Part shown: piece after piece, positions 1-64,000 of the stretch
Layout: the number at the start of each line of letters is the position of its first letter
How positions within the stretch are numbered: the first letter of the stretch is position 1
Assembly: GCA_026392035.1 (NCBI GenBank)
Contig: JAPLCX010000085.1
Location: 1,335 to 65,334, forward strand
Direction: 5' to 3'
DNA: 64,000 nt
Source: Candidatus Auribacterota bacterium
GTDB taxonomy: Bacteria > Auribacterota > Tritonobacteria > UBA1439
Made by a program: the position numbers and the translations under genes
The notes under the pieces: generated by a model
Seen by the model: the letters and a program-made list of their open reading frames with translations, nothing else
Told to the model about the DNA's origin: nothing
The model's database searches: none

Positions 1-1
1 G

Positions 2-310
2 TGCACCGTTTTTTTCGTCCCCATCACAGACCTCCACGACCGCGTGACCATAAGCCTCACCTGCCTCCTGTCCTGCATCGCCGCCCAGTTTGCGATCAGT
101 TTCAACCTGCCGAGAATTTCATACCTCACCCCCATCGACAAGCTCTACATGATCACGTACGTGTGTATCGCGCTCGGCGTCGCGGTCAGCGCCATTGAAT
201 ACTATTTCTACAAGAGGAATCACCGGCTGTTCACAAAGTGCAACAAACAGGCCCGGTGGTTCGTGCCGCTGCTGTACGTCATCCTCCTGGCAGCGGTGAT
301 ATTCGTGTAG
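2..310 (+). CDS. C-terminal transmembrane part (M1 end, M2, M3, M4) of a prokaryotic pentameric ligand-gated ion channel; 5' end lies outside the window
   Basis: Frame 2 is open from base 2: FFVP..DLHDRVTISLTCLLSCIAAQFAISFNLPRISYLTPIDK. This matches the pLGIC M2 and M2-M3 loop pattern (ELIC LPRLPYTT.ID) and is followed by two hydrophobic helices. Confidence 0.8.
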   Translation, partial: CTVFFVPITDLHDRVTISLTCLLSCIAAQFAISFNLPRISYLTPIDKLYMITYVCIALGVAVSAIEYYFYKRNHRLFTKCNKQARWFVPLLYVILLAAVIFV

Positions 311-402
311 ATGTTTGATATCAAACGTGCCGCTAAGAAGAGAGTTAGGACTGAAGAGGCATGGCGCCTTAAAGGGGGAGAACAGAAATTAGAAATACTT
401 CC

Positions 403-2472
403 ATGACCACAGCGGATTCACCTGTCAAATTGAGGTGGCATGCCATTTCAATGGCAATCATCATACTGGCCGGTATCGCCGCATATTCAAATAGTGTCCG
501 GGGCTCTTTTCACTTTGACGATCTCCCCACCATTGTTTTGAATCCCCACATAAGGAGCCTCAATCCCGCTGTCGTATGGGCCGGCAATAACCATTCCAGA
601 TTTCTGGGTTTCTACTCGTTCGCACTTAACTACTATTGGGGAGGATTGGCGCGGTTACAGGGATGGCATTATGTAAACATCGGCGCGCACATAATCTGCT
701 CCCTGATGCTGTATCTGGTTTTACTCTGCCTTGCCGAGGATACCCGCCTTGCCGGCAACAAGGTTCCGTTCATGGCCGCCCTTCTTTTTGCCGTGCACCC
801 CGTTTTCAGCGAACCGGTCAATTATATACAGGCAAGGCTTGTCCCGTTTTATACCCTGTTTTCCCTCACCGGCGTTTTCGCTGCTATTCTTTGCATGAGA
901 GCGCGGCGGTATGTTTCAAGGCTTTTAGCCGCGTTGTGCGTTCTCGCAAGCATTATTCTAGGAGGGTTATCCAAAGAGGTGGGGCTGTTTTATGCGTTGG
1001 GGGGTGTCGGGCTATATCTTTTTGCCTTTGGCGTAGAAGACAGGAAGGTTCGAAAAACTATTTTCATTATTCTCGCCTCTGTAGCCATTTCTATTGTTCT
1101 GATTATTACCGCAAAGGGGTATCTCTCGCTGATATTTCAGCGGGGCTACCATTTTAGGCTTGGAGAAACAACCTTTGTAACCCGCGTTCTTACGAATGCC
1201 GGGGTTTTCTGGAGATATATCTCTCTCATCATTCCCTCATCTCCGCGTTTGAATGCCGATCATTATGTAAGGGTCGTGAGCGTTGCGACGGCGCCTCAGA
1301 TACTGGCGGCCCTCATTCCTCTTATAGGTATGGGAGCGATTGTAGGCTTTGCTTTTATGATAAGGTCGCGAGAACCGCTTGTGTCCTTTCTGCTTCTCTG
1401 GGTCATCATGGGGGTTCTGCCGTACATGCCGGGTGCTGTTACAACAGAGCTCATGGTAGAGTATAAGTTTTATTTTCCTGCCATAGGGCTGGTGAGCCTC
1501 CTGGCATGGGCATTTGATAGGGCGTGTATTCTTGCGGCGCCGAGGCTGTCAAAACGTTTTGCAAATATTATTCTATGGACTCTGTTCGGGTTTCTGGCGG
1601 TTCATTGCGTCAAGGAGACGAGAGATCGGAACCGCGCATGGGTAAGCGAGCTCACTTTATGGAGCGACGCGGTAAAGAAATCTCCTCAAAAGTGCAGGAC
1701 ACACAGTAACCTCGGCGTCGCTCTAGCAAAGCAGGGAAGGCTTGATGAGGCTATCGCGCACTATCTCGAAGCCATACTGATTAGCCCGGCCTATGCGGAA
1801 GCGCGCAATAACTTGGGGGTCGCTCTAGCAAAGCAGGGGAGGCTTGATGAGGCTATTGCGCGCTATCTCGAGGCCCTACGGATCAACCCGGCCTATGCGG
1901 AAGCGCACAATAACCTGGGGGATGCATTGAAGAGGAAAGGGCAGCTTGATGATGCCATTGCGCATCTCTCGGAGGCGCTGCGGATTGAACCAGATTCGGC
2001 GATTGCGCACAATAACCTGGGACTCGCTCTGGCCGACAAGGGGAGGTTTGACGAGGCTATTGCGCACTCTCTCGAAGCCCTACGGATCAACCCGGCCGAT
2101 GCGGAAGCGCACAATAACCTGGGGGATATGTTATCCCGATTGGGGAATCTTGCCGATGCCATAGGCCATTATGCCGAGGCGTTGCGGATCAAGCCTGACT
2201 ATGCGAAAGCGCACAACAACATGGGAGTCGCTCTAGCAAAGCAGGGGAGGCTTGATGAAGCTATCGGCTATTTTTCGGAGGCGCTGCGGATTGAACCAGA
2301 TTCGGCGATTGCGCATAATAACCTGGGACTCGCTCTGGCCGACCAGGGGAGGCTTGATGAGGCTATCGCGCACTATCTCGAAGCCATACGGATTAGCCCG
2401 GCCTATGCGGAAGCGCACAATAACCTGGGGATTGCATTGAAGCGGAAGGGGCAGATGGATGGGGCAGACTGA
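403..2472 (+). CDS. Multi-pass membrane protein with C-terminal TPR array; TMTC-like GT-C glycosyltransferase
   Basis: N-terminal F-DD motif (FHFDDLPTIVLNP), many TM segments, and about seven 34-aa TPRs (AHNNLG.AL...GRLDEAI.HY.EA). Confidence 0.8.
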   Translation: MTTADSPVKLRWHAISMAIIILAGIAAYSNSVRGSFHFDDLPTIVLNPHIRSLNPAVVWAGNNHSRFLGFYSFALNYYWGGLARLQGWHYVNIGAHIICSLMLYLVLLCLAEDTRLAGNKVPFMAALLFAVHPVFSEPVNYIQARLVPFYTLFSLTGVFAAILCMRARRYVSRLLAALCVLASIILGGLSKEVGLFYALGGVGLYLFAFGVEDRKVRKTIFIILASVAISIVLIITAKGYLSLIFQRGYHFRLGETTFVTRVLTNAGVFWRYISLIIPSSPRLNADHYVRVVSVATAPQILAALIPLIGMGAIVGFAFMIRSREPLVSFLLLWVIMGVLPYMPGAVTTELMVEYKFYFPAIGLVSLLAWAFDRACILAAPRLSKRFANIILWTLFGFLAVHCVKETRDRNRAWVSELTLWSDAVKKSPQKCRTHSNLGVALAKQGRLDEAIAHYLEAILISPAYAEARNNLGVALAKQGRLDEAIARYLEALRINPAYAEAHNNLGDALKRKGQLDDAIAHLSEALRIEPDSAIAHNNLGLALADKGRFDEAIAHSLEALRINPADAEAHNNLGDMLSRLGNLADAIGHYAEALRIKPDYAKAHNNMGVALAKQGRLDEAIGYFSEALRIEPDSAIAHNNLGLALADQGRLDEAIAHYLEAIRISPAYAEAHNNLGIALKRKGQMDGAD

Positions 2473-2781
2473 GTTATTGCAGGGCAGTTCGATTAGCCGC
2501 AACACTATTGCACCACGGAGTCCCACGCGTAAACCAGTAGTCCCCTAACGAACGGATAAGGATTAATAGAGTTCAATTCAGCCCGAATCAAGATATAAAA
2601 CAGGAGCGCAAGCTATGAATGTTGTTAAAGTAATCGAACTTCGCCAGGTCTTCACCGCACGCCCTTTCGCAACCGCACCCCTATATTTTTCAGGCACTCC
2701 AAGCCCTCAATACCTTGAAAATAGCGCTCCGCGCAGCCCAGTTGCGAAAATCGGGCTAAGAGCGGGGAGGAGTTCCGCGTA

Positions 2782-3510
2782 CTACCGCGTGAGGACCGCG
2801 CACACGGCGGAGGCGCACGCGATCAGGAAACTCCCTGCGATGTCCGCCGGGGAGAGAAGGAACTTCTCAGGCTTGAACTTCTTGGCGCAGTGGTTTGCCA
2901 CCGGTAGACGGATGAGCATGACAGCCGGTACAAGCGCGAGATATGCATACCCCCCCACCATGAGCGCGAAGAGAATGCCGCGCTCAACAACTCCATAATA
3001 TTTTGAGAAGCCATCAGGCATGAGTGCGTATTCGGGAGCATGCAGAAGTGTGCGCTTGGCAGAATCGAGCAGGTAGACCCCACTGAACGTGGCCACGAGA
3101 AAAAATATGGAGGTGGTGATCACCCCCGCGCGATCGAGCCTCTGAATGATGCCCCCCTGCAGCTCGGGCAGCCCCGGGAGTGGGGTCATGAATACGGCTG
3201 CGATCACCGCGATGTGCATCGCCTGATCCAGGAGGAACGTCCCGAGATCATTCCGGGGGCCCAGGCGGTCGAGGAAGGCCACTTTAACATAATCCACCAT
3301 CAGATGAGCGCCCGCGACCACGGAGATGAAGCGCCAGAATGACCAAGAGCCGATGAGCGGGTAACCCGCGAGCGCCATTGTACCCAGGCAGATGAGGGCG
3401 TGTGGAATCTGTCCCGCGAGGTATCTTCTCTTCAACCGGTAGATATGCGCGGACTGCAGGGGAAAATCGGCGACCAGGTGCGCCAGGATCAGCAATTTAA
3501 AAAGCAGCAT
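2782..3510 (-). CDS. DUF3307-like membrane protein
   Basis: LAHLVADFPLQ, H..H..VD and F.LDQ.MH motifs; start moved to ATG 3510. Confidence 0.7.
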   Translation of the reverse strand: MLLFKLLILAHLVADFPLQSAHIYRLKRRYLAGQIPHALICLGTMALAGYPLIGSWSFWRFISVVAGAHLMVDYVKVAFLDRLGPRNDLGTFLLDQAMHIAVIAAVFMTPLPGLPELQGGIIQRLDRAGVITTSIFFLVATFSGVYLLDSAKRTLLHAPEYALMPDGFSKYYGVVERGILFALMVGGYAYLALVPAVMLIRLPVANHCAKKFKPEKFLLSPADIAGSFLIACASAVCAVLTR

Positions 3511-3519
3511 GGATATTTT

Positions 3520-3713
3520 GTAACTACTCAGGTAGTCAGAAGCCAGGAGCCAGAATCCAGAATGGATCGCGAATAAGCTTCCAGTAGCTTGCTGACCTCT
3601 TCGAGTAACTGCATTAACCCTGAATTCCGGCTCCTGAGCAGTAATGTCGCCGCTGGCGTCCTCATTCCAACTCCTGGCTCCTGACTCCTGAATTCTGGCT
3701 CCTGAGCAGTTAC
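3520..3713. mobile_element. Small TIR-bounded element holding a deleted four-helix-bundle gene remnant
   Basis: Ends GTAACTACTCAGG / CCTGAGCAGTTAC (13-bp IR, 1 mismatch); inverted heptamer arrays (CAGGAGC/CAGAATC); encodes MRTPAAT...LLEEVSKLLEAYSRSIL. Confidence 0.6.
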
Positions 3714-3715
3714 CA

Positions 3716-5167
3716 TTACATCTGCTCCAGGGCGAGGAGGCCGATGAACTCATCCGCGCTGATCGCGGACGGCGAGGCCATGTAGTGCGTTCCCAGGACG
3801 TCCCCGGCAACCGGGGTGATCGCCCCGCGCACCGCGCTGCCGGTGATCTGGAGCACCACGTCGATGGAACCGTCAGAGTAGTACGTCTTGGAAACCTCTT
3901 CTGCCCCCTGCACCACTCCCTTGACCGCGATATCGACCTGATCGTTCTGAACGGCGAAGTTTTTGAGCGTCGTCGAGGAGGTTACCACGGCGCCGTATAT
4001 CTTCTCGGCGAGCCGCCGGTACGCGTCCACCGTCGCCGCCCGCTCGGTGGTGGCGCGAATGAAGGCCCCGAAGGCGCCGGCGTATTCCGTGAGGGATACG
4101 GGGGTCACATTTTTCCAGACCAGCGCGATATCGCGATTGATTATTTTGCGCACTCGCTCGAGCGGGTACTCCAGCCGCAACGTCGCGCGGCGCTCGTTCT
4201 TCTGGTATTCCGATTTTATCACGTGGGCGTTGCCGGTGCTGTCGAGCAGCGCCTCACAGATTTTTGGATCCTTATTCATGAGGTCGCCGACCGTCTCCTC
4301 ACCCGAAAGCCTGATCATTTCGAGCTTATCGATGATCCCCTTCTGAGCCCGGTAGCGCGCCTCACCCATCGCCCAGCGCTCGGCTTCCCGGGGGTTTTCG
4401 ATCTCCGCGGGAGCGGTCACGCTCGCCTCGGCGCCGATGACGATGTTCCCGAGGCTCGGCTTCGGGCTCTTGAGGCGTTCCAGCAATCCCTGCGCATCCT
4501 TGAGCGGCACCTTCGGGTCGCCGAGCCTCTTGATCAGCAGCTCCTTTGGGGGCAGGCCGGTTCCCTTTGCCCTCAGCAGCGCCGCCGTCCACGGCGCCAC
4601 GGTGGTGCGCTGTTCGGGACTCACGTTGACATATTTCTGGGGCTCGCCGACCGCCATGACGTTCACCGTGCCGCTGGAGACTGCCACGCGCGTCGCCTGG
4701 GTTTCCCCCTCCGCACCGAACGAGAACGCGGTGCCGCGCACGGCGGCCACCGCGACAGGCGACTTCAAACTCAGGCGCGTCCCCGCGGGGAGCTTGTCCA
4801 GCTTGGCGATGATGTCCCCCTTCAGCAGGCCGAGGTCGGTCAATTTCATCACCGAGCCGTCGGGATCCTTCGACTCCTTGGAGAGCTGCTCGATCTTCAG
4901 GAGCGAGTTTTCCCTGAGCCGGAACTTGTTCGGCGGATCCAGCTGCATATCCGCATAGCAGTTGTTGGATGTCCTGAGCGAATCCGTCGCGACGAGCGAT
5001 GTCCCCACTCTCGCGGCCGACCATGCAGTCGACGGCGGCTTCAGGCACTCGGCATGGCGGTACACCTTGATGAGGGAGACCGACGGGCCCGTTTCTGAAC
5101 CTCCGTAGAGCGCGAAGGGGATGCACACCCCGAGTCCGATAACGAGCGCACGAGTAAGGGTGTTCAC
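3716..5167 (-). CDS. Exported FecR-domain protein with C-terminal LPP20/FlgT-N-like repeats
   Basis: Signal-like N-terminus, GTG start with GGAGG RBS, FecR core (KFRLRENSLLKI...SPVAVAAVRGTAF), and two A...A...A helical/beta repeats. Confidence 0.7.
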   Translation of the reverse strand: MNTLTRALVIGLGVCIPFALYGGSETGPSVSLIKVYRHAECLKPPSTAWSAARVGTSLVATDSLRTSNNCYADMQLDPPNKFRLRENSLLKIEQLSKESKDPDGSVMKLTDLGLLKGDIIAKLDKLPAGTRLSLKSPVAVAAVRGTAFSFGAEGETQATRVAVSSGTVNVMAVGEPQKYVNVSPEQRTTVAPWTAALLRAKGTGLPPKELLIKRLGDPKVPLKDAQGLLERLKSPKPSLGNIVIGAEASVTAPAEIENPREAERWAMGEARYRAQKGIIDKLEMIRLSGEETVGDLMNKDPKICEALLDSTGNAHVIKSEYQKNERRATLRLEYPLERVRKIINRDIALVWKNVTPVSLTEYAGAFGAFIRATTERAATVDAYRRLAEKIYGAVVTSSTTLKNFAVQNDQVDIAVKGVVQGAEEVSKTYYSDGSIDVVLQITGSAVRGAITPVAGDVLGTHYMASPSAISADEFIGLLALEQM

Positions 5168-5318
5168 GACAATTCCTCCCCGCCGAAACCGATGTAGTGA
5201 ATCGGCGATTGTTGTTAAGTTTCTATTGTCGGGAAGTGTATCACAGCACGCGCGCTCCAGCCAAGCCAATAGAGAATCGCGGACTATCCCCAGTTTTCAG
5301 AAAAGTAGCTTTGATGTT

Positions 5319-5439
5319 TTACCACGGAGGACACGGAGAATATACAGAGGTCACGGAGTAAAAATTCGTAGCGTGTTGTCACAATACTTGTTACTCAATC
5401 TCTGTGTTCTCCGTGTATCTCCGTGCGCTCCGTGGTGAG
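5319..5439. repeat. Inverted arrays of ~9-bp CACGGAG/CACAGAG units
   Basis: ccacggaggacacggagaatatacagag ... ctctgtgttctccgtgtatctccgtgcgctccgtgg. Confidence 0.7.
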
Positions 5440-5518
5440 ACATTATTGCTGCCGCGCTGCGATCAGCAATTGAATTATCCCACTATTATGTGTAGAATGC
5501 CACACGAGGATCGCACGC

Positions 5519-7480
5519 ATGAAAATGAGGTACATTGCCACCCTTTTAACGCTCCTGAGTTTGGTGCTGGTCACGCTCATGAGTCGGACCGGCGTGTTCA
5601 GGATGTATGAAGATAAGACGATTGACTCCCGATTCTCCTGGCGCCACAGGGTGCGGGGGCCGGTCTCGTGCCCCGATATCCGCATCATAGGGATTGATGA
5701 CCAGACGCTCATCGCGCTGGGCGGGCGGTGGCCGATCCCCTGGCGCTGGCACGCCCTCCTCTTCGAAGCGCTCTCCGACAACCTCCCCGCGGTGGCCGCT
5801 TACAATATTCTATTCCCCTCCGCCGAGGGGCAGGAGAAGAACGACGAAGAACAACTCGTGGAGGCGACGCAGCGGCTCGGCGATGTAGTTTATCCCTACT
5901 ATTTTGAATTTGCGGAAGCGGGACCCGCACGCGCCGAACCACCGGCTCCTTCTGCCGAGCGCGCGGCTGACAGGAAAATGCTGCAAAAATATGCGCTCAC
6001 CGACGTGGAGGGCGACGTTGGGTCGCTCCCACGAACGGCCGAGGTCACCATTCCGGTAGCGCCGCTCGCCGCACATGCCGCGCTCGGCTTTGCGAATGCG
6101 CAGGGGGACGAGGCAGACGGCGTGGTGCGGCGGATGCCGCTCGTCCTCGGCTTCGAGGGCAGGGTCTATCCCTCGTTCTGCCTCACGGCAGTCCTCCGCT
6201 ACTACAATATAGCGATCGAGGATGTCCATGTCGCGCTCGGCAATCGCGTTGAATTCGATGTCCCTGAGGGTCCTCACGTCTCGATCCCCATTGATACACA
6301 GGGGAGAATGTTCATCAACTTCACGGCCAACTACAATGAATTCAGCCACAGCGTATTCTCCCAGGTGGTGCAGTCCTTCGCCCGCCGCCAGAAAGGCCTG
6401 GGCGCGCCGCTCGACCTCTCAGATTTTGAGGGGAAGCTCGTGCTCGTAGGGCTCACGGCGACCGGCGTCATAGAAGCCTACACGAAGCCGACCCCGCTTG
6501 ATCCCGAGAGCCCCTTCCTCACCGCCCAGGCGAACGCGCTCAGTACGATCATCTCCCGCTCATTCCCCCGGCTTCCGGGGTTCTGGGCAGTGACCGGCCT
6601 CCTGCTTCTCCTGGGGGCTGCCGTGAGCCTGATCACCTCTTCAATGAAGGCCGCAACGAGTTTGGTACTCTCGGCGATCTGCCTCTGCATTTTCATCGCC
6701 ATCTCGTACTGGCTCTTCTTCTTCAAGACGATCATCCTGCCCCTCGTCTCCGGAGGATGCATGGCGGTCCTCACCTATACCTTCATCACCTCATACCGCT
6801 ATGCCACTGAGGAGCGGCAGAGGAGGTTCTACCGTGGCGTGCTGGGGAAGTACCTTTCACACAACGTAATGGAGACAATCCTACAACATCCCGCCGAGCT
6901 CAAACTCGGGGGGGAACGCAAGGATATGACCGTGCTCTTTGCTGACGTACGGGGCTTTACCAAATTCTGTGAACGGAGCCCCGTCGAGGAGATCGCCCCG
7001 CGGCTGAATGAGCTCCACGAGAAGATGACGCAGATCATCTGGAGGCACGATGGCACGCTGGACAAATACATGGGAGACGGGATCATGGCATTCTGGGGGG
7101 CGCCGCTCCCGCAGAAGGACCACGCGCGCAGGGCGGTCCTCGCGGCGATTGACATGATGGCGGAACTCACCCGGATGCGCCCCTCATGGGAATCGCGCGG
7201 GATAGAACCCTTCTCCATGGGGATAGGCATCAATACGGGGACAATGGTTGTCGGGAACATGGGATCGAACGAGTTCTGGAACTACACGGTTCTGGGAGAC
7301 GAGGTGAACCTCGCCGCCCGTCTCGAGGGTCTCACTAGAAGCTATCAGGTGGATGTGATAGTATCAGAATTCACCTATCGCCTCGTGCGCGACGTTGTGG
7401 AGGCCCGACTGCTCGGCGAGGTAACCGTGAAGGGGAAAGAAAAGCCGGTGGTGGTCTACGGGTTGACCGGGAAGAGGTGA
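5519..7480 (+). CDS. CHASE2-domain class III adenylate/guanylate cyclase
   Basis: CHASE2 (IRIIGIDD, DGVVRR, LVLVG), three TM helices, cyclase motifs FADVRGFT, DKYMGDGIMA, GDEVNLAARLE. Confidence 0.92.
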   Translation: MKMRYIATLLTLLSLVLVTLMSRTGVFRMYEDKTIDSRFSWRHRVRGPVSCPDIRIIGIDDQTLIALGGRWPIPWRWHALLFEALSDNLPAVAAYNILFPSAEGQEKNDEEQLVEATQRLGDVVYPYYFEFAEAGPARAEPPAPSAERAADRKMLQKYALTDVEGDVGSLPRTAEVTIPVAPLAAHAALGFANAQGDEADGVVRRMPLVLGFEGRVYPSFCLTAVLRYYNIAIEDVHVALGNRVEFDVPEGPHVSIPIDTQGRMFINFTANYNEFSHSVFSQVVQSFARRQKGLGAPLDLSDFEGKLVLVGLTATGVIEAYTKPTPLDPESPFLTAQANALSTIISRSFPRLPGFWAVTGLLLLLGAAVSLITSSMKAATSLVLSAICLCIFIAISYWLFFFKTIILPLVSGGCMAVLTYTFITSYRYATEERQRRFYRGVLGKYLSHNVMETILQHPAELKLGGERKDMTVLFADVRGFTKFCERSPVEEIAPRLNELHEKMTQIIWRHDGTLDKYMGDGIMAFWGAPLPQKDHARRAVLAAIDMMAELTRMRPSWESRGIEPFSMGIGINTGTMVVGNMGSNEFWNYTVLGDEVNLAARLEGLTRSYQVDVIVSEFTYRLVRDVVEARLLGEVTVKGKEKPVVVYGLTGKR

Positions 7481-7555
7481 CCTCTTGAACCAGTCTAGTG
7501 TCCCTAATGTTTCTCTATATTTGATTTTTGGTCACATGGTCTAGTTTTTGCATTC

Positions 7556-7646
7556 GTCATTCCCGTCCCGCTAAGCGGGAGGAATCCAGAATAGCAGATG
7601 GACTCCTGCTCCCCGATTTATCGAGGACAAGTTTCGCAGGAGTGAC
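7556..7646. repeat. Palindromic intergenic element (GTCATTCC...GGAGTGAC type)
   Basis: Terminal IR plus internal GGAATCCA/TGGACTCC arms and a nested GTCCCGCTAAGCGGGA palindrome. Confidence 0.6.
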
Positions 7647-7703
7647 ATAGCCAGTATCAGTAAATGTAAAGGCACGCATGAGAGAGTACACCAGCAGCGC
7701 GGC

Positions 7704-9059
7704 ATGGGGCAGCTGAAGGGTGACACGATGGGAGACGGTACCGCACTTATCAAGGAGAAGATCACTGAGCTCGGAGCCCTCCAAGATCAGCTCCGCGCGG
7801 CAAATCATAAGATCACCAGCCTGTCTGCCCTGGTCGAGATAAGCAAGATCATTAACTCGACCCTCGACCTGGACACCCTGCTCACCATGATCATGGAAAT
7901 CATCAAACAGGTGCTCAACGCCGAGAGCGGGTCGCTCCTCCTCATTGACGAGCGCGGCGACGAGCTGCTGTACAGGGTCGCCCTTGGCGCGAAGGGCAAG
8001 GAGCTGAAGGATAAGTTCAGGCTGAAGATGGGCCAGGGGATAGCCGGGTGGGTAGCGATGCACGCCGAACCGCTCCTCGTTCCCGACGTGAGCCAGGACA
8101 AGCGCTTCGACCCCACGACGGACGAAACACTGGGTCATAAAACGCGCTCCATCCTGTGCGTGCCGCTGCAGGTCCAGGGAAAGACGCTGGGGGTGCTCGA
8201 GGCGATCAATTCAAAGAGCCCGGGCGGTTTTTCACACGACGAGATGGAGTTGTTCCTGGCGTTCTCGAGCCAGGCGGCCGTCGCCCTGGAGAGCGCGCGC
8301 ATGCACGCGCGCCTTCTCGAAAAACAGCATTTCGAGCACGAGCTCCAGATCGCTCATCAGATTCAGCAAAACTTCCTCCCCTCGTCATTTCCGAAGATTC
8401 CCGGGGCGAAGCTCTACGCAAGGACCGTGCCCGCATGGGAAACGGGCGGTGATTTTTTCGATGTCGTGGAAATGGGAGGGGGTCGGATCGGCGCGGTGGT
8501 CGGCGACGTGTCGGGGAAGGGCGTGCCGGCGGCGCTCTACATGGTGAAGGCGCTGAGCGAGTTCCGTTTTCGCTCCCCGGGGACGCTGGGCATTGACAGG
8601 ATGCTCGAGGCGCTCAACGAGAGTCTCTTCGAGCACAGCACGAGCGGCATGTTCGTCACGCTCCTCTACGCCGTGGTGGACAGCGCCGCGCGCACACTCT
8701 CCTACGGCAGCGCCGGCCACCTGCCGATGATACGTAAGATTGGCGGAGCCGGCGCCATTGAGTTCCTCGACCAGGCAACGGGCATACCGCTCGGCATCAC
8801 CCGCGGCGCGCGCTATACGGTGCACACGTCAGCGCTTGAAAAAGGCGACCTGCTCTTTCTCTACACCGACGGTATCATTGAGGCGCGGGACAGGAAGGGG
8901 CATGAATTCGGCCTCGCGCGCCTGAAGCGTCTCCTCTCCTCTGAACGGGCAGCGGGGCCTGAGGAGATTGTGAAACGGGTGTTGCGGGGGGTTGAGCGCT
9001 TCGCAAAGGGGATGCCCCAGCACGATGACCTCACGGCAATGGCGATTAAGATCGGGTAG
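7704..9059 (+). CDS. GAF + PP2C (SpoIIE/RsbU-like) serine phosphatase
   Basis: GAF domain, then ELQIAHQIQ, GGDFFD, DVSGKG, YTDGI, HDDLT. Confidence 0.92.
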   Translation: MGQLKGDTMGDGTALIKEKITELGALQDQLRAANHKITSLSALVEISKIINSTLDLDTLLTMIMEIIKQVLNAESGSLLLIDERGDELLYRVALGAKGKELKDKFRLKMGQGIAGWVAMHAEPLLVPDVSQDKRFDPTTDETLGHKTRSILCVPLQVQGKTLGVLEAINSKSPGGFSHDEMELFLAFSSQAAVALESARMHARLLEKQHFEHELQIAHQIQQNFLPSSFPKIPGAKLYARTVPAWETGGDFFDVVEMGGGRIGAVVGDVSGKGVPAALYMVKALSEFRFRSPGTLGIDRMLEALNESLFEHSTSGMFVTLLYAVVDSAARTLSYGSAGHLPMIRKIGGAGAIEFLDQATGIPLGITRGARYTVHTSALEKGDLLFLYTDGIIEARDRKGHEFGLARLKRLLSSERAAGPEEIVKRVLRGVERFAKGMPQHDDLTAMAIKIG

Positions 9060-9062
9060 GCG

Positions 9063-9506
9063 ATGACCATGAAACAGATACCACAGGACATAATTTCAGT
9101 TACCATCCCGAGCAATCCAAAATACCTGCGGGCGATTCGTGCCCTCGTGGACGAGGTGACGTACGAGATGGGATTTTCGGCACAGGCGAGGAGCGAGGTG
9201 ATCCAGGCCGCCATCGAGGCATGCACGAATGTGATCAAACACAGCTACGAGGGGAATTTCCACAAAAAGATCATACTCATCCTCAAAGAGCTGCCCGACC
9301 GCCTTGAGGTTATCATCAAGGACCTCGGTAAAAAGGTGCACCCGGCGCGCATCAGGCATCGGGACCTCCATGACGTGAAACCCGGCGGTCTTGGCGTGTA
9401 CATCATCAAGTACTCCATGGATATGGTGTGGTACGACATGACTCCGAGGAAAGGGACAGAACTGAAGATGGTCAAATTCCTGAAGAAAGCGAAACATCCC
9501 CGCTGA
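9063..9506 (+). CDS. Anti-sigma factor Ser/Thr kinase (RsbW-like)
   Basis: EACTNVIKHSY, D.G, GGLGVYII, GT motifs of HATPase_c_2. Confidence 0.9.
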   Translation: MTMKQIPQDIISVTIPSNPKYLRAIRALVDEVTYEMGFSAQARSEVIQAAIEACTNVIKHSYEGNFHKKIILILKELPDRLEVIIKDLGKKVHPARIRHRDLHDVKPGGLGVYIIKYSMDMVWYDMTPRKGTELKMVKFLKKAKHPR

Positions 9507-9807
9507 GTCAGCGGCTCAGCGCGCGCTGAATCCTGCATTCCCCCTTCCTGATGATATTATTGAGGGAGCATTCCATTAAGAGGATTAGCCGCGGATTTAT
9601 ACCTTCAGTGGCAAAACAAACGCAGCCGCACTCGAGATCCGCGCACCTTTCCCCGCCGCATCCGAATCCCGCAATATTCGTAGGCTCACGCAAGAAAAGC
9701 AGCAAAATTTTTCATTGATTAAATAGATCGCTATTTGTCAATAATATCAAGGCGTCATATCACTCACAACCGCAATATATTACACAACAGATAAATTTCC
9801 AGCACTT

Positions 9808-9823
9808 TGGCATGGAAGTTGCT
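9808..9823 (+). promoter_or_regulatory. sigma54 (-24/-12) promoter
   Basis: TGGCATGGAAGTTGCT fits TGGCACG-N4-TTGC with exact GG/GC spacing, 23 nt before the ATG at 9847. Confidence 0.7.
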
Positions 9824-9846
9824 TCCTTATCCGGTAGGAGTTAGCC

Positions 9847-10035
9847 ATGAAAGAGATCTGTGAGTACTGCTTCAGCGAACTGGTAGTGGAAGACGAGAAA
9901 AGAGAAGGCAACCGCAAGTTCGTTTGGAAGAGATGTTCGAATGAGAACTGCGGGGAAACATTTCTCTTCGTGGAGTACCTCTGGCAACTGAACCTGGCGA
10001 ACTGCCAGTCCTTCCAGGTCGTCGCCAGCGGGTGA
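9847..10035 (+). CDS. Small zinc-ribbon protein (62 aa)
   Basis: CEYC ... CSNENC; AGGAG RBS. Confidence 0.6.
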   Translation: MKEICEYCFSELVVEDEKREGNRKFVWKRCSNENCGETFLFVEYLWQLNLANCQSFQVVASG

Positions 10036-10056
10036 TTCCCCGTGTAGCCCGCCCGC

Positions 10057-10252
10057 CTGCCTACGTCAGGCAAGTCCCAAACTTGCCCGCCAGAGGCGGG
10101 TGTCAAATGTCAAATAAATTCTAAATCCCAAATTCCAAAATTCAAACCATTTGCCTGCCTGCCGGCAGGCATGGATTTTGTCATTTGTCATTTTTTAGGA
10201 CGCTGCCCCTCTCCCTTCCCCCCTTTCGCAAAGGGGGGTTAGGGGGGGATTT
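10057..10252. repeat. Composite palindrome/heptamer repeat; near-copy at 41616-41816
   Basis: About 115 bp shared with 41616-41727: CCTGCC..GGCAGG, CCCGCCAGAGGCGGG, AAATCCC units, then a CCCCCTTT..AAAGGGGG hairpin. Confidence 0.8.
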
Positions 10253-10267
10253 GCTCAGGGTGCGCCC

Positions 10268-11041
10268 CTATTTTTCCCCTTTCTTCTTCCTGATCTCCCC
10301 AAGTGTGACCTCAAGAATCCCTCGCTCACGCAACGCCTCATTCGCCAGGGACTGATAATCCTCGCCCCTGCCCCTCCAATCATAGCAGATATTGATCGTC
10401 TTCCTGAGGAGCATGGCCTCATTCACAAGCTCCTCCGGGACGACCCGCTTAAATAGCCTTGCGTAGCGGCCGGAGACCAGATCCATAATGGTTGTCCCCT
10501 CCGCGAGGCGCCCTTCCCTGTTGATAAGCCCCCGGTCGAAAAGCTCTTTCAGGAGCGCCGGCATCCTGGGTTTTATCATCAATTTTTTTATAAAACCCTC
10601 TATCATACCTCCCACCCTCTTCTGAATCTCCTTATCCACTAAAGAAACAATAATGGCGCTGATCTCCTTCTGCATCTTTTCACTGTAGCGATGGGGCGCT
10701 TTCCCCGAGATGGTGTTTTTCAACACATCGACGGGGGAGATCTTTATCGGAAGCTTCATCATCTCCCTGCCCCGCTCCTTGATAATGTAATGCATTTCAA
10801 CGGTCACCCCTTCCAACTCCCTTATGAGCCTCTTCCTCTCCTCCGGCGCAACAGCGGCGATGACCTTCCGGCAATGCTTCTCCATATCGAGGAGGAGATT
10901 CAAAACAGCCGGTCCGAGTTGGGGGAAGAAAATGGATGAAAATTTGTAAAGCGCCGCGGCCTTGTCGCTGTCGAACAGATCTGAATTGACGTAGAGCGGC
11001 GAAAAAAGTTCGGCAGGAGCGTTCAATAGAGATGGTTTCAT
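10268..11041 (-). CDS. Hypothetical protein (257 aa)
   Basis: Long ORF with natural composition; no family recognised. Confidence 0.6.
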   Translation of the reverse strand: MKPSLLNAPAELFSPLYVNSDLFDSDKAAALYKFSSIFFPQLGPAVLNLLLDMEKHCRKVIAAVAPEERKRLIRELEGVTVEMHYIIKERGREMMKLPIKISPVDVLKNTISGKAPHRYSEKMQKEISAIIVSLVDKEIQKRVGGMIEGFIKKLMIKPRMPALLKELFDRGLINREGRLAEGTTIMDLVSGRYARLFKRVVPEELVNEAMLLRKTINICYDWRGRGEDYQSLANEALRERGILEVTLGEIRKKKGEK

Positions 11042-11071
11042 GGTTGATGCCGGAGTAAAGCATTATATGTT

Positions 11072-11094
11072 GTAACTGGCTCCTGAGCAGTTAC
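11072..11094. repeat. Collapsed GTAACTG...CAGTTAC element end
   Basis: GTAACTGGCTCCTGAGCAGTTAC; last 17 nt identical to 3697-3713. Confidence 0.65.
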
Positions 11095-11101
11095 GGGGAT
11101 T

Positions 11102-11728
11102 TTACACATTGTAAATATCCCCTATCTTTCTGAATGGCAGCCGATAGATAATATAGATGATAATAAAATCATCCTTGAGCAGCTCTTCCAGCCCGTGGCG
11201 CACCCCCATGAACACCAGCGGCGCCTCGCCATCCTGGAGCGTGCTCTTGATCCTCCCCGCGATAAACTCGTCCCGTTGTTTCATCAGTTCCGCACTCTCG
11301 GCCCTGTACCGCTCCAACGCCGCGGCATGATCATGGGCGGACGCGATAAACCTGGTGAGGCAATCATATTCCTTGATCAGCAACTGCTGATCCTCGGTGC
11401 CTTCGATCCGCGCCCCATTATTCAATAAATCAAGAATCAGTTGGTGATTCCGGCTCCCCTTCTCGGCAAGCTTCGACACAACCTCCCTCTCCATCCCGCA
11501 CACAGGCAGGCTGTCCTGGTAAATTCTCATAGAAGAAAAAACAACCTGGGTTTCATGAATCTTCTTGTATATCCCATCCCACATGTCTTTCACTGACTTG
11601 TCGTACTCGTTTCCCGGCTTATCCGCGTGTTTTCCGCCCCCGCTTGCTTTCAACGAGAAAACGATATCCTCGCTCTCCCGATGGGTATGAAGAACGGGAA
11701 CATATAAAAGATTGAACGGTTTGATCAT
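11102..11728 (-). CDS. Uncharacterised receiver-associated protein (paralogue of 47488-48126 and 46026-46412), possibly TraB/GumN-like fold
   Basis: Shared motifs YVPVLH, IYQDSLP, EGTED, RD.FIA.RI..TL, LVFMG..H. Confidence 0.75.
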   Translation of the reverse strand: MIKPFNLLYVPVLHTHRESEDIVFSLKASGGGKHADKPGNEYDKSVKDMWDGIYKKIHETQVVFSSMRIYQDSLPVCGMEREVVSKLAEKGSRNHQLILDLLNNGARIEGTEDQQLLIKEYDCLTRFIASAHDHAAALERYRAESAELMKQRDEFIAGRIKSTLQDGEAPLVFMGVRHGLEELLKDDFIIIYIIYRLPFRKIGDIYNV

Positions 11729-12129
11729 TGTTCGCCTTTTCTTTCGGACGCCAGGGCCTCGCTCACCACCCGCTTGACCGTTTCGATATTGAAAGGCTTG
11801 CTGATGTATTCATAGACATTCAAATCAGCCGCCTCTCTCGCCGTAAAGGCGCTGCCGTATGCGGTAAGGATTATCACTATAACATCTCTATCAACTTTCC
11901 TGATATTGCGAAGCGTCTCCATGCCGCCCATGCGCGGCATCTTCAGATCGAGAATGATCACATCCGGCTTGCTCTCGCCGTACCGCTCCAGCCCCTCAAG
12001 CCCGTCCTGAGCGGTAACGACGCCATATCCTTCATTGCCCAACAGTTCCTTAAATAACGAACATATGTCCGGTTCGTCATCTATTACAAGAACCTTATAC
12101 TCCTGTTTTTTATCTGCTTTCTTTTTCAT
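11725..12129 (-). CDS. Single-domain response regulator
   Basis: VLVIDD, D(LKMP), T(A), KPF. Confidence 0.92.
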   Translation of the reverse strand: MKKKADKKQEYKVLVIDDEPDICSLFKELLGNEGYGVVTAQDGLEGLERYGESKPDVIILDLKMPRMGGMETLRNIRKVDRDVIVIILTAYGSAFTAREAADLNVYEYISKPFNIETVKRVVSEALASERKGEQ

Positions 12130-14608
12130 AACCGCCTCTCTTTTCTATGGGTAACATAATGGTTACCGTTGTTCCCCTGCCTTCACCGTCGCTCTGAACG
12201 GTCATATCACCGTCGTGAGACTTGACTATGCCGACGCACACCGACAGCCCGAGCCCGGCGCCCTTCCCAACCTCCTTGGTGCTGAAGAACGGATCGAACA
12301 CCTTGTGCAAATCCTCTTTTTTTATCCCCACCCCACTGTCCTGGAATATAACGCGAAGCCAGTTGCCTTCCCTCGCCGTGGTAATTTTCAATACCCCCCT
12401 GCCATTCATGGCCTGGCAGGCATTGAGCGCCACATTTATAAAAACCTTCGATAACGCCTCCCGGTTAACAAAGACACAGGGGACATCCAATAAATAATCT
12501 TTTTTCAACGCTATGTGCTCAAGCGATGTCTGCCGCCCGGTTAACTCCATAGCCTCATCCACAACCTCATGCACATCCACTGGCGCCAACTGAAGGCTGT
12601 ATCCCCTCCCGCATGCAAGCAGGCTGCTCACAATCGCCCTGCAACGATCGGCGTTGCTCGCCACCTTCTCAAGCGCGTCCCTCAGTTCTTTGCGCTCGAA
12701 TTTGTCCTGCCCCAGCTTGCTCAACGCCAACTGGCTGAAACCGATCACACAGGCGAGCGGGTTATTGAGCTCGTGGCCGGCCCCCGCCACAAACGTGCCT
12801 ACGGCCGCCAGCCTCTCCGCTGTCATGAGCCGTCTCTCCATTCCCTTTTGCGTGGTAATGTCCCTTACCGTTGCCTGGACGATTACCTTTCCGTCTTGCT
12901 CCATCCTGGTCAGGAGTACGGTGGCGGGGAACTCCTCGCCGTCGAGGCGCTTATGCGTCCACTCGAAATAATTGGAGCCCTCGCGCATGGCTGTCTGGAT
13001 CATCTCCCTGGCCTTTTCGGCGGAAGCGCGCCCGTCCGGCTGCCGTTCGGGCGATAGATCCCACGGCCCCAGATTCGAGAATTCCTCCGCGTTCCTCGCC
13101 TTGAACATCTCCATCGTTGCACGGTTGCCGGAGGTGAACTTCCATGACGGAGGTTCAATGATCATGATAGCGTCACGGGAACTCTCGAAGAGGTTGCGGT
13201 ACTTGCTTTCACTTTCCCGCAGCGCCACTTGCATACGATACTGCTCTGTCACATCATGAAAGACCAGCACCACGCCGAGAATACGGCCGTCCTTATCGCG
13301 GATGGGTGCGGCGCTGTCGGCAATCAGATACTCCGTGCCGTCGCGGGCAATCAGCATGGTATCATTAGACAGTCCGATAATACCGGCTGTTTCCAGAACA
13401 CGCTTGACAGGATCCGGTGACGGCTGGCGAGTACGGGCATCTATAATGCGGAAAACATTGGACAGGGGACTCCCTTTAGATTCAAGCAGCGTCCAGCCAG
13501 TCATTTTCTCGGCCACGGGATTCATGCGCACGATCCTCCCATCGGTATCGACGGAGATGACCGCGTCGCCAATGGAATGCAAAGTAATGGCCATGTCTTC
13601 CTCACTCTTCCGCAACGCCTCCTCCGCATGGGACTGTTGGATGACAAGCGCAACGGCGCTGCTGAGTCCGTCCAGCATTTCGTCTTCAGCAGACCGCATG
13701 GGATGTTTGGAGAAAAGACTCAGAACACCTATCGCTTCACCGCCGGGAACCCTAAGCTGGTATCCTGCGAACGACACGAGTCCCAGATTGCGCGCCCATT
13801 CGTGGTTGTGGACATGGGGATCATGCTGCACGTCATTTGTCAGGAACTTGTGATCTTCGCCAGACGCGATGCGTCCGATTTTGTAACAGCCGAAGGGGAC
13901 GCGGTGGTGCGCTTTGCCGTCCAGGTGGGTGTAGCGGCCGGAGCTCGCCACCAAATGCAAACACCGGTCACGGTAGCGGCATACATGAGGCCCTTCTCTC
14001 ACTTCGGCATGGATGCAGTCCCGTTCACAAAGATCTCCGGGCCGAATCAGCCATATTCGACAAAAATCGGCGTCAAAGAGCCGGACAACGCCATCGGTTA
14101 TAGTTCTTAGTTTTTCATCAAGCAATGCCGGCGCAAGCAGCGAATGCTGGAGCACGCTGACACCATGCTGCCACAGCAACATTTTGCCATGTTCTTCCTC
14201 CAGCTTTTTCAGCTCGGTGATATCTTTGGCAATATGTACCGTGCCCGCTATCTCTCCCTTATCGTCAAATATAGGCGATACCGTAACCAAAAGAGGTATG
14301 CCTATATTTTTATCGTCCACCTCCTCGGTATGCGGCTTTTTGTCTCGCAGCGTCTTTTGATGCGGGCAATCGGGCCAAGGTTTATCGGACTTATGCAGGA
14401 TTTCATAACACTTCTTTCCTATCACCCCTTCGGCCTTTAAGTGTAATGCGCTTATAAGCGCCGTGTTGGCCTTAATTATCCTGCTTTCGTTATCCAAGAT
14501 GAAAACAAAATCCGAGATGGAGTTAAGTATGAGCTCCCACTCCTCGGCCTGCTGTTTGACTTTCTCCCCGGAATTTTTACGCTCGGTGACATCCATGAAA
14601 ACACCCAT
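12110..14608 (-). CDS. PAS-GAF-PAS-PAS sensor histidine kinase, probably 5'-truncated
   Basis: HELNNP H-box, N box, DSGVG, GLGL; begins abruptly at a PAC motif (GVFMDVTERK). Confidence 0.88.
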   Translation of the reverse strand: MGVFMDVTERKNSGEKVKQQAEEWELILNSISDFVFILDNESRIIKANTALISALHLKAEGVIGKKCYEILHKSDKPWPDCPHQKTLRDKKPHTEEVDDKNIGIPLLVTVSPIFDDKGEIAGTVHIAKDITELKKLEEEHGKMLLWQHGVSVLQHSLLAPALLDEKLRTITDGVVRLFDADFCRIWLIRPGDLCERDCIHAEVREGPHVCRYRDRCLHLVASSGRYTHLDGKAHHRVPFGCYKIGRIASGEDHKFLTNDVQHDPHVHNHEWARNLGLVSFAGYQLRVPGGEAIGVLSLFSKHPMRSAEDEMLDGLSSAVALVIQQSHAEEALRKSEEDMAITLHSIGDAVISVDTDGRIVRMNPVAEKMTGWTLLESKGSPLSNVFRIIDARTRQPSPDPVKRVLETAGIIGLSNDTMLIARDGTEYLIADSAAPIRDKDGRILGVVLVFHDVTEQYRMQVALRESESKYRNLFESSRDAIMIIEPPSWKFTSGNRATMEMFKARNAEEFSNLGPWDLSPERQPDGRASAEKAREMIQTAMREGSNYFEWTHKRLDGEEFPATVLLTRMEQDGKVIVQATVRDITTQKGMERRLMTAERLAAVGTFVAGAGHELNNPLACVIGFSQLALSKLGQDKFERKELRDALEKVASNADRCRAIVSSLLACGRGYSLQLAPVDVHEVVDEAMELTGRQTSLEHIALKKDYLLDVPCVFVNREALSKVFINVALNACQAMNGRGVLKITTAREGNWLRVIFQDSGVGIKKEDLHKVFDPFFSTKEVGKGAGLGLSVCVGIVKSHDGDMTVQSDGEGRGTTVTIMLPIEKRGGYEKESR

Positions 14609-14617
14609 CGTTTCTAT

Positions 14618-14656
14618 GTCACACCCAATCCAAGAGGCACACCCTGAATACTAACT
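14618..14656. repeat. Decayed arm(s) of the RAYT-associated repeat
   Basis: GTCACACCC at 14618 and GCACACCCTGAATACTAACT at 14637-14656, matching the 46416/47508 inverted repeats. Confidence 0.75.
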
Positions 14657-14707
14657 CCGCCATCTCACCAATCTCGGAATCAGTATTCGGGCGTTGGCCC
14701 TTTTCAT

Positions 14708-14971
14708 TCATGCCAGATTCTTTGCCCGTATAATAAGATCCGCGGTCTTCTGGCGTATGTACGCAATGAGATGACAATTCCTGCAATCGAATTTCTCATT
14801 ATCATGATCTTTGCAGGAGAGAAGGACGTCCACGGCCTTTTTCAGTTCCCCGGCGAACTCAGCCTTCTCCGCGGCCCCCTTGGCCGCGTTGATAGTATCC
14901 GTAATGCTCTTGATCGCATCCTCCTGCCTCTGAAACTTCCGGCAACTTATCGCCCTGGATTCCTTTTTCAT
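14708..14971 (-). CDS. Hypothetical protein with Cys motifs, last gene of the gvp block
   Basis: Directly after gvpK; C...C-x9-CRNC; GAGGGGG RBS before ATG 14971. Confidence 0.65.
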   Translation of the reverse strand: MKKESRAISCRKFQRQEDAIKSITDTINAAKGAAEKAEFAGELKKAVDVLLSCKDHDNEKFDCRNCHLIAYIRQKTADLIIRAKNLA

Positions 14972-14984
14972 GGCCTGCACCCCC

Positions 14985-15320
14985 TCACATTAGGTCTCCC
15001 AACGGCCCCAGGTTTATGTTGAGCTCCTCATCCTTGAGCCCAAAAATCCCTTTGAGCTCCTTTATCTTGTTCTCCAACTTCATCAGGGTCTCGCCAACCT
15101 GCTCAATCTGTTCGTCCGTCAGGCTGCCCCCTTCTATCCGCCGCAGCGCCTGTTTTTCAAGCAGCTTTCTGATCAATTCTACCAGCGTGAGCACCAGCTT
15201 CGCCAATCCCTTCTCCACGTTCTTTGGGTTCGCGTCAATTTTTTTGGGAAGGGCGTCCTGTATTTTATCAAGCTCGTTCATAAACAACTCAGGTGAATCA
15301 GTCTCGACTTTGCGCTTCAT
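14985..15320 (-). CDS. gvpK: Gas vesicle protein GvpK
   Basis: GLAKLVLTLVELIRKLLEKQALRR ... LNINLGPLG. Confidence 0.93.
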   Translation of the reverse strand: MKRKVETDSPELFMNELDKIQDALPKKIDANPKNVEKGLAKLVLTLVELIRKLLEKQALRRIEGGSLTDEQIEQVGETLMKLENKIKELKGIFGLKDEELNINLGPLGDLM

Positions 15321-15414
15321 GCAATACCTCACGTTAGCTTGCGCTAACTTAAATCCCAAATCCCAAAGTTATTGAAATTCCGAGGCTGCCAGTTAATCCC
15401 CCAGCCCAATTTTA

Positions 15415-16152
15415 TTAAAAGGGCGGATGAGGGGGGATTTTCACTCTCACAAAATTATACGGAGGCCAAGGGCCGCTGAATAAATATTTAAAATCACTGT
15501 GTTCTTTTTTAAAATGCTCAAACGCTTCCCGGAAATCTCCCGCCGCTCCTTTTTTTACAAGATAATTCGCGTCAAGAAGCAGATCGCAGCTTTTAAGCTT
15601 CTCCACCTTCTTTTCTGAAATGCAGTCTTTTAACACACTCTCCAGGGCAAGGATATGTTGTTCAGCTTCCTTTTCAAATGCCTTCTCTATTTCATGTTCC
15701 GCCAGCTTCTCCTTCATGTACCTTTTTGCCGGAGTGTCTCCCGACGCGCCTGACCCGGCCGTTGAACCCTTATGCGCGTGCGCGATGTTTTCTTTTATCA
15801 CTTCCCCCGGCCAGATAACCCTGACGCCGAATTCCACCTTGTCCCTGAGCCTGTTGATATTTTCCTTGAATTCACCGTAGTGTTTTTTAAGAATGCACAC
15901 AGCATCATCCCTTGTATTGAAGACCGTGTTGAATCTCATGGGCAGGACGACATAATTACCCATTTCTCTTTCCACCACCTCTTCGTGCCTGAGGACATCC
16001 GTTTTACCTGTATCCGTTATTCCCCTCCCTATTTCGCTCGAAATTAAACCGATATCGCGATGGGGAATATTATAGATAATCGCGCCATCCAGACCCTTTA
16101 TCCGGCCTTTGAGCTTATCACCGGAATCTATCACGCAATAGGTGTAGATCAC
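15415..16152 (-). CDS. GvpL/GvpF family protein
   Basis: YTYCVI, HEEVVE, VLPMRFNT, SGPWPPYNF; GTG start 16152. Confidence 0.9.
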   Translation of the reverse strand: MIYTYCVIDSGDKLKGRIKGLDGAIIYNIPHRDIGLISSEIGRGITDTGKTDVLRHEEVVEREMGNYVVLPMRFNTVFNTRDDAVCILKKHYGEFKENINRLRDKVEFGVRVIWPGEVIKENIAHAHKGSTAGSGASGDTPAKRYMKEKLAEHEIEKAFEKEAEQHILALESVLKDCISEKKVEKLKSCDLLLDANYLVKKGAAGDFREAFEHFKKEHSDFKYLFSGPWPPYNFVRVKIPPHPPF

Positions 16153-16155
16153 TTT

Positions 16156-16345
16156 AAATCCCAAATCCCAAACTCCAAATCCCAAATAAATCCCAAATCC
16201 CAAAATTTAATTGTCATTTGGCTTTTGTCATTCATCTGTCATTTGTCATTCTGCTGATTTGTCATTTGGCCTTTGTCATTCATTTGTCATTTGCCTGCCT
16301 GCCGGCAGGCAGGGATTTTTGTCATTTATTTGTCATTTGTCATTT
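16156..16345. repeat. AAATCCC heptamer array followed by TGTCATT array with a nested CCTGCCGGCAGG palindrome
   Basis: Visible 7-bp periodicity on both arms. Confidence 0.8.
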
Positions 16346-16346
16346 C

Positions 16347-16565
16347 CTATGTCGGCTCTTCCTGTCCCCCCGCAAACGGCGTCCCTCGCAGCTTCTCCAT
16401 GGTCTCGACCGAACTCAGCAACACCTTCAATCCCAGGTAAACAAGGTCCACATCAGCCACCGATATAACTATATCGCCGCTGATCACCACGCCCTTGTTC
16501 AACACCCGGTCGAGAACCTCGAGGAGCGTGACGTCCCTTGATTTTATTACGACTTTATCTACCAT
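16347..16565 (-). CDS. Minor GvpA-family protein (GvpJ/S/M-like)
   Basis: LLEVLDRVLNKGVVISGDIVISVADVDLVYLGLKVLLSSVET. Confidence 0.88.
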   Translation of the reverse strand: MVDKVVIKSRDVTLLEVLDRVLNKGVVISGDIVISVADVDLVYLGLKVLLSSVETMEKLRGTPFAGGQEEPT

Positions 16566-17379
16566 GCTGTTTCTCCGACAACGCGCAGAAGTTATACGGC
16601 GGCCATGGCCCGGTACAGTCAAATGAAAGACCGGAAGAAGAGAACCTATCTTTGAAATCATTTGTCGCATTGATAAAACCGCCCAGCTCATTCTTGTCCA
16701 CGAGGAAGGCGGCATTCAGGATCATATCATCGTTCCTCTCGGTAACTTCCCGCGGAAGCAGCTTGTTTATGCGCGCGCGCATGCTCAATGCGCACAGCCT
16801 GTCATACATCTCCTGACCATACTCGTTCAGCTTTTTATCAACCAGAACATCGAGCAACTCATCCCTTTTCTTTTTCAACAGAAAGCCCTTCCCAGCCGAG
16901 GAAGCGCCGATCTCTTTATCCATTTGCGCGACCTCTTTATCCTGTGTCCCGAGAAATGCCCGTAATTTACCGATATCGCAATAGAGCTTCAGCCCCCACT
17001 CCTCTTTTCCGTCGAGTTCGCTCAACAAATCCTTCAGTTCTTCCTCGTATTTCTCCAACCAGCCCCGGAGGTTCGCATCAGTTTTAAAAACAGTTCCCAA
17101 TTTGAACGGGACTACCGCGCCGGCTTCCATAACTCCCTCGATTACCTTGTTATGAATATTCGCCTTTACTTTGACCCACTCGAAATCAGAGAGATGCTTT
17201 TTCAGCCCCTCTTCTCCAAACTCCTCCCCTGTCACCGCGCTCACCACGGCGTAAAGACCGTGATGACACACCACGACCGGGGCCTTCGCGATCCCCGCCA
17301 CATGGCCTGGCGCAGGCTCCCTGTCGGTCACACAATACAGGTAGATAAGACCTTTCTCGCCACTTTCCGCATCGCTCAT
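16555..17379 (-). CDS. GvpL/GvpF family protein
   Basis: YLYCV, H..VI, VVPFKLGT, TGPWPPYNF. Confidence 0.9.
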   Translation of the reverse strand: MSDAESGEKGLIYLYCVTDREPAPGHVAGIAKAPVVVCHHGLYAVVSAVTGEEFGEEGLKKHLSDFEWVKVKANIHNKVIEGVMEAGAVVPFKLGTVFKTDANLRGWLEKYEEELKDLLSELDGKEEWGLKLYCDIGKLRAFLGTQDKEVAQMDKEIGASSAGKGFLLKKKRDELLDVLVDKKLNEYGQEMYDRLCALSMRARINKLLPREVTERNDDMILNAAFLVDKNELGGFINATNDFKDRFSSSGLSFDCTGPWPPYNFCALSEKQHGR

Positions 17380-17639
17380 TCGGATGACTCTTCCTCCTCT
17401 TTACGTCCGTACGACTGCACTTCCAGGTCGGCGCTGAGCTTGACCTTATAAATGTTCCTGTCCTGCACCTTGACCGGGAGCCCGATGGATTTCATAAAGG
17501 CGCTCTCCTCATACACCTCCGCCTCGGTCTCCCACCCGTCGCTCACCCGGGCAACCTTAATGACCTTGGCTTCTTTCGCGCTGAGCGCTTTCTTTAAAAA
17601 TTCGCTGACCGCTTTCCCCGCTTCCTGAATGGTTGCCAT
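17376..17639 (-). CDS. gvpO: Gas vesicle protein GvpO (copy 2)
   Basis: VIKVARVSDGWETEAEVYEE...YKVKL; paralogue of 27454-27711. Confidence 0.75.
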   Translation of the reverse strand: MATIQEAGKAVSEFLKKALSAKEAKVIKVARVSDGWETEAEVYEESAFMKSIGLPVKVQDRNIYKVKLSADLEVQSYGRKEEEESSE

Positions 17640-17663
17640 GACCGCACCTCCTCTCCATAAGGG

Positions 17664-17822
17664 AAATCCCAAATCCCAAACCCCAAATCCCAAAATTCAA
17701 ACCATTTGTCATTTTTTAGGACGTTGCCCCCTCCCCAAATCCCCCTCTGTCCCCCTTTTTCAAAGGGGGAGGAAATCCATCCCTCATTTCCCCCCTTTGT
17801 AAAGGGGGGTTGGGGGGGATTT
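17664..17822. repeat. Heptamer array plus CCCCCTTT..AAAGGGGG hairpins
   Basis: aaatcccaaatcccaaac..., then two hairpins of the G/C-tract type. Confidence 0.75.
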
Positions 17823-18045
17823 ACTTCCCTCTCGCCGCGTCCAATCGTTCCAGCAACTCCTTCTCCTGTCTGTTGTACTCCTCCTCATTTATCTCGTCCA
17901 GCTCGAACCTGAGCTGCAACTCCATCAGTTTCTCCTTTATCCTCCCCTCATCGGAGAACTCCTTCTGCGCGACCTCGTCGATCTTCCTCCCGAGCCAGAC
18001 AATCATCTTGAGAGGAGAGAGAAGTATATCGTCGATAAGGAACAT
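17821..18045 (-). CDS. gvpG: Gas vesicle protein GvpG
   Basis: DDILL.P...I.W....I...A..E..DE..I...L.ELQ...E..EI.EEEY...E.ELL.RL. Confidence 0.9.
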   Translation of the reverse strand: MFLIDDILLSPLKMIVWLGRKIDEVAQKEFSDEGRIKEKLMELQLRFELDEINEEEYNRQEKELLERLDAARGK

Positions 18046-18121
18046 ACCAAGACCACCTTGTTAATGACAAATGACAAATGCCAAAATCCAAATAAATGAC
18101 AAATGACAAAATCTAACTAGC

Positions 18122-18514
18122 TCAACCACTTTTTAGAGTCTTATTTATAATGCTGCTCAGGATAAGCAATAATTCTTCTGCCTCACCTAACTGCCAATCA
18201 AGTTCTCCTCTATCCTCCGGCTCCCTCACCAAATCCACCTTTTTTATCAAGCGCAGCCAGTGTCTTGACTCTCGCGCCTCCCTCCTGGCAATTCCCATTT
18301 TGTTCACAAAATCTTTCCTCGTAAGAGCTCCATCCGCTTCTTCCATATTCGCGCCGATCGAACCGCTTGCCCTGATTACCTGCTTCCCGTACTCTATCAA
18401 AGCCTGGCTTTTGTCCAACCTGCTTATCAGCCTCGCAACCCTCGCTGCAAACTCCAGGGCTCTATCATAAATGTCAAATTTTCTTCCTATTGTCATTTGT
18501 TTATCATTTGTCAT
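18122..18514 (-). CDS. Four-helix-bundle protein (TIGR02436/IVS-like) flanked by inverted heptamer arrays
   Basis: QVIRASGSIGANMEEA, F..K..IARREARES..WL; real start may be ATG 18496. Confidence 0.88.
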   Translation of the reverse strand: MTNDKQMTIGRKFDIYDRALEFAARVARLISRLDKSQALIEYGKQVIRASGSIGANMEEADGALTRKDFVNKMGIARREARESRHWLRLIKKVDLVREPEDRGELDWQLGEAEELLLILSSIINKTLKSG

Positions 18515-18576
18515 TCTAGTAGTTCGTCTCTTCCTGTGTCTCGACTCTTCTCCTGTTTGTCATTTGAAATTTGTCA

Positions 18577-19332
18577 TTAGTACTTGTCTGTCTTTATCAC
18601 CAGATTCACGAAATTGAACGGCGGGAGCGTGCCCACATATTTAAACTTAACAGCCTCGCCATATTTTTCCACAAGCCCTTCGACCGCCCTATCAAACTCC
18701 TCTTCGCGTTTTTCCTCAACCAGGAAGGCCGCATTCAGGATCATCCGCTCCCCATACGTGGCATTGGTCTTGGTCTCCAGCGCGACGGGTGTGAGAAATT
18801 CCATTATCTTCTCGCGATATGCCTCCCGCTCCTTCCCGAGCGCCTCCTCAACCATCCTGCCTATTTCCATGCGCTGATAATGGGTTTTATCCGCCGGCAG
18901 CGTCGCGATCTTCTCCTTGGTCCGCCGTATATGCTCATATTTTTCCAGAATGGACGGATAAATAAATTCTTCCTTGAACACCGCCTTGAGACCGAGCTCC
19001 TTTTTCCCCTCCATCTGCCGCAACATCTGCGCGAATCGGTCGTGCTCCTTCTCCAGTATCCTCCGCACCTTGTCCTCGCTCTCCGCGATGGTGCAGAACC
19101 TGACGGGCAGCACCGTGTGATGCTTCATTACCTCTTCGATCGCGCGCTCATGTGCGATCGTGTTTTCCCGCGATATCCTGTATTCCTTGACCGGGGAATT
19201 GCTGACCACGGCGGCGACGTCATTGACGCCGAAGCTCCGCACCTCATCCCCCCTGCCGCCGATCCCGACAGGGCCGAAGGCATCGGGCTCTCCAGCCGCG
19301 ATTATACAATAGATATACTTACCCTCTTTCAC
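18577..19332 (-). CDS. GvpL/GvpF family protein
   Basis: GKYIYCII, AHERAIE, VLPVRFCT, GTLPPFNF. Confidence 0.92.
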   Translation of the reverse strand: MKEGKYIYCIIAAGEPDAFGPVGIGGRGDEVRSFGVNDVAAVVSNSPVKEYRISRENTIAHERAIEEVMKHHTVLPVRFCTIAESEDKVRRILEKEHDRFAQMLRQMEGKKELGLKAVFKEEFIYPSILEKYEHIRRTKEKIATLPADKTHYQRMEIGRMVEEALGKEREAYREKIMEFLTPVALETKTNATYGERMILNAAFLVEEKREEEFDRAVEGLVEKYGEAVKFKYVGTLPPFNFVNLVIKTDKY

Positions 19333-19433
19333 CCCGCCCCCATTTATTTGTTATTTGTCATTCGGATTTTGTCATTTATTTGACATTTGCCCACCTGCCG
19401 GCAGGCAGGGATTTTGACATTTGTCATTGAATT

Positions 19434-20204
19434 CTATTTTTCCCATTCTTCCTGGTAGATGACGATATTCACAAAGTTGAACACCGGCAGCGGCCCGGCG
19501 TACATGAACGTCATTCTATCTTTGTATTTCCTGCCCAGGTCATCCATGATATTGTCAAATTCCTTCTCCCGCCCCTTGTCCACCAGGAAGGCGGCATTGA
19601 TGAACATCCTGTCGTCAGTGGTATTATTGAGCTTATGGTCGTAAGCAGTTCGCCGCAGCGCGTCCACCACCCTCTCCGCCTCCTGCCGCTTCTTTTTGGC
19701 CAGCGCCTGCTCAACCATCTTGCCCAGCTCGACCCGCTCCTCAATACCCCCATTGCCCTTCGATTTCCGCAGGGTCTCCTTGAGTTGCTTGATCTCCTTG
19801 TTCTTTTCGCCGATCTCCCGGTATATGACATCCATATCCTTCCACAGCCCCTTGACGCCAAGCTCGACCTTGTGATCCATATCCCTTAAGGCATGTTTGA
19901 ACTCCCTGTATCTTCTATCGAGCAGGTTGCGTATCTCATCGGCGTCCTCCGCGACGGTGCCGAAGCGCACCGGGAGCACGCCGTCGAACTCCTTCATCAC
20001 TTCCTCGATCACCTTCTCGTGCGCGAGCATATTGTCGCGATTGACCACAAACCGCGTCATGGGATGATTGCTCACCACCATGCTGAGGTTCTCATAGCCG
20101 ATCGTGAGAATCTCGTCGCCTCTCCCGCCTATGCCGATAGCTCCGAAATTTCTCTCCTGCTTTGTCCCGATGATGCAATAGATGTATTTGCCTTCTTTTT
20201 CCAT
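19434..20204 (-). CDS. GvpL/GvpF family protein
   Basis: GKYIYCII, AHEKVIE, VLPVRFGT, GPLPVFNF. Confidence 0.92.
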   Translation of the reverse strand: MEKEGKYIYCIIGTKQERNFGAIGIGGRGDEILTIGYENLSMVVSNHPMTRFVVNRDNMLAHEKVIEEVMKEFDGVLPVRFGTVAEDADEIRNLLDRRYREFKHALRDMDHKVELGVKGLWKDMDVIYREIGEKNKEIKQLKETLRKSKGNGGIEERVELGKMVEQALAKKKRQEAERVVDALRRTAYDHKLNNTTDDRMFINAAFLVDKGREKEFDNIMDDLGRKYKDRMTFMYAGPLPVFNFVNIVIYQEEWEK

Positions 20205-20205
20205 G

Positions 20206-21249
20206 TCACTCCCTCAGTCTGACGAGGATCGCGCTTCTCCGTATATCGCTCGCCTTAAATGACAGGTTCTCACTGTCCCCTCCCTGCTCCGACGCCCGGG
20301 CGTACTCTTCGAGAATCTTCCACGCTCTGGTGAGATCATCAAACACCTTCTCCATATCGGTTCCGTCAGGATTAGTGTCCGGATGCGATGAGAACGCTAA
20401 TTTCTGACGAATCTTCTTGATATCCGCCCGTGTGGCCGTGTCGCCCAGACTAAAAATCCGCCTCGCCCAATTGACCTCGTCGCTCCCCAGTTTTTTCACC
20501 TCAAGCGTGAAGAAACTGTACGGGGGGAGCGGTCCGATGCGCCGAAAATTCAGCTTCTCCTCAAACCGGGCATTGAGCTTATCCACCTTCGCATCGAATA
20601 TCTCTCGATTCTCACGCGAGACGAGGAACGCGCTGTTCATCACCATCGTGTCATCCATGAGCTCGTGGTCCCTGAACCCACAGCTCACCGCTGTAAGCTC
20701 ATGGTGAATAGCCGCCGCGCACGCTTTTCTCTGTTCATCCAGCGCCTTTTTAACAATAAGCCCTACCGTCATCTGATCCTGGGGAGTCACCCCGTTTGAA
20801 CTCGCGAGGACCTTTGCCTTGATATCCTGAACCTCTTTCCTCCCCCCGGTCTCTTTAAGCAACGCGTTAAAATCACTCCAGGTCACCGCGACGTCAATCT
20901 CCACCTTATCGGCGATTTTCTTAAATACCTCCCGCGCCAACTCATACCCCCGGGCGAGAACATCCTGCGCTTCGCTCATGCTCTCCGCATAGGTCCCCAC
21001 TCTCATCGGGATAACCGCGAATCGCCGCATCACGCTCTCGAGCACCTGCTGATGATGTATTAGTCGCCGCGCGACTTCGTCTTTTATCAGCGCGTTGTAG
21101 TCGTACAGCTCGGAGTTGCTCACCACCGCAGCGATATCCATATGGGGGATGGTGTACACCTGTTCCCCTCCTTCAATCCCGGGCTGCTCGAAGTAAAGCT
21201 CCTTATCAGATTCAATAATCCCATAGATATATTTGCCCTCCCGCTTCAT
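20206..21249 (-). CDS. GvpL/GvpF protein fused to a C-terminal J-domain
   Basis: GvpF core ending GPLPPYSF, then IKK..QKLAFSSHPDTNP...F..L..AW.IL with an intact HPD. Confidence 0.85.
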   Translation of the reverse strand: MKREGKYIYGIIESDKELYFEQPGIEGGEQVYTIPHMDIAAVVSNSELYDYNALIKDEVARRLIHHQQVLESVMRRFAVIPMRVGTYAESMSEAQDVLARGYELAREVFKKIADKVEIDVAVTWSDFNALLKETGGRKEVQDIKAKVLASSNGVTPQDQMTVGLIVKKALDEQRKACAAAIHHELTAVSCGFRDHELMDDTMVMNSAFLVSRENREIFDAKVDKLNARFEEKLNFRRIGPLPPYSFFTLEVKKLGSDEVNWARRIFSLGDTATRADIKKIRQKLAFSSHPDTNPDGTDMEKVFDDLTRAWKILEEYARASEQGGDSENLSFKASDIRRSAILVRLRE

Positions 21250-21260
21250 GATACCATTCC

Positions 21261-23423
21261 TCAAGCCTTGTGGCCGGCCGGCGACCGCGAATTCCGCGCG
21301 CTCTCGACCAACTTCATCGCTTCTTCGAAATGCCTCTTCTCAATGGTGGGCGAGTCCTTCCCCTTCGGTTTTCGTTCGATAAACTCCCGTATGGCAATCA
21401 TCGCCGCCTTGCGGCATATAAGCTCGATATCAGACCCCGACTTGCCCCCGGTGTCCCTGGCCAGCTTCCTTATATCAATGTCCGGGGCGAGGGGTTTGTT
21501 TTTGACATGGATCTTGAATATCTTTCCCCGCGCCGCTTCGTCGGGGATCGGCAGCTCGAGGAGCAGATCAAATCTGCCGCTCCTGAGCAGCGCCGGGTCA
21601 ACAAGGTCCAGCCTGTTGGTCGCCCCCAGCACCAGCACGCCCTTGAGCTCCTCTATCCCGTCCATTTCCGTCAGAAACTGGCTTATCACCCGCTCCGTCA
21701 CATGGGCGTCAGTGGAACTCGACCCCCGGAGGGGCACAATGCTGTCGATCTCGTCAAAGAAAAGGATGGTGGGAGACGCCTGTTTCGCCTTCTTGAAGAT
21801 CTCCCGGATGCCCCGCTCGCTCTCCCCGACGTATTTTGATATGAGGGAGGGCCCTTTCACCGAGATGAAGTTCACGCCGCTCTCGTTTGCCACCGCCTTC
21901 GCGAGGAGGGTTTTCCCCGTCCCCGGGGCTCCGTACAGGAGGATTCCCTTCGGAGGCGAGGTGTTTGTCTTTTTAAATATCTCCGAGTACTTCAACGGCC
22001 ACTCAACCGCCTCTTTCAACTCCTCCTTGATAGTATCCAACCCGCCCACATCCTCCCATGTGACATCCGGCACCTCCACGAACACCTCTCGTATGGCCGA
22101 TGGTTCGACCTCCTTCATCGCTTCCAGGAAATCATCCATCGTCACCTCGAGCTTCATGAGCGTCTCGTAGGGGATATCGGCCATTTCAAAGTCTATCTTC
22201 GGGAGGATCTTCCGCAACGCCGACATCGCCGCTTCCCGCGCAAGCGCCTCGAGATCGGCGCCCACGAAACCGTGGGTGATCCCCGCGAGTTTCTCCACGC
22301 TCACGTCCTGCGCCAGGGGCATGCCCCTCGTGTGGATATGAAGTATCTCAAGCCTGCCGTTTTTGTCCGGGATGGGAATGGCTATCTCCCGGTCGAAGCG
22401 CCCCGGCCGCCGCAGCGCCGGATCCACTATATTGGGGACGTTGGTCGCGGCCATGACGACCACATGCCCCCGTGACTCCAATCCGTCCATGAGCGCCAGG
22501 AGCTGGGCCACCACCCGTCGCTCAACCTGTTTCTCAGCCCCCATATCTTCTCTCTTGGGAGCGATTGATTCGATCTCATCAATGAATATGATTGCGGGGG
22601 CATGCGCCTTGGCCTCCTCAAAGAGGGACCGGATGCGCCCTTCCGATTCCCCGTAAAATTTTCCCATGCACTCAGGCCCGCTCATGCTGGTAAAGTACGC
22701 GTCCGTCTCGTGCGCCACCGCGCGCGCGATCAATGTCTTGCCGCACCCCGGCGGCCCGTGGAGGAACACGCCCTTGGGGGCGTCGATGCCGAGCCGCTCG
22801 AATACCTCGGGATAGCGCAGCGGCAGCTCCACCATCTCCCTGATGCGCTGGACCTGCGTGCCGAGACCGCCGATATCCTCGTACGAGACCTTCGCGGGCC
22901 CCTTCTCCGGCGCCTCCTTGGTCTTGATCCGTATCATCGTGGCGGTGCTCAACACCACCACGCCATCGGGACTCGTGTCGAGCACCTTGAAATCGCACGA
23001 TCTCGTGCCGAAGAGCACCGCCCGTATCCGGTCGCCCACCATCACCGGAAGCCCGTCAATGAGCGACCCGATATACTTGCTGTCCTTCTCCCGGTCCGCC
23101 AGGCCCGACATGGTCAACGGGGAAAGCGTCACGCTCCGCGCGGGTTTCGATTCCACCTTATGTATCTTTACCCGGTCATCGAGCCCCACCTGCGCGTTCT
23201 CGCGTAAGATCCCGTCCATCTGAATGATCTTCATGCCGCGATCCGGGGCGTAACAGGGCATCGCCTTTGCCGGCGTCTTCCGTTTCCCTTCAACCTCGAT
23301 GATCTCCCCCACTTCAACGCCGAGCTTCTTCATGTCATCGGGATCTATTCTCGCGATAGACCTCCCGACATCCTTGGATAAAGCCTCTTTCACTTTTAGC
23401 ATCACATAACCTCCGTCATTCAC
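21261..23423 (-). CDS. CDC48/p97/VAT-family AAA+ ATPase
   Basis: Double-psi N domain; D1 [22 protein letters not shown]; D2 [18 protein letters not shown]. Confidence 0.93.
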
Positions 23424-23428
23424 CGATT

Positions 23429-23595
23429 TAAGTTAGCTCGCTAACTTAAATCCCAAATGACAAAGCACAAATGTCAAATGAATGACAAATACCAAATGAG
23501 AGATGATAAATACCAAAGCATAAATGACAAAAATTTAAGGTTTTGTCATTGGGATTTTGTCATTTCTTTGTCATTTGAAATTTGACATTTGTCAT
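23429..23595. repeat. Gene-less inverted heptamer-array element with terminal palindrome
   Basis: TAAGTTAGC-TC-GCTAACTTA, AAATGAC-type array, then TGTCATT-type array. Confidence 0.8.
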
Positions 23596-23649
23596 TACTT
23601 ACAATCCGTGCTTTTCTGAAATTCCCTGCCTGCCGTCAGGCAGGTTTCT

Positions 23650-24588
23650 CTACGCGCCAAACAGCAAATGCCTGAAATTATCCAACGACTCGATTCCCCT
23701 CACCTCCACGGGCTGCAACGGCACCAGGGTAATCTCAAATGCGCCGAACTTTTCCTTTATCATTTTGATGTATCTTTCCTGCCCCTTCCTCCGCTCCCTG
23801 CAGAAATCGCAGTCGCTCGACCTCACCACATTATTGACCACCATCTGTCTTACGTTGATTCCCGCCACGCGCAGGCTGTTCACCAGCCGTTCCGTTTCCG
23901 CGATCGCCATCTCCTCCGGAATGGTCACCACGATGAATTGGCAGCCTTGACCATCGCGGAGCAAACCCTCGATCCGCTTTACCACCTTCTTCATTTCGAC
24001 GAGGAACTCATCTGCCCTGTCAGGCTTCGCCCGCCCCGAAAAGGCTTCAACCACTCGATGATACTTCCACCGCATCTTCGCGACCACCTTGATCCAGTCA
24101 TCGAGAATGCCGGGCAGCGTCAACAACCTCAAGGCGTGTCCGGTGGGCGCGGTGTCAACGATATACTTGTCGAATTTCCCCTCCTCCACAAGGTCGAGGA
24201 TCGTTTTGAACCCCATCACCTCGTCTATACCCGGAATAGAGAGCGCGAACACGGAATCTATGTCGGCCTTGTCAAGATAGGTCGAGCTGTCGAGAATCCA
24301 TCGTATCTCATCCCCGTACTCCGCCTTGAACCGGCAGAGCGCCTTGTCCGCGCTTACTTCAATCGCGCTCAGGTTCTGAACACCGTCAATCCCGGTTACG
24401 GCATCCCCGATGCTCTGGCCGAAACAGTCGGAAAGGGAATGGGCGGGATCGGTGGAAATAAGCAATGTCTTGTATTGCCCGGCCAAATAAAAACCTGTGC
24501 TGGATGCACAGGTCGTTTTTCCCACCCCGCCCTTTCCGCCGAATAAAATCAGCTTTAGCGCGTCATTATTTAATCCTGTGAGTGGCAT
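23650..24588 (-). CDS. ArsA/GET3-family ATPase
   Basis: GKGGVGKTT, STDPAHSL, DTAPTGH. Confidence 0.93.
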   Translation of the reverse strand: MPLTGLNNDALKLILFGGKGGVGKTTCASSTGFYLAGQYKTLLISTDPAHSLSDCFGQSIGDAVTGIDGVQNLSAIEVSADKALCRFKAEYGDEIRWILDSSTYLDKADIDSVFALSIPGIDEVMGFKTILDLVEEGKFDKYIVDTAPTGHALRLLTLPGILDDWIKVVAKMRWKYHRVVEAFSGRAKPDRADEFLVEMKKVVKRIEGLLRDGQGCQFIVVTIPEEMAIAETERLVNSLRVAGINVRQMVVNNVVRSSDCDFCRERRKGQERYIKMIKEKFGAFEITLVPLQPVEVRGIESLDNFRHLLFGA

Positions 24589-25118
24589 TTCATCACTTTG
24601 ATTTCCAGCATGCCGTTATTGTATTTTGAGCGGAGCGTATCCGCTTTAACCTTTGCCGGGAGCAGGATCTCCTTGCGGTATTTCCTTTCGCCGGATTTGG
24701 CTGAAATATCCAGGATATCCCCTTTCAAATCAACCTTGATATCCTTTTCATTCACCCCCGGCATTTCGGCGTACACCCGGATCTCTTCCTTCTCGTCAAA
24801 CACGTCGGTGATCGGTTCCCGTTCCTCCTCAACCTTCGGCCCCTGGGGAGTTTTTTTGATCTTGTGACCGAACGGCTCCACCTTGAACGGCTTTCCTCCC
24901 GTGGCAGTCCGCACGGAAAAACCGAACACCCCCTTCATGCCTTCCTTGAGCTGGCTCAGATCTATCTCGCCTTCTTTTTTGATCTCACCGCCTGATTCTT
25001 TCAGGGATTCCGCCAGGTCCACCAATTTTTCAAGCCCTTTGAACAACCCCCCCAGGCTGAATTGCCCCATACCGATGTCAAAATCCGCCCCTTCCTTTTT
25101 CTTCTTTTCCTTTGCCAT
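24570..25118 (-). CDS. Hsp20/alpha-crystallin protein (GvpH-like), copy 1
   Basis: EPITDVFDE, AEMPGV, YNNGMLEI. Confidence 0.88.
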   Translation of the reverse strand: MAKEKKKKEGADFDIGMGQFSLGGLFKGLEKLVDLAESLKESGGEIKKEGEIDLSQLKEGMKGVFGFSVRTATGGKPFKVEPFGHKIKKTPQGPKVEEEREPITDVFDEKEEIRVYAEMPGVNEKDIKVDLKGDILDISAKSGERKYRKEILLPAKVKADTLRSKYNNGMLEIKVMKCHSQD

Positions 25119-25181
25119 GGTTCCCTCCTCTCTTTATGAAATCTTGCAAGGCCTCAGTTTTTGGATCAATCCCCATGTTCC

Positions 25182-25242
25182 GTAGGGGCGTGATTTATCG
25201 CGCCCGATATAATTTCTCGGGTTCGATGAATCGAACCCCTAC
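25182..25242. repeat. GTAG-type REP doublet
   Basis: GTAGGGGCGTGATTTATCGCGCCC and inverted GGGTTCGATGAATCGAACCCCTAC. Confidence 0.8.
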
Positions 25243-25321
25243 AGTACTGTATTAACAAGCCTTTTAGTGATGGATTTGAAATCTTGTCTTTTTTTCTTCT
25301 CTGTGATATTATTCTAACAGG

Positions 25322-25558
25322 GTGACAAATATGAAAACTCAAAAAATCGAAACAATTCGTAAAAAGTTCCATAGAGAATGGCTTTTGATCGCATTAGATA
25401 AAATGGATGAAAGAAGAACCATACCATTGACCGGCAGACTTCTGGCTCATAGTCCCCATCGGGATGAGGTTTATGCAAAGTCCTCTCGTTATAGAGGACA
25501 CGCATTGGTTGTTTATTCTGAGGATGGTTTCCCAAAAGGTTACGCTGCTGCTTTTTAA
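25322..25558 (+). CDS. Small hypothetical protein (DUF5678-like) upstream of the protease
   Basis: EWLLI...G.LLAHS..R pattern; stop lies 1 nt before the next ATG. Confidence 0.65.
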   Translation: MTNMKTQKIETIRKKFHREWLLIALDKMDERRTIPLTGRLLAHSPHRDEVYAKSSRYRGHALVVYSEDGFPKGYAAAF

Positions 25559-25559
25559 T

Positions 25560-25955
25560 ATGGCCAAACAATCCCTGCAAAAGATAATTCTTAAAGAAGG
25601 GATAATCTCTATTTATGTTGTGCTCAAAGGCCATATTACTTCGCGTACTATAAAAATGGCTCTGGATACAGGAGCCACTTATACTATGATACCCATAGAA
25701 ATCGCCAGGGATATAGGTTACGATCCCACTCTTACCAAAAGACGAATTGAAATTTCTACTGCTAATGGATTGATTTTCGTACCTCTGATTACAGTCCTGG
25801 AAATAAGTTTTATGGGGCTCACCCTGAAAAGTATCGATGTAATCTGTCATAACTTACCTTCTGAAAGTCCGGTGGAAGGCCTGCTCGGTCTCAACTTTTT
25901 AATCCACCTGCCTGCATTTATTGAGTTTTATCAGAAAATCCATTCTCATATCTAA
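25560..25955 (+). CDS. Retropepsin-like (clan AA) aspartyl protease
   Basis: ALDTGATYT, TANG, GLLGLNFL; ATG 25560. Confidence 0.88.
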   Translation: MAKQSLQKIILKEGIISIYVVLKGHITSRTIKMALDTGATYTMIPIEIARDIGYDPTLTKRRIEISTANGLIFVPLITVLEISFMGLTLKSIDVICHNLPSESPVEGLLGLNFLIHLPAFIEFYQKIHSHI

Positions 25956-25980
25956 AACCATCCGTCTGTTTCCAGCCTCA

Positions 25981-26058
25981 GGGTCACACCCTGAATACTA
26001 ACTATGAATGCTCGTCCAAAACCTGCTATGGTCTAAGTCAGTATTCAGGGTGTGACCC
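25981..26058. mobile_element. 78-bp REPIN/MITE-like element, copy 1
   Basis: 23-bp inverted arms (GGGTCACACCCTGAATACTAACT, 1 mismatch in the right arm) around a 32-bp spacer. Confidence 0.85.
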
Positions 26059-26071
26059 CGAATGTGATCAT

Positions 26072-26650
26072 TTAATCCTGTGAGTGGCATTTCATCACTT
26101 TGATTTCCAGCATGCCGTTATTGTATTTTGAGCGAAGCGTATCCGCTTTAACCTTTGCCGGAAGCAGGATCTCCTTGCGGTATTTCCTTTCGCCTGATTT
26201 GGCTGAAATATCCAGGATATCCCCTTTCAAATCAACCTTGATATCCTTTTCATTCACCCCCGGCATTTCGGCATACACCCGGATCTCTTCCTTCTCGTCA
26301 AACACGTCGGTGATCGGTTCGCGTTCCTCCTCGACCCTCGGCCCCTGGGGAGTTTTTTTGATCTTGTGGCCAAACGGCTCAACAGAGACCGGCCTGCCTC
26401 CGAGCGCGGTTTTTACAGAGAAACCAAAAACCCCCTTCATCCCTTCCTTCAGATGACTCAGGTCTATCTCGCCCTCTTTTTTGATTTCGCCGCCTGATTC
26501 TTTCAGGGCTTCCGCCAGGTCCACCAATTTCTCAAGCCCTTTGAACAACCCCCCCAGGCTGAATTGCCCCATACCGATGTCAAAATCCGCCCCTTCCTTT
26601 TTTCCGCCATGGGCGGCTCCGCCTCCGGCGGGCTTCTTCCCCTTTATCAT
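26072..26650 (-). CDS. Hsp20/alpha-crystallin protein (GvpH-like), copy 2
   Basis: Nearly identical to 24570-25118 apart from the N-terminus. Confidence 0.88.
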   Translation of the reverse strand: MIKGKKPAGGGAAHGGKKEGADFDIGMGQFSLGGLFKGLEKLVDLAEALKESGGEIKKEGEIDLSHLKEGMKGVFGFSVKTALGGRPVSVEPFGHKIKKTPQGPRVEEEREPITDVFDEKEEIRVYAEMPGVNEKDIKVDLKGDILDISAKSGERKYRKEILLPAKVKADTLRSKYNNGMLEIKVMKCHSQD

Positions 26651-26675
26651 GGCTCTCTCCTCCTCTCTGGCCTCA

Positions 26676-26753
26676 GGGTCACACCCTGAATACTAACTAC
26701 GAATGCTCATCCAAAACCTGTTATGATCTAAGTTAGTATTTAGGGTGTGACCC
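26676..26753. mobile_element. 78-bp REPIN/MITE-like element, copy 2
   Basis: Same arms; spacer differs from copy 1 at 4 of 32 positions. Confidence 0.85.
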
Positions 26754-26756
26754 CAC

Positions 26757-27065
26757 TTAATAATTTATAGTTTCAATGTTCTGCAAAATCCTCTTTTTAT
26801 TCTCCTTAATCTTCTCTTGTGTCCTCTCTTTTCTTCTCTTGAGTTTAAGAAGCCAGCTCTTTTCTGTTATATCTTTACCTTGTTTTGTCAGGCTGCATAT
26901 TCCTTTAAAGGCATCAAAATCAACAAAACCATTTCTCTCTAACCCCTTGCAGATCACATACGCATAGTGAGAACTGATTCTTAATCCCTGGGCTATTAAA
27001 TAGTAATGAAGCCTATCCCCATTTTTAGCTATGACATCCAGGGTTTCCTGCTCCATGCCGGTCAT
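26757..27065 (-). CDS. Hypothetical protein, winged-helix-like N-terminus and basic tail
   Basis: IAQGLRISSHYAYVICKGLERNGFV...LTKQG pattern. Confidence 0.55.
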   Translation of the reverse strand: MTGMEQETLDVIAKNGDRLHYYLIAQGLRISSHYAYVICKGLERNGFVDFDAFKGICSLTKQGKDITEKSWLLKLKRRKERTQEKIKENKKRILQNIETINY

Positions 27066-27107
27066 TTCACCCCCATGCCGATTTTAAAATGGTTATCAAT
27101 GGGGTAA

Positions 27108-27404
27108 TTATTTTATCTTCGCCTCCAAACGCTCAAGCCTCTTCTTCAAAACCGCATTCTCCTTCTCGAACTCCTTTTCCCTCGCCTTCGTGGAAAGGTA
27201 CGCGTCCTGCTGCCACCAGTTGATCCCCATCTCCATGGCCTTATCAACGGAGGCGATCAGGAGCCTTATTTTGATATTGAGAAGGTCAATATCGGCGATC
27301 TGTATCTTGATGTCTCCGGCAATCACTATTCCCTTGTCCAGAACCCGTTCCAGTATATCCGCGAGATTGGTAGCCTGGATTGAATGCGCCAATTGCTCAA
27401 CCAT
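27108..27404 (-). CDS. gvpJ: Gas vesicle protein GvpJ
   Basis: NLADILERVLDKGIVIAGDI...IRLLIASVDKAMEMGINWW. Confidence 0.88.
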   Translation of the reverse strand: MVEQLAHSIQATNLADILERVLDKGIVIAGDIKIQIADIDLLNIKIRLLIASVDKAMEMGINWWQQDAYLSTKAREKEFEKENAVLKKRLERLEAKIK

Positions 27405-27453
27405 TTTCTACCTCCTGCATGCTCACGCTTATGTAAAATTATGTGTATGGCGG

Positions 27454-27711
27454 TTATCGCTCTTCCACCCTCTCTTCTTTTCGCGCGAAAGAGACCGCCT
27501 CCAAAGCATCAGTTAATGTAATCTCGTAAACATTTCTATCCTGAACTCGGGTAGGGAGACCTAAAGATTTGATAAATGAACTCTCCTCGTAAATCTCCGC
27601 TTCGCCTATCCATCCCTCCTGAGATCTGGCTATCTTTATTACTTTTGCGTCCCTACCAAGAGTCTTTTTAAAAAAATCTGTAATTGCCTTACCCACTTCT
27701 TCTATTTTCAT
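27454..27711 (-). CDS. gvpO: Gas vesicle protein GvpO (copy 1)
   Basis: VIKIARSQEGWIGEAEIYEE...YEITL. Confidence 0.75.
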   Translation of the reverse strand: MKIEEVGKAITDFFKKTLGRDAKVIKIARSQEGWIGEAEIYEESSFIKSLGLPTRVQDRNVYEITLTDALEAVSFARKEERVEER

Positions 27712-27728
27712 ACCCTCACCCTGGTTAT

Positions 27729-28106
27729 TTATCCTGCAACTACGCCTATCCCCCTGCATTTTGAACAGGGAAGACCGCATCCTTTCTCCCGGCCTCTTCC
27801 TTTGCAGGAAAGGCATACCTCAACCTTCTTGGTATGCACGTTTACAACGCCTTTTCCACGGCAGACAATACAGGCAAGGTCGGGATTCAGATGCGATTTC
27901 CCCGTACCATTACAATAAGCGCATATCACCGCAGGCGGTTGAATATTTATAGTCCCGACGCCTGAACAAACAAAACAGCTTGTGCTTTTCTTGGAAGGCA
28001 TAAACCCTCTTCCGCCACAAAATCCACATCTATAGACGTGTTTACTTAGGACTTCTCCTCTCCTGCCTGCCTTTTGACTTTTGAAATCAAAGGTTTTCCA
28101 CATCAT
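27729..28106 (-). CDS. Stand-alone DnaJ-type zinc-finger protein
   Basis: Six CxxCxGxG repeats. Confidence 0.85.
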   Translation of the reverse strand: MMWKTFDFKSQKAGRRGEVLSKHVYRCGFCGGRGFMPSKKSTSCFVCSGVGTINIQPPAVICAYCNGTGKSHLNPDLACIVCRGKGVVNVHTKKVEVCLSCKGRGREKGCGLPCSKCRGIGVVAG

Positions 28107-28138
28107 TATCTTGCCCGCCTATTAAATTAGGATTTTCT

Positions 28139-28453
28139 TTAATATTTTAGATGCATGGTCTTCCAGTCTTTGGATGGAGGCTTTTTGAATCCCCCGGGAT
28201 CTGCCTGGCTTCTTCTAGGTTCCGCTTCTTCTAGTTTTTTCATTTCCGCGTTAATCTCATCAATCCTTTTTTGCATACTCTTTTTTCTTTTATCTAAAAT
28301 ATAAGTTTCCTTTTCCAGCCTATCCTTCTCTTTTTTCAACATATATAAATCGAGATAGGTAGAGCTTTGCACTCTGGGGATTGATCTCTTTTTGGCGCTA
28401 TGCAGAGTCCTTACCTCTCTCAAACCGCTTAATTCCGTAACTCCTCTGACCAT
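28139..28453 (-). CDS. Hypothetical coiled-coil protein
   Basis: Heptad-like LYMLKKEKDRLEKE...IDEI; operon position and RBS. Confidence 0.65.
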   Translation of the reverse strand: MVRGVTELSGLREVRTLHSAKKRSIPRVQSSTYLDLYMLKKEKDRLEKETYILDKRKKSMQKRIDEINAEMKKLEEAEPRRSQADPGGFKKPPSKDWKTMHLKY

Positions 28454-28486
28454 TTTCCCCTCCCCATTAAGATCTCTAAAAAATCT

Positions 28487-28657
28487 CTATCTTGTCACCC
28501 CTCTTAAAGTAATCAGAACGCTCTTTTTCTTACTTGCTCCTATGATTTTCAGCTCAACCACCTGGCCTTCCTTAAAATCCGCCGCCCGCTGAATATTGCC
28601 GGGAAGTTTAATATTTCCTTCTTTATCCACCCTGGATAATGCCCGCATAAGTGTCAT
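28487..28657 (-). CDS. AbrB/MazE/SpoVT-type DNA-binding protein
   Basis: SRVDKEGNIKLP..IQRAADFKEGQVVEL; GGAGGTGA RBS. Confidence 0.75.
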   Translation of the reverse strand: MTLMRALSRVDKEGNIKLPGNIQRAADFKEGQVVELKIIGASKKKSVLITLRGVTR

Positions 28658-28696
28658 CTCATTCACCTCCAATGTCGCTTTGTTATTGCTCAAAAT

Positions 28697-29668
28697 CTAT
28701 ACTACAGAGGTTTCTTTCTCGGATTTCTGTCCAATCTTCTCTGCGCTCCTGGCCTTGCCAAGTTCCTTTTCCACAAGATCTCTGACTACTTCTTTCACCC
28801 TGGCTTGATTCGTCCTTGAGCCAACCCGGCTTGTCTCAGATGCCAGGATATCCTGACACATCTTCAGGAACCCATCTGAGTTGGAAGGAGTCATATTCTG
28901 GACTTTAAGCGTTTTTGCAATCATAATACAGCCGCGGATGGTTGGAGCGAATTCGCACTTTCCCGATTCCCTCAAGCCCCTGACAATATTAACTACCTTC
29001 TCGGCATGGTGTTTTGAGAGCTTGGATTTCGCCTGGGTTATTGCCAGCTCTGTCTCATAGTCAAAGTGCTCCAGGTCCATGGTAATCATTCTATCCCTTA
29101 GCGCATCCTGACTCCTGTGTACCCCGGCATATTCCTCAGGGTTGGAGGTAAAAACAGCGGTAAAATCAGGATCAACCCTTAAATATGGTTCTTCTCCACC
29201 TCTTCCCACCGGCAAATCCATCATCTTCTCCTGAAGGATGGAGAGGAGAATATTATTAGCTTCCGGGCGCGACCGGGTGAATTCGTCATAGATCAGCGTA
29301 AATCCGTACTTACAGGCAACGGTCAGCCGGTTATCCACCCATCTCTTTATCATATCCTCTTCTACCTTCAAAACCCTGGATACAAAGCGGTCAACCACCT
29401 TTCTGATTCGATAGCCATACTCGCCACCGACTAAATCAGAGGTGGTAAACTCTTCATCTCCATGAATCATCACCACCGGCCGTCCTATTTTACTCGCGAT
29501 ATGCATAGCCAACGTTGTCTTGCCGGTGCCGGATACCCCCCTGAAGTGAACCGGAAAGCCGGCCTTAATATAGGAAAGGCTCCTATCGGTAACATCCTTG
29601 ATATACTTGGTTTCCACAAAGTCCGGCAGAGGACTTGGCTCCAATACTGTGGTCATCTCATCAACCAT
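28697..29668 (-). CDS. gvpN: Gas vesicle AAA+ ATPase GvpN
   Basis: HFRGVSGTGKTTLA, YDEFTRS.PEANN.LL, TSNPEEYAGVH..QDAL.DR. Confidence 0.96.
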   Translation of the reverse strand: MVDEMTTVLEPSPLPDFVETKYIKDVTDRSLSYIKAGFPVHFRGVSGTGKTTLAMHIASKIGRPVVMIHGDEEFTTSDLVGGEYGYRIRKVVDRFVSRVLKVEEDMIKRWVDNRLTVACKYGFTLIYDEFTRSRPEANNILLSILQEKMMDLPVGRGGEEPYLRVDPDFTAVFTSNPEEYAGVHRSQDALRDRMITMDLEHFDYETELAITQAKSKLSKHHAEKVVNIVRGLRESGKCEFAPTIRGCIMIAKTLKVQNMTPSNSDGFLKMCQDILASETSRVGSRTNQARVKEVVRDLVEKELGKARSAEKIGQKSEKETSVV

Positions 29669-29674
29669 TTTATA

Positions 29675-30073
29675 TCACCCCTTTTCTGTTTGTCTGCCTG
29701 CCCGCCGAAGCCCTGGCGCAGGCAGGGAATTCGATTTCTTGCTTCTTAGAGTCTCATTCATTTTGTTCCAGGTTCTGCTTGCTTCAGCCAAATCTGCTTT
29801 TATTTCCTGCTCTTTCTTCTTAAAGTCTTTCCTCAGGGCATTGACATTTTTGATTAGCTCATCTCTCTTCCTTTGTAAATATGCTTTTTGCTCTTTAGCC
29901 ATTTCCTGATGAAACTTCCTGGAATCAGCTAAAAACTTCCTGGCATTATCTTGAACAGCGGCAGCTTGTTTCTTCAGCTCTCTGATGCCGCTCTTTCTAT
30001 CTTCGTGACCTGTTATAATATTTTCACAGATAGATTTCATGTCGCCTGATACATTCCCATGGACCAGCCTCAT
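29675..30073 (-). CDS. Helical GvpC-like protein (short paralogue)
   Basis: Related N-terminal I.E.II...E.R...I.EL motif and amphipathic helix; ATGA overlap with the upstream stop. Confidence 0.5.
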   Translation of the reverse strand: MRLVHGNVSGDMKSICENIITGHEDRKSGIRELKKQAAAVQDNARKFLADSRKFHQEMAKEQKAYLQRKRDELIKNVNALRKDFKKKEQEIKADLAEASRTWNKMNETLRSKKSNSLPAPGLRRAGRQTEKG

Positions 30074-30390
30074 TTGCGAACAACCCCTTTGCCCCCGCAT
30101 TTGATACAAGGTAACCCACTATCTATCTCTGCGCCAGTACCTTTACATTTAGGGCACTCTTCGGCAGCGCCTTTAACTGTGACCATACCTTTGCCATCAC
30201 ATACAGTGCAGGTAACCCGGGCATTATGAGGATAGACACCGGTTGCGTTACAAAAAGCGCATTTAATCGCCGGCTCCACAACCTCAACCTTACCTGTGCC
30301 TCCGCATACCTGACAGGTGGCAAGCTCGGATAGCAGATTAAACGGGTCTATACCTTTTCCTTTACAAAAAGCGCATCTTATTTTGCCCAA
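30070..30390 (-). CDS. Stand-alone DnaJ-type zinc-finger protein
   Basis: Six CxxCxGxG-type repeats. Confidence 0.85.
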   Translation of the reverse strand: MGKIRCAFCKGKGIDPFNLLSELATCQVCGGTGKVEVVEPAIKCAFCNATGVYPHNARVTCTVCDGKGMVTVKGAAEECPKCKGTGAEIDSGLPCIKCGGKGVVRK

Positions 30391-30414
30391 TTTCCACCTC
30401 CCCTCACCCTGGCC

Positions 30415-30795
30415 TTCCCCCCATCGTCTCCCCCTTTGGAAAAGGGGGTTAGGGGGGATTTTCCCCCTTCCGCCAATCCCCGGCTAAATCCCCCCTGCCC
30501 CCCTTTGCTAAAGGGGGGGGAATTGGAGGGCCTTCGCCACCTTCATTGCCTTCTCCCCCCGTTCCCCCTTTTGAAAAAGGGGGCTATGGGCACGGCCCCC
30601 TCTTTGGAAGATTTGCTCTCACCCTGTTCCCCCCTTTGAAAAGGGAACTATGAGGGCGGATCCCTCTTTGGCAGATCTGCTTTCACCCCGTTCCCCCCTT
30701 TGTTAAAGGGGGGGAGAATTGGAGGGCCTTCGCCACCTTCATTGCCTTCTCCCCTCGTTCCCCCCTTTGGAAAAGGGGGGTTAGGGGGGATTTGA
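30415..30795. repeat. Cluster of CCCCCTTT-N2-4-AAAGGGGG hairpins with an internal duplication
   Basis: About eight hairpins; GGAGGGCCTTCGCCACCTTCATTGCCTTCTCCCC appears twice (~30523 and ~30721). Confidence 0.85.
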
Positions 30796-30858
30796 GAAAT
30801 CTCCTCCACCACCGCCGCCTGCCGGTCCTTCAGACAGGCTTCCCAGTCAGGGGCGAGT

Positions 30859-31443
30859 TTATCCTCTCTTCTTTGGTCTTCCTCTTTTCTTTTTCGGCTT
30901 CGCGACAGCCTCTTCAACAGTCTTTACCCCAGCCCTGGCTTCGACCCCGATAGGCTTGCCGCCTCTTCTCTTTGCCATGGCAGCGGACATCGCCCACCAA
31001 TTTGCCGCCATCCTGCCGTTCTCATCCGCTAACCCCTTCAACATCTTCCTGGTGCCATTCACTAAATCCGCCGCAAACTTGGCAAGATCCTTCCTTTGTT
31101 CCTCGCTCATATCAGCGTGGGCGTCGGAAAACTCTTTCAGCTTGTTTCTGACGTGCGTCTCGATATCTTTAGTGTTCTTCGCGAGACTCTTTCTGAGGTC
31201 GTCGGTCATTTCCTTGTGATCTTTCTGAAACCCGCCAAGGAGATTTCCGACATTCTTGGTCAGATCTCCCACGAAGCCCCCCAGAAATTGAGCCTGTTCC
31301 GCGCTCATCTTCTTCCTATCGGACGTAAAGCCATTCAGCGTCTCATGAACATCGCCCACAAGTTGCCCGAGTGACTTTACCCTGAGATCATACGAGGATA
31401 TGATATCCTCAGTGATCCTCTTTATGCCATCTGCTATTCCCAT
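30859..31443 (-). CDS. GvpC-like 33-aa repeat protein
   Basis: Three exact 33-aa repeats starting FTSDRKKM, FQKDHKEM and FSDAHADM; basic tail KKRGRPKK. Confidence 0.65.
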   Translation of the reverse strand: MGIADGIKRITEDIISSYDLRVKSLGQLVGDVHETLNGFTSDRKKMSAEQAQFLGGFVGDLTKNVGNLLGGFQKDHKEMTDDLRKSLAKNTKDIETHVRNKLKEFSDAHADMSEEQRKDLAKFAADLVNGTRKMLKGLADENGRMAANWWAMSAAMAKRRGGKPIGVEARAGVKTVEEAVAKPKKKRGRPKKRG

Positions 31444-31466
31444 ATCATCCTCCTTTCCTTGTTCAC

Positions 31467-33376
31467 GGTACTGTCAAAATTTTTATCTTAAATATTGCCT
31501 AACTCACTAGAGTTAAGCATGTTGCTGCAAAATTAGCTTCCTCCCCCTATTTTCAGGGGTTTTTACCCTCTATTTCACCCCCAGGAGTTATCCACATGAG
31601 CCCGAGGCCGAGCGTTTCTGCAGAGCTCGGCTCGGCGAGGGTCCCGCCACGGCGGGATGGGTAACTCCGTGCTCTGAAATCCTTTTTCGCGTATAATTAC
31701 CGCATTGCCCTCTCTACAAAAGGAGCATGTCACCCATGAAAAAGCTCGATCGCTTTATCATCTGGATCTGCAGCAAGTTTAACCGCAAAGAAATCGAATT
31801 CATTGTCGCAGGCCTTGTCAGAATCCTCGTCGATCGTAACCCGGAAGTTAAACCGCGCGATGATTTCAAAGAGAAACATCCAAACTACCGCAACTTCTCC
31901 GTCGATCCCTTGCCGCCAATATCAGAACCCCTTAAAAAAAAGATCGAACTTGTTCTTGGAAAGAACTTCTTGCGCGATATCCCAAAGAACACGGCAAACC
32001 GTTAGAACCTGTTTCCCATCGATCTCAGAAACTTCTCGTCCCAAAACACATCAAATGCCCCTGCTGCAACGCCCCACATCGCTACCTCTACTACAACGAT
32101 GGCACTCGTCGTTCTCAAATCCGTTGCAAAGTCTGTTACACCCTCTCACAAATTGGCAAACACAAACGGCAACCCAAAACAGCCTTCTGGTGCCCCTACT
32201 GTCACAATGCGCTCTACCTCTGGAAACAAAAACCTCTCTTTACCATCTATAAGTGCTGCAACGATAACTGCCCCCGCTATCTCGAGAACCTCAACAAGCT
32301 CAACCCAAGCGAGAAAAAAGAACGTAGAAAGCGCGTATCTCAGTTTAAACTCTGCTACCAATACCGCGTCTATCACTTCAAAGATCAACAACTCGCTCCC
32401 TCTTCACCTATGCAACCGACAGTCGATTTAAGCCGCATCCATGCCCATCCCAGCCTCGTCGGCCTTATCCTTACCTTCCACATATCCTTTGCTCTCTCCG
32501 CCCGCAAAACCGCGCTCATGCTCAGACAGGTGTTCAATATCCGCATCTCTTATCAGACCGTCCTCAACTACTCCGAAGCCGCAGCCTATTGGTGCCACCG
32601 CTTCAATCGCAACTTCAAAGGCTCTATTGATACGATAGCTGCCATTGATGAAACATACATCAAGGTCGCGGGCAAATGGGCATTTACCTTCCTGGCTGTC
32701 GCCATCCGCTCACTTAAAATTATTGCCTATCATGTCGCGCATGATCGCTCTGTTCTTCCCGCCGTCTGCGCCCTTAAAGAAGCCATCAGAACCGCTCACC
32801 CCATGCAATCTCTTACTCTCGTCAGCGATGGCAACCCTTCTTATGGCGATGCCACCCATTTCGTCAACTCCTCCAAAAACGGCCACCCTCTCAAACACCG
32901 CAAGGTAATCGGCCTGCAAAACCTTGATCAGGAGTCAGAAACCTATCGCCCTTTCAAACAAATAATCGAACGCCTCATGCGTACTTACAAGTCCCATACC
33001 CGCTCAGCGTGTGGCTTTGACTCATTCTACGGCGCCATAATCCTCACCACTCTCGTCGTTACTCACTATAACTTCTTAAGACCGCACAGCAGCCTAGGCT
33101 ACAAAACACCTATCGTCATCGATGATCTTCAGTCTATACCCACCATCCAGGATCAGTGGTGTAAGATCATCGACATATCGATGAAGCTTGCTGCGTAGCT
33201 GATCCTCTTGTCAAAGAGCTTTACTCAACCTCAGGATAACTCTGCCTCTTACCTGCTTATTACCGCTCTCGTCCCGTACTTATCGCCTCGCAAAACCTCT
33301 GTTCCCCATACCTCCGCTATCGCTTACCCCTATATCTCGTCACTTCCTAACCTTTCATAGAACTTTTGACACTACC
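31467..33376 (+). mobile_element. IS6-family-like insertion sequence (1910 bp)
   Basis: TIRs GGTACTGTCAAAATTT and (reverse complement) GGTAGTGTCAAAAGTT; 8-bp TSD TTGTTCAC at 31459-31466 and 33377-33384. Confidence 0.9.
31727..33198 (+). CDS. DDE transposase with zinc-finger N-half, split by a -1 frameshift at an A8G tract
   Basis: Frame 2 from 31727; frame 1 is open from ~31939 to 33198 (CPCC, CKVC, CPYC; IDETYIK, SDG, IER). Confidence 0.85.
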
Positions 33377-33422
33377 TTGTTCACCGTTTAAAACCGCTTA
33401 TGTAAAAGAGCGGGGAGTATTC

Positions 33423-34163
33423 TTATCCTTTCTTACCCTTCCTCCTGCCTCCTTTCTTCCCAGGCTTTTTAACTGCATCTTCAACTGTGGTTACCTTCTC
33501 TCCAGCTTCAACCTTAACCAGCTTAGCTCCTTTTCTTTTGTCCATCGTAGCTGCCATGTCTTGCCAATTAGCAGCCATTTTCTCTCTTTCATCTGAAAAA
33601 CCACCTAGCAGTTTCTTTGTTTCACTGACAATACCAGCTACATACTTGGCCAACTCTTTCTTGAGCTCTTCGCTCATATCCGCATGCGCATCAGAGAATT
33701 CCTTGAGCTTGTTTTTAACGTGGGTCTCGATGTCCTTGATACCTTTTCTAATGTCCCCCATCATAGCCTTAAAGCCCTTAATTCTATCTGCTTCTCCTTT
33801 CTCAAGCCCTTCCTCAAGATTGTCAGCCATCTCTTTATGGGCCTTCGCTATTGCTTTCATCATGGTGCCAACATTTTTAGTGAGGTCTTTTACGAAGTCA
33901 GTCAAACTTTCTGATAACTCCTCACTCATTTCTTTATGCTCTTTCTGGAATCTTTTAAGCGTGCTTTCCACGTTTTTCGACAGATCCTCGACGAAATCGG
34001 CTAATGACTTAGCCTGTTCCGCGCTCATTCTCTTCCTGTCTTGCGTGAAGCCTTTTAAGGTCTTTTGGGTATCAGCCACCAGCTCACCGAGCGCCTTTAC
34101 CCGCAGATCATACGAGCCGATGATATCCTCGCCCAACCTTTTCATGCTATCTGCAATACCCAT
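33423..34163 (-). CDS. GvpC-like 33-aa repeat protein (long paralogue)
   Basis: 33-aa repeats FTQDRKRM, FQKEHKEM, IAKAHKEM, FSDAHADM; paralogue of 30859-31443. Confidence 0.65.
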   Translation of the reverse strand: MGIADSMKRLGEDIIGSYDLRVKALGELVADTQKTLKGFTQDRKRMSAEQAKSLADFVEDLSKNVESTLKRFQKEHKEMSEELSESLTDFVKDLTKNVGTMMKAIAKAHKEMADNLEEGLEKGEADRIKGFKAMMGDIRKGIKDIETHVKNKLKEFSDAHADMSEELKKELAKYVAGIVSETKKLLGGFSDEREKMAANWQDMAATMDKRKGAKLVKVEAGEKVTTVEDAVKKPGKKGGRRKGKKG

Positions 34164-34315
34164 AACTCCCTCCTTACTTTGTCTTTTCCTCTCTCCCCCT
34201 GCAAACAACCATCCGCGAGTGATACGAGTCTAGAAATCACCTATCTATATAAACCCCGGGAGGGTGATTTTTCTCTCTCCCGCTCCTCCCCCCGAGAGTA
34301 AATTACATTATGCAC

Positions 34316-34399
34316 GTTAGCTCGCTTTGGCTCGCTAATTAAAACCCTAAATCCTAAACCCGAAACTCTAAACAAATCCAAAACCCAAAAACCCAAACA
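34316..34399. repeat. GTTAGCTCGCT palindrome variant plus AAACCCT/AAATCC heptamer-like array
   Basis: Resembles the element ends at 15333 and 23429. Confidence 0.6.
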
Positions 34400-34430
34400 A
34401 AGACGCATGGACGATGAAAAAATTCCAAAG

Positions 34431-35114
34431 TTATTGTAATCCCGAGGCAGCAAAAGCATCTCCGGAACAAGTCCCCTGTGCTACCGAAGCGTACTCACTC
34501 CGATCACTGATCTGATCAGTCTCTTTCTGATACCGGAGCTGAATTTCCTGAACCGCCATCTTTAAATCTTTCACCTGAAGTTTATCACCCTTGGCCAGGA
34601 GACCCCTCAGGGATGCGAGAAGTTCCTGCTGTTCCTTCTCAAATTCATACAGCGCGCCCACAACCTCGTTCTTTCTCCGCTCTGTTTTTTCAAGAATCCG
34701 CCGTATCGTCTCCTGGAATTCTTTAACCCGCCGCGACTCCCCCCTGCCCAGAGAGCTCCTCAATTCATCAAGCTGTTCTCTCAACATCCTCGCCATCTCT
34801 CTCTGTTCGTCGAAATAACCATCCAGCAGATCGCGCACTTCCCTCTCCCGTTCCTCCTGCGCTGACACCACGCCATTCATCATCCCGTCAAAATCCCTCT
34901 TTCTTAGAGAACCGTTCTGGGCGAGAAGTTCGCGCAATTCCCCATTGGCATATTCGCGCTCCCTGTGTACATCAAGAAAAGATTCCTCAAAACCCTTGAG
35001 AAGCTGCTGCGTGGTGTCGCAAAGGGATTCAAACTCCCGTATGCGGGTGTCATAAGAGCCGAGCGCACTATCAATTATCGCTCGTACGTCACTGGATAGG
35101 GCTGCTTTTTTCAT
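34431..35114 (-). CDS. Coiled-coil protein, distant GvpC-like paralogue
   Basis: Directly downstream of gvpA; shares SYD.R...L with the repeat proteins. Confidence 0.55.
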   Translation of the reverse strand: MKKAALSSDVRAIIDSALGSYDTRIREFESLCDTTQQLLKGFEESFLDVHREREYANGELRELLAQNGSLRKRDFDGMMNGVVSAQEEREREVRDLLDGYFDEQREMARMLREQLDELRSSLGRGESRRVKEFQETIRRILEKTERRKNEVVGALYEFEKEQQELLASLRGLLAKGDKLQVKDLKMAVQEIQLRYQKETDQISDRSEYASVAQGTCSGDAFAASGLQ

Positions 35115-35157
35115 ATTGCACTTCGATTGGGTTGAACATCCTTGAAGGGTATTGCTT

Positions 35158-35198
35158 GGCGAGATATGCCCCGCCTTGCGGGGGATACCTCGGCAAGC
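35158..35198 (-). terminator. GC-rich hairpin after the second gvpA (terminator or mRNA-stabilising)
   Basis: CCCCGC-CTT-GCGGGG core with extended GAG.TAT..ATA.CTC arms. Confidence 0.4.
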
Positions 35199-35212
35199 AC
35201 CCTTTTCCCCGC

Positions 35213-35419
35213 TTACGCCGCTGACGCGGTAAGGCCGATCGCCTCGGCATACTTCAGGTACGTCTCGACTGATGCAACCACGACCCTGGCTTCAACAGCG
35301 AGCAGCTCAATACCCACCAACGACACTCTCACCCAGGCATCAACCACGATGCCCTTATCCAGTATCCGGTCGATAACCTCAACCAGGCTGGATGAACCGA
35401 TCGTTTTCTCTACTGCCAT
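35213..35419 (-). CDS. gvpA: Major gas vesicle protein GvpA (copy 2)
   Basis: [55 protein letters not shown]. Confidence 0.98.
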
Positions 35420-35523
35420 GTTAATTCACCTCCTTCCCTTATTGGATTTTTGCTGCAAACTCCTCGATGCCACTCACTCAAATCCCCCCTGCCCCCCTTT
35501 TCTAAAGGGGGAAAGAGGGGGAT

Positions 35524-35730
35524 TTACGCTGCCGACGCGGTCAGGCCGATTGCTTCGGCATACTTCAGGTACGTCTCGACTGATGCCGCCACGATTCTGG
35601 CTTCAACAGCGAGCAGCTCAATACCCACCAACGACACTCTCACCCAGGCATCAACCACGATGCCCTTGTCCAGTATCCGGTCGATAACCTCAACCAGGCT
35701 GGACGATCCGATCGTCTTTTCCACTGCCAT
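35524..35730 (-). CDS. gvpA: Major gas vesicle protein GvpA (copy 1)
   Basis: Same as copy 2 except I46/A48; GGAGGTGA RBS before ATG 35730. Confidence 0.98.
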
Positions 35731-35814
35731 TTGACTCACCTCCCTTCACTTAGTATTCCGCTTTGGACTGAGGAGCGGTCAACCCCGATTTTATACTCTT
35801 GATTCAATAGCGCG

Positions 35815-35841
35815 AACAAAACCCCCACCGAACCGGTGGGG
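35815..35841 (-). terminator. Intrinsic terminator-like hairpin inside the gvpA leader
   Basis: CCCCACCG-GTT-CGGTGGGG followed by GTTTTGTT on the minus strand. Confidence 0.55.
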
Positions 35842-35846
35842 TAGTT

Positions 35847-36005
35847 TCACCTATGCATTCCTTGAGACACTGACACTCTTTTGTGTGCTTCTGGTAATAA
35901 GCCTCTGCATACCATTGCGATCCACTCCTCGGGGCTTATATCCTCGCGTCTGCAACGCCTTAATATCTTCCCCATTTCCCTGAATATATGTTCTTGAGCT
36001 GTCAT
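35847..36005 (-). CDS. Small leader ORF (52 aa), absent from the supplied track
   Basis: MTAQEHIFREMGKILRRCRREDISPEEWIAMVCRGLLPEAHKRVSVSQGMHR; GGTGA 5 nt upstream. Confidence 0.45.
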   Translation of the reverse strand: MTAQEHIFREMGKILRRCRREDISPEEWIAMVCRGLLPEAHKRVSVSQGMHR

Positions 36006-36028
36006 TTCATTCACCGCCAATTAGAAAT

Positions 36029-36044
36029 AGCAATAATCATGCCA
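36029..36044 (-). promoter_or_regulatory. sigma54 (-24/-12) promoter of the gvp operon
   Basis: Minus strand TGGCATGATTATTGCT. Confidence 0.75.
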
Positions 36045-36176
36045 AACGCTATAGATTGATGAATGAATATTACCGAATTAACATATCGCTCTTGGGTCAA
36101 GTATATTACGAATATGCAGATCGTTCAGATTAGACATTAAGAAATGTTGTAGACACAGAGGGGGGCCTGAAAGAGT

Positions 36177-36214
36177 GGGACATTTTTGGGACGGAACAGG
36201 ACAGAATCGGGACA
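36177..36214. promoter_or_regulatory. Putative enhancer (UAS): four phased GGGACA-like boxes
   Basis: GGGACA 36177, GGGACG 36188, AGGACA 36198, GGGACA 36209. Confidence 0.45.
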
Positions 36215-36551
36215 GTAAATATATGGTATCGTTCAAAAGGTTAGGCATTTCAGCGTTACTAACAATTTCCTCCCCCTCCGAAGGGGGAGGACAGGTGGGG
36301 GTGAAAAGTAATTACCCGTATCTCTTACTGGTTGAGCAAGAACGAGTAAGTACGGCAGAGCCCCCTCCCCTTCATCCCCTCCCACGGCGGGGAGGGGGAA
36401 TATTGGTTATGGCCTTTGCCGAGACTTTTGAACGATATCAAGTTTTTAAGGAGTGAAGGGTATGGGTGAGGGGTTCAATACAATGAACACCCCGAGACTG
36501 AGAAGGTGTGAAAAAATCCAGTTTTCGGCTTATGTATGTGATATCAGAATA

Positions 36552-36656
36552 TTGTCATTGCGAGCGGAGCGAAGCAATCTCTTGTTCCGCAATGAGTTGA
36601 GATTGCCACGTCCGCCTCGTCCCGCTTAGCGGGACTCGGCGTCCTCGCAATGACAA
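36552..36656. repeat. TTGTCATTGCGAG...CTCGCAATGACAA palindromic element
   Basis: 13-bp TIR, internal GAAGCAATCT/AGATTGC arms, nested GTCCCGCTTAGCGGGAC. Confidence 0.85.
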
Positions 36657-36662
36657 TGTAAC

Positions 36663-36965
36663 CTATTTTGTGCTCCCCGTAATATATGTGCTTTGGTCCT
36701 CGGGTGAAAGATAGGCGAGGACGGTATCCTTGAATTGTCTGAATCCGATTTCAAATACATTCTCAGAGGCCCTGACCAGTTCGGCTCTGTTTATTTTAAT
36801 ATCCCTGTCTTCGGCGCGCTCATACTGTGAACATAAAATATACAGGTCGAATACGTCTCTCGCCTGAATAACGGCCCTTGTGCCGAGAGCCTTTATTTTT
36901 TGCGATATTGCAGATTCGATGGGATAGTGCGGGATGGGGAAGGGAAGCAATTTGTATGTCCGCAA
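36663..36965 (-). pseudogene. C-terminal fragment of an AbiEii-like nucleotidyltransferase toxin
   Basis: QKIKALGTR...ARDVFDL motif with no N-terminal catalytic half. Confidence 0.55.
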
Positions 36966-37074
36966 CAGCGCCTCCCGGGCCCCCTACCATAAATGATTCA
37001 TTACCTGTTTCCTTCAAGCGATAAAATATATTTTTCATATGGAGCCAGGTTATTGTATAATTGTATCAGAATTT

Positions 37075-37101
37075 GAAGCGATTAGACTGTTTAATCGCTT
37101 C
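37075..37101 (+). promoter_or_regulatory. Operator-like 10-bp inverted repeat downstream of TATAAT (37056) before the Fic gene
   Basis: GAAGCGATTA-N7-TAATCGCTTC. Confidence 0.5.
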
Positions 37102-37114
37102 TGGAGGGATATAG

Positions 37115-38236
37115 ATGAAATACATCTGGGAGCGCAGAAATTGGTTTGATTTTAAATATGACGATGCCGTCTTGCTCAAGCCCTTGAGCCATCTGCGAGT
37201 CTTGCAGGGGAAATTATTGGGCCGCATTGCCTCTCTTGATATTAAGCTCGAGACCGAAGCTCAGGGGGCTATTCTGGTTGAAGAAGCCGTCCGCACCGCA
37301 GAAATAGAAGGACAAAAGCTTAATCGGGACGCAGTTCGCTCATCGGTGGCTGTAAGGCTTGGCTTGCCGCGCGGTATTGGTACTCACGATAGGAATGTTG
37401 ACGGCCTTGTGGATGTTTTGCTTGATGCCGTTTGTTTTCACGATAAGCCTTTGACGCTGGAGCGACTTAATGGCTGGCATGCGGCATTGTTTCCTTCGGG
37501 TTACTCCGGTTTAAAAAAAATAATTGCAGGGGAACCACGGGGTAATGCGCCTATGCAGATAGTTTCCGGCCCCATCGGTAAAGAAAGGGTGCATTTTGAA
37601 GCGTTGCCGGGGGAGCACCTCGATGAAGAAATGCGTCTCTTTGTAAAATGGTGGGATTTGTCGCCAGGCCGCATGGATGGCATATTGCGCGCGGCCGCTG
37701 CCCATCTGCGTTTTGTGACAATTCACCCTTACGAAGATGGTAATGGCCGTTTGGCAAGGGCTTTAACGGACATGGCTTTGGCGCAAGACGAAAAATTAAA
37801 AGTCAGGTTTTACAGTGTCTCGTCTGAGATTATGCGCTCAAGAGACGAATATTATAAAATCCTTGAGGATGTGCAAAGATGCCGTCTCGATGCCACGAAA
37901 TGGTTTATATGGTTTATCAAATGCGTCACGGCATCCATTGAGCATTCCAGAGATATCATCGCCAACGTATTCATACGATTTGACTTTTGGAATCAGCACA
38001 CCCAGACACAACTTAACGAGCGTCAGAAAAAAGTTCTAAACCGCATCCTGGATGCCGGGCCCGGCAATTTTGCCGGCGGTCTGACAACGCGCAAATACGT
38101 AAGTATTGCCAGGGTCAGCCGCTCCACCGCTTTTCGTGAAATCGCAGATATGCTCGATAAAAATGTCCTGCGCCAATTACCCGGCAAGGGCCGTAGCGTT
38201 CATTACGATTTGGTTTGGCCAAGGATGGACAAGTAG
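37115..38236 (+). CDS. Fic-family protein (DUF4172-Fic-HTH type)
   Basis: HPYEDGNGRLAR; C-terminal SRSTAFREI..ML HTH. Confidence 0.92.
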   Translation: MKYIWERRNWFDFKYDDAVLLKPLSHLRVLQGKLLGRIASLDIKLETEAQGAILVEEAVRTAEIEGQKLNRDAVRSSVAVRLGLPRGIGTHDRNVDGLVDVLLDAVCFHDKPLTLERLNGWHAALFPSGYSGLKKIIAGEPRGNAPMQIVSGPIGKERVHFEALPGEHLDEEMRLFVKWWDLSPGRMDGILRAAAAHLRFVTIHPYEDGNGRLARALTDMALAQDEKLKVRFYSVSSEIMRSRDEYYKILEDVQRCRLDATKWFIWFIKCVTASIEHSRDIIANVFIRFDFWNQHTQTQLNERQKKVLNRILDAGPGNFAGGLTTRKYVSIARVSRSTAFREIADMLDKNVLRQLPGKGRSVHYDLVWPRMDK

Positions 38237-38259
38237 GCAAAATTATAGGCACTTTAGAT

Positions 38260-38330
38260 GTAACTGCTCAGGAGCAAGAATTCAGGAGTCAGGAGCCAGG
38301 AATTGGAATGAGGACGCCAGCGGCGACATT
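38260..38330 (+). repeat. Left end of the GTAACTGCTCAGG element with a four-helix-bundle N-terminal stub
   Basis: 71 bp, 2 mismatches to the reverse complement of 3643-3713; reads MRTPAATFEDL and then breaks off. Confidence 0.75.
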
Positions 38331-38390
38331 TGAGGACTTGGGATACGGCGATGTTTCCGAGTTATTACGGGGAGCATAAAATACTTTACA

Positions 38391-38489
38391 TGTCATTGCG
38401 AGGAGCGCAGCGACGAAGCAATCTCAACTCTATGCGCAGCAGGAGATTGCTTCTCCCGCTTTGCGGGACTCGGCCTCCTCGCAATGACA
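38391..38489. repeat. TGTCATTGCGAG...CTCGCAATGACA palindromic element
   Basis: Same family as 36552-36656. Confidence 0.85.
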
Positions 38490-38810
38490 ACCTTAATGCT
38501 GATTTTTTCACACCTTCTGACCCCTTACGTTTTTATCAATGTCATTCGTTATCTGTGCTTGCTCAAGCCACATATTCCAATAGGCAATGAGTTCCTCTTC
38601 AGATAAATTGCGAAGATCAAGGTCTTCTTCGCTTGGAAATTCATCTCTGATTCTGTCCATAATCGGGTAAACCTTCAACCTGAAACGGCAATATCCCATC
38701 AGCCTTGTCAACGATAATATTATGCGCCTCGATAAGCGAATGGCCGGCCGTTTCCCTCTGGACATCGGGCCATATCGCCAACCATTCCTCCGCCGCCTTC
38801 GCGTACGCCA

Positions 38811-39044
38811 TCAGTCTTCTTTCATTGGCATGAATACGCCGACTTCATCATCCACTGCCATCGAAATCTCTCCATAATACTTAAAAAAATGCCTGGGGTT
38901 TATTCCACTCACCGCCAAATCAATGTCGCGCGCCGTTACAACATTATCAATGCACGAACCGAATAGCACTATTTTCCCCGCTCCGTACGTCTTGCTTATC
39001 TCCACGATCCTGCTTAATTCCTTTTCAAGACTCTTTTTATTCAT
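38811..39044 (-). pseudogene. Truncated minimal nucleotidyltransferase (MNT antitoxin-like)
   Basis: VLFGS...RDIDLAV; ends before the usual third Asp region and C-terminal helix. Confidence 0.6.
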
Positions 39045-39098
39045 TATGCCCCTTCGCAATACCCTTCGGAATTTCCGGCAGGCTTCTCCTCATTACCC

Positions 39099-40505
39099 TC
39101 ATTCTATTCCTTCACCATTGATAGATATACCCAGCTTCTTCATTTTCCGGTACAGCGCCTTCCTGTTCATCTGCAACATCTTCGCCGCTTTGACCTTGTT
39201 GCCTCCCGCCAGCGCGATTGCCTTTGTGATAAGACTCCTTTCAACCCTCCCCCTGATTTCCTCAAAGGAGGCGCCCTCGTTCAGATCCACCTTCAATTCC
39301 AGGCTTTCTTCCACATCGTTAACCGCCTCCAGCGGCGCCCCCGGCGCATCAGGGGACATGTACTCCGGTTCAATAACCCCCCCGCCGGCCATCAGGACGG
39401 CTCTTCTCACCATGTTCCTGAGCTCCCGCACATTACCCGGGTAACCATACTCAAGCAAATATCCAACCGCCGCTTTAGAAAAACCTTCCGCCTTTTTTCC
39501 GAACTCCTCATTCGCCTCTTTTAGAAAATGGTCGGCGAGCATGACAATATCGTCTTTCCTCTGACGGAGGGGAGGAAGCGCGATGCAAAACTCATTGAGG
39601 CGGTGGAAGAGGTCCTGCCGGAACTTCCCCCGTTTTACCCATTCCGTCAAATTGACGTTTGTCGCCACAATCACCCTCACATCAACATCCACACCCCTTC
39701 TCCCCCCCAGATGTTGTATCCTGCGTTCCTGAAGCGCCCGGAGCAGTTTCACCTGCACATTTTCGGTGAGATTGCCTACCTCATCCAGAAAGATGCTGCC
39801 TCCCTGCGCCTGCTCGAATTTACCCTCCTTCAGGGCATCCGCGCCCGTGAAGGCTCCCCGCTCATGGCCGAAGAGCTCGCTCTCTACCAGCGTCTCAGGG
39901 ATCGCTCCACAGTCAACTGCGACGAACGGCTTGTCCTTCCGCGGGCTGCTCTCATGAATCATCTGCGCGAGCAGTTCCTTGCCGGTTCCGCTCTCACCCT
40001 GGATCAGAACGGTCATAGTGGTCGGCGCGACAATTTTGGCCTGGCTTATCACGCGCATAATCACACTGCTTTTCCCCATTGACTGCTCCAGGGCGGTCTT
40101 CTCCCCCAATCTCTTCCTCAGTATCTCCACCTCTCTGCTCAGATAGTGCGACTGGAGCGCTTTCCTGATCACAAGGACCAGCTCCTCGTTATCGAACGGC
40201 TTCGTAATGTAATCGAACGCGCCCAATTTCATTGCTCGCACCGCGTCTTTCACCTCGCCGAACGCGGTAAGCATTATGATGATAAGATTCTTATCAATCC
40301 TCTTCATCTCCTCTAAAAGCTCAACCCCATCCATCCCGGGTAGCTTGATGTCCAGCAAGGCCAGGTCCGGCCTGACCTTCTTGACCTTTTTAATCGCGGC
40401 TTTCCCATCTTCAACAGCGAACGTGTCAAACCCTTCTTCCCTCAGGATATCAGAGAGGGTCATGCGCAAATCGGCGTTATCGTCTACAATTAAAATGGAT
40501 TCCAT
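39099..40505 (-). CDS. sigma54-dependent NtrC/AtoC-family response regulator
   Basis: REC, GESGTGKE, GAFTGA, LDEVG, PGNVREL, Fis-type HTH. Confidence 0.96.
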   Translation of the reverse strand: MESILIVDDNADLRMTLSDILREEGFDTFAVEDGKAAIKKVKKVRPDLALLDIKLPGMDGVELLEEMKRIDKNLIIIMLTAFGEVKDAVRAMKLGAFDYITKPFDNEELVLVIRKALQSHYLSREVEILRKRLGEKTALEQSMGKSSVIMRVISQAKIVAPTTMTVLIQGESGTGKELLAQMIHESSPRKDKPFVAVDCGAIPETLVESELFGHERGAFTGADALKEGKFEQAQGGSIFLDEVGNLTENVQVKLLRALQERRIQHLGGRRGVDVDVRVIVATNVNLTEWVKRGKFRQDLFHRLNEFCIALPPLRQRKDDIVMLADHFLKEANEEFGKKAEGFSKAAVGYLLEYGYPGNVRELRNMVRRAVLMAGGGVIEPEYMSPDAPGAPLEAVNDVEESLELKVDLNEGASFEEIRGRVERSLITKAIALAGGNKVKAAKMLQMNRKALYRKMKKLGISINGEGIE

Positions 40506-40623
40506 GGTTTAATCACCCTCCCCGCCTGCCTGTCGGCAGGCAAATCCCCCTCCATCCCCCTTTTTCAAAGGGGGAAGAAATCCCCTCTATTCCCCCCCTT
40601 TCGCAAAGGGGCTCTCTCAAAAC

Positions 40624-40724
40624 CGTCATTGCGAGAAGTCCCGCTGAGCGGGACGACGAAGCAATCTAGCATTTCCCGCGTAAAAGCGAGATTGCCACGC
40701 TCCCTGCGGTCGCTCGCAATGACG
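40624..40724. repeat. CGTCATTGCGAG...CTCGCAATGACG element inserted among CCCCCTTT hairpins
   Basis: Third copy, nested GTCCCGCTGAGCGGGAC; flanked by 40544-40612 and 40752-40768 G/C-tract repeats. Confidence 0.85.
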
Positions 40725-40769
40725 CAGTGAGCATTTTTGAGACAGCCTCCAAATGGGGAAGGGGGGATT

Positions 40770-40994
40770 TTAATAAACAGGCACAGGGATAAGCTTCTTG
40801 GGCTTAAGTTTTCCCTGAATAGCCCGATCCATTCGCTCGGCAATGCTGCCAGGAATCCAGATTTCGCCACATCGGCCGCAAACCTGGACGGATACATTTT
40901 CAAAAAGGTAAAGATGCCCCTTTACCAAGCGATCAATGGACGTTTTTTGCCTCCGCAGTTTTCCACCGCACACAGCGCACAAAGAATCTTTCAT
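40770..40994 (-). CDS. YgiT-type zinc-finger protein
   Basis: CAVCGG...ENV....CGRCGE. Confidence 0.85.
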   Translation of the reverse strand: MKDSLCAVCGGKLRRQKTSIDRLVKGHLYLFENVSVQVCGRCGEIWIPGSIAERMDRAIQGKLKPKKLIPVPVY

Positions 40995-41299
40995 GGCATT
41001 TTTTCCCTTCTGGTTTTAGGATCTAGCCACTTGCCAGGATCAAGCCAATGGACAGTAATAATATGAACAAGTTCTCCCACCGCGCAGAGAATATAAAGGG
41101 GCCTGCCATTGCGAACATAGCCTAGAATAAGACAGCTTGGATAAGGAGAATCCTTTGGATATGTTTCGATAATCTCACCTTCGGTGATGACTTTCTTTAT
41201 CTCTTTAAGTAAAATGCCTCGACCATCACAACGCCTTTGGCAGTGTTTAGTAATTTGATATTTGCCTTCGTTAATCTTTTGGCGAATGAGTTCAATCAT
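40991..41299 (-). CDS. DUF4258-domain protein (toxin-like partner of the YgiT finger)
   Basis: T.HC..R...R.I, GEIIE.YP.D.PYPSCLILG, IITV; 4-nt overlap with the finger gene. Confidence 0.8.
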   Translation of the reverse strand: MIELIRQKINEGKYQITKHCQRRCDGRGILLKEIKKVITEGEIIETYPKDSPYPSCLILGYVRNGRPLYILCAVGELVHIITVHWLDPGKWLDPKTRREKMP

Positions 41300-41544
41300 A
41301 GGGCATAGCCACAAAGCCAGATAAGCACTTCGCTCCGCTCGCGCTATCACCCTTCGGGCAGCCCTTTTTACAAAAGGGCTGGGTCGTCTCGGTGGTGTGC
41401 CTATCTGGTCCAGCCTCTTAAGTCGAAGGCTAAGGGGCTGTTGGAATTTCGATTTATTGAAATTCCGAGACGATGATTTATATCACATTTTGACAGGATC
41501 GACATCAGCAATCACCCCAACCTCAGAATCCTTGAGCGGATATA

Positions 41545-41816
41545 CTGCCCCCCTTTTGCATGGGGGAAGGGCAAATCCCCCTCCCTGCCTGCCTGTCGGC
41601 AGGCAAATCCCAAACCTGCCTACGGCAGGCAAGTCCCAAACCTGCCCGCCAGAGGCGGGTGTCAAATGCCAAATAAATTCCAAATTCCAAAATTCAAACC
41701 ATTTGCCCGCCTGCCTGTCGGCAGGCAAATCCCCCTCTGTCCCCCTTTTCCAAAGGGGGAAGAAATCCCATCCCACATCCTCCCCCCCTTTCGCAAAGGG
41801 GGGCAGGGGGGATTTA
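41545..41816. repeat. Composite palindrome/heptamer repeat cluster
   Basis: See 10057-10252. Confidence 0.8.
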
Positions 41817-41817
41817 T

Positions 41818-42429
41818 CTACCTTTGAAGCTGTCGTATGACTTTAAATATCTCTCTATCGGTGAATGGCTTGTCAATAAACACATAAGCGCCTTTGCGCC
41901 TTGCTTCCTCTCTTCTGTCTGCGCTTCCATATGCTGAGATAATAGCCGGGATTGTCTTAGGATTGCTCTTCCGCATTTGAGAGAGAACTGACATTCCATC
42001 ACCATCCGGCAGATTCAAATCCAGGAATACCAGGTCCGGGGAGTTTTTCTTCAAATAATTAATGCCTTCTCTCCTTGTGCGGGCGGTTTTTACATTATAG
42101 CCCTTACTGACCAGGGATTCAGATAAGAGAGCGCATATATCCTTTTCGTCCTCTATGAGCAATATATTTTTTATCTGCTTTTTCGAGGGCGGCATGCGTC
42201 TTACTCTTTCCCTTTTCCGCTCCTCCAACTGGCCTTTCTCCCACCGTTCGAAAAACGGCCTTAACTCATCGAGTTCTTCGGGCCTCCGCCAGCCGGAGAA
42301 GCCGCTCTTCCAGACAAGCACCTCCCCCTTTTTTATTTTTCCTGTGGAAATCCAATTCTTCAATCTTCCATCATACACCGTTCTATATATCTCCGCTCCC
42401 CTCCTGATGTCCCATTTTATTTCCGCCAT
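41818..42429 (-). CDS. GYF_2/DUF4339-like domain fused to a response-regulator receiver
   Basis: G.I.....VWK.G...W motif, then ILLIEDE, DLNLP, KPF. Confidence 0.75.
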   Translation of the reverse strand: MAEIKWDIRRGAEIYRTVYDGRLKNWISTGKIKKGEVLVWKSGFSGWRRPEELDELRPFFERWEKGQLEERKRERVRRMPPSKKQIKNILLIEDEKDICALLSESLVSKGYNVKTARTRREGINYLKKNSPDLVFLDLNLPDGDGMSVLSQMRKSNPKTIPAIISAYGSADRREEARRKGAYVFIDKPFTDREIFKVIRQLQR

Positions 42430-42468
42430 GATTTCCCTCCTTATTTTGCTGGCACGACCAGGTTTTAT

Positions 42469-43575
42469 TTACTCAGGTACAACTTCCCGGAACCTCGGCA
42501 GGGATATTGTAAACGTTGAGCCCTGCCGGGGCTTGCTCTCCACCTCTATAGTCCCGCCGTGACTCACGATGATCCCATAGCATACAGTCAGTCCCAAGCC
42601 CACGCCCTCCTTTTTAGTGCTGAAGAAAGGATCAAACAACCTGATAATATCGTTCTCCGGAATTCCCCTCCCTGTATCCTGTATCATCATCATGAAAGTC
42701 TCGTCGCTGCATTCGGTTGCGATAGTCAATATTCCCCTTCTTGGCATGGCCTCAACAGCATTTTTTATTATATTCAGAAAGACACGCTCGATATATTCCC
42801 TATCAACACTGATCTTTAACAGACCCGGGGTGAACTTTTTAACCACCTTTATATTCTGCGATTTTATCTTTGGCCTGACAGATTCCAGCGCGCTATGCAA
42901 TATCTTATGCGGATCATGCAAGCGAAGGTCCAGTTTGGACGGCCTTGCGCAATTGAGCAGCTCCGTGATCAGGAAGTTAATCCTTTCCGTATTTCTCACA
43001 ATTACTTCAATATATCTGGATGCAGCACCTCCCGGTTTAAGGGCCTTCTCAAGCGCTCTCACAGACATGGCAACATTCGTGAGAGGGTTTCTTATCTCAT
43101 GGGCAATGTTAGCGGAGATGCGGCCTGTGAACGCGAGTTTCTCGGATTTTACAAGTTCATCCTTCTTGTCACGCAGCTCCGCGTAAGATTTTTCGAGCTC
43201 TTCCCTGGACCCTGTGAGTTCTCTGATCAGTTCCTTTATTTTCCTGATGTTCCTGGCAACCAAAATAACATCTGATATCAGCTCTTCCCCTTTTTTAGCG
43301 GCGGACACATTAACACTCACGGGGATTTCATTATTCCGCCTGTCCCGATATATCATCTCACAATCCCTGATCGGGACTTTTTCCATAATCCCGGCGAGAG
43401 AAAAATCCTTGCACACCTTTCTCATCGGCCTGTTCAACAAGGCCTTCCTGTCATATGCCAGAAGATCCAGGGCCGCGCGGTTGATTTCTCTGATCCTCCC
43501 CTCCCTGTCCAAAATAATCACGCTGTCAATCAACTCTTCAATAGAGATGCATTGCTTCCCAGGATCATTCATCAT
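42469..43575 (-). CDS. PAS sensor histidine kinase
   Basis: AHEIRNPL, N box, DTGRG, G.GLGL. Confidence 0.93.
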   Translation of the reverse strand: MMNDPGKQCISIEELIDSVIILDREGRIREINRAALDLLAYDRKALLNRPMRKVCKDFSLAGIMEKVPIRDCEMIYRDRRNNEIPVSVNVSAAKKGEELISDVILVARNIRKIKELIRELTGSREELEKSYAELRDKKDELVKSEKLAFTGRISANIAHEIRNPLTNVAMSVRALEKALKPGGAASRYIEVIVRNTERINFLITELLNCARPSKLDLRLHDPHKILHSALESVRPKIKSQNIKVVKKFTPGLLKISVDREYIERVFLNIIKNAVEAMPRRGILTIATECSDETFMMMIQDTGRGIPENDIIRLFDPFFSTKKEGVGLGLTVCYGIIVSHGGTIEVESKPRQGSTFTISLPRFREVVPE

Positions 43576-43618
43576 AACCTGCTCCCTCTAGAGTATTATT
43601 CCGGCAACTCCCCATGAG

Positions 43619-45769
43619 CTATATCCGCCTCAGCCGCAACCTGTTGCGGGGGGGGGGGGGGGGGGGGGTAACCGGCAGCCTTACCGTGACCGTGGTACCC
43701 TTCCCCACCTCGCTGTGCACATCTATAGAGCCATTGTGTTGGCTGATAATCTGGTGGGCAAGGCTTAAGCCCAGCCCGACGCCCTCCCTCTTGGTGGAGA
43801 AGAACGGATTGAATATCTTCGGCAGTTCAGCCTCCGGAATACCCTTGCCGGTATCGGCGATGGTGATGACAATCTCTTTTCTGTCCGGGTCCGACTCAGC
43901 CGTTACGATAAGCGTTCCCCCCTGCGGCATCGCGTCAATCGCGTTGATCATGAAATTCATGAGCGCCTGTCCTATCCGCTCAGGGTCCATGAGCGCCGAT
44001 GGCAGACGTCTTGCCAACCTTCTCCGGACACGCACGCGATTCACCGAGCACCGCGGTTTAATGAGCTCACAGGTATTTTTGATTACCTCTCTCACAAAGC
44101 ACATTCTAAACGATGTCGAGTGCGGCTTTGCGAACTCCAGCAGATCCTTGATGATGCTATTTGCGCTCTCGGAATTTCTCACAATGACATCCATGTGTTT
44201 CCGCACTGGTTTATCCAGCTCATACTTGCCGAGGCAATACTGGGCCGTCGCGGATATATTTGCGAGCGGATTTCGTATCTCATGGGCGACGCCCGAAGCC
44301 AGCTTCCCAACCGCCGCCAGCTTTTCAGACTGCAGCGCTTTCTTCTCCACCTTTTTCTTTTCAGTAATATCCTTTGAGATATGGACAAAACCTGTGATCT
44401 CATTTTTTTCGTCGCGGAAAGGAGAGGCGACGACTTCCAGGTAGCGCCCCAGCCTCGGCTCAAAGTATTCCGTCCTCACCGCTTCCCCTCGCTCAACCGC
44501 TTCTTCCCCCGGGCACTTCAAATGAGGTCCTTTCGTCTCATGAAATAACTCATACCAGGTTCGCCCGATAAGTTCAGCTGGTTTCATGCCGAAAGCGGAT
44601 GCAAAGGCCATGTTCACCCTTGTTATTCTATAGCTCAAGTCGTGTATGGAGATCATGTCGGAGATAGAGTCAAAGGTGTTTCTCCATTCCGCGGCGGCAT
44701 GCTCAATCTTTTCACGCATATGTTTTGCTTCGGTGAAATCGCGGGCGATACCGGCGGTGCCCACTATCCTCCCTTCTCCGTTAACGACGGGCGTCTTGAT
44801 CGTCTCAATCCACGTGGTAGTTCCATCTGCATTCGCCAACGGCTCCTCGACACGCTGACGGACACCAGATCTCATAACCGCTTTGTCATCACGCCTATAT
44901 CTATCCGCAAGCTCCCGCGGCCAGATATCCAGGTCAGTTTTGCCTGTCAGGTCCTCAGGCCGCACACCGCATGCCTTCCCGAACGCTTCATTTACCACGA
45001 TAAACCTGCTATCCCTATCTTTTAACCACGCAATGTCAGGGATGTTATTAAGTATCGCTTGCTGTTGCTTCCCGGCCTGCAGCAGATGTTGTTCCATCGA
45101 CTCGCGCTCGCTGTTATCCACAAGCGCCCACCTGCCCTCTCTTCTTATAAGAATGAACCGATGGCTGCTTACCATATCTATAATTTCCGCTACGTCGTTT
45201 CTCTCAAGCGCGTAGCTGCACAGAGCAAGCATTTTGTGCTCGCCGATGGCGTTACTCATCGCTCGCTCACAATTGATAAAATCCTTCCAACCTTTTTCCC
45301 CCACCCAAGCCATATCACCGGTGGCTCTCATCCCATCATAACCACTTGCCAGGGCTTTGTCATGCTTTCTAGTCCAGGCAGCAAGCACCTTTCTCGGATC
45401 GAATCTTCCTTCACTGAGATACCACTCACTATCTGGGATAATCTCTATCTGCCCTTTTTTAAGATAACCATCGAAATCGGCAATCCTCTTTGCCAACCCC
45501 GCTTTCGCCTCCTCGATCCTCAGAGGAGCAGATACAATCCATATGCAAAACTCGTTGCTTTCGAGCCCCGCTTGGAAATAGGGTAAGAGCATCTCAAGCA
45601 AATCATCTTTAGTCTGATGGAACAGGCAGAAATGCGAACCCCATGGGATATCACCGAGAACATTTATCCCTGATTTTCTAATATGCGCTGTCATGCTCTT
45701 ACCACTCCCTTCCCTTTGCATCGCAGGCATGGAAGCACGCGACCCCTCGCTCTCCCTCTTCCTCCACAA
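43619..45769 (-). CDS. MEDS-PAS-PAS sensor histidine kinase
   Basis: MEDS (SG...LGDIPWGSHFCLF), two PAS/PAC domains, AHEIRNP; poly-Pro tail encoded by a G21 tract. Confidence 0.9.
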   Translation of the reverse strand: MWRKRESEGSRASMPAMQREGSGKSMTAHIRKSGINVLGDIPWGSHFCLFHQTKDDLLEMLLPYFQAGLESNEFCIWIVSAPLRIEEAKAGLAKRIADFDGYLKKGQIEIIPDSEWYLSEGRFDPRKVLAAWTRKHDKALASGYDGMRATGDMAWVGEKGWKDFINCERAMSNAIGEHKMLALCSYALERNDVAEIIDMVSSHRFILIRREGRWALVDNSERESMEQHLLQAGKQQQAILNNIPDIAWLKDRDSRFIVVNEAFGKACGVRPEDLTGKTDLDIWPRELADRYRRDDKAVMRSGVRQRVEEPLANADGTTTWIETIKTPVVNGEGRIVGTAGIARDFTEAKHMREKIEHAAAEWRNTFDSISDMISIHDLSYRITRVNMAFASAFGMKPAELIGRTWYELFHETKGPHLKCPGEEAVERGEAVRTEYFEPRLGRYLEVVASPFRDEKNEITGFVHISKDITEKKKVEKKALQSEKLAAVGKLASGVAHEIRNPLANISATAQYCLGKYELDKPVRKHMDVIVRNSESANSIIKDLLEFAKPHSTSFRMCFVREVIKNTCELIKPRCSVNRVRVRRRLARRLPSALMDPERIGQALMNFMINAIDAMPQGGTLIVTAESDPDRKEIVITIADTGKGIPEAELPKIFNPFFSTKREGVGLGLSLAHQIISQHNGSIDVHSEVGKGTTVTVRLPVTPPPPPPRNRLRLRRI

Positions 45770-46050
45770 TCACTGCAGTGCTTCACTTTTGAAGTCTGTA
45801 TACTCACCACCCCTTTGCCGAGGCATACGAGACAAGTGATATTCGAGCCAGGCGGTGATTGCCCGCTCCCTTTGCAATATACGCACTTGATCGCCGGCGC
45901 TTCTGTCATGACAACTCCTCTCCCCCTGCAAATATAGCACCGGACATTTTTTCTCCCCCTGATGACACCGATACCCCCACAAAAACCACAATTAAACATT
46001 GATCTCTTATAAATCCGCACCTTCTTCATTTGGGGTCGGGTAAGCTCCAT
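45691..46050 (-). CDS. Stand-alone DnaJ-type zinc-finger protein (third paralogue)
   Basis: Six CxxCxGxG repeats. Confidence 0.82.
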   Translation of the reverse strand: MELTRPQMKKVRIYKRSMFNCGFCGGIGVIRGRKNVRCYICRGRGVVMTEAPAIKCVYCKGSGQSPPGSNITCLVCLGKGVVSIQTSKVKHCSDCGGRGRARGRVLPCLRCKGKGVVRA

Positions 46051-46412
46051 TTTAGGGTCGCATCTTCCAGACCTTCTTTGAAAAGCAATCCGTATATGAG
46101 ATAGGTGATCTTCAGCCCTTCTAAATAATTATGTACCGCATGCTCCATCCCGATAAAAAGGAGGCCAATTTCACCATCTGACAGGGTATGCTTTATCCGC
46201 TCGCTGATGAACACATCCCGCTTTATAAGTAACTCCCTCTCTGTATCCTTATAGCGCTGCACAGCCGCCGATCTCTCTTTAACGCCGGAAGCCTGGTAAA
46301 GGCGCTTCAGATTGTTGTATTCCTCAAGCAATAATGATGGATCCTCCGTACCTTCAATCATTGCTCCCATTTCGAGAAGATCCATGACGAGCCTATAGTT
46401 CGTGAATCCCAC
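46026..46412 (-). pseudogene. C-terminal half of a receiver-associated paralogue, cut at the RAYT repeat
   Basis: Aligns to 47488-48126 from about GSPNH onward; N-terminal ~85 aa absent. Confidence 0.75.
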
Positions 46413-46415
46413 CTG

Positions 46416-47508
46416 GGGTCACACCCTGAATACTAACTTTGATACTTTTGGAGACTCCATATTATTCTCGTAATACGATTGCTCAGCACTTCGTCTATTT
46501 TGATCCTATTTTTAATCCGGTTATGTATTTTTGTAATTGCTTCCCCACTAATCCCACCCAATTCAATGCCCATCTCGCGAAGGTTTTTCTTTCTTAGGTT
46601 CAACCTGTGGCTAATTTCTAATAGTACCTGCCTCGCCTCTCGGGACTTAGACCTACTCTTAATTATGTCATCGGCTCTAACTCCATACTCCTTTGCCACC
46701 TCCGCGGCGATTTCCTCGATAGGAACTGCCCTATTAATCGACTTCAAATGAGTATAATCCCTAGGATTTGGTGCTCTATGTGCCACGAAGTTCTCATTTG
46801 CCCAGGATATAAAATTATCAGAACCTAATATCGCATTGGCCTTTGTTTCCTTTAAGGGACTCAACAATTCTTTTTCGAGCCCTTCCCAGACAAACTGCCA
46901 GTATCTCTCCCTCCCTTTCTTATCATCTCCACCCATATAGCCCAATACTTCACCATATTGCATAAAATCATCTCTGTATTTTAAGCGAATATAACCGCAC
47001 AAGCTGCTCCATTGATAATTTTTCAACACTTTCGCCTTTTCTTCTGGCGGAAAATATTTATATTTCGCGAGTCTCACAGGATTTAGATGTATATACCGGC
47101 TCAGTTGCAATAAATATTCATCTGCATCCACCAGTATGGCCTTGAAACGTCCCTGGTAAAGGTGCCCATGCCGCTGATGGCGCAAGTTGAAATAGGTAGT
47201 ATATGCCGTGCTGAATCGCTGCATAAATCGGCTCAGATTCGCTTCCAATGTCTTTAATAAAAAATGGAAGTGATTGGTCATCAAAACATAGCAATGCAGT
47301 TGCACCTTAAATAGCTTCAAGCTTTCCGTCAAGACCTGGAGAAAGTGCTTGCGATCGTTGTCGTCACGAAAAATGACAACTCCCTCATTACCTCGGGAGG
47401 TAACGTGATACCAAGCATTGCTATATTCTATTCTCAATGACCTGGCCATAAATAAATTCTACCAAAACCCATGTCGAAAGGCAAAAGTTAGTATTCAGGG
47501 TGTGACCC
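46416..47508. mobile_element. RAYT element bounded by 25-bp perfect inverted repeats
   Basis: GGGTCACACCCTGAATACTAACTTT at 46416-46440 and its reverse complement at 47484-47508. Confidence 0.85.
46433..47449 (-). CDS. REP-associated tyrosine (Y1/HUH) transposase with C-terminal DnaA-C-like HTH
   Basis: YHVTSRGN, YVLMTNHFH (HUH), QGRFKAI, YIHLNPV; stop codon falls within the left IR. Confidence 0.92.
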   Translation of the reverse strand: MARSLRIEYSNAWYHVTSRGNEGVVIFRDDNDRKHFLQVLTESLKLFKVQLHCYVLMTNHFHFLLKTLEANLSRFMQRFSTAYTTYFNLRHQRHGHLYQGRFKAILVDADEYLLQLSRYIHLNPVRLAKYKYFPPEEKAKVLKNYQWSSLCGYIRLKYRDDFMQYGEVLGYMGGDDKKGRERYWQFVWEGLEKELLSPLKETKANAILGSDNFISWANENFVAHRAPNPRDYTHLKSINRAVPIEEIAAEVAKEYGVRADDIIKSRSKSREARQVLLEISHRLNLRKKNLREMGIELGGISGEAITKIHNRIKNRIKIDEVLSNRITRIIWSLQKYQS

Positions 47509-48126
47509 TGAAGTTCTTCCTGAGAGACTTTCCTTGAAAGGGAGTCTATATATGAGGTACGTGATCTTCGTTCCGCCCAGGTACTTGTTCACAGCATGCT
47601 GCATGCCAATAAACAGAAGCCCGACCTCATTCTGAGCCAGGGTTCGGTCTATCCTCCGGGCCATATACCTGTCACGCTTGACCAGCAGCTCCCCGGCAAC
47701 TTGCTTAAAATCCTGGATGGCCTTCAGCTTCTCTTTTACGGTTGAGGCCTGGTACAGCTTCTTCAGGCCGTTATATTCCTGCATCAGGAGGCCCGGGTCT
47801 TCCGTCCCCTCCAGTTTCGCCCCCCTCTCAATCAGATCCAGAACAATCTTATGGTTCGGACTCCCCTTCCCTGCTATATCCCGCACTATCTCCAGCTCCT
47901 TGCCGCAGATCGGGAGGCCATCCTGATATATCCTCAACCTCTCATACGGTAAGTCCATGCTGAATATCTTCTCGCGCAGGCCATCCCACATCTCCCTGAT
48001 TACCCTCTTATGAAGCTCCCATTTCTTCTTCCCGTATTTAGCTATATACTCTCTTCCCGCAGATTCCGACAGGCTTCCCATGTCAACTTCCGTATGCACA
48101 ACGGGGGCGTAGATCAGCTCTCTCAT
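47488..48126 (-). CDS. Uncharacterised receiver-associated protein
   Basis: YAPVVH, IYQDGLP, EGTED, RDRYMARRI, LLFIGMQH; C-terminus (GSHPEY*) is supplied by the right IR. Confidence 0.78.
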   Translation of the reverse strand: MRELIYAPVVHTEVDMGSLSESAGREYIAKYGKKKWELHKRVIREMWDGLREKIFSMDLPYERLRIYQDGLPICGKELEIVRDIAGKGSPNHKIVLDLIERGAKLEGTEDPGLLMQEYNGLKKLYQASTVKEKLKAIQDFKQVAGELLVKRDRYMARRIDRTLAQNEVGLLFIGMQHAVNKYLGGTKITYLIYRLPFKESLSGRTSGSHPEY

Positions 48127-48522
48127 CTATCTCTGCCTTCTTGTCGCTTTCCCGGGAGCTGATTTCAACAACGCCTCTCTGACGACTGCCTTTATCAGAT
48201 CCATGTCGTATGGTTTGGTGATGTAATCGAATGCGCCCAATTTCATGGCTTCCCGGGCCGTATCAACGTCGGCATGGGCGGTTATCATAACAACAGCTAT
48301 CTTTTTATCCCTTTGCTTTACCCGCTTGAGCAGCTCTATCCCGTCCATCCCCGGCATCTTGATGTCCAGGAGGACGAGGTCCGGCTTTTTCTTCTTGATC
48401 CTGGCCAATGCCGACCGGCTGCTGAGCGATGCGGACGTGTCATAGCCGTCATCGGTCAGGATATCCCGGAGAACATCACACGAATCTACCTTATCGTCCA
48501 CTATCAATATCTTTTTCTTCAT
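48127..48522 (-). CDS. Single-domain response regulator
   Basis: ILIVDD, DIKMP, ITAH, KPY. Confidence 0.92.
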   Translation of the reverse strand: MKKKILIVDDKVDSCDVLRDILTDDGYDTSASLSSRSALARIKKKKPDLVLLDIKMPGMDGIELLKRVKQRDKKIAVVMITAHADVDTAREAMKLGAFDYITKPYDMDLIKAVVREALLKSAPGKATRRQR

Positions 48523-48834
48523 GCCGTACGGACTCCTCTTCCAACAGACCGATCCCCGGCCCTGCGTCAATTTTTCCGACTCTCGCATTGTTCGCGTGCG
48601 TGTGTTGTAACTTATTTACATTTTATCAACAGATTCAAAACGAATCAAATATAAAGCTTGTTCGAAGCCTGTTCGAAGTGGAATTGTTAAAAATTTCGCT
48701 GCCGGATTTGCATTCTCATAAGATATGTGCGATGTTTCAAGCAGCTAATCAGTGAACAGTCATTCACACATTCACATCATGAGGAACAATTTTCCGGCAT
48801 TTCTGCCGGGTCGGCAACCAGGAGACTATTCCAA

Positions 48835-49335
48835 ATGCAGAAACGATATCAACATATTAGCAGCGCCGCTCGGTTAAGGCTGGAGATGATCAGCATGATC
48901 ATGCTCGCCCTGTACGTTCCTCCGCAGGCTCACGCAGGCCTCGCAATCAACATGAAAGTTATACAATCTATCGAATCGAACGGCGACCCCTTTGCCTTTA
49001 ACCCACAGACAAAGTGCTATGGCCTTTATCAGATCTCGGAATACTGTTTAGTGGAGTTCAACCGGGCACATGGGACACGCTACATGCCAAACGATTTATT
49101 CAATCCGCGTATCAATGAAATGATCGCAGTGTGGTACTTCGCACGACTACAGCAACTCCCCGATTCTTATAATATCCCGATTTCAATTACTACAATCATC
49201 GCCCTGTACAACTGGGGGATCGGGAACGTGGTGAGGTGGCATAGAAATGGTGCGTCATTTGAGGATTTGCCCGAACCCACGCAATTGTATATCGAACGTT
49301 ACTACAGGCTGGCGGCGGTGATGATCTCAGAATAG
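48835..49335 (+). CDS. Lytic transglycosylase (SLT-like), exported
   Basis: IES (catalytic Glu), GLYQI, LFNP..N, YNWG.G; AGGAGA RBS. Confidence 0.8.
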   Translation: MQKRYQHISSAARLRLEMISMIMLALYVPPQAHAGLAINMKVIQSIESNGDPFAFNPQTKCYGLYQISEYCLVEFNRAHGTRYMPNDLFNPRINEMIAVWYFARLQQLPDSYNIPISITTIIALYNWGIGNVVRWHRNGASFEDLPEPTQLYIERYYRLAAVMISE

Positions 49336-49371
49336 AGTAGCTGCACCCCTGTAACCGCCGCACCGTAGCAT

Positions 49372-49632
49372 CTATCCGGCGGCCATGATCGGCACGATGG
49401 CAATGTGGTCCCCGTCTTTCAAGGTGTGACTTAAATCGATACATCCTCTGCCGTTCACGAAAAGCATGGTGTATTTCTGCGCGGTAAAATCGAACTGGTA
49501 TCGCGCCTTGATATATTCCAGCAGCTCGCTCACGGTGGAGCACGTCAATTCCAGTTTAACTTCTCCGCTGCCAAAGTGGTGCGCTAATTCACTGACCGTC
49601 TGGAGTGTGACTCTCAATCGCCTTTCCCCCAT
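49372..49632 (-). CDS. MoaD/ThiS-family ubiquitin-like sulfur carrier
   Basis: beta-grasp pattern, VNGR, LKDGD.IAIVP; ends AAG, not GG. Confidence 0.8.
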   Translation of the reverse strand: MGERRLRVTLQTVSELAHHFGSGEVKLELTCSTVSELLEYIKARYQFDFTAQKYTMLFVNGRGCIDLSHTLKDGDHIAIVPIMAAG

Positions 49633-49690
49633 TGAACGCAGGTGGATCCCCGAGCGCGTTCAACTGGCCCCGTAAATAACCCTGCGCCAC

Positions 49691-50605
49691 TCATGAAGGG
49701 GCGAGGTCTATCTCGGACATCCTGCTCTCATCGAGATCGAGATAGAGGAGCTTATTCCGGATGAGCTCCCCTCTTCCCGTAATCAGCTTGACCGCCTCCA
49801 TGGCCTGCAGCGCGGCGGTAACCGCGGGAGTTACTGAGGGCGTGCCCAGCTCAACCTCGATGCCGGCGCGGGGGATATGCTGACCCCCCTCGTAAAAAAC
49901 CGCCAGCCCCCCATCTCCCGGGCATACCGTCATTATCTCCCCTACGAATCCAGCGACCGCGCCGTGGACAAATGGCACCCCGAGCCGCCCCGCCGCCTCC
50001 TGGAGGATGAGGCGCACGGGTATGCTGTCCAGCGCGTCAATCACCAGGCAGCATCCCATGATGAGGGCATCAATGTTATCCCTGCGAATAAACACATTAT
50101 GTATCTCCACCTCCACTGCCGAGTTTATCTGGCACACGCGCTGCCGTGCTGCTTCGACCTTGCTCCTGCCTACCCATGCTTCGGCGCAGAGGATTTGCCG
50201 GTTGAGATTATCCTCGGTGAACGTCTCTCCATCGATCAGCACCAGCGTGCCTATGCCCAGCCTCGCCAGGAGTTCGATGATGAGCCCCCCAAGCCCGCCT
50301 GCGCCTACAACCGCCACCCGGGCACGGCGCAGCTTCAATTGCCCCTCGATCCCCAGGCTCCCGATATTGCGCTGGTACCTCAAAGGGATAACCCCCTCCT
50401 CAAGCGCCGCGATCTCAACGTCCCTCCTGCTCACCCCCATCGCCGAGGATATCGTCTCCACCGCGCTGAGGGAGAGACCACGGAACTCCTTCCCCGAAGG
50501 CGCGATCCCGCCCTCTGCCAGGCGGTTGATTCTCTCAATGAGAGATCCCTTCGTTTCCATGACGCTCCTCACCCATCCCACCTGCTCGACCCCGAATACA
50601 GGCAC
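49691..50605 (-). CDS. HesA/MoeB/ThiF-family E1-like adenylyltransferase
   Basis: RYQRN, VVGAGGLG, D...F...NLNRQ, DALD; start may be ATG 50560. Confidence 0.9.
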   Translation of the reverse strand: MPVFGVEQVGWVRSVMETKGSLIERINRLAEGGIAPSGKEFRGLSLSAVETISSAMGVSRRDVEIAALEEGVIPLRYQRNIGSLGIEGQLKLRRARVAVVGAGGLGGLIIELLARLGIGTLVLIDGETFTEDNLNRQILCAEAWVGRSKVEAARQRVCQINSAVEVEIHNVFIRRDNIDALIMGCCLVIDALDSIPVRLILQEAAGRLGVPFVHGAVAGFVGEIMTVCPGDGGLAVFYEGGQHIPRAGIEVELGTPSVTPAVTAALQAMEAVKLITGRGELIRNKLLYLDLDESRMSEIDLAPS

Positions 50606-50637
50606 CTATTCCACCTCGTCGGTGGACATGCGGTCCG

Positions 50638-50862
50638 CTATACCGCCTCCACCCGCTTCACCTCCGGCACCTTGGCCTTTATGGCGTTCTCCACCACATG
50701 GGCCAATGTCATCCGGGCGCCGGGGCAGCCGGCGCACGCCCCTGACAGCCTCACCCTCACGACGCCGTCCTCCGTAACCTCGACGAGCTCCGCGCTCCCA
50801 CCGTGCATTGCGAGCATCGGCGTCACCTCCTCGTTGAGCACCTTCTCGATTTTATCGCGCAT
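50638..50862 (-). CDS. NifU C-terminal domain (Nfu-type) Fe-S carrier
   Basis: P.L..HGG..EL, L.GAC.GCP. Confidence 0.9.
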   Translation of the reverse strand: MRDKIEKVLNEEVTPMLAMHGGSAELVEVTEDGVVRVRLSGACAGCPGARMTLAHVVENAIKAKVPEVKRVEAV

Positions 50863-50895
50863 CGTCCCTCCCTAGGGCGGCCTACGGCCGCAACC

Positions 50896-50919
50896 AAATC
50901 CCAAATCCCAAATCCCAAA
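50896..50919. repeat. (AAATCCC)3 heptamer array
   Basis: Perfect tandem units. Confidence 0.7.
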
Positions 50920-50957
50920 CTTCTATGCAAAATGAGAAGAAGTTATGATGTAAGAAC

Positions 50958-51293
50958 CTAACGCACTCTCACTTCCTTGTCTAGCCACTTGAGATAATCC
51001 CGGTTTCCCCCGACAATGGGCAGGGCGATAATTTCGGGCACTTCATAGCTATGGATCGCCTTCACCTCGCTGATCAAACGGGGGAGCGACGAGGCGCGAG
51101 TCTTTGCGATCAGGAGGTATTCACGGGACCTCTCCACGACGCCCTTCCACCAGTACAAGGACTCACCGCGAGGGTAAATGCTCACGCAGGCCGCTCTCCT
51201 CGCGCGGAGGAGCCTCTTCGCGATCGCCGCCGCCTCCCCTTTTTTGTCGCACGTCATGAATACTATCACCTGCTGATCCGACTTCGGTTTCAT
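50958..51293 (-). CDS. cutA: Divalent-cation tolerance protein CutA
   Basis: AACV, S.Y.W.G.V, H.YEVPEII. Confidence 0.92.
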   Translation of the reverse strand: MKPKSDQQVIVFMTCDKKGEAAAIAKRLLRARRAACVSIYPRGESLYWWKGVVERSREYLLIAKTRASSLPRLISEVKAIHSYEVPEIIALPIVGGNRDYLKWLDKEVRVR

Positions 51294-51304
51294 ATTATTC
51301 GCAC

Positions 51305-51500
51305 CACAGTCGACAGATGGATAACCACTGAAAACACTGAATACAGTCACTCCTTGAACATTCCGCTTCGCACTTTTAATTGCTGAAATAATCCGCGTTC
51401 ATCCGCGAAATCTGTGGTTCCAAACCTCGAGCCATTGAGAACAGTGAATATACCGAATTATTGCTATTTTTTCAGTGAATTCAGTGCCTTCAGTGGTTCA
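51305..51500. repeat. Nested inverted ~9-bp arrays (CCACAGA/ATCTGTGG and CCACTGAA/TTCAGTGG)
   Basis: Same style as 5319-5439. Confidence 0.55.
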
Positions 51501-52052
51501 TTTGTATTCTTTCAAGCCGATGAGGTTCAGGAACTCCATCCGGGTCTCCTGTCGGCTGCGAAAACAGCCGAGCATGGCGGAGGTTACGGCGCGGCAGTGC
51601 TGCTTCTCGACGCCCTTGAGCACCATGCAGAGGTGGTGCGCCTCGATCACTACCCCCACTCCCTTTGGTTTCAGGTGGTGCTGGATAGACTCCGCGATCT
51701 GCGTGGTGAGGCGCTCCTGTATCTGCAAGCGCCGCGAGTACGCATCGACGACCCTGGCGATCCTGCCCAGGCCGACCATCGCCCGGTCGGGGAGATAGGC
51801 GATATGGCAGCGGCCATAAAAGGGCAGGAAGTGGTGCTCGCAAACGCTGAGCAGCTCGATATCCCTGAGCACCACCATTTCATCGCAGATGTCCGCACTG
51901 ATATCAGCGCTCAGGATGGCTCCTACGTCCTCCCTGTAGCCGCTCGTGAGAAACGACCAGGCCTCACGGAGACGCTCGGGCGTCCTGCGGAGGCCTTCGC
52001 GGTCGGGGTCCTCCCCGATCGAGGTGAGCCACTCCCTGAGTAACTCCTTCAT
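51498..52052 (-). CDS. folE: GTP cyclohydrolase I
   Basis: GL.RTP.R, S.CEHH.LPF.G, RLQIQERLT, H.CM. Confidence 0.96.
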   Translation of the reverse strand: MKELLREWLTSIGEDPDREGLRRTPERLREAWSFLTSGYREDVGAILSADISADICDEMVVLRDIELLSVCEHHFLPFYGRCHIAYLPDRAMVGLGRIARVVDAYSRRLQIQERLTTQIAESIQHHLKPKGVGVVIEAHHLCMVLKGVEKQHCRAVTSAMLGCFRSRQETRMEFLNLIGLKEYK

Positions 52053-52058
52053 GGGGCG

Positions 52059-52316
52059 CTAGTGCCTCTTCTTTTTAAACAAGCCGATCCGCTCAGCAAT
52101 CTCACCAAACTCATCCATCGAGACCGTATCGAGGGTCTTTTTCCTCTTCTCGAGTTCCTCATTTATTTTGATCGCCTTCTCCTGCATCTCCCCGTGTGTG
52201 TCCTCCGAGCCGCCGAAGAGGTGGAAGTTGTCCCCGCGGGTGACACGCCAGATGCCATCCTTGCAGTCAAACCCGAGACCCAGCAGAAGCCTTTTGAGGA
52301 ATCCTTTATCTTTCAT
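52059..52316 (-). CDS. Hypothetical protein
   Basis: LLGLGFD..DG..R.T.G.NF.L.GGS...H..MQEKA; overlaps the folE RBS region. Confidence 0.65.
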   Translation of the reverse strand: MKDKGFLKRLLLGLGFDCKDGIWRVTRGDNFHLFGGSEDTHGEMQEKAIKINEELEKRKKTLDTVSMDEFGEIAERIGLFKKKRH

Positions 52317-52345
52317 AATACCCAAGATGTCCGAAATTAGGCTAA

Positions 52346-52478
52346 AAATCCAAACTGCAAAATCCAAACTTCAAAACAAATCCCAACCACAAACTGCAAA
52401 ATCCGAAACCTGTCTATGCGCTATGCTCCCGGTGTTATCCTGCATCCTGTCTTAAATTGGCATTTGGGATTTGATTTT
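52346..52478. repeat. Inverted heptamer-like arrays (AAATCCA/AAACTGC ... ATTTGGG)
   Basis: Visible periodicity. Confidence 0.55.
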
Positions 52479-52681
52479 CACATGCTCAAGCTCCCCGCCC
52501 GGGAACCCATGCTGGACATCTTGCCCTGGAATTTCTTATTGATTTTGTCCATGCGGTCATTATTCTTCTCGTCTATGGTCTTCCCCTTGTAGTCATAGTA
52601 TTCATACCGGTACGCGGTCGAACATGACGAGAGGGACAGGCCGCTCAGCAGGATAACTATCGCACACGTCACTCTGCGCAT
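52478..52681 (-). CDS. Small predicted lipoprotein
   Basis: MRR + hydrophobic stretch + LSSC lipobox. Confidence 0.6.
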   Translation of the reverse strand: MRRVTCAIVILLSGLSLSSCSTAYRYEYYDYKGKTIDEKNNDRMDKINKKFQGKMSSMGSRAGSLSM

Positions 52682-53361
52682 GTAAATGTCCCGAACTCCT
52701 CCGGATTCAAAACGCCACCCCAGTAGGCGCCGTATACCGCCTCCCCGATCTCCCTGAGGACGGTAATGCTCTGGGGGCTGAGCAGCGCCGCAATCCTGAG
52801 GCCTCCCAGATTCACCAATCCGGAGGGCGCATGTATTATCTCAAAATGGAGCTGGTATTGAAACTCCTTTGGCACGCGCATCGCGTTGCCGCTCCTGCCC
52901 ACCGTGCCGATCCGCTGTCCGGCGTCAACCCACTCGCCGATGGCGCGCGGCGACTCTTTCTTCAAGTGGGCATGGAGTGTATAGAAGTTATTCAAGTGAT
53001 CGATGATGACCGTGTAGCCATAGCCCCAGTCAGCGCCGCCGTTCATCTCGTTATAGCAGATGACCCCCGCCGCCGCCGCCCTCACGGCGGTCCCGGGGGG
53101 CGCAATGAAATCAATCCCCTTGTGATAGCTGATGCCGCTCCTCCGGACAGCCCCGAACTCGCCCTCACCCCTCCTGATCGCTCCCCCGCGCACAGGTTCT
53201 GCCGCGAGGCGGAACCCCCGGGCCTCCCTCGCCGCCTCAGCGGAGTCGCGCGGCCGCCAGTCGAACGCCCAGATCCGTTTCACAATCGAAGGATCTACTT
53301 CGGATGGGACTGGATTCGCTGCAACGAGCATGCAGAGAAAAAACTGAATCCACGCAGTCAT
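52669..53361 (-). CDS. M23-family metallopeptidase
   Basis: HKGID, GYG..V.I.H, HAHL, HFE. Confidence 0.9.
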   Translation of the reverse strand: MTAWIQFFLCMLVAANPVPSEVDPSIVKRIWAFDWRPRDSAEAAREARGFRLAAEPVRGGAIRRGEGEFGAVRRSGISYHKGIDFIAPPGTAVRAAAAGVICYNEMNGGADWGYGYTVIIDHLNNFYTLHAHLKKESPRAIGEWVDAGQRIGTVGRSGNAMRVPKEFQYQLHFEIIHAPSGLVNLGGLRIAALLSPQSITVLREIGEAVYGAYWGGVLNPEEFGTFTCAE

Positions 53362-53392
53362 TCAACCTTGCACTTTCGACTTTAGACCGTTG

Positions 53393-54157
53393 TCACCGCC
53401 CCCGCGCCAGCGTACAGACGTCAACCGCACGGGCGCCGCCCCTGAGGAGGACCCGCACGCACTCTCCAATCGTCGCGCCGGTGGTGAACACATCGTCAAT
53501 GAGGAGGAAATGCCTCCCCTCCACCAGATTTTCCCGTTCGACCGCGAACGCGCCCCTGACATTTCTCAATCGCGCTGCCCTCGTGAGCGTGATCTGAGAA
53601 TCGCGCTCCTCAACCCGGTTGAGCGCCCGATGCGCGACGGGCACTCCCATGCGGGCGCCCAGCTTGCGGGCCAGCGCCTCCGCTTGGTTAAAACCGCGCG
53701 CGCGGAGTTTTGCCCGGTGGAGCGGCACGGGCACGAGGCCGTCGAACGCGATCCCGCAGAATTCCCGCGCGGCACACTCAGCCATGAGCAGACCGAGGGG
53801 GCCTGCGAGCTCGCGTTTCCCTCCGTATTTAAATAGGTGGATGCACTGCATGAGGCCGTCCTCGTACAACCCAGCCGAGCGGCAGATGCCGAAGCGCGGC
53901 GGGGTAAGCCTGCACTCACCGCAGCGTGTATCAAAAGGAACCACCGCCTGGCCGGGGATGGGCCTCCCGCACCGGGGACAGAACGGCTGGCGCAGTCGCG
54001 GCAATTCGCTCCAGCATATATCGCAGAGACAGAGGGCGTGCCCCGGGTCAAGGGGTTTCATGCACAGGGCGCAATGTGCCGGAAACACAAGGCTCAAGAT
54101 TCCGCGCCACAGGGCTGCAAAAAGAGATTGGGTATTGCCCGCGCTCATAGCTGCCAA
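53393..54157 (-). CDS. comF: ComF family (double zinc ribbon + PRPP-binding fold)
   Basis: CALC, CDIC, CPRC, CGEC; VP.PL, RGFNQ, IDDVFTTG.T. Confidence 0.88.
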   Translation of the reverse strand: MAAMSAGNTQSLFAALWRGILSLVFPAHCALCMKPLDPGHALCLCDICWSELPRLRQPFCPRCGRPIPGQAVVPFDTRCGECRLTPPRFGICRSAGLYEDGLMQCIHLFKYGGKRELAGPLGLLMAECAAREFCGIAFDGLVPVPLHRAKLRARGFNQAEALARKLGARMGVPVAHRALNRVEERDSQITLTRAARLRNVRGAFAVERENLVEGRHFLLIDDVFTTGATIGECVRVLLRGGARAVDVCTLARGR

Positions 54158-54208
54158 CGCCCACAGCTCAAACCAAGGTATGCTTGAGCCTTAGGCTTTG
54201 GGCTGTAG

Positions 54209-55495
<1,287 letters not shown>

Positions 55496-55522
55496 CTAAT
55501 ATGCAATCTGCTCATTGCAAAT

Positions 55523-56689
55523 TCACAGTCCTGCTTCTCTCCTCAAGAGCGCCGCCTTGTCGGTCTTCTCCCAGGTGAACGCGGGCCCCCGGCGCCCGAA
55601 ATGGCCGTGCCGCGCGGTCTCTTTGTAGATCGGCCTCCTGAGCTTCAGGTGGTTAATCATCCCAGCGGGTGTGAGCGGGAAGTGCCTGCGGATGAGCGCG
55701 CTGATCTTCGACTCGGGAATCTTGCCGGTCCCCTCCGTATTCACAAAGATAGAGAGCGGTTCGGCGACCCCGATGGCATAGGAGAGCTGCACCTCGCACC
55801 TGTCAGCGAGTCCCGCCGCGACAACGTTCTTGGCGATGTAGCGGGCCATGTAGCTCGCGCTCCGGTCAACCTTCGTGGGATCCTTTCCGGAAAACGCCCC
55901 GCCGCCATGACATCCCCTCCCCCCGTAGGTGTCCACGATGATCTTGCGCCCCGTCACGCCGGTATCACCGGAGGGCCCGCCGATGACGAAGCGGCCCGTC
56001 GGATTGACGTGGTAGATCGTCTTCCGGTCAAGCATGCCTTTTGGCATGACAGGTTTTATCACCTTGTTGATTATCTCTTTCCGTATGACGGCGTGGGGAA
56101 TCCCGTCCCTGTGCTGCGTGGCGATGACCACCGTATGGACACGGACAGGCCTGCCGTCCTCGTACTCCACCGTGACCTGAGATTTGCCGTCCGGCCTCAG
56201 CCAGGGGATGATCCCCTTCTGCCGCGCGAACGCCAGGCGCTCGACCAGACGGTGGGCGAGGTGGATGGGGAGCGGCATAAGCTCAGGGGTCTCACGGCAG
56301 GCATAGCCAAACATGAGTCCCTGGTCGCCTGCCCCCGCCTCCTTGTGCAACCCCTTCCCGGCGGTGACGCCCTGCGAGATGTCGGGTGACTGCTTGTGTA
56401 CGGAAACGAGCACCGCGCAGTTCTTGTAATCGAATCCCATCTCCCCGCTCGTATAACCGATCTCCTTGATCGTCTGCCGCGCTATCTCCTGGTAGTCAAT
56501 CTCCGCGCTCGTGGTGATCTCGCCCGCGATCAGCACGAGCCCCGTGGTGAGGAGAGTCTCGCACGCGACCCTCCCGTACGGATCCTTGGCGTACACGGCG
56601 TCCAGGATCGCGTCGGATATCTGGTCCGCGATCTTATCCGGGTGACCCATCGTGACCGATTCCGAAGTGAATAGGTATTTTCTAGCCAC
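55523..56689 (-). CDS. metK: S-adenosylmethionine synthetase
   Basis: [26 protein letters not shown]; GTG start 56689. Confidence 0.97.
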
Positions 56690-56759
56690 AGCAACCTCCA
56701 TTCTTTCTCTGCCTGCCGCGCTAACTCTAACGCATCCAACCGCACACTGTCAATAAAGC

Positions 56760-56850
56760 AAACTCGAAACACGAGATTCCAAATCCTCAATAAATTCAAA
56801 ACCGCCAGTTCAATAATTTGAGTTTGTTTAGAGTTCAGGGTTTAGTGTTT
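56760..56850. repeat. Degenerate inverted heptamer arrays
   Basis: aaactcgaaac...aaatcc / ttagagttcagggtttagtgtttc. Confidence 0.45.
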
Positions 56851-57594
56851 CTCTCTTTTCGCTGTATACAGTGCGTCCGCCCTCCTGTACATCTCCAGGT
56901 CCCCGATATCATACCAGACGCCGCTGAACACGCAGGCGTACACGGGCTCTCGCTGATACAACCATTTGATGAAGTAACCTGGCGCGTCCATCTTATTACC
57001 CTCTTCCGCGTATACTCGAAAGAGCCCCAGTTTTTCCCTCGGGAACAGGTACATGCCGATCGCGGCGAGTGTCGAGGGGGGATCCGAGGGTTTCTCCTTG
57101 AAATCCACAACCCGGGAGTTCCTGTCCACTGCCAGGATGCCGTAGAGTTTGGCAGTCTCCCTGTCACGCACGTCGTATGCCGCAACGGTGGCGCCCTTGT
57201 CCCTGAAAAACGTCACGATATCCTTGAGGTCAAGACCAAACAGATTATCACCCAGCACCACGAGGAGATCATCGTCAACGCGCTCCCGCTCGAGTACAAA
57301 TCTGATGTCGCCAATCGCGCCGAGCTTGTCGTCGTCCGAGACCGTCCCGTCATCAATGACCTCGATCGGCGCGCGCATGCCCTTCTTCCGCGCCCCGGCC
57401 CACTCCCTGAAGGATGCGGAGAACCTGCTGTTCGTCACCACATAAATACGGTCTATCTCCTTAACGGCATCCAGGGCATCGGTGATGTAATCTATGATCG
57501 GTTTCCCGGCGATGGGTAACAGCGGTTTGGCCCTATCCTTCGTCAGAGGGTAGAGCCGCGTCGCGTACCCCGCCGCCATGATGAGCGCCTTCAT
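56842..57594 (-). CDS. NDP-sugar pyrophosphorylase-family nucleotidyltransferase
   Basis: AAGYATRL.P.T...KPL, GDNL, EKP, W.DIG. Confidence 0.92.
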   Translation of the reverse strand: MKALIMAAGYATRLYPLTKDRAKPLLPIAGKPIIDYITDALDAVKEIDRIYVVTNSRFSASFREWAGARKKGMRAPIEVIDDGTVSDDDKLGAIGDIRFVLERERVDDDLLVVLGDNLFGLDLKDIVTFFRDKGATVAAYDVRDRETAKLYGILAVDRNSRVVDFKEKPSDPPSTLAAIGMYLFPREKLGLFRVYAEEGNKMDAPGYFIKWLYQREPVYACVFSGVWYDIGDLEMYRRADALYTAKREKH

Positions 57595-57648
57595 ACGATA
57601 CCTCCCGTAGATTCCCGCGCGGGATGCCCCGTTCCCCGGTGATCTTCT

Positions 57649-57679
57649 AAAAAAAAAGAACCCACAATTGCCCGGGTTC
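57649..57679 (-). terminator. Intrinsic terminator in the 5' leader of the nucleotidyltransferase-metK-ahcY operon
   Basis: GAACCC-N10-GGGTTC followed by T9 on the minus strand. Confidence 0.6.
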
Positions 57680-57709
57680 CCTCACGGATCAGGATCACAG
57701 ACCGCACAT

Positions 57710-57738
57710 AGTATACGGAACGTGGTGCGGGCCGGCAA
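57710..57738 (-). promoter_or_regulatory. sigma70-type promoter
   Basis: TTGCCG-N17-TATACT on the minus strand. Confidence 0.65.
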
Positions 57739-57837
57739 GGATATTTTCACGCGCTGTGGGCTCAGACCCGAGATGCTGAGCGGCGCCTGCTGAGCAGGAA
57801 CTCCCATGCCGACTCCATTGCACTCATGTGGAGCCTC

Positions 57838-58785
57838 TCATCCCCCGAGGGCATACATCCCGTACCGTGAGAGTTTCATATCCAGATTGTGCCCCTCGGG
57901 TTTCGCGCTCACCGCCTTTACAATCAATTCAGCGACTGGGTGCCCGCGCCTCAGGGGGCCGCGCAGGTCAATCCCCTCGCGGGAGAACAGACAGGGGAGA
58001 AGCATGCCGTCGGCAGTGAGGCGGAGCCGATTGCACGCCGCGCAAAATGGCTCCGTGCGGGAGAGAATGAACCCGATGCTGCTCCCGCCATTCCGATGCC
58101 TGAAACTCTTCGCCGGCCCCCCTCCCGTTTCCCTGGAGGGCTCGATCCCCTCCCGCTCATTCATCGATTCGACAACCGGTGTGAGCGAAACGAAGAGGTC
58201 CTCGCCGCACACAGGCATGTACTCAATGAATCTGACATCGAGCCGCTCACGCCGCCCCCAGGCGATGAAATCATTTATTTCGTCGTCATTGACGCCGCGC
58301 ATGACCACCACATTCACCTTTACCGACCGTATCCCCTCTCCACGCGCCGCTTCGATCCCGCAAAACACCTCGCCGAGCCCTCCGGCACCCGTGATCCGAC
58401 GAAACGTATCCCCGTCGAGCGTATCCAGCCCCACGTTGATCCTCTTCAACCCCGCCCCCTTCAGCTCCCTCGCGAACCGCCGGAGCAAAAGCCCGTTGGT
58501 GGTGAGTGAGCAGTCCACGCCTCTCTCTGAGAGCGCATTGAGAAACCAGATGATGCCGCGGCGCACGAGCGGCTCCCCACCGGTAATGCGAAACCTGCTG
58601 AATCCGAGGAGACGCGCCGCGTCGATCACCGCGAGGATTTCCTCATAGCGCAGGATCTCCTCGTGAGGGATTGAGGTGACTCCCTCCCCGGGCATGCAGT
58701 AGAAGCAGCGCAAGTTACAGCGATCGGTAACGGAAATACGCAGGTAATCAACCGCCCTGCCGTATGTATCAACGAGAGGCTTCAT
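57838..58785 (-). CDS. moaA: GTP 3',8-cyclase (radical SAM)
   Basis: YLRISVTDRCNLRCFYCMP, TGGEP, C..CNRLR.T.DG...CL, C-terminal GG. Confidence 0.96.
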   Translation of the reverse strand: MKPLVDTYGRAVDYLRISVTDRCNLRCFYCMPGEGVTSIPHEEILRYEEILAVIDAARLLGFSRFRITGGEPLVRRGIIWFLNALSERGVDCSLTTNGLLLRRFARELKGAGLKRINVGLDTLDGDTFRRITGAGGLGEVFCGIEAARGEGIRSVKVNVVVMRGVNDDEINDFIAWGRRERLDVRFIEYMPVCGEDLFVSLTPVVESMNEREGIEPSRETGGGPAKSFRHRNGGSSIGFILSRTEPFCAACNRLRLTADGMLLPCLFSREGIDLRGPLRRGHPVAELIVKAVSAKPEGHNLDMKLSRYGMYALGG

Positions 58786-58895
58786 TGTCTCACCCCCTTG
58801 TATTCCCAGTGGGTAAGGCCTCGGTTATGAAGGGTTGAAACGGAATTTCCGTAAGGGGTCACTTATAGAGGGGGGCCACAGATCCCGCTAAGCGG

Positions 58896-58980
58896 GACGG
58901 ATTATGACGGATATTCACAGATGAAAAGAAAGCTTCATCTGCGGCCATCCGTGTGGTTATCCGTGAAAATCCGTGGCGAA
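58896..58980. repeat. Inverted ACGGA/ACAGAT ~9-bp arrays next to a GATCCCGCTAAGCGGGAC palindrome
   Basis: gacggattatgacggatattcacagat ... atctgcggccatccgtgtggttatccgtgaaaatccgtgg. Confidence 0.6.
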
Positions 58981-59117
58981 CATCATTTACCGTTACCCCT
59001 GCAAAACTGACCCATTACGAATTTCCGGAGCCGGGACTGGAAGGTTATGCGCGCGGCGCGGCGAAGCATTTTCGCCCCCTCATACGATCAGCCAAGAGAC
59101 ATTCCCGCCGGGCGCCG

Positions 59118-59222
59118 CTACTTAACCACCGGCTGAACCTGTGCTTTGACCTTCAGTCTCTTTCTCTTGAGGTATTTCTTCCTGCGTATCCTCTTCTCAC
59201 TCACACGATGCGGCTTTGACAT
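59118..59222 (-). CDS. Very small basic protein (34 aa), absent from the supplied track
   Basis: MSKPHRVSEKRIRRKKYLKRKRLKVKAQVQPVVK with an AGGAGG RBS. Confidence 0.55.
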   Translation of the reverse strand: MSKPHRVSEKRIRRKKYLKRKRLKVKAQVQPVVK

Positions 59223-59278
59223 GCGACCTCCTCTATACAGTATTATTCCACTCCTCGATTAGCATTCCTTCCCACAAC

Positions 59279-59698
59279 TCAGGGGTGCTCACCGAACAGC
59301 AACGCGATTTCTCTCTCCGCTTCTTCTCCATTCGCAGACGCGTGCACGAGATTCCGCTCGATATGAAGCCGGTCAATCCCAAGGGCGCCGCGAATCGTCC
59401 CGGCCTCAGCGAGGCGCGGATCCTTGTTGCCCACGAGACCTCTCACGCGCCGTGCCACGTCACCGTCCCCCGCCAGGATGAACAGGCCGACCTCACCGCT
59501 CAGGAGAAAATTGACGTTCACCTCGAAAAACGGCTTGCCCCGATGCTCCCCGTAGAGCCCTTCGACCTCCTCGCGGGAGAGCCGTCTCCGCGTCGAGCGC
59601 ACCACCCTCATGCCCGCGGAAGCGACTCTCTCAAGAATGGTTTTCTCGAGCCCCCTCCGGTAGGCATCCGGCTTGATCATCAGCAGTGTCCTGCCCAT
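59279..59698 (-). CDS. ndk: Nucleoside diphosphate kinase
   Basis: TL.MIKPDA, Y.EH.GKPFF, GTIRG, N.VHAS. Confidence 0.92.
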   Translation of the reverse strand: MGRTLLMIKPDAYRRGLEKTILERVASAGMRVVRSTRRRLSREEVEGLYGEHRGKPFFEVNVNFLLSGEVGLFILAGDGDVARRVRGLVGNKDPRLAEAGTIRGALGIDRLHIERNLVHASANGEEAEREIALLFGEHP

Positions 59699-59818
59699 AG
59701 TTCTGGAAGAACCTCCTCATTGTAACAAATGGCACACCGTGATCACATCAGATCTTCGGGAGAAGGTTCACCCGGTCCGGCGGGTCATTCGCACCGCACA
59801 CCCGGAGATACACCAGCC

Positions 59819-60133
59819 TCACAGCAAACGGCCGTCGAGGATCTTTCGTATTCTCGGGGAAAGTTCACTGAGTGTGAACGGCTTCCGTATGAAATCACTC
59901 GCCTCTTTCTCAAGGATATGCCGCCAGCCCCTGTCCGGGATATATCCGGTACATATGATGACCGGGAGAGAGCGCGCGGATTCCCGTATCCGCTTAAATG
60001 CCTGTACCCCACCCATCCCCTTCATCACCATATCGAGGATGACTAGGTTTGCCCCCATGATCGTTCCCGTTGCCTCTTACGAGCCTTCATAAACGACAAC
60101 CCTGTTCCTTCCGGTCTCCTTCGCATTATACAT
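59819..60133 (-). pseudogene. Deletion scar: GGDEF C-terminal tail followed by an N-terminally truncated receiver
   Basis: 60077-60133 reads MYNAKETGRNRVVVY; the receiver begins at LVILD and lacks beta1. Confidence 0.6.
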
Positions 60134-60182
60134 AAGGGGAACCACGATCACAAGCGCGCGCTCATCCACTTCTTCTCAACGC

Positions 60183-61325
60183 TTGCCCGCAGTGGTACAA
60201 TACAGCATTATGCGCCTCCTGATGCTCCTCATACTCGCGGTATGGATCAAGCGTTATTTCGATTCCCTCAGGCTCGATAGAATGAACCATTTCACCGACC
60301 CTGAGCTGCGAATCCCCATGCCCGATCCGCCCCGCGTGTCCGTCATCGTGGCGGCGAGAAATGAAGCGCGCGTAATAGAAAATTGCCTGCACGCACTCAC
60401 CCGCCAGCGCTATCCGAACTATGAAATAATCGTCGCCGATGACCGCTCGACTGATTCCACGGCCGAGATCATCAGAGAGAAATTCCCCTCGGTGCGCTAC
60501 GTCAGAATACCTTCTCTCCCCGATGGGTACGCGGGGAAAAGTCACGCCCTCTTCGTCGCCCAGAAAGAGGCCACGGGGGAGTGGCTCCTCTTCACCGACG
60601 CCGACACGATACACTCGGAGCACTCAATACTGACTCCGCTCAACTACGCGCTGAAAAATCGCGTTCAGATGCTCACGCTGCTCTCACAGCCCCTCAGCGT
60701 GAGTTTCTGGGAGAAACTGATCCAGCCGATCACTGGCTTCATGCTCTTCATGTTGTTTCCCGTCGAGCGTATAAACAAGCCTGGGGGCCGCGTCGCGTTC
60801 GGGAACGGGCAGTACATTCTGATTCAGCGCAGCGCCTACGACCTGATCGGCGGGCACGGCCGGCTGCTCACCTTCCCGCTGGAGGATATCGCCATGGCGC
60901 AGAACGCAAAGAGAAAGAACGTGCGCTTCGAACTCCTCTATGGGGGCGATGTGCTGAAGTGCAGAATGTACAGCTCGCTCCGCGAACTCTGGAGCGGATG
61001 GGAGCGGATTTTCTTCCTGATCTTCAGCGACCGGATCTGGCTCCTCCCCGCGATCATCGCGGTCATCATCACGCTCTCACTGCTGCCCTACGCCGGCATC
61101 TTTTTCTCCCCCCGCCTCGCGCTGGCGCAGCTGCTCTTCGTGCATCTATCATCCGAACGAGCCTTTGCGTTCATCCATGCCGACAGGCGGTACGTCGTCG
61201 CCCACCCCTTCGGCTGTGCGATCCTCATCGGAATCCTCTGGAGCGCGTTTTGGAAGAAGATATGCGGTGGGGGCGTGTCCTGGAAGGGCAGACACTATTA
61301 CCAGCAGAATTTTCTCAACCGATAG
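60183..61325 (+). CDS. Membrane GT2 glycosyltransferase (HpnB/CrtQ-like architecture)
   Basis: SVIVAARNE, DDRS.D, GK..AL, FTDAD, GQY, EDI. Confidence 0.88.
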   Translation: MPAVVQYSIMRLLMLLILAVWIKRYFDSLRLDRMNHFTDPELRIPMPDPPRVSVIVAARNEARVIENCLHALTRQRYPNYEIIVADDRSTDSTAEIIREKFPSVRYVRIPSLPDGYAGKSHALFVAQKEATGEWLLFTDADTIHSEHSILTPLNYALKNRVQMLTLLSQPLSVSFWEKLIQPITGFMLFMLFPVERINKPGGRVAFGNGQYILIQRSAYDLIGGHGRLLTFPLEDIAMAQNAKRKNVRFELLYGGDVLKCRMYSSLRELWSGWERIFFLIFSDRIWLLPAIIAVIITLSLLPYAGIFFSPRLALAQLLFVHLSSERAFAFIHADRRYVVAHPFGCAILIGILWSAFWKKICGGGVSWKGRHYYQQNFLNR

Positions 61326-61360
61326 CGCTGGCGATATACTCGGTGAAGGAGGCAGCGGAG

Positions 61361-61558
61361 ATGAAATACAAGGTCAGGCTCACACAGGTTTCTTCAGGAC
61401 GGCTCATCGCGTACTGCGACGAGCCCAAATGCAGCACGGGGGCACCGACACGTCAGGAGGCCCTTGATAAGATCAAGGAGGAGATCAGGTATCGTTTGGA
61501 GTACTGTCCCTGCAGCGCGGTGAGGGAAGGAGATATCGAGATCGAGGTAGTCTCCTGA
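61361..61558 (+). CDS. Small HicB-like-fold protein
   Basis: GA.T..EAL..I.E.I pattern; GGAGG RBS. Confidence 0.55.
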   Translation: MKYKVRLTQVSSGRLIAYCDEPKCSTGAPTRQEALDKIKEEIRYRLEYCPCSAVREGDIEIEVVS

Positions 61559-61588
61559 GCATCCCCGGGCCCGCGTGCTCATTCCCGC

Positions 61589-63253
61589 TCATTGAGATGA
61601 CCCGGCGCGGAGAAGGAGCTGCGTGGTGCGCTTCAGCTTAGACCGCGCGGCAATCTCCACAGAGGGGGGAATGAGGTTCTGCGCGCGCAACGTCAGGTAC
61701 ATCTTCTCGGCAATGAGGAGGTGGTTTCCTGATCCGGGCTGGAGTACCGCGGCGAGTTCGTCAGGGGTTTGAATCACCGGGACGGTTCTCTTCAGGTGGA
61801 AACAGACCAGACCCAGTTCCTGTTCCCCCGAGCCATAGATGTAGAGCGTAACACCTCCCTTGATCTGTTCATCCAGCATCCCTTCAAAATCGGCGTATCC
61901 CTTTCCCTTTTCAGTCACTGCCCAGAGAGAGGGTGACAGCACCGCCCCGTACGCGAGGATGAGGAGCGCAATTGAAATCTCCGCCAGCCGCTCCCCGCGG
62001 GTGCGCAGCGCGTACGCAACTGCTGCGCAGGCCGCAAGGACGCTCGCCGCGGTACCGATCGAAGCAACGAGGACGCCGCTCCTCTGAACGATTGCGTAGT
62101 ACCATGCGGCTCCCCAGCTCCCCACAGGGAGTACCGCAAAGAGGCTGAGCCCGATCCTTTGCCAGAGCGATTCCCACCTCGCGCGCCCCGCCGACCGCGA
62201 TTCGGCAATCCACGCCGCGAGCAAAATCGCGAAACCGGGCAGCAGCGGGAGGAGGTACAGGTGCCGTTTTCCGCTCGCGATCGAGAGCACGATGAACGGC
62301 ACCGCAATCACGGCCATGAGGTACTGGCGGCCGCTGTCCGTGATACTCTTCTCGCCGGAGCGGCGGAACAGCCTGAGGGCCGCGGGGGGCAGGAAAATTA
62401 CCCACGGCAATAAAACTTCAGGAAGGATCAGCAAGTAGTACCATGGCGCGTGGGCATGATCTGCGGTGGACGAGATAAAGCGGAGGACCTGGTTGTCCCA
62501 GGCGAACACGCGGAGCGCGCCAGTCCCCTCCCGCGCCCACAGCGCGATCACCCATGAGAACGGCACCGCGACACACGCAGCCACATTCCACGGAGCAATG
62601 AGGCGGGCGAGCTCGCGCCATTCCCGGCGCCACGCCAGGAAAACGACAATCGCCGAGCACGGTATGATGACCCCCACCATTCCCTTTGCCATGAATGCCC
62701 CGCCCACGGCCAATGAGCAGCCGAGGTATCCCATCCCTTTCTGCCCGCCGCTTGACCTATAGCCATGCCAGAAGAGCGCGAGCGAGAGCGCGACGCAGGC
62801 AGCGAGGGGCACGTCAACGAGGAGGTGGTGTGTGATATAGAGCCACTCACCGCACGTGGCGAGGATGAGCGCGGCGAGCAGCCCCGCGGTACGGCCGGCG
62901 AGCATGCCGCCGAGCCAGGCCGTGGCGAGCGCTCCGATGAGTCCCCAGGCGGCGGAAGGAATACGACACACTGACTCTGAGGGCTTCCCCGCTGCGTGGA
63001 AGGCAAGCGCAGCCCCCCAGTACGCAAGGGGAGGCTTTTCGAGAAATGCCTGCCCGTTGAGACGCGGCACCACCCAATCGCCGGATGCATGGATCTCGCG
63101 GGAGATCTCGGCTTCGCGCGGCTCGTCGTTGCCCCAGAGGCCATGCCGCTGACCGGCACCAAAGAGCAGGAGGAGCGCCAGCAGCCACCAGAGGCTCAGG
63201 CCTCCTCGCCGAGGGGTCTTCTGGGACATCTCAATTCCGTGGATAGTTTCCAT
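61589..63253 (-). CDS. ArnT/GT83-family (PMT_2) GT-C glycosyltransferase
   Basis: DEPR.A...RE, WVVP.LNG..FLEKPPL.YW, F..KG, PW.Y. Confidence 0.9.
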   Translation of the reverse strand: METIHGIEMSQKTPRRGGLSLWWLLALLLLFGAGQRHGLWGNDEPREAEISREIHASGDWVVPRLNGQAFLEKPPLAYWGAALAFHAAGKPSESVCRIPSAAWGLIGALATAWLGGMLAGRTAGLLAALILATCGEWLYITHHLLVDVPLAACVALSLALFWHGYRSSGGQKGMGYLGCSLAVGGAFMAKGMVGVIIPCSAIVVFLAWRREWRELARLIAPWNVAACVAVPFSWVIALWAREGTGALRVFAWDNQVLRFISSTADHAHAPWYYLLILPEVLLPWVIFLPPAALRLFRRSGEKSITDSGRQYLMAVIAVPFIVLSIASGKRHLYLLPLLPGFAILLAAWIAESRSAGRARWESLWQRIGLSLFAVLPVGSWGAAWYYAIVQRSGVLVASIGTAASVLAACAAVAYALRTRGERLAEISIALLILAYGAVLSPSLWAVTEKGKGYADFEGMLDEQIKGGVTLYIYGSGEQELGLVCFHLKRTVPVIQTPDELAAVLQPGSGNHLLIAEKMYLTLRAQNLIPPSVEIAARSKLKRTTQLLLRAGSSQ

Positions 63254-63281
63254 GGGGGTTTATGACGCCGCTCCTCCGCCA

Positions 63282-63629
63282 TCAGGCGAATGTAGATTTG
63301 CGAAAAGATCTGATAAACTCCCTCCGGGCAAAATCGGTCACCCTCGCGTGATACCGCTCGTACTGCTCCACGAACTGTTCCGCGAATGGCGTGAGTGCCG
63401 TGCCGCCGCGCATCGCGCCCCCGATCCTCCTCACCAGGATTTTTGTGCCGAGCTTTCTCTCCAGCCGGTTGAGGATCCTCAGCGCCTTCACATAGGACAT
63501 GCCCATGTCCTCCGCCGCTCTGCGTATGGAGCCGAATTTCTGAATTCTCCTGATCAACCACACAAGCCCTATCCCCATAAAAGGCTCCTGGCGCGTGTCG
63601 GTGAGACTGATTCTTACTTTAACATTCAT
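63282..63629 (-). CDS. ModE N-terminal-type winged-helix regulator
   Basis: G.G...L...I...GSIRRAA..MGMSY, L....GG...GG..LT. Confidence 0.85.
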   Translation of the reverse strand: MNVKVRISLTDTRQEPFMGIGLVWLIRRIQKFGSIRRAAEDMGMSYVKALRILNRLERKLGTKILVRRIGGAMRGGTALTPFAEQFVEQYERYHARVTDFARREFIRSFRKSTFA

Positions 63630-63681
63630 GGATGTCATGAGGACGGCGCACCATACTGGCGGCACGACCGGACGCGCGCAT

Positions 63682-63897
63682 TCAGCCGCGACCGGTCCCG
63701 CCTTTTCCCATCCGCACCCCCCACCCGATCCGAAAGCGGCCATGGCAGTTGGGGCAGATGAGGTAAATCTCCGCGGACTCACTTTTCTCTTTGAAGGAAA
63801 ATGACACATGAAACCCATCCGTATATCCGCATGCCGGGCAACGGTAGATTTCCCCCTCCGGAGCGATAGTCATGATCTTTTTTGCCGCGCCCATCAC
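63682..63897 (-). CDS. Small zinc-ribbon protein
   Basis: CPACG.TDGFH ... ICPNC. Confidence 0.65.
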   Translation of the reverse strand: MMGAAKKIMTIAPEGEIYRCPACGYTDGFHVSFSFKEKSESAEIYLICPNCHGRFRIGWGVRMGKGGTGRG

Positions 63898-64000
63898 CCT
63901 AGGATTCCCTCCTCACGCAGTGTGTTATTTCTCACAATGCATTAGACCTCGGCGAGAAACATGTTCGATCACATTCTATAAATATCCGGCACCCGAGTCA

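What the first reader, a model, noticed from the sequence alone, without database searches (positions are those of the whole stretch)
3520..3713. GTAACTGCTCAGG-ended element at three stages of decay, tied to a four-helix-bundle gene
Seen: (i) a TIR-bounded 194-bp element fusing the N-terminal stub (MRTPAAT) to the C-terminal stub (LLEEVSKLLEAY) of a four-helix-bundle gene; (ii) a left end only at 38260-38330 (71 bp, 2 mismatches, MRTPAATFEDL); (iii) a 23-bp collapsed form at 11072-11094. All carry CAGGAGC/CAGAATC heptamers. No transposase is present. Inference: a distinct mobile-element class whose cargo is a four-helix-bundle protein, leaving graded non-autonomous derivatives.
Basis: partly seen in the sequence, partly recalled or inferred. 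Interest (0 to 1): 0.7.

Follow-up and report, generated by a model that had tools for sequence, protein, structure and literature searches.

The report
Decayed hairpin transposon from four-helix-bundle gene
The window holds three dead relics of a small hairpin-shaped mobile DNA element whose intact form carries one gene, a four-helix-bundle protein of the 23S rRNA intervening-sequence family, and no transposase, so what moves it is unknown.

Summary
Window 3520-3713 is a 194-bp element on the minus strand, GTAACTGCTCAGG...CCTGAGTAGTTAC. Window 38260-38364 is a left part of 105 bp, not 71. Window 11072-11094 is a 23-bp collapsed form.

A scan of public genomes found 56 loci, mostly in uncultured Auribacterota and 'Chlamydiota' MAGs. 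The standard form is a 200-bp MITE with 13-bp inverted ends, inverted arrays of the heptamer CAGRAKN, and 8-bp target-site duplications: 28 of 43 copies match at 7 or 8 of 8 positions, and offset controls never reach 6.

Intact relatives of 425-432 bp (L058, L069) have the same ends and duplications. They carry a 122-aa PF05635/TIGR02436 gene under purifying selection (dN/dS about 0.11). The MITE is that gene with its middle deleted, and the remnant evolves nearly neutrally (pN/pS 0.8).

All three window sites are polymorphic in close relatives: an empty site, a copy with the perfect duplication ATGTAATG, mini-forms, and a complete copy. Window copy 1 lost its duplication through a 110-nt deletion next to its right end.

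No transposase or autonomous partner was found. Heptamer-flanked copies of the gene without the GTAAC ends are widespread and are present or absent between 98%-identical Nostocales plasmids.

The mobile, decaying-element reading is supported. 'Distinct class' is not shown.

The parts
3520..3713 (-). Copy 1: a 194-bp rearranged MITE. It lies 2 nt after the stop codon of the FecR/LPP20-like gene (3716-5269, minus strand) and 9 nt before the ATG of the DUF3307 gene (2782-3510, minus strand).
   Evidence: The RNA folds into one long hairpin: -89.4 kcal/mol, z -6.6.
3701..3713 (-). Left terminal inverted repeat, GTAACTGCTCAGG.
3670..3704 (-). Left heptamer array. On the minus strand it reads CAGGAGC CAGAATT CAGGAGT CAGGAGC CAGGAGT. 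Each CAGGAG unit contains a Shine-Dalgarno-like AGGAG.
3645..3665 (-). N-terminal stub of the four-helix-bundle gene, ATG..ACA = MRTPAAT.
   Evidence: The same N-terminus continues as FEDLVVWQKAHQFVL in the less-deleted relatives P0064 and P0077.
3619..3644 (-). Internal second copy of element nucleotides 4-27 (TTACTGCTCAGGAGCCGGAATTCAGG). It replaces 30 nt of the standard form. Its junction TTCAGG|GTTAATGCAG is the same as in the 118-bp short form L056.
   Evidence: (D2, 96%).
3528..3618 (-). C-terminal stub including the stop codon: ..LMQLLEEVSKLLEAYSRSILDSGSWLLTT*. In the other MITE copies the equivalent segment aligns to residues 86/89-122 of the intact protein.
3537..3564 (-). Right heptamer array, inverted relative to the left one. 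It encodes the last codons of the remnant ORF.
3520..3532 (-). Right terminal inverted repeat (minus strand: CCTGAGTAGTTAC). It is joined directly to AAAATATCC-ATG. The right target duplication and about 100 nt of intergenic DNA seen in relatives are missing.
38260..38364 (+). Copy 2: the left 105 bp of a standard 200-bp MITE (inverted repeat, heptamers, MRTPAATFEDLGYGDVSEL). It is cut off after 38364. The copy is complete in a strain with 99.3%-identical flanks (L057).
11072..11094 (-). Copy 3: a 23-bp collapsed form, GTAACTGCTCAGGAGCCAG|TTAC. It lies between the stop of gene 11102-11728 and the start of gene 10268-11041. It is absent from the same spacer in a close relative whose neighbouring protein is 96% identical (L151).

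Best explanation
The three features are dead relics of one family of small non-autonomous DNA transposons (MITEs).

**Parent element (shown).** It is about 430 bp long. It has a terminal GTAACTR, then 4-5 tandem heptamers (NNCAGRA, many containing AGGAG) that run into the ATG. Next comes a 122-aa PF05635/TIGR02436 four-helix-bundle gene. Its last codons and stop lie in the inverted heptamer array, followed by YAGTTAC. The element is flanked by an 8-bp target duplication.

**Derivatives (shown).** Internal deletion of the gene's middle gives the 200-bp standard MITE. Further loss of the hairpin's centre gives forms of 138-147, 115-118, 57, 31 and 23 bp.

**Mobility (inferred).** An unidentified transposase encoded elsewhere binds the ends and possibly the heptamers, and makes 8-bp staggered cuts in the target. 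An IS66-like enzyme is a lead only, from the GTAA start and the 8-bp duplication.

**History of the window copies.**
- Copy 1 is an old insertion at ATGTAATG, straddling the stop codon of the upstream gene. It was rearranged internally and then lost 110 nt next to its right end.
- Copy 2 lost its right half.
- Copy 3 collapsed to 23 bp.

**Likely effect (inferred).** Where a copy is transcribed within an operon, its near-perfect stem (about 35 bp around the ORF in the intact element, longer in the window copy) would probably be an RNase III substrate. This is known for the 23S rRNA intervening sequences that carry the same gene family.
For: **Family and copy number.** The 19-mer scan returned 56 loci. 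Of these, 23 are in one Auribacterota MAG, 12 in 'Chlamydiota ELA517' and 4 in a second Auribacterota MAG. Others are in Desulfobacterales, Desulfotruncus, and 'Thermotogae' and Verrucomicrobiota MAGs.

**Target duplications.** Of 43 copies with both ends, 16 match at 8/8, 12 at 7/8 and 5 at 6/8. Offset control 8-mers never reach 6.

**Intact parents.**
- L058 is 432 bp with the perfect duplication ACTTTTTT.
- L069 is 425 bp with ACGCAGGG/AAGCAGGG.
- L127 has duplications matching at 7 of 8 as read from the flanks, with a degenerate left end.
- The L058 ORF hits PF05635 at E 5e-37, TIGR02436 at 117 bits and PDB 2gsc at E 3.5e-19.

**Descent by deletion.**
- The MITE cores align to residues 86/89-122 of the intact protein.
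- Intermediates P0064 and P0077 keep more of the N-terminus.
- dN/dS is 0.11 for intact genes, against pN/pS 0.80 for the remnant ORF, which is intact in only 4 of 19 copies.

**Polymorphism at the window's own sites.**
- Site 1: empty in L148; a 138-bp copy with the perfect duplication ATGTAATG in L146/L147; a 31-bp mini-form in L149; a right end only in L150. The window shares L146's left junction but lacks 110 nt on the right.
- Site 2: complete in L057, whose flanks are 99.3% identical.
- Site 3: absent in L151.

**Hairpin.** -89.4 kcal/mol, z -6.6.
Against: - No autonomous element or transposase with these ends was found in about 750 kb of fetched loci or next to any copy, so the mobilising enzyme is unknown.
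- 76 of 80 close full-length gene copies have the heptamer arrays but not the GTAAC ends. I saw no clear duplication in their flanks. The gene-plus-heptamer cassette may therefore spread by another route, with the GTAAC-ended transposon as only one carrier.
- The window copies themselves show no duplication. Their transposon origin rests on relatives.
- The strong purifying selection on the gene is not explained by a pure 'cargo' role.
Confidence: 0.75

Rival explanations
1. The real mobile unit is the heptamer-flanked four-helix-bundle cassette itself, the same thing as the 23S rRNA intervening sequences. Its spread depends on its own protein: an Avd-like, probably pentameric nucleic-acid binder that recognises the tandem heptamers, working with host enzymes, by a route not yet described. 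Possibilities include hairpin DNA or an RNA intermediate. On this view the GTAAC ends are a secondary acquisition by one lineage.
For: - Nearly all 80 close gene homologues sit between inverted heptamer arrays, and only 4 have GTAAC ends.
- The cassette is a clean indel of about 420-430 bp between highly similar Nostocales plasmids (flanks 98% identical in the first pair, 83-89% in the second): T. variabilis plasmid C against pCC7120beta, and pNPUN01/02 against pNsp_b/pNFSY05.
- The gene is under strong purifying selection.
- The number of heptamers per side is most often 4-5, and the closest solved homologue, 2gsc, is deposited with five chains.
- There is weak similarity to DGR Avd.
- The Coxiella 23S intervening sequence has variable tandem heptamers before the ORF of the same family (PMC4990558).
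Against: - Every copy for which a mechanism can be read has inverted ends plus an 8-bp duplication, the classical transposase signature.
- MITEs that lack the gene still carry duplications, so the protein is not needed in cis.
- A 375-bp element with the same ends but no heptamers also has a perfect duplication (L052).
- No reverse transcriptase or other enzyme is linked.
- Many heptamer-only copies look vertically inherited at fixed sites, upstream of hisA, thiolase or HAD genes, rather than recently mobile.
Confidence: 0.15
2. The copies are host-selected structured intergenic elements, such as RNase III processing sites, terminators or translational couplers between operon genes. On this view they are kept for function, are not mobile DNA, and their similarity is due to selection.
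For: - They lie between a stop codon and the next start codon in co-oriented operons in the window and in cyanobacterial plasmids.
- The hairpins are very stable.
- Precedents exist: RNase III cuts the 23S intervening-sequence stems (PMC4990558), and Correia elements are processed likewise (my own knowledge, not checked here).
Against: - Target duplications are present.
- All three window sites are present or absent among close relatives.
- The remnant evolves nearly neutrally, and the copies carry random deletions and truncations.
- The window has no Rfam match.
Confidence: 0.07
3. The matches are chance or an assembly artefact.
For: None beyond the short length of the 23-bp form and the fact that the source is a metagenome assembly.
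Against: - The window has 9 matches against 1.16 expected.
- A 19-nt exact match has negligible chance probability in 64 kb.
- The same element occurs in independent assemblies from NCBI, JGI, ENA and Logan, including at the orthologous sites.
Confidence: 0.01

Closest known systems
Bacterial MITEs (for example Correia/nemis of Neisseria, ERIC, Nezha of cyanobacteria, Chunjie of Geobacter). These names are from my own knowledge and were not checked here.
   Same: Small size (23-200 bp here), terminal inverted repeats, a fixed-length target duplication, no transposase, many copies per genome, intergenic or operon-internal location, a long RNA hairpin, and origin by internal deletion of a longer element.
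   Different: The longer parent found here carries a 122-aa four-helix-bundle gene, not a transposase. No autonomous IS with matching ends was found. The ends continue into tandem heptamer arrays that also supply the gene's ribosome-binding site, start codon and stop codon.
23S rRNA intervening sequences carrying the S23p/IVP ORF (Leptospira, Coxiella burnetii; PMC4990558)
   Same: The same protein family (PF05635). The ORF is enclosed by terminal inverted repeats that form a long stem. Variable tandem heptamers lie just upstream of the ATG (GACAGAT x2-3 in Coxiella). Both show reductive decay of the ORF, and the idea that such sequences are mobile elements is long-standing.
   Different: The window copies and 40 related loci are not in rRNA genes. 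The GTAAC ends and 8-bp duplications were not mentioned in the passages of the Coxiella paper that I read. RNase III processing is untested here.
DGR accessory protein Avd
   Same: Four-helix-bundle fold family, with weak HMM similarity (PF22296 at 25.7 bits, NF033474 at 32.5 bits).
   Different: The scores are below both curated cut-offs (40 and 80 bits). No reverse transcriptase lay next to any copy whose flanking ORFs were listed, and template/variable repeats were not looked for.
IS66-family insertion sequences. The family description (inverted repeats starting GTAA, 8-bp direct repeats) is from my own knowledge.
   Same: The ends start GTAA, and the duplication is 8 bp.
   Different: The canonical IS66 ends continue GTAAGCG, not GTAACTG. 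No TnpA, TnpB or TnpC partner was found. This is a lead, not a finding.
'Four helix bundle protein' / 'S23 ribosomal protein' genes annotated in Nostocales plasmids
   Same: Nucleotide matches cover 93-98% of the 432-bp L058 element in 9 of the 11 plasmid hits, including the heptamer arrays. The genes are inserted exactly between neighbouring ORFs, and the cassette is present or absent between near-identical plasmids.
   Different: They have no GTAACTR terminal heptamer. The duplication is ambiguous: GTAAT, or GTAATWAA at 7/8, in one pair, and none clear in the other.

Membership tests
MITE (non-autonomous DNA transposon) | Terminal inverted repeats | tested here: met
   GTAACTGCTCAGG / GTAACTACTCAGG match at 12 of 13 positions, in the window and across the family.
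MITE (non-autonomous DNA transposon) | Target-site duplication of fixed length | tested here: met
   The duplication is 8 bp. 28 of 43 copies match at 7/8 or better, and controls never reach 6. The window copies themselves lack it; for copy 1 this is explained by a 110-nt adjacent deletion.
MITE (non-autonomous DNA transposon) | Small, multi-copy, no transposase | tested here: met
   Sizes are 23-200 bp, with at least 25 copies in one MAG. The only ORF is a gene remnant.
MITE (non-autonomous DNA transposon) | A related autonomous element with the same ends that encodes the transposase | tested here: not met
   None was found in about 750 kb of fetched loci. The longer relatives (L058, L069) carry a four-helix-bundle gene instead. 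Whole genomes could not be searched.
MITE (non-autonomous DNA transposon) | Presence/absence polymorphism at orthologous sites | tested here: met
   Site 1 is empty in L148 and filled in L146/L147. Site 3 is absent in L151. L037 carries a copy where L006 has none.
PF05635 / TIGR02436 four-helix-bundle (23S rRNA IVS) protein | HMM score above the curated cut-off | tested here: met
   For the intact relative L058: PF05635 at 126.7 bits (cut-off 33.8) and TIGR02436 at 117.1 bits (cut-off 24). The window stubs and the 47-aa MITE ORF give no Pfam hit. In other MITE copies the remnant aligns by tblastn to residues 86/89-122.
23S rRNA intervening sequence (IVS) | Located inside a 23S rRNA gene | tested here: not met
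   There is no rRNA in the window or in 40 related gene-bearing loci.
23S rRNA intervening sequence (IVS) | Terminal complementary sequences form a stem that encloses the ORF | tested here: met
   Predicted stems: L058 has a terminal stem of about 35 bp; the window copy folds at -89.4 kcal/mol.
23S rRNA intervening sequence (IVS) | Excision from the transcript by RNase III | not testable with these tools
   This needs RNA end mapping or an in vitro cleavage assay.
DGR Avd | NCBIfam equivalog score and a linked reverse transcriptase with template/variable repeats | tested here: not met
   NF033474 scores 32.5 bits against a cut-off of 80. No reverse transcriptase was seen next to the copies whose flanking ORFs were listed. 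Template/variable repeats were not searched for.
IS66-family derivative | Ends starting GTAA, with an 8-bp duplication | tested here: met
   The family definition is from memory, not checked against ISfinder.
IS66-family derivative | Ends shared with an element that encodes TnpC | not tested
   No IS reference library was on hand. A look at the first 50 kb of pO157 found no IS66 annotation.
REP/REPIN (RAYT-mobilised) | No target duplication; a linked RAYT gene | tested here: not met
   8-bp duplications are present. No RAYT was seen.

The most novel reading that the evidence does not exclude
The 23S rRNA intervening sequences, the four-helix-bundle genes wedged between operon genes (in cas operons, conjugation operons, and upstream of hisA), and these MITEs are all one superfamily of 'heptamer-hairpin' elements. 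Their only gene encodes a pentameric protein that binds the tandem heptamers, on DNA or on its own transcript, and is required for the element's spread or retention. That would make it a mobile element whose sole element-encoded factor is a small non-catalytic nucleic-acid binder, related to the DGR cofactor Avd.
Probability: 0.2. Interest if true: 0.85.

Novelty: new variant of a known kind. Interest (0 to 1): 0.62.

Why it matters
The PF05635 '23S rRNA intervening-sequence' proteins are abundant across bacteria. They have been structurally solved (PDB 2gsc) and are related to the DGR cofactor Avd, yet their function is unknown. Since the early 1990s the intervening sequences have been suspected, without proof, of being mobile elements (PMC4990558).

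This study adds direct marks of mobility for the gene. Intact copies have inverted ends and 8-bp target duplications. They have a large family of deletion derivatives, and related genomes and plasmids from cultured Nostoc/Anabaena strains hold both filled and empty sites. The old question therefore becomes testable:
- Which enzyme moves a 430-bp element whose only gene is a four-helix bundle?
- Why is that gene under strong purifying selection?
- Does the protein bind the heptamers that frame it?

There is also a practical point. These hairpins sit inside operons, break MAG assemblies, and generate spurious 42-47-aa 'hypothetical proteins' in databases (78 protein hits, most of them 42-47-aa products of the MITE remnant).

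Tried and rejected
- **Exact-sequence look-up.** The DUF3307 neighbour found nothing (after a frame error). A homology search replaced it.
- **Rfam.** No family matched in the window. There was no rRNA in 40 related loci, so the direct IVS context is rejected for these copies.
- **Search for an autonomous partner.**
  - ORFs next to seven solo left ends (L003, L008, L025, L027, L029, L040, L048) are ordinary genes.
  - Across all loci, the only pair of ends 450-6000 bp apart with a duplication was two separate MITEs in L010.
  - An all-against-all comparison of the 56 genome loci found no IS-like repeat longer than 350 bp other than orthologous regions.
- **Viral contig scan with the 15-mer.** The first 120 hits contained no true element.
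- **IS66 end comparison through pO157.** The first 50 kb had no IS66 annotation, so this was abandoned.
- **PADLOC.** The protein gave no defence-system hit.
- **Literature.** No paper in the library describes these ends, the duplications or the MITE family. The Beggiatoa TAACTGA-repeat paper is unrelated.
- **Mini-ORF as a selected micro-protein.** Rejected: pN/pS is 0.80 and only 4 of 19 copies are intact.
- **Duplications for heptamer-only cassettes.** The result is ambiguous and nothing is claimed.

Full report
**Observation**

The three features are present as described.

- **Copy 1.** Read on the minus strand, window 3713..3520 is a 194-bp element. It begins GTAACTGCTCAGG and ends CCTGAGTAGTTAC. 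Five in-phase heptamers (CAGGAGC CAGAATT CAGGAGT CAGGAGC CAGGAGT) lie behind the left end, and an inverted array lies before the right end.
- **Copy 2.** Window 38260-38330 matches copy 1 at 97.2%.
- **Copy 3.** Window 11094..11072 reads GTAACTGCTCAGGAGCCAG+TTAC.

The 13-mer with up to 2 mismatches occurs 9 times in the window against 1.16 expected, and none of 100 shuffles reached 9.

Two corrections apply. Against the family's standard form, copy 2 extends to 38364, giving 105 bp. Copy 1 is composite. Nucleotides 1-71 are the standard left part, including ATG..MRTPAAT (window 3645-3665). Then comes a second copy of element nucleotides 4-27 (3619-3644). Then comes the C-terminal stub and right end (3528-3618). 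The junction TTCAGG|GTTAATGCAG is the same as in a 118-bp short form found elsewhere.

**Setting**

The window is bacterial chromosome at 53% GC. No tRNA genes were found, and there is no Rfam match, so no rRNA.

- Copy 1 sits 2 nt after the stop of a FecR/LPP20-like gene and 9 nt before the ATG of a DUF3307 gene. Both genes are on the minus strand, the same orientation as the element.
- Copy 3 sits between two co-oriented minus-strand genes.
- Copy 2 follows the stop of a Fic/DUF4172 gene.

Neighbouring proteins have their named relatives in MAGs labelled 'Chlamydiota bacterium' and 'Candidatus Aureabacteria'. The window's own genome is not in the species-representative collection. Coding DNA is about 71% identical to an Auribacterota MAG.

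**The family**

A scan of 185,579 species genomes with GTAACTGCTCAGGAGCMAG gave 56 loci.

| Source | Loci |
|---|---|
| Auribacterota MAG LacPavin_MAG_54_22 | 23 |
| 'Chlamydiota' ELA517 | 12 |
| Auribacterota MAG_61_7 | 4 |
| Desulfobacterales, the isolate Desulfotruncus alcoholivorax, 'Thermotogae' and Verrucomicrobiota MAGs | fewer |
| Probable chance hits | a handful |

The commonest form is a 200-bp element. Its sequence is GTAACTGCTCAGG, then heptamers, then ATG AGG ACG CCA GCG GCG ACA TTT GAG GAC TTG GGC TAC GGC GAT GTT TCC GAG TTA ATG CAG TTA CTC GAA GAG GTC AGC AAG ..., then inverted heptamers, then CCTGAGTAGTTAC. Shorter forms of 193, 186, 179, 147, 145, 144, 118, 115 and 57 bp share both ends.

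A second subfamily has the same ends around a different core (L017, L023, L026, L036, L039). A 375-bp element in L052 has the ends GTAACTACTCAG...TGAGTTAC and a perfect duplication, but no heptamers and no gene remnant.

**Mobility marks**

Of 43 copies with both ends, the 8 nt on either side are identical in 16, match at 7/8 in 12, and match at 6/8 in 5. Control 8-mers offset by 12 nt never reach 6/8. This is a fixed 8-bp target-site duplication.

Copies without a duplication include L004, whose right flank equals the duplication of L019. That points to recombination between copies.

**The parent**

A protein search with the 47-aa remnant ORF found mostly the same 42-47-aa products. It also found two informative kinds of sequence:
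- intermediates that retain more of the N-terminus (P0064 and P0077: MRTPATRFEDLVVWQKAHQFVL..., then the C-terminal helix);
- true PF05635 fragments (P0070).

The contig of P0070 (L058) holds an intact element of 432 bp. It reads GTAACTACTCAGG, then CAGGAGC CAGGAGT CAGAATT CAGAAGT CAGA-ATG, then a 122-aa ORF ending ..SILDSGS-TGA inside the inverted array, then ..GAAAAGTTAC. It is flanked by the perfect duplication ACTTTTTT.

L069 is 425 bp, has an intact ORF, and has the duplication ACGCAGGG/AAGCAGGG. L127 is similar, with duplications matching at 7 of 8 as read from its flanks and a degenerate left end.

The L058 ORF scores as follows:

| Library | Result |
|---|---|
| PF05635 | E 5e-37, 126.7 bits |
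| TIGR02436 | 117 bits |
| PDB 2gsc (XCC0516) | E 3.5e-19 |
| Avd models | weak, below cut-off |
| PADLOC | no hit |

The MITE core aligns to residues 86/89-122 of this protein. The 200-bp MITE is therefore the parent with codons about 12-85 deleted (FEDL|GYGD).

Intact genes are under purifying selection: median dN/dS is 0.11 over 19 pairs. The remnant ORF is not: pooled pN/pS is 0.80 and only 4 of 19 copies are intact.

**The window's own sites in relatives**

*Site 1*:
- In L148 (neighbouring protein 76% identical) the spacer is empty: ..CAGATGTAAAGATCTTGTGA...
- L146 and L147 (83% identical) carry a 138-bp copy with the perfect duplication ATGTAATG.
- L149 keeps a 31-bp mini-form, GTAACTGCTCAGGAGCCAGAATTCAGTAGTTAC, with the right duplication, but its left flank is rearranged.
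- L150 keeps only ..CTGAGTGGTTAC.
- The window shares L146's left junction (ATGTAATG|GTAAC). Its right end, however, abuts AAAATATCCATG. The right duplication and the rest of a 110-nt stretch present in L146, with a counterpart in L148, are missing.

A deletion that starts exactly at an element end is what one-ended transposase activity or end-stimulated deletion produces. This explains why copy 1 has no duplication.

*Site 2.* L057 is 99.3% identical to window 38080-38364 and carries the complete 200-bp copy. The window diverges after 38364 into unrelated DNA.

*Site 3.* In L151, whose neighbouring protein is 96% identical, the spacer is 22 nt long with no relic.

**Beyond the GTAAC ends**

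Eighty full-length homologues from metagenomes, 64-86% identical, are almost all framed by inverted heptamer arrays. There are most often 4-5 heptamers per side, and up to 29. The ATG usually lies in the last upstream heptamer (CAGAATG), and the stop lies in the first downstream one (..TCC TGA). Only four have the GTAAC ends (L058, L069, L127 and L131; L131 keeps only the right one).

Several occupy the same position in diverged contigs: before hisA, before a thiolase gene, and between a gene's stop and a HAD hydrolase gene's start. This suggests long residence.

In finished Nostocales plasmids the cassette is annotated 'four helix bundle protein' or 'S23 ribosomal protein', and it sits exactly between neighbouring ORFs.

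It is a clean indel of about 420-430 bp between related plasmids:
- T. variabilis plasmid C carries it and Nostoc PCC 7120 pCC7120beta lacks it. Their flanks are 98% identical. A truncated derivative occupies the same site in Nostoc C052.
- pNPUN01 and pNPUN02 carry it, while pNsp_b and pNFSY05 lack it.

The duplication there is ambiguous. In the first pair it is GTAAT, or GTAATWAA at 7/8. In the second pair none is clear.

**Literature**

The Coxiella paper (PMC4990558) describes a 23S intervening sequence with:
- a 28-bp terminal stem cut by RNase III;
- an ORF of this family;
- two or three tandem heptamers (GACAGAT) plus GACAGAA just before the ATG;
- reductive decay.

It also cites the old hypotheses that such sequences are transposition remnants or mobile elements whose ORF aids mobility.

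Other papers note these genes inserted within cas operons (PMC3936711) and scattered in rRNA insertions of CPR bacteria. I found no description of the GTAAC ends, the 8-bp duplications or the MITE family.

**How it most likely works**

*Shown:*
- the element's anatomy;
- the duplications;
- descent by deletion;
- polymorphism at orthologous sites;
- selection on the gene and neutrality of the remnant;
- the predicted hairpin (-89.4 kcal/mol, z -6.6; a terminal stem of about 35 bp around the ORF in L058).

*Inferred:*
- A transposase encoded elsewhere recognises GTAACTRCTCAGG, and perhaps the subterminal heptamers, and inserts the element with 8-bp staggered cuts.
- The GTAA start and 8-bp duplication recall the IS66 family. 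This is from memory and was not tested.
- Long palindromes are unstable in bacteria, which would explain progressive loss of the hairpin's centre down to 57, 31 and 23 bp.
- Transcribed copies are likely RNase III substrates.

*Unexplained:*
- what moves heptamer-only cassettes;
- why the gene is so strongly conserved.

A protein that binds the heptamers that frame it is the most attractive untested idea.

**Verdict**

The features are a real, non-random family of non-autonomous mobile elements. The three window copies are old, inactive relics.

The claim of a distinct class does not yet hold. The insertion signature is classical, and the gene family and its hairpin-plus-heptamer frame are already known from 23S rRNA intervening sequences.

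The new points are:
- the inverted-end and duplication evidence that this gene's element transposes;
- its large MITE progeny in PVC-group bacteria;
- the filled/empty pairs in cultured cyanobacterial plasmids.

Noticed in passing
window 36554-36654, 38392-38488, 40625-40723: A second small repeat family: three hairpin elements of about 100 bp, bounded by inverted GTCATTGCGAG ends. The middle one folds at -55.7 kcal/mol (z -7.3) and lies 27 nt after the breakpoint that truncates MITE copy 2. The sequence at the breakpoint itself (38361-38375, GTTATTACGGGGAGC) resembles a degenerate end of the same family.
   Followed up: partly
window 38365-39100: The DNA that replaces the right half of copy 2 is absent from the 99.3%-identical strain L057. 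It carries two small minus-strand ORFs, 38508-38765 and 38811-39059. The second has a weak, sub-threshold nucleotidyltransferase (Polbeta) match and could be part of an MNT/HEPN-type toxin-antitoxin pair. This is a strain-specific indel.
   Followed up: partly
window 25179-25243; L057 560-635; L150 20-75: Another small palindromic repeat type (..GTAGGGGCTTGATTTATCAAGCCCC.. / ..GGGTTCGATAAATCGAACCC..) recurs in the window and in related contigs.
   Followed up: no
L152-L155, spacer orthologous to window 11042-11101: In more distant relatives the same intergenic spacer is filled by tandem G/C-rich palindromes (CCCCCCTTTGCGAAAGGGGGGG-type). This spacer appears to be a hotspot for small repeats.
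   Followed up: no
L052 (reverse strand) 4177-4551: A 375-bp element with the ends GTAACTACTCAG...TGAGTTAC and the perfect 8-bp duplication AGTTGATA, but no heptamers and no four-helix-bundle remnant. Its interior holds GTCATTTCGACC/GTCATTCCGAGC-type repeats. The same ends can therefore mobilise other DNA.
   Followed up: partly
L072 (metagenome contig Ga0187893_10003392): An intact four-helix-bundle gene is flanked by 29 heptamers on each side (CAGGAGT/CAGAAGT), so the arrays can expand greatly. Such arrays might be mistaken for other repeat types.
   Followed up: no
L078, L079, L084, L094, L097, L103, L107; L093, L096; L100, L123, L124, L128: Heptamer-framed four-helix-bundle genes occupy the same position in contigs whose four-helix-bundle proteins are each only 67-77% identical to the L058 query. 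The positions are between a stop codon and a HAD-hydrolase start, just upstream of hisA, and just upstream of a thiolase gene. This suggests long vertical residence, or site preference, at stop/start junctions.
   Followed up: no
L004 versus L019 (same Auribacterota MAG): The right flank of the L004 copy (aacgcatccatc) equals the target duplication and flank of the L019 copy, although the two are on different contigs. This points to recombination between copies or a segmental duplication.
   Followed up: no
protein database hits P0001-P0061: Dozens of 42-47-aa 'hypothetical proteins' in public protein sets are translations of the decaying MITE remnant. This is an annotation artefact.
   Followed up: partly

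Follow-up and report, generated by a model that had tools for sequence, protein, structure and literature searches.

Gene organization in the window

The window, which is the whole 64,000-nucleotide stretch of Candidatus Auribacterota DNA analyzed here, contains a gas-vesicle (gvp) island flanked by two modules in which the gene for a lone receiver (RR) precedes that for a protein of an unnamed family, here called X. The relevant features are the following:

10268..11041, minus strand: ORF downstream of X1, 257 aa, no assigned family (no Pfam or NCBIfam match)
11102..11728, minus strand: X1, full-length paralog, 208 aa (family profile, E 1.7e-72)
11725..12129, minus strand: RR1, lone receiver, 134 aa, partner of X1 (PF00072, E 2.5e-30)
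12110..14608, minus strand: sensor histidine kinase (HK), 832 aa (ORF; HEL..P H-box and HATPase motifs)
14985..36044, minus strand: gvp region with structural and assembly genes, flanked by the two RR-X modules (ORFs, domain matches)
35213-35419, minus strand: gvpA copy
35524-35739, minus strand: gvpA copy
36029-36044, minus strand: candidate sigma54-type -24/-12 element
39099..45769, minus strand: remaining regulatory block (Pfam matches, ORFs)
39099-40505, minus strand: NtrC-type sigma54 activator
41818-42429, minus strand: receiver protein
42469-43575, minus strand: PAS-HisKA histidine kinase
43619-45769, minus strand: histidine kinase
45691..46050, minus strand: DnaJ-type CXXCXGXG zinc-finger protein, 119 aa, downstream of X3 (PF00684, E 2e-10)
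46026..46412, minus strand: X3, 5'-truncated paralog, 128 aa (58% identity to X2 residues 88-205, E 4e-48)
46416..47508, minus strand: IS200-like Y1 tyrosine-transposase unit (PF01797, E 6.8e-11; perfect inverted repeats)
47488..48126, minus strand: X2, full-length paralog, 212 aa (homology to X1, 62-sequence alignment, structure model)
48127..48588, minus strand: RR2, lone receiver, partner of X2 (PF00072, E 3.8e-33, residues 27-136)

The gvp region comprises two gvpA genes, GvpC-like genes located between gvpA and gvpN, GvpN itself, two GvpJ/M-like and two Hsp20 genes, ArsA, a Cdc48-like AAA protein and five GvpF/L genes, so that the island assumed in an earlier, sequence-only reading of this DNA is indeed present. 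In related loci, the zinc-finger family encoded downstream of X3 adjoins gvpN across many phyla.

The histidine kinase at 12110..14608 heads an HK-RR1-X1 operon, its 3' end overlapping the start of RR1 by 20 nt. RR1 contains no domain besides the PF00072 receiver and is translationally coupled to X1 by a 4-nt overlap. X1 displays five motifs, namely PVLH, YQD, EGTED, RD..IA.RI and G..H. The ORF downstream of it may be the last gene of this operon; it had a tblastn match in none of 82 related loci (0/82) and appears to be lineage-specific.

In the second module, the true start of RR2 is likely an internal ATG at 48522 (MKKKILIVDD), and the RR2 and X2 genes abut with a gap of 0 nt. X1 and X2 share 38% identity over 201 residues (E 5e-48). 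The unit that separates X2 from X3 carries the transposase ORF (46433-47449) and is bounded by 25-nt inverted repeats (46416-46440 and 47484-47508) which are 100% complementary. The right repeat contains the stop codon and last codons of X2, and the homology of X3 to the family begins immediately past the left one. X3 covers positions 85-204 only of the family profile; it retains EGTED, RD and G..H and lacks about 87 N-terminal codons including those for the His and YQD motifs. X3 is probably a remnant and, as read from the arrangement of these elements, its truncation is due to the tyrosine-transposase unit. A search of the whole source genome with the family profile returned X1, X2 and X3 as the only copies. 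The early description of receiver-X pairs at both ends of the island plus one partial copy thus holds, with X1 and X2 each located behind a lone receiver and X3 truncated at its 5' end.

The X family and its linkage to gas vesicles and receivers

X proteins consist of about 205 residues and are cytoplasmic, with neither a signal peptide nor a lipobox. The family comprises at least 1,251 representative clusters (50% identity) at E<=1e-3, 807 of them at E<=1e-10. Two homologue searches, one of which used a Marinobacter X protein as query, returned 212 and 730 proteins; all of them were annotated as 'hypothetical' and devoid of a Pfam domain. Neither NCBIfam nor Pfam yielded a match above threshold, and the curated models of named Gvp families, such as GvpG, K, O, L/F and N and the gvp models of NCBIfam, gave no relevant match at E<=1. 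Matches of X1 to YjhX_toxin and PRK13687 (E 0.067 and 0.0035, respectively) were far below the cut-offs and were dismissed as chance. A plasmid collection contained four X copies, each annotated as 'hypothetical protein'; the copy on an Octadecabacter plasmid is isolated with IS elements on either side. An alignment of 62 sequences contains 17 invariant columns, among them P8, H11, Y67-Q68-D69, G107-(T108)-E109, R151-D152 and H177. The residues that had been singled out as conserved from the window alone correspond to such columns.

X is nearly confined to the gas-vesicle gene clusters of bacteria. In 65 of 82 loci, gvp genes were located within 10 kb of X, and in 11 of the 17 remaining loci the respective genome has gvpA elsewhere. 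Among 41 relatives, X was present in six of seven gvpA-positive genomes and in none of the 34 gvpA-negative ones (hypergeometric P about 1.6e-6). Likewise, 400 Gammaproteobacteria were sampled, and each of the four genomes with gvpA among them possesses X beside gvp genes. Taken together, X is present in 10 of 11 gvpA-positive genomes sampled in the phylum of the window and in the Gammaproteobacteria; further X-bearing loci come from many other phyla. Conserved co-location with gvpA, gvpF and gvpN and phyletic co-occurrence with gvpA, the hallmarks of a gvp accessory gene, are therefore both seen for X, and the linkage to gvp loci on which the sequence-only reading depended turned out to be very strong.

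The association with receivers is evident from gene order. A receiver-domain gene is the immediate or next neighbor of X in 70 of 80 loci: directly upstream in 40, directly downstream in 15 (the N-terminal receiver of a sigma54 activator in 13 of these 15), and one small ORF away in another 15, the intervening ORF being Hsp20-like in the one locus that was read (L007). About 10% of the loci have no receiver adjoining X. Proteobacterial clusters lack a dedicated partner receiver, and X neighbors the sigma54 activator there. In a tree of lone receivers, those adjacent to X, including RR1 and RR2, group in a single clade (54 of 55 leaves, support 0.90) apart from other lone receivers of the same loci. 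Receivers located one gene downstream of X belong to the same clade as the upstream ones.

At least three diverged proteins combine a receiver and X in one chain. P0205 (338 aa) is encoded in frame on contig L090; the fusion of L092/L058 (339 aa) is 69% identical to it, and a third is present in L038 (334 aa). A further fusion, P0208, is cut at its 5' end. Long X ORFs of L066 and L082 were rejected as fusions since they reflect upstream read-through in GC-rich DNA. Fusions are a minority, most X genes being separate from but adjoining the receiver gene. Nonetheless, X occurs fused to a receiver in one polypeptide, as is characteristic of an output domain, and the natural fusions together with the dedicated receiver clade lend support to the early idea that X is a receiver output. 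The Marinobacter X protein keeps all five motifs even though it has no partner receiver, which suggests that X has a function of its own to which the receiver was added as a switch.

X might instead serve as an auxiliary phosphatase or phosphate-sink partner that binds receivers, either lone ones or that of the sigma54 activator, hastens aspartyl-phosphate hydrolysis and thereby tunes the signal that the gvpA activator receives from the kinases. Such a role would be compatible with the nearly constant proximity to a receiver-domain gene, which in proteobacteria is that of the sigma54 activator itself, with the presence of several kinases and receivers per cluster that could compete for phosphoryl groups, and with conserved acidic, amide and His residues befitting a hydrolase. 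It is nevertheless unlikely, because the fusions are kept at 69% identity, as is typical of receiver-output pairs, of which CheB is an example, and because X also occurs at loci where no receiver adjoins it. Moreover, fold and motifs of X are, to our knowledge, unlike those of the receiver phosphatases CheZ, CheC/CheX, Spo0E and Rap.

A second alternative, to which we likewise assign a small probability, is that X acts constitutively in gas-vesicle assembly or maturation, for example as a processing peptidase or as a quality-control hydrolase working with the chaperones of the cluster, and that its adjacency to receivers merely reflects shared operon organization. In clusters of the Zixibacteria, Ignavibacteria and Desulfobacterota type, the assembly operon itself contains X, which is flanked by a GvpF-J-domain gene and an Hsp20-like gene and translationally coupled to them. 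P0250, a single representative, even joins a GvpF C terminus to X, and X is near-universal in the gvp clusters of the sampled lineages. However, a dedicated receiver of the same clade lies within one gene of X in the assembly-operon arrangement as well, the fusions of receiver and X point to a direct link in function, and P0250 may result from truncation or from an erroneous gene call. We thus prefer to regard X as a receiver output.

Remote likeness to the Tiki/TraB/ChaN superfamily

In the alpha/beta fold of the TIKI/TraB/ChaN/Ere superfamily, helices flank a central parallel beta-sheet. Sub-threshold matches to PF01963 (TraB_PrgY_gumN) recurred in 24 of 62 X members at E<0.1 (best E 2.8e-5), all of them on the C-terminal RD...GxxH stretch. 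One of the 62 matched PF04187 (ChaN family), and no other Pfam family recurred in more than five. No member reached the PF01963 gathering score (X2 with 19.8 bits, E 7.9e-4, versus 26.8), and X1 gave no match to this family. By these scores, X is not a member of PF01963 as now defined and would represent at most a new sister family. In the reverse comparison, the X profile aligned to the RN..GxGH region in 35 of 38 TraB proteins in a single register. An hhalign comparison of X and TraB alignments gave P 0.0026 and a probability of 11%, confined to the C-terminal 42 columns; for whole-domain homology, the global mode failed and the greedy mode produced no trustworthy N-terminal alignment. The sequence-only reading had given RD..MA as the C-terminal signature of the TraB/GumN/Tiki superfamily; genuine TraB proteins carry RN..MA instead.

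Structural comparison pointed, with low scores, to the same superfamily. Searching PDB sequences with the X profile gave chance matches only (E>0.4). The AlphaFold model of X2 (pLDDT 87.5, pTM 0.81) had ChaN (2G5G) as its top Foldseek match in the PDB, with E 0.034, a probability of 0.80 and low TM-scores of 0.38/0.33; HopBA1 (5T09) ranked 5, and RRSP (5W6L) ranked 26 and 48 among the top 50. ChaN, HopBA1 and RRSP are all TIKI-superfamily structures (PMC6254334). No PDB match of the X2 model had E<1e-3, and the model of a genuine TraB protein scored in the same weak range (E 0.006 to 1.5) against its superfamily relatives Ere and BcR135. The structural check that had been suggested for X thus placed ChaN first and did not refute the sequence-only reading.

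In the X2 model, the five motifs are predicted to occur in the same order and on secondary-structure elements equivalent to those in TraB, with H11, D69, E109, R151 and H177 either following strands 1-4 or located in the preceding helix. Their counterparts in TraB would be G47-H50, E76, E176, R251-N252 and G274-H277, the N-terminal motifs being paired by position in the absence of a significant alignment; the spacing from Arg to Gly is 23 residues in X and TraB alike. The catalytic set of the TIKI superfamily comprises two His, two Glu and one conserved basic residue, positioned where the core strands reach their C-terminal ends (PMC6254334). X has this set with one Glu replaced by Asp (D69). 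Because of the recurrent sub-threshold TraB matches, the top rank of ChaN in Foldseek and the five ordered motifs, X looks like a remote but consistent homologue of the Tiki/TraB/ChaN superfamily.

Every one of these sequence and structure scores is below the usual significance thresholds, and the likeness might be convergent or due to chance, X then being an unrelated alpha/beta protein which shares the R[DN]..A..I...G..H string. This is very unlikely given that three independent kinds of evidence converge on one superfamily, that order, structural position and spacing of the motifs agree, and that genuine members score equally weakly against one another. More improbable still is that X is a non-catalytic, ChaN-like binder of haem or a metal that informs the receiver circuit about redox state, oxygen or metals: despite the haem-binding nature of its best structural match, its two invariant histidines and the response of Serratia gas-vesicle formation to oxygen (PMC11778176), X retains the complete set of catalytic type, Arg and both acidic residues included, whereas PMT and other non-catalytic members of the superfamily are devoid of the 2His/2Glu motif (PMC6254334).

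Proposed role and comparison with known systems

We favor, with moderate confidence, a model in which X is a receiver-gated putative hydrolase of the gas-vesicle regulon and belongs, as a remote and minimal member, to the Tiki/TraB/ChaN/erythromycin-esterase fold. X would be a peptidase or esterase that serves a dedicated single-domain receiver as effector. Once phosphorylated by a sensor kinase of the cluster, this receiver would bind X and switch its activity, and X would then act on a component of the gas-vesicle system, be it a Gvp protein or a regulator. The putative catalytic set would consist of His after strand 1, Asp (YQD) after strand 2, Glu (GTE) after strand 3, an Arg-Asp pair within the last long helix and, past strand 4, G..H. 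In the window, the circuit would be represented by the modules HK-RR1-X1 and RR2-X2 flanking the gvp island, the third copy being a transposon-truncated one; in some lineages, the covalent fusion of receiver and X would resemble CheB in combining a receiver with a hydrolase. The family with its conservation, its linkage to gvp genes and to receivers, the fusions and the agreement with TraB in motifs and secondary structure are observations, whereas catalysis, control through phosphorylation and the target are what we infer here.

Studies of gas-vesicle clusters have dealt with buoyancy organelles on the one hand and acoustic reporter genes on the other. If X is indeed a receiver-gated hydrolase, an enzymatic, post-translational layer would be added to buoyancy control, which is currently thought to be transcriptional, and two-component systems would gain a new type of output domain. 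X would then be a gene to include, or deliberately to omit, when gvp clusters are moved into heterologous hosts. One may speculate further that X is a signal-gated protease cutting a component of the gas-vesicle shell, a version which we consider quite unlikely. Its favored targets would be the GvpC-like stiffening proteins or an exposed terminus of GvpA or GvpJ, and the phosphorylated receiver would bring about quick weakening, collapse or remodeling of existing vesicles without waiting for dilution by growth. This would be the first known enzymatic route for gas-vesicle turnover and the natural counterpart of engineered protease-sensitive gas vesicles, which serve as acoustic biosensors.

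Our receiver-gated hydrolase model relates X to several known systems and sets it apart from each of them. With the TraB/PrgY/GumN family (PF01963; E. coli YbaP, Enterococcus PrgY/TraB) it has in common the C-terminal R-[ND]..[MI]A..I...G..H and, in the same order of elements, His after strand 1 and acidic residues after strands 2 and 3. By contrast, X has about 200 aa versus 260-330 aa in TraB proteins, much shorter helical inserts, PxxH for GxxH, Asp for the first Glu and RD for RN, and a genomic context of gvp clusters and receivers that is unlike that of the TraB family. X further matches the pattern of two His, two acidic residues and Arg of RRSP and the Ere enzymes; RRSP and EreB document that metal-independent Tiki-fold enzymes exist (PMC6254334), and the metal dependence proposed in the sequence-only reading is only one possibility for X. 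RRSP, however, is a toxin domain that is secreted and carries additional lobes, ChaN is a haem binder without enzymatic function, and none of ChaN, HopBA1, RRSP, EreB/EreC and BcR135 is linked to receivers or gas vesicles. A literature search retrieved no paper linking gas vesicles with TraB or Tiki proteins, and in published lists of gas-vesicle genes (gvpA, C, F, G, J, K, L, M, N; Serratia Gvr) the X family was found under no name.

The logic of X clusters resembles that in Serratia sp. ATCC 39006, where a sigma54 activator, a kinase and a lone receiver (GvrA/GvrB/GvrC) control gvpA (PMC4982088, PMC11778176). That cluster also encodes accessory proteins without assigned function (GvpV, W, X, Y, Z and Ser39006_001280). 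In beta- and gammaproteobacteria, X is located directly upstream of a gvrA-like gene and thus, compared by position and not by sequence, in the place of Serratia GvpY. Tashiro et al. reported that GvpY is not conserved in other proteobacteria (PMC4982088), which argues against X being GvpY. The X-carrying gammaproteobacterial genome G236 was not Serratia-like, and receivers which follow the kinase in proteobacterial clusters, i.e. in the position of Serratia gvrC, fall outside the X-partner clade in the tree of lone receivers.

A purely functional analogy to CheB concerns the joining of a phospho-receiver to a hydrolase domain, which X would offer either as a fusion or as a coupled pair of genes. 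CheB is composed of a receiver and a methylesterase gated by phosphorylation, and the catalytic fold of this enzyme is unrelated to that of X.

Copies of X and the island between them

X is an unnamed family of proteins of about 205 residues, of which the genome (2.8 Mb, 96% complete) holds three copies, all in the window. The receiver–X pairs and the half copy noticed in the sequence-only reading are present as ORFs: a receiver-only response regulator (RR1 or RR2) precedes each of the full copies X1 and X2, which share 38% identity across 201 residues (E 5e-48), and the shorter X3 is 58% identical to residues 88–205 of X2.

X genes and their neighbours in the window
11102–11728, minus strand: X1, ORF of 208 aa
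11725–12129, minus strand: RR1, receiver-only response regulator, overlapping X1 by 4 nt
12110–14608, minus strand: large PAS/GAF-type histidine kinase, overlapping the start of RR1 by 20 nt
46026–46412, minus strand: X3, shorter ORF of 128 aa
46433–47449, minus strand: IS200-like Y1 tyrosine-transposase ORF (PF01797), between X2 and X3
47488–48126, minus strand: X2, ORF of 212 aa
48127–48588, minus strand: RR2, receiver-only response regulator, abutting X2

The successive overlaps of kinase, RR1 and X1 give an HK–RR1–X1 operon. A 257-aa ORF directly 3' of X1 (10268–11041, minus strand) has no match in Pfam or NCBIfam and no relative among 82 X loci; it could belong to this operon as a fourth, lineage-specific member. 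X3 is most likely a remnant. The transposase unit (46416–47508) is bounded by perfect 25-nt inverted repeats (46416–46440 and 47484–47508), the right one of which supplies the final codons and stop of X2, while homology of X3 to X2 starts right after the left one, at the counterpart of G88. X3 thus lacks some 87 codons of the N-terminus and, with them, two of the five conserved motifs. The transposase ORF also has a DnaA-C-like HTH.

The region between the two RR–X modules is a genuine gas-vesicle island.

Genes of the island and of the X2 side
Five GvpF/L genes, one with a J-domain
Cdc48-like AAA+ protein, ArsA/Get3 and Hsp20
Second Hsp20, GvpN and a DnaJ-type zinc-finger protein
Two gvpA and two GvpJ/M-like genes
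On the X2 side, two further kinases, another receiver protein and an NtrC-type sigma54 activator (39099–40505)

A candidate sigma54-type -24/-12 site, TGGCATGATTATTGCT (36029–36044, minus strand), precedes the first gvpA by about 290 nt. Across the whole window the motif shows no enrichment (20 matches versus 28 expected), but this placement fits regulation by the NtrC-type activator. Small DnaJ-type CXXCXGXG zinc-finger proteins are encoded at 45691–46050 and 27729–28106, and genes for proteins of this kind are repeatedly found just 5' of gvpN in the gvp clusters of many phyla. Three more signalling genes lie just outside the island (5519–9506, plus strand), encoding a CHASE2-adenylate/guanylate cyclase, a GAF-SpoIIE (PP2C) phosphatase and an HATPase_c_2 anti-sigma-type kinase.

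Linkage of X to gas-vesicle genes and to receivers

Searches returned 212 homologues with X2 as query and 730 with a Marinobacter member, all unnamed or annotated 'hypothetical protein' and none with a precomputed Pfam domain. A 62-member profile matched at least 1,251 representative clusters at E<=1e-3, 807 at E<=1e-10 and 342 at E<=1e-30. In a one-genome-per-species scan at least 547 matching stretches were confirmed as coding for a relative, and the 80 loci kept from it include Zixibacteria, Ignavibacteria, Omnitrophota, Acidobacteriota, Planctomycetota, Desulfobacterota, Nitrospirota and Beta- and Gammaproteobacteria, among others. Among the matches listed, those nearest to the window copies come from PVC-group genomes, Candidatus Euphemobacter (Auribacterota) and a 'Chlamydiota' MAG.

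The family is specific to gvp clusters: the linkage to gvp loci, whose absence would have spoken against the sequence-only reading, and the co-occurrence with gvpA, which that reading named as a check, are borne out. When the window's Gvp proteins were mapped by tblastn onto 82 X loci with 10-kb flanks, gvp genes were found in 65; the others were mostly short contigs or had X at a contig end, and 11 of the 17 genomes without gvp in the X locus carry gvpA-family genes elsewhere in the assembly. Within the window's own phylum (41 genomes), gvpA (PF00741) occurs in seven genomes and X in six, all among those seven, an overlap expected by chance with a hypergeometric probability of 7/C(41,6), about 1.6e-6. 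An even sample of 400 Gammaproteobacteria contained only four genomes with gvpA, and in all four X lies within a few kb of gvp genes.

Some individual loci show further features. On plasmid pOA238_160 of Octadecabacter arcticus 238 (L083), an X homologue annotated 'hypothetical protein' (39092–39709) stands alone between IS5, IS6 and IS66 transposases; the surrounding 24.5 kb (12 kb each side) contain no gene annotated as gvp. The X ORF of a gammaproteobacterial gvp cluster (L095, genome G236) is short (155 aa, profile positions 26–193), and two 578-aa ORFs of that cluster (5708–7444 and 9984–11720) are likely copies of one insertion sequence. Marinobacter gelidimuriae (L065) carries a partial duplication of the X 3' end with a second gvpA copy (18318–19257), about 8 kb downstream of the intact X–gvpA pair.

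Three arrangements recur. In arrangement (a), which includes both window modules, RR–X lies upstream of gvpA, often with a kinase and a sigma54 activator after or before it. Arrangement (b), found in Zixibacteria, Ignavibacteria and Desulfobacterota, is a tightly coupled series of GvpF(J-domain), X, Hsp20-like, RR and GvpF. In arrangement (c), of Beta- and Gammaproteobacteria, X adjoins a sigma54 activator gene without a dedicated receiver, being directly upstream of the activator in most loci (e.g. G236) and directly downstream in Marinobacter.

Nearest receiver domain to X in 80 loci
Directly upstream: 40
Directly downstream: 15 (in 13, the activator's own receiver)
Downstream past one small ORF: 15
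None adjacent: 8
Contig end too near for a call: 2

A tree built from 89 lone receivers of X loci unites the X-adjacent receivers of arrangements (a) and (b) in one clade (54 of 55 leaves X-adjacent, support 0.90); RR–X is thus a conserved two-gene module moving as a unit. The remaining lone receivers of these loci, among them those just upstream of gvpA and those after the kinase in arrangement (c), fall outside this clade. Such a second, phylogenetically distinct receiver immediately upstream of gvpA was seen in several phyla (L031, L032, L034, L045, L049, L003, L015 and others), so that many clusters possess two different single-domain receivers.

X also occurs fused to a receiver, and receiver fusion is a classical sign of an output domain. 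The 338-aa protein P0205 joins a complete receiver (7–118) to X (133–336), in frame on its contig, and a 339-aa fusion at L092 (the same gene as L058) is 69% identical to it, so that the architecture is inherited and not an assembly error. A third fusion (L038, 334 aa) has another linker, and a fourth (P0208) has its 5' end cut off. In the 286-aa representative P0250 a GvpF/L C-terminus is joined to X; either the fusion is genuine or a contig end has truncated the gene call in a GvpF–X arrangement.

Fold and superfamily

Columns invariant in the 62-sequence alignment are P8, H11, W47, Y67, Q68, D69, P72, N91, G107, E109, R151, D152, F172, H177, I192, L195 and P196, among them the motifs named in the sequence-only reading. 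Because strand 1 lies right at the start and a signal peptide is absent, X proteins are cytoplasmic.

The proposed relation to TraB/Tiki proteins was supported for the superfamily but not for the Pfam family. With 19.8 bits, X2 stays below the 26.8-bit threshold of PF01963 (TraB_PrgY_gumN), and going by such profile scores X falls outside that family in its present definition. PF01963 was matched by 24 of the 62 alignment members (best E 2.8e-5), the next most frequent Pfam family by five and the ChaN family PF04187 by one. Against A2, an alignment of 38 genuine TraB sequences built from the TraB protein of a related genome, hhalign aligned the C-terminal 42 columns only (P 0.0026, probability 11%); the X HMM matched the same C-terminal region in one register in 35 of the 38.

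The X2 model, a confident one (pLDDT 87.5, pTM 0.81), had ChaN (2G5G) as best PDB match (E 0.034, probability 0.80), with low TM-scores (0.38 and 0.33); HopBA1 ranked 5 and RRSP 26 and 48. All three are structures of the TIKI superfamily (PMC6254334). As a yardstick, a genuine TraB protein was modelled (pLDDT 91.2) and searched in the same way; it gave no match below 1e-3 (EreC E 0.07, BcR135 E 0.2–1.5). By this yardstick, even true members of this divergent superfamily score no better against one another.

Corresponding elements in the models of X2 and TraB (L087 protein)
After first core strand: X2 strand 2–9, then H11; TraB strand 41–48, G47–H50
After second core strand: X2 strand 64–68, then D69; TraB strand 72–75, then E76
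After third core strand: X2 strand 104–106, then G107-T108-E109; TraB strand 171–174, then E176
Last long helix: X2 130–162, R151-D152; TraB 238–263, R251-N252
After fourth core strand: X2 strand 168–174, G174 and H177; TraB strand 267–274, G274 and H277

Arg and Gly lie 23 residues apart in X2 as in TraB. Where the superfamily active site comprises 2His/2Glu and a conserved basic residue (PMC6254334), X has two His, Asp plus Glu, and Arg, as matched by chain position. Every remote-homology score for X is, singly, sub-threshold; in our reading, X represents a new, minimal sister family within the TIKI superfamily.

Possible function and comparison with known systems

X comes with a dedicated receiver, as its partner or in one chain with it, and according to the model has a hydrolase-type set of residues on a scaffold like that of TIKI proteins. 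The metal dependence proposed in the sequence-only reading would not be a given, because RRSP and EreB function without metal (PMC6254334). A cluster kinase would phosphorylate the receiver, the receiver would gate X, and X would hydrolyse a peptide or ester bond of some gas-vesicle component. That X is such a receiver-gated hydrolase appears to us an evenly balanced proposition. In arrangement (c) X retains all its motifs though the dedicated receiver is absent, which suggests that X has an activity of its own, to which the receiver may have been added as a switch, and speaks for the output model rather than for a phosphatase role pure and simple. Because X there still adjoins the activator's receiver, a role as phosphatase for receivers or as partner of a phosphate sink keeps a small probability.

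Our literature search found no paper connecting gas vesicles with TraB or Tiki proteins. For Serratia, the gas-vesicle literature describes the regulators GvrA/B/C, the function-unknown proteins GvpV–Z and the unannotated Ser39006_001280. By gene position X might be GvpY, which likewise lies upstream of gvrA; X is conserved in other proteobacteria, whereas GvpY was reported to lack such conservation (Tashiro et al.). As far as these tools show, the X family is uncharacterised and unnamed, the Serratia proteins having been compared by position and reported conservation. We class the setting of X as a new context for a known superfamily.

Follow-up and report, generated by a model that had tools for sequence, protein, structure and literature searches.

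A 21,023-bp region of the window (the whole stretch of 64,000 nucleotides that was analysed) is a real and apparently intact gas-vesicle gene cluster on sequence criteria, comprising 29 minus-strand genes between positions 14708 and 35730. Taken as a whole, the region is best explained, with a probability of about 80%, as an apparently intact gas-vesicle biogenesis island of a widespread, clade-specific type, in which a chaperone-type module would aid assembly and whose hosts are uncultivated, mostly anaerobic bacteria. Species-representative genomes yielded 210 GvpN matches, and among these at least 37 long loci share the gene order; the MAGs carrying these loci are labelled with about 18 phyla. 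Since dozens of independent genomes share this order, the organization of the cluster lies far beyond chance.

The ends proposed in the initial annotation coincide exactly with the ends of the last and first genes, and all the gene classes that it named were recovered by Pfam, NCBIfam, profile or pairwise matches: two gvpA, two minor GvpA-family genes, gvpN, gvpK, gvpG, two GvpO-like genes, five GvpL/F genes and four GvpC-like paralogues (Table 1). Its description of the cluster as large and paralogue-rich is also supported. The single orientation that it described holds for the 29 minus-strand genes but not for two inserted plus-strand genes, which encode a transposase and an aspartyl protease. 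Most of the open reading frames (ORFs) that it left unassigned could be identified, as a GvpV-like protein, two Hsp20 copies, a Get3/ArsA-like ATPase, a VAT/Cdc48-like ATPase and two DnaJ-type zinc-finger proteins; the ORFs of 56, 102 and 87 amino acids gave no family match. None of the 28 gvp-related reading frames is truncated, and their catalytic motifs are intact. Conserved two-component and sigma-54 regulators on either side of the gvp genes extend the functional locus beyond the bounds first drawn, to about 10.3-45.8 kb.

Table 1. Features of the gas-vesicle locus in window coordinates (L090, nearest relative)
Feature	Position	Strand	Evidence or remark
MEDS-PAS histidine kinase	43619-45769	-	Pfam domains
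PAS histidine kinase	42469-43575	-	Pfam domains
GYF-like+REC protein	41818-42429	-	Pfam domains
NtrC-type sigma-54-dependent response regulator	39099-40505	-	REC, Sigma54_activat 1.4e-67, HTH_8
Window-specific insert, activator to gvpA	36663-39059		AbiEii fragment, Fic/DUF4172, Pol-beta-type nucleotidyltransferase (Pfam)
Fic/DUF4172 protein	37115-38236	+	Pfam
Leader upstream of gvpA1	35823-36044	-	sigma-54-type motif, small ORF, hairpin
Sigma-54-type motif TGGCATGATTATTGCT	36044-36029	-	strict motif, two matches in whole 64 kb
Small ORF in leader	35847-36020	-	conserved in L090
Terminator-like hairpin in leader	35841-35823	-	conserved in L090
gvpA1, major shell protein, 68 aa	35524-35730	-	PF00741 2.6e-15
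gvpA2, second major-shell-protein copy	35213-35419	-	PF00741 6.3e-16
GvpC-like paralogue 1, cc227, 227-aa helical protein	34431-35114	-	profile A3
GvpC-like paralogue 2, pha246	33423-34163	-	33-residue repeats, periodicity z=9.3
Window-specific insertion between two GvpC-like genes	31444-33422		carries transposase
IS6/IS240-type DDE transposase	32410-33198	+	PF13610 4.3e-10, PF13683 3e-9
GvpC-like paralogue 3, pha194	30859-31443	-	33-residue periodicity z=7.8
CCCCCC-TTT-N-AAA-GGGGGG hairpin (REP-like) array, intergenic	30391-30858		Tandem Repeats Finder: 64-bp period, 4.5 copies
DnaJ-type zinc-finger protein, 106 aa, six CxxC	30070-30390	-	PF00684 2.2e-12
GvpC-like paralogue 4, cc132, short family member	29675-30073	-	profile A1, hhalign 96.5%, E=7.4e-10
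gvpN, AAA+ ATPase	28697-29668	-	TIGR02640 equivalog 331 bits, cut-off 266.8; PF07728
Small conserved ORF, 56 aa	28487-28657	-	also predicted as gene on independent contigs
GvpV-like coiled-coil protein, cc104	28139-28453	-	profile A2 vs Nostoc GvpV
Second DnaJ-type zinc-finger protein, 125 aa, six CXXCXGXG	27729-28106	-	PF00684 1.8e-8
GvpO-like b	27454-27711	-	57% identity to GvpO-like a, E=1e-33
GvpJ-like minor GvpA-family protein, 98 aa	27108-27404	-	PF00741 6e-17
102-aa ORF	26757-27065	-	3/37 relatives, identity about 69%
Hsp20 copy 1, small heat-shock protein	26072-26650	-	PF00011 3.9e-10; PF17886 (ArsA_HSP20) 4e-7
REP-like hairpin in hsp20 spacer	25978-26061		further copies 26670-26754, 46415-46442, 47485-47512
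Retropepsin-like aspartyl protease	25464-25955	+	PF13975 2.2e-14
Window-specific spacer between hsp20 copies	25101-26063		protease gene and hairpin
Hsp20 copy 2, recent duplicate	24570-25118	-	PF00011 3.1e-10
Single-domain Get3/ArsA-like ATPase, 312 aa	23650-24588	-	PF02374 3.2e-79
VAT/Cdc48-like double-ring AAA+ ATPase	21261-23402	-	CDC48_N, CDC48_2, two AAA domains
GvpL/F with fused C-terminal J-domain (GvpF-J)	20206-21249	-	PF06386 2.6e-56; PF00226 31.4 bits, cut-off 27.8
GvpL/F paralogue	19434-20204	-	PF06386 3.3e-65
GvpL/F paralogue	18577-19332	-	PF06386 1e-68
23S-rRNA-intervening-sequence-type four-helix protein (23S-IVP), inserted	18122-18514	-	PF05635 2.1e-18
gvpG	17821-18045	-	PF05120 1e-19
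GvpO-like a	17376-17639	-	PF05800 1.5e-4, 22.1 bits, under 25-bit cut-off
GvpL/F paralogue	16555-17379	-	PF06386 7.4e-57
Small GvpA-family protein, GvpS/M-like, 72 aa	16347-16565	-	PF00741 1.3e-15
GvpL/F paralogue	15415-16152	-	PF06386 4.5e-51; GTG start set by L090 homology
gvpK	14985-15320	-	PF05121 7.9e-35
Conserved 87-aa protein with CxxC, last gvp-block gene	14708-14971	-	after gvpK in 10/37 relatives
PAS/GAF histidine kinase	12110-14608	-	Pfam domains
CheY-like receiver	11725-12129	-	Pfam domains
208-aa protein (u208), no family	11102-11728	-	downstream regulatory block
257-aa protein	10268-11041	-	downstream regulatory block

Shell, assembly and coat genes

The shell is encoded by two GvpA genes, and L090 likewise has two. 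GvpA1 matches Anabaena GvpA (PDB entry 8GBS, E=1.4e-31) and B. megaterium GvpB (7R1C, E=1.4e-23), and its gene has an ATG start with the Shine-Dalgarno sequence AGGGAGGTG; gvpA2 is 91% identical to it over 230 nt of DNA. The standard assembly set comprises the GvpJ-like and GvpS/M-like proteins, five GvpL/F proteins (PF06386, E range 5e-51 to 1e-68), GvpG, GvpK, two GvpO-like proteins, GvpN and the GvpV-like protein. The GvpJ-like protein is 63% identical to the product of the Nostoc gene in the GvpJ position and 92% identical to its L090 counterpart, and the GvpS/M-like protein is 93% identical to that of L090. GvpN retains intact Walker A and B motifs and shows 78-91% identity to MAG relatives, and only 40-52% to the proteins of Halobacterium, Nostoc, Octadecabacter and Methylosinus. 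GvpO-like a lies 3' of gvpG in 27 of the 37 relatives; GvpO-like b, for which a Pfam search returned zero matches, is present in five. The GvpV-like gene occurs in all 37, mostly after gvpN or the 56-aa ORF (after gvpJ in L090), and its profile matches Nostoc GvpV (L088:8612-8926) with a probability of 89.6% (E=1.9e-6). The 56-aa ORF itself recurs in ten of the 37 relatives at about 70% identity, and the 87-aa protein is 79% identical to its L090 counterpart.

The claim of four GvpC-like genes held up on profile comparison: the four helical paralogues form one family, distantly related to cyanobacterial GvpC, and 33-residue periodicity is present in two of them. They lie between gvpA and gvpN, the normal position of gvpC. 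The family profile of the first, A3, aligns with the pha/GvpC-like profile A1 at an hhalign probability of 99.5% (E=1.6e-22), and A1 aligns with Nostoc GvpC at 94.8% (E=5.4e-8, 114 columns from residue 1). The first paralogue, cc227, has no curated family match and immediately follows gvpA in all 37 long relatives. Pfam gave only sub-threshold apolipoprotein- and phasin-like matches for pha246; pha194 matches Nostoc GvpC by BLASTP (E=6e-7) and shares 60% identity with the only pha gene in L090; and for cc132, a gene of 132 aa is also predicted on other, independent contigs. The GvpC models of Pfam and NCBIfam matched none of the four. These proteins would coat and stiffen the vesicle exterior. 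The GvpC and GvpV links are both profile comparisons of low-complexity helical proteins.

A proposed chaperone-type module between the cluster halves

Between its two halves, the cluster would contain a conserved proteostasis module composed of Hsp20, a Get3/ArsA-like ATPase, a VAT/Cdc48-like unfoldase, two zinc-finger proteins and GvpF-J. Most likely, this module would keep the very hydrophobic GvpA-family proteins soluble and pass them to the growing vesicle, and the J-domain would bring the Hsp70 of the cell to the GvpF/L nucleation complex. Hsp20 is encoded in all 37 long loci; the two copies in the window are 92.6% identical over 540 nt, and copy 1 is 93% identical to the sole hsp20 of L090. 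The Get3/ArsA-like gene is present in 32 of the 37 relatives. Its product contains a P-loop, DTAPTGH and CDFC (CxxC in 49 of 53 orthologues), and its closest matches in the PDB are ARSA1 and Get3 of archaea or eukaryotes. The VAT/Cdc48-like ATPase is found in all 37 at a median identity of 75% and matches VAT (5g4f) with E=1.3e-220; its two Walker A/B pairs and two aromatic pore loops are all intact, and a motif check found the HbYX tail absent. It is 48% identical to the AAA ATPase adjoining the Nostoc gvp cluster, which is likewise flanked by an ArsA and Cdc48-like pair. The 106-aa zinc-finger protein recurs in 24 of the 37 (median identity 67%) and the 125-aa protein in 15.

GvpF-J is encoded in 35 of the 37 long loci and matches both GvpF structures (6l5d and 4qsg) and J-domains in the PDB. 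In the translated ORF of 352 aa (20206-21264) its HPD motif is at residue 294, which is residue 289 counted from the ATG at 21249, and the motif is kept in all 42 loci with a J-domain match. There are 634 database relatives, and both domains are present in all of the best 120 of these.

Alternatively, these genes may be general stress and quality-control travellers with no direct part in assembly. The Hsp20-like gene gvpH is dispensable in Serratia. The clusters of Anabaena, B. megaterium and Serratia lack Hsp20, ArsA, Cdc48-like and J-domain genes and yet form vesicles in E. coli (Hurt et al. 2023; Tashiro et al. 2016), so that the module is not universally required; and when ArsA and Hsp20 were tied to gvp operons, their role was deduced from gene context alone (Castillo & Saier 2010). 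Nevertheless, we consider this explanation unlikely, given that the genes lie inside the cluster, between the gvpN side and the gvpF side, in 32-37 of the 37 loci across many phyla, that the J-domain is physically fused to GvpL/F, and that the ArsA and AAA pairing recurs beside cyanobacterial gvp genes.

Flanking regulators and local insertions

The flanking two-component proteins and the NtrC-type sigma-54 activator would probably control expression, in a manner resembling the regulation in Serratia 39006 (PMC4982088). The four genes of the downstream block (10268-14608) also follow the L090 cluster, with identities of 48-88%, and the pair of u208 and receiver recurs in 16-23 relatives. Many relatives have an orthologue of the NtrC-type regulator (54-61% identity) upstream of gvpA, and the order HK368 - u203 - NtrC - gvpA is kept in L015, L017, L024, L064, L020 and L069 (54-65% identity). 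Of 56 relatives, 12 have the strict sigma-54 motif in the 300 nt upstream of gvpA, compared with 0.17 expected; the motif was not found in the L090 leader. In the window, the terminator-like hairpin sits between the sigma-54 motif and gvpA1.

The window copy is larger than its nearest relative owing to a duplicated hsp20, an insertion sequence (IS), an aspartyl-protease cassette, a 23S-IVP gene and a divergent gvpA-proximal segment, which differs from that of the nearest public relative in sequence and gene content. The duplicated hsp20 flanks the opposite-strand protease gene, and the spacer between the copies is absent from relatives. The insertion bearing the transposase is absent from all 37 long relatives and L090, and searches of it found neither terminal inverted repeats nor a pseudogene remnant. 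The gene at 18122-18514 was rejected as a gvp gene on its PF05635 match and its absence from all 37 relatives and L090; it was found on contigs of the window's own strain. Transcription could suffer from the IS, from the protease gene on the opposite strand and from the 3.4-kb toxin-antitoxin/Fic insert.

Such insertions might indicate a cluster that is decaying or silenced, uncoupled from its activator and broken in operon transcription, so that the strain forms no vesicles. Four window-specific insertions, none of them in relatives, are consistent with this, as are the terminator-like hairpins and the distance of the NtrC gene from gvpA1 (3.4 kb, with a toxin-antitoxin/Fic block between, versus roughly 0.9-2.5 kb in relatives). 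We regard it as rather improbable: the gvp-related frames and their catalytic motifs are intact, all insertions are intergenic with no pseudogene remnants found, and contigs of at least four independent sequencing runs show the same arrangement with the IVP gene, which points to a stable population variant.

Host, role and known clusters

The host is probably a non-phototrophic bacterium of the PVC group (Auribacterota or "Chlamydiota"-labelled). The closest named relatives of the flanking MoaA and of GvpF-J are in MAGs labelled Chlamydiota or Ca. Aureabacteria (= Auribacterota, PVC group), a phylum inferred to be fermentative (Williams et al. 2022; PMC9324843), and the initial annotation was thus very probably right that the host is not a phototroph. 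The GvpA-based structures could serve something other than buoyancy, such as the control of cell volume or surface-to-volume ratio, or another role for a gas-filled or collapsed compartment; the record titles of related MAGs do name groundwater, mine, fen and bioreactor sources, and sediment is also among the habitats. There is only a small chance that this is so, as related MAGs are also reported from stratified lakes, where buoyancy was inferred (PMC9324843), and GvpA shares about 88% identity with a shell protein of proven buoyancy function.

The initial annotation implied an exceptional, unusually expanded cluster, and the 29 same-strand genes in 21 kb do exceed the 14-19 of the B. megaterium cluster and of the Serratia cluster described in the literature. 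A size or paralogue content beyond the known range is nonetheless very improbable, since dozens of public genomes share the architecture, the near relative L090 has almost the same cluster without the insertions of the window, and local insertion or duplication accounts for several of the additional genes. The known range of gvp clusters is given as gvpA plus "7-20+ other genes", and a 23.5-kb Desulfobacterium vacuolatum cluster (FWXY01000008:1268-24724) has been cloned and forms vesicles in E. coli (Hurt et al. 2023). Earlier still, gvp clusters had been reported that contain ArsA and Hsp20 together with four to five paralogues of L/F and several of M (Castillo & Saier 2010). Compared with these systems, the cluster in the window is an ordinary member of a large, little-studied gvp family from uncultivated anaerobes, with chaperone-type genes beside the shell genes.

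Gene content of the cluster

ORFs were mapped over 12–38.5 kb of the window, and all candidates were scanned against Pfam and NCBIfam. As judged from its genes, the region is a gas-vesicle gene cluster, with GvpA, GvpN and the core assembly proteins all present. The initial annotation had placed both ends exactly, at gvpA1 as the first gene and a conserved 87-aa ORF as the last, and 29 minus-strand genes were counted within these 21,023 bp. Every gene class that it listed was recovered, the GvpC-like genes by remote homology; most of its 'several unknown ORFs' can now be named, as a GvpV-like gene and a chaperone-type set. The cluster does not have the single orientation ascribed to it, because an IS6/IS240-type transposase and a retropepsin-like aspartyl protease are encoded on the plus strand. 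All insertions fall between genes and leave every gvp gene whole.

The two gvpA genes match PF00741, and GvpA1 is approximately 88% identical to the Anabaena GvpA of PDB entry 8GBS (E = 1.4e-31). GvpN matches the equivalog model TIGR02640 at 331 bits (cut-off 266.8), with Walker A and B intact, and the five GvpL/F genes (PF06386), gvpG (PF05120) and gvpK (PF05121) all score above their curated cut-offs. One GvpO-like protein reaches 22.1 bits with PF05800, under the 25-bit cut-off; its paralogue, 57% identical to it, has no Pfam match. Halobacterium GvpO gave no BLAST match to either.

The four GvpC-like genes encode helical proteins and all lie between gvpA2 and gvpN, a position of gvpC common to cyanobacteria, haloarchaea and Serratia. 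None of the four matches a curated GvpC model (PF01304) in Pfam or NCBIfam at E ≤ 0.01, and no GvpC family is among the matches listed (25 of 76) for the scan with the 23-member GvpC-like set. Compared with shuffled sequences, 33 residues is the top period in the two paralogues of the large repeat type, pha246 (z = 9.3) and pha194 (z = 7.8), and is not the top period in cc227 or cc132. Such a period typifies cyanobacterial GvpC. A profile of the pha/GvpC-like family (A1, 23 members) matches Nostoc GvpC from residue 1 with 94.8% probability (E = 5.4e-8), and pairwise BLASTP gives E = 6e-7, in both cases between helical, compositionally biased proteins. The cc227 family matches the A1 profile with 99.5% probability (E = 1.6e-22) and cc132 does so with 96.5%. 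On account of the periodicity, the profile matches and the position between gvpA and gvpN, we accept 'four GvpC-like paralogues' as a statement of remote homology among proteins that are compositionally biased and helical. No direct link between cc227 and Nostoc GvpC was found, and kinship to haloarchaeal GvpC is rejected, Halobacterium GvpC reaching a probability of only 0.2%. Some GvpC-like orthologues, for example in relatives L058, L060, L064, L068 and L077, carry an extra conserved end domain of about 60 aa with the pattern ...HP.G.RV..ME.PLG..R..LG.I.K.LL..GKV.K....YFP., and repeat number differs greatly from one genome to another.

The GvpV-like gene lies two genes after gvpN. Its profile matches Nostoc GvpV with 89.6% probability (E = 1.9e-6), over 52 columns. 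The position after gvpN holds in the window and in most relatives; in the closest relative, L090, the gene follows gvpJ. The Spartinivicinus gene after gvpN was rejected as a GvpV-like match (probability only 5%).

Features of the window, with positions in nucleotides
Feature	Position	Strand	Remark
653-, 451- and 147-aa proteins	5519-9506		upstream of the low-G+C region
Downstream four-gene block	10268-14608		PAS/GAF histidine kinase, CheY-like receiver, 208-aa and 257-aa proteins
208-aa protein (u208)	11102-11728		
Conserved 87-aa ORF	14708-14971		last gene
Minor GvpA-family gene	16347-16565	-	PF00741 above curated cut-off
GvpO-like	17376-17639		PF05800 below cut-off
Aspartyl protease	25464-25955	+	retropepsin-like
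RAYT-related hairpins	25978-26061, 26670-26754		border hsp20 duplication
Minor GvpA-family gene	27108-27404	-	PF00741 above curated cut-off
GvpO-like paralogue	27454-27711		
GvpV-like	28139-28453		
cc132, GvpC-like	29675-30073	-	helical
pha194, GvpC-like	30859-31443	-	helical
Transposase	32410-33198	+	IS6/IS240 type
pha246, GvpC-like	33423-34163	-	helical
cc227, GvpC-like	34431-35114	-	helical
gvpA1	35524-35730		first gene
Small ORF with the hairpin that follows it	35823-36020		57 aa
Strict sigma-54 motif	36044		314 nt upstream of gvpA1
AbiEii fragment	36663-36965		between activator and gvpA1
DUF4172-Fic protein	37115-38236	+	between activator and gvpA1
Pol-beta-type nucleotidyltransferase	38811-39059		between activator and gvpA1
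NtrC-family activator	39099-40505		REC, Sigma54_activat, HTH_8
Paralogue of 208-aa protein, split	46026-46412, 47488-48126		
IS200/RAYT-type Y1 transposase	46433-47449		PF01797, 6.8e-11
MoaA	57838-58785		
CCCCC(C)-TTT-N-AAA-GGGGG(G) hairpins	10218, 17751-17809, 30430-30780, 35492-35511, 40556-40574, 41741-41803		
Heptamer repeats	16156-16338, 17664-17703, 18063-18110, 23454-23596, 34342-34401		4-12 copies each

Relatives, regulation and inserted DNA

The GvpN scan, which covered one genome per species, gave 210 matching stretches, the best 80 of which are 77–91% identical and come from metagenome-assembled genomes (MAGs) labelled with about 18 phyla. Comparison of the window proteins with the relative loci by tblastn gave a common gene order, which from the gvpA side reads gvpA, cc227, pha, (zinc finger), (cc132), gvpN, GvpV-like, hsp20, arsA, cdc48, gvpF-J, gvpF, gvpF, gvpG, gvpO, gvpF, gvpS, (gvpF), gvpK, u90, (gvpJ), where gvpF-J encodes a GvpL/F protein with a C-terminal J-domain. 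The Cdc48-like, cc227, GvpV-like and Hsp20 genes occur in all 37 loci of at least 15 kb, GvpF-J in 35 and the ArsA-like gene in 32 of them. The GvpN proteins of Nostoc, Octadecabacter, Methylosinus and Halobacterium are only 40–52% identical to that of the window; these clusters therefore form a tight clade of their own, and ordinary conservation of GvpN is rejected as the source of the 78–91% identity across phyla. The nearest neighbour carries the same phylum label for 41 of 74 GvpN proteins (13.5 expected) and for 32 of 47 Cdc48-like proteins (7.0 expected), and GvpN identity between differing labels averages 84%. This high between-label identity may come from late transfer, strong constraint or mislabelling of bins.

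The closest locus, L090, lies on a 31-kb contig (ENA ERZ4223250, NODE_1282), and its GvpF-J protein (MEI6633070.1, from a 'Chlamydiota bacterium' MAG) is 82% identical to that of the window; further examples of the same cluster type are L039, L015, L017, L029 and L042. Each locus has a pair of gvpA genes and an Hsp20-ArsA-Cdc48 block, along with the GvpF-J fusion and five GvpL/F genes, and gene order agrees all the way from gvpA down to the histidine kinase, receiver and 208-aa protein (u208) that follow the cluster. L090 is the cleaner of the two, running from NtrC through a small ORF, two gvpA and the gvp genes to gvpK and u87, and then to a histidine kinase, a receiver, u208 and u267. The stretch from hsp20 to u257 (10.3–26.7 kb) is collinear between the loci, with proteins 76–96% identical and DNA at about 89%. 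In the gvpA-proximal stretch (27.4–35.1 kb), identity is 45% for cc227, 60% for pha, 28% for cc132, 37% for the GvpV-like protein and 84% for GvpN; gvpA itself is 100% identical. This divergent gvpA-proximal segment, in which the window also carries the additional genes s56 (56 aa) and wh102 (102 aa) and the second zinc-finger and GvpO-like genes, makes the cluster a mosaic when set against the conserved distal one.

Beyond what L090 contains, the window has a second hsp20, an IS, the aspartyl-protease cassette, a gene of the 23S-rRNA-intervening-sequence type (IVP) that is confined to the window among the compared loci, one more gene each of the large GvpC-like, zinc-finger and GvpO-like types, and the small ORFs s56 and wh102. 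The IS, the second large GvpC-like gene, the hsp20 duplication, the IVP gene and the block between activator and gvpA1 are peculiar to the window. The hsp20 copies, 93% identical, lie around the protease cassette and are bordered by REP-like hairpins. The activator is displaced by 3.4 kb relative to L090, and the 3.4-kb block between it and gvpA1 holds defence/toxin-type genes (36663–39059). No terminal inverted repeats or target duplications flanking the IS and no further IS copies were found. BLASTX of the IS region, the hsp20 spacer, the NtrC-gvpA gap and the IVP region against the ORFs of all relatives revealed no pseudogene remnants, the sole match being a Fic homologue in L042. The window arrangement was seen again on contigs of several sequencing runs. 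Outside the cluster, a RAYT-type transposase with copies of an approximately 28-nt hairpin on both sides splits a paralogue of the 208-aa protein, and related hairpins border the hsp20 duplication.

The locus is larger than first reported, since conserved regulators flank it. Downstream, the four-gene block of a PAS/GAF histidine kinase, a CheY-like receiver, the 208-aa protein without a family and a 257-aa protein trails the cluster in the window as well as in L090. On the upstream side, at least six relatives keep the order PAS kinase, GYF-like+REC protein, NtrC-type activator, gvpA at 54–65% identity, and orthologues of the activator lie upstream of gvpA in many relatives. The 64-kb window has only two strict sigma-54 motifs, one of which precedes gvpA1; of 56 relatives, 12 carry this motif no more than 300 nt ahead of gvpA, where 0.17 would be expected, and L090 has no strict copy. 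Between the motif and gvpA1 are a conserved small ORF and a terminator-like hairpin, which may constitute a leader/attenuator or a small regulator. The ORF also precedes gvpA and a hairpin in L090 (1339–1600, 75 aa), and the two products share the residues ...RE...RxCRx..(I/L)(S/T)PEEW.... The u208 family (206–212 aa) has no Pfam or NCBIfam family and always adjoins a CheY-like receiver; it has two sites in the window and one in L090 (19007–19633), and it lies inside the cluster in relatives L009, L051 and L083.

The best named relatives of MoaA in the flank are from a 'Chlamydiota bacterium' MAG (68%) and from Ca. Aureabacteria MAGs (65%), Ca. Aureabacteria being the same as Ca. Auribacterota of the PVC group. 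The nearest relatives of MoaA and GvpF-J agree, so that cluster and flank point to one lineage. A passing mention of gvp genes in one Auribacterota species has been published (Williams et al. 2022, PMC9324843). G+C is 0.45–0.56 at about 10–50 kb and 0.58–0.62 in the 50–64 kb flank, and twelve CCCCC(C)-TTT-N-AAA-GGGGG(G) hairpins all fall at 10.2–41.8 kb, none in the flanks; five are in an array of 64-bp period between pha194 and the zinc-finger gene, and one is between gvpA1 and gvpA2. The lower G+C, the confined hairpins and the toxin-antitoxin, IS and RAYT genes suggest that the 10–50 kb region is an acquired island. A tRNA scan found nothing, so no tRNA-linked island boundary could be drawn, and Rfam at gathering thresholds returned nothing over the whole window. 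Several intergenic gaps contain heptamer tandem repeats (AAATCCC and TTTGTCA/AATGACA), which translate as 'LGFGVWDLGF' N-terminal extensions in some ORF calls; we take them to resemble the STRR-type repeats of cyanobacteria and Beggiatoa. Upstream of the island are a 653-aa protein, which had been taken for a class III cyclase, and two proteins that, from their translations, resemble a GAF + PP2C-type phosphatase (451 aa) and an anti-sigma-factor-type kinase (147 aa).

A chaperone-type gene set

The chaperone-type set of the window comprises two Hsp20 proteins, a Get3/ArsA-like ATPase, a VAT/Cdc48-like ATPase, two DnaJ-type zinc-finger proteins and GvpF-J. The Get3/ArsA-like ATPase (PF02374, 3.2e-79) has the deviant P-loop GKGGVGKT and the motif DTAPTGH, the latter kept in 52 of 53 orthologues, and the PDB chains closest to it are those of ARSA1, archaeal Get3 homologues and Get3/ASNA1. 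At 312 aa it has one domain only, which distinguishes it from the internally duplicated type of about 600 aa. It carries CDFC at residue 260, and this CxxC, the Get3-type dimerisation motif, present in 49 of 53 orthologues, would be expected to bind zinc. Two-domain ArsA is encoded in the Desantisbacteria locus L020 (17385–19400), at a position other than that of the single-domain gene in the window, and in the Nostoc locus L088 (9801–13584), where its neighbour is a Cdc48-like AAA ATPase; gvp clusters are accordingly accompanied by ArsA of two distinct types.

The VAT/Cdc48-like ATPase comprises CDC48_N, CDC48_2 and two AAA modules, its two Walker pairs and two aromatic pore loops all being present, and matches VAT (PDB entry 5g4f) over residues 5–706 (E = 1.3e-220). 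It lacks the archaeal-type HbYX tail for docking to the 20S proteasome, its C-terminus being ...SPAGHKA. The J-domain of GvpF-J scores 31.4 bits with PF00226 (cut-off 27.8) and also matches J-domains in the PDB; its HPD motif is at residue 294 (ORF numbering), and HPD is present in 42 of 42 loci in which the J-domain was detected. The fusion has 634 relatives in a database of 5.8 billion proteins, with both domains in all of the top 120. Among the relatives of a Desulfobacterota-type GvpF-J query there was no named isolate, only MAG and metagenome proteins. In the literature searched, coverage of which was incomplete, we found nothing published that counts GvpF-J, the zinc-finger proteins or the Cdc48-like gene among the components of gvp clusters, and no wide-ranging survey of how diverse such clusters are.

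A chaperone role is proposed for these proteins from their conserved position and from the fusion of the J-domain to GvpL/F; characterised clusters function without such genes. In the mechanism that we propose, GvpA would build the shell with GvpJ/S, GvpF/L, GvpG, GvpK, GvpO, GvpN and GvpV as helpers, the GvpC-like paralogues would coat it, and the two-component and sigma-54 system would set expression. Hsp20 and the Get3-like ATPase would shield hydrophobic subunits, the J-domain of GvpF-J would bring Hsp70 to the GvpF/L complex, and the Cdc48-like ATPase would unfold or extract subunits. Tentatively, with a probability that we put at about 0.4, vesicle assembly in this widespread clade would depend on a dedicated, cluster-encoded proteostasis machine. 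Hsp20 and the Get3-like ATPase would hold or target the hydrophobic GvpA-family subunits, the J-domain tethered to GvpF/L would draw Hsp70 to the nucleation complex, and the VAT/Cdc48-type unfoldase would either supply subunits or pull them out of collapsed shells so that they can be recycled. No description of a proteostasis layer in vesicle biogenesis or turnover was found in the searchable literature.

Among known protein shells, gas vesicles alone enclose gas; their engineering as ultrasound reporter genes is under way. If the chaperone-type genes are part of assembly, they would be obvious candidates both for explaining how the cell handles an extremely hydrophobic shell protein and for improving heterologous expression. 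Dependence on such a machine, if true, could partly account for the failure of many clusters to be expressed in E. coli; most natural clusters do not assemble there (Hurt et al. 2023). The window shows a very common natural cluster type with its own chaperone-type genes and several GvpC-like coat paralogues, and lends further support to a wide occurrence of buoyancy organelles among uncultivated anaerobes that are not phototrophs, PVC-group lineages among them.

Comparison with known systems

The cluster of Nostoc sphaeroides p4 (L088, of the Anabaena flos-aquae type) has the order gvpA-A-C-N-J-K-F-G-V-W followed by ArsA and an AAA ATPase, and shares with the window the order gvpA, gvpC-like, gvpN. 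Identity to the window is 87–88% for GvpA, 63% for GvpJ, 46% for GvpK and only 46% for GvpN, and for GvpV and GvpC a remote kinship is suggested by profile. The adjoining Cdc48-like ATPase is 48% identical to that of the window, whereas the ArsA-family ATPase is two-domain (635 aa) rather than single-domain. Nostoc has one GvpC to the four of the window and two L/F-type genes to its five, and lacks the Hsp20, J-domain fusion, zinc-finger proteins and NtrC-type regulator, all of which the window has.

The locus of Serratia sp. ATCC 39006 has 19 genes in 16.6 kb (Tashiro et al. 2016, PMC4982088). By that published description, it resembles the window in its several GvpA isoforms and GvpF paralogues, in the order gvpA-gvpC-gvpN-gvpV, and in having an NtrC-type sigma-54 activator, GvrA, with a kinase and receiver (GvrB, GvrC). 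GvrA drives a sigma-54 gvpA1 promoter in Serratia (PMC4982088); the NtrC/sigma-54 arrangement of the window may parallel this. The regulators lie inside the cluster in Serratia but flank it in the window, and Cdc48-like, Get3-like, J-domain and zinc-finger genes, present in the window, are not reported for Serratia (PMC4982088).

ArsA and hsp20 have been described within gvp clusters of Polaribacter irgensii, Pelodictyon luteolum and Geobacter uraniireducens, clusters that contain several M paralogues and four to five of the L/F type; on the strength of gene context, a role as chaperone or in energising was put forward (Castillo & Saier 2010, PMC2963123). That ArsA is two-domain, of about 600 aa, whereas the window protein is the single-domain Get3-like form with CxxC; the Cdc48-like ATPase, J-domain fusion and zinc-finger proteins of the window are not mentioned there (PMC2963123). 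The cluster of Desulfobacterium vacuolatum DSM 3385 (FWXY01000008:1268-24724), which gives vesicles in E. coli at 30 °C (Hurt et al. 2023), is likened to that of the window by size (23.5 kb) and by source, an anaerobic non-phototroph. The published range for gvp clusters is '7-20+' accessory genes (Hurt et al. 2023).

ArsA and Hsp20 in paralogue-rich clusters, the size range and a functional 23.5-kb cluster are thus already published, and with these precedents for size and for ArsA/Hsp20, and that for the Cdc48-ArsA pairing, the window adds no new kind of system. It is a well-preserved example of a common, experimentally untouched cluster type, enlarged locally by mobile DNA, and what makes it interesting is not so much the size of the cluster as the chaperone module conserved throughout the clade.
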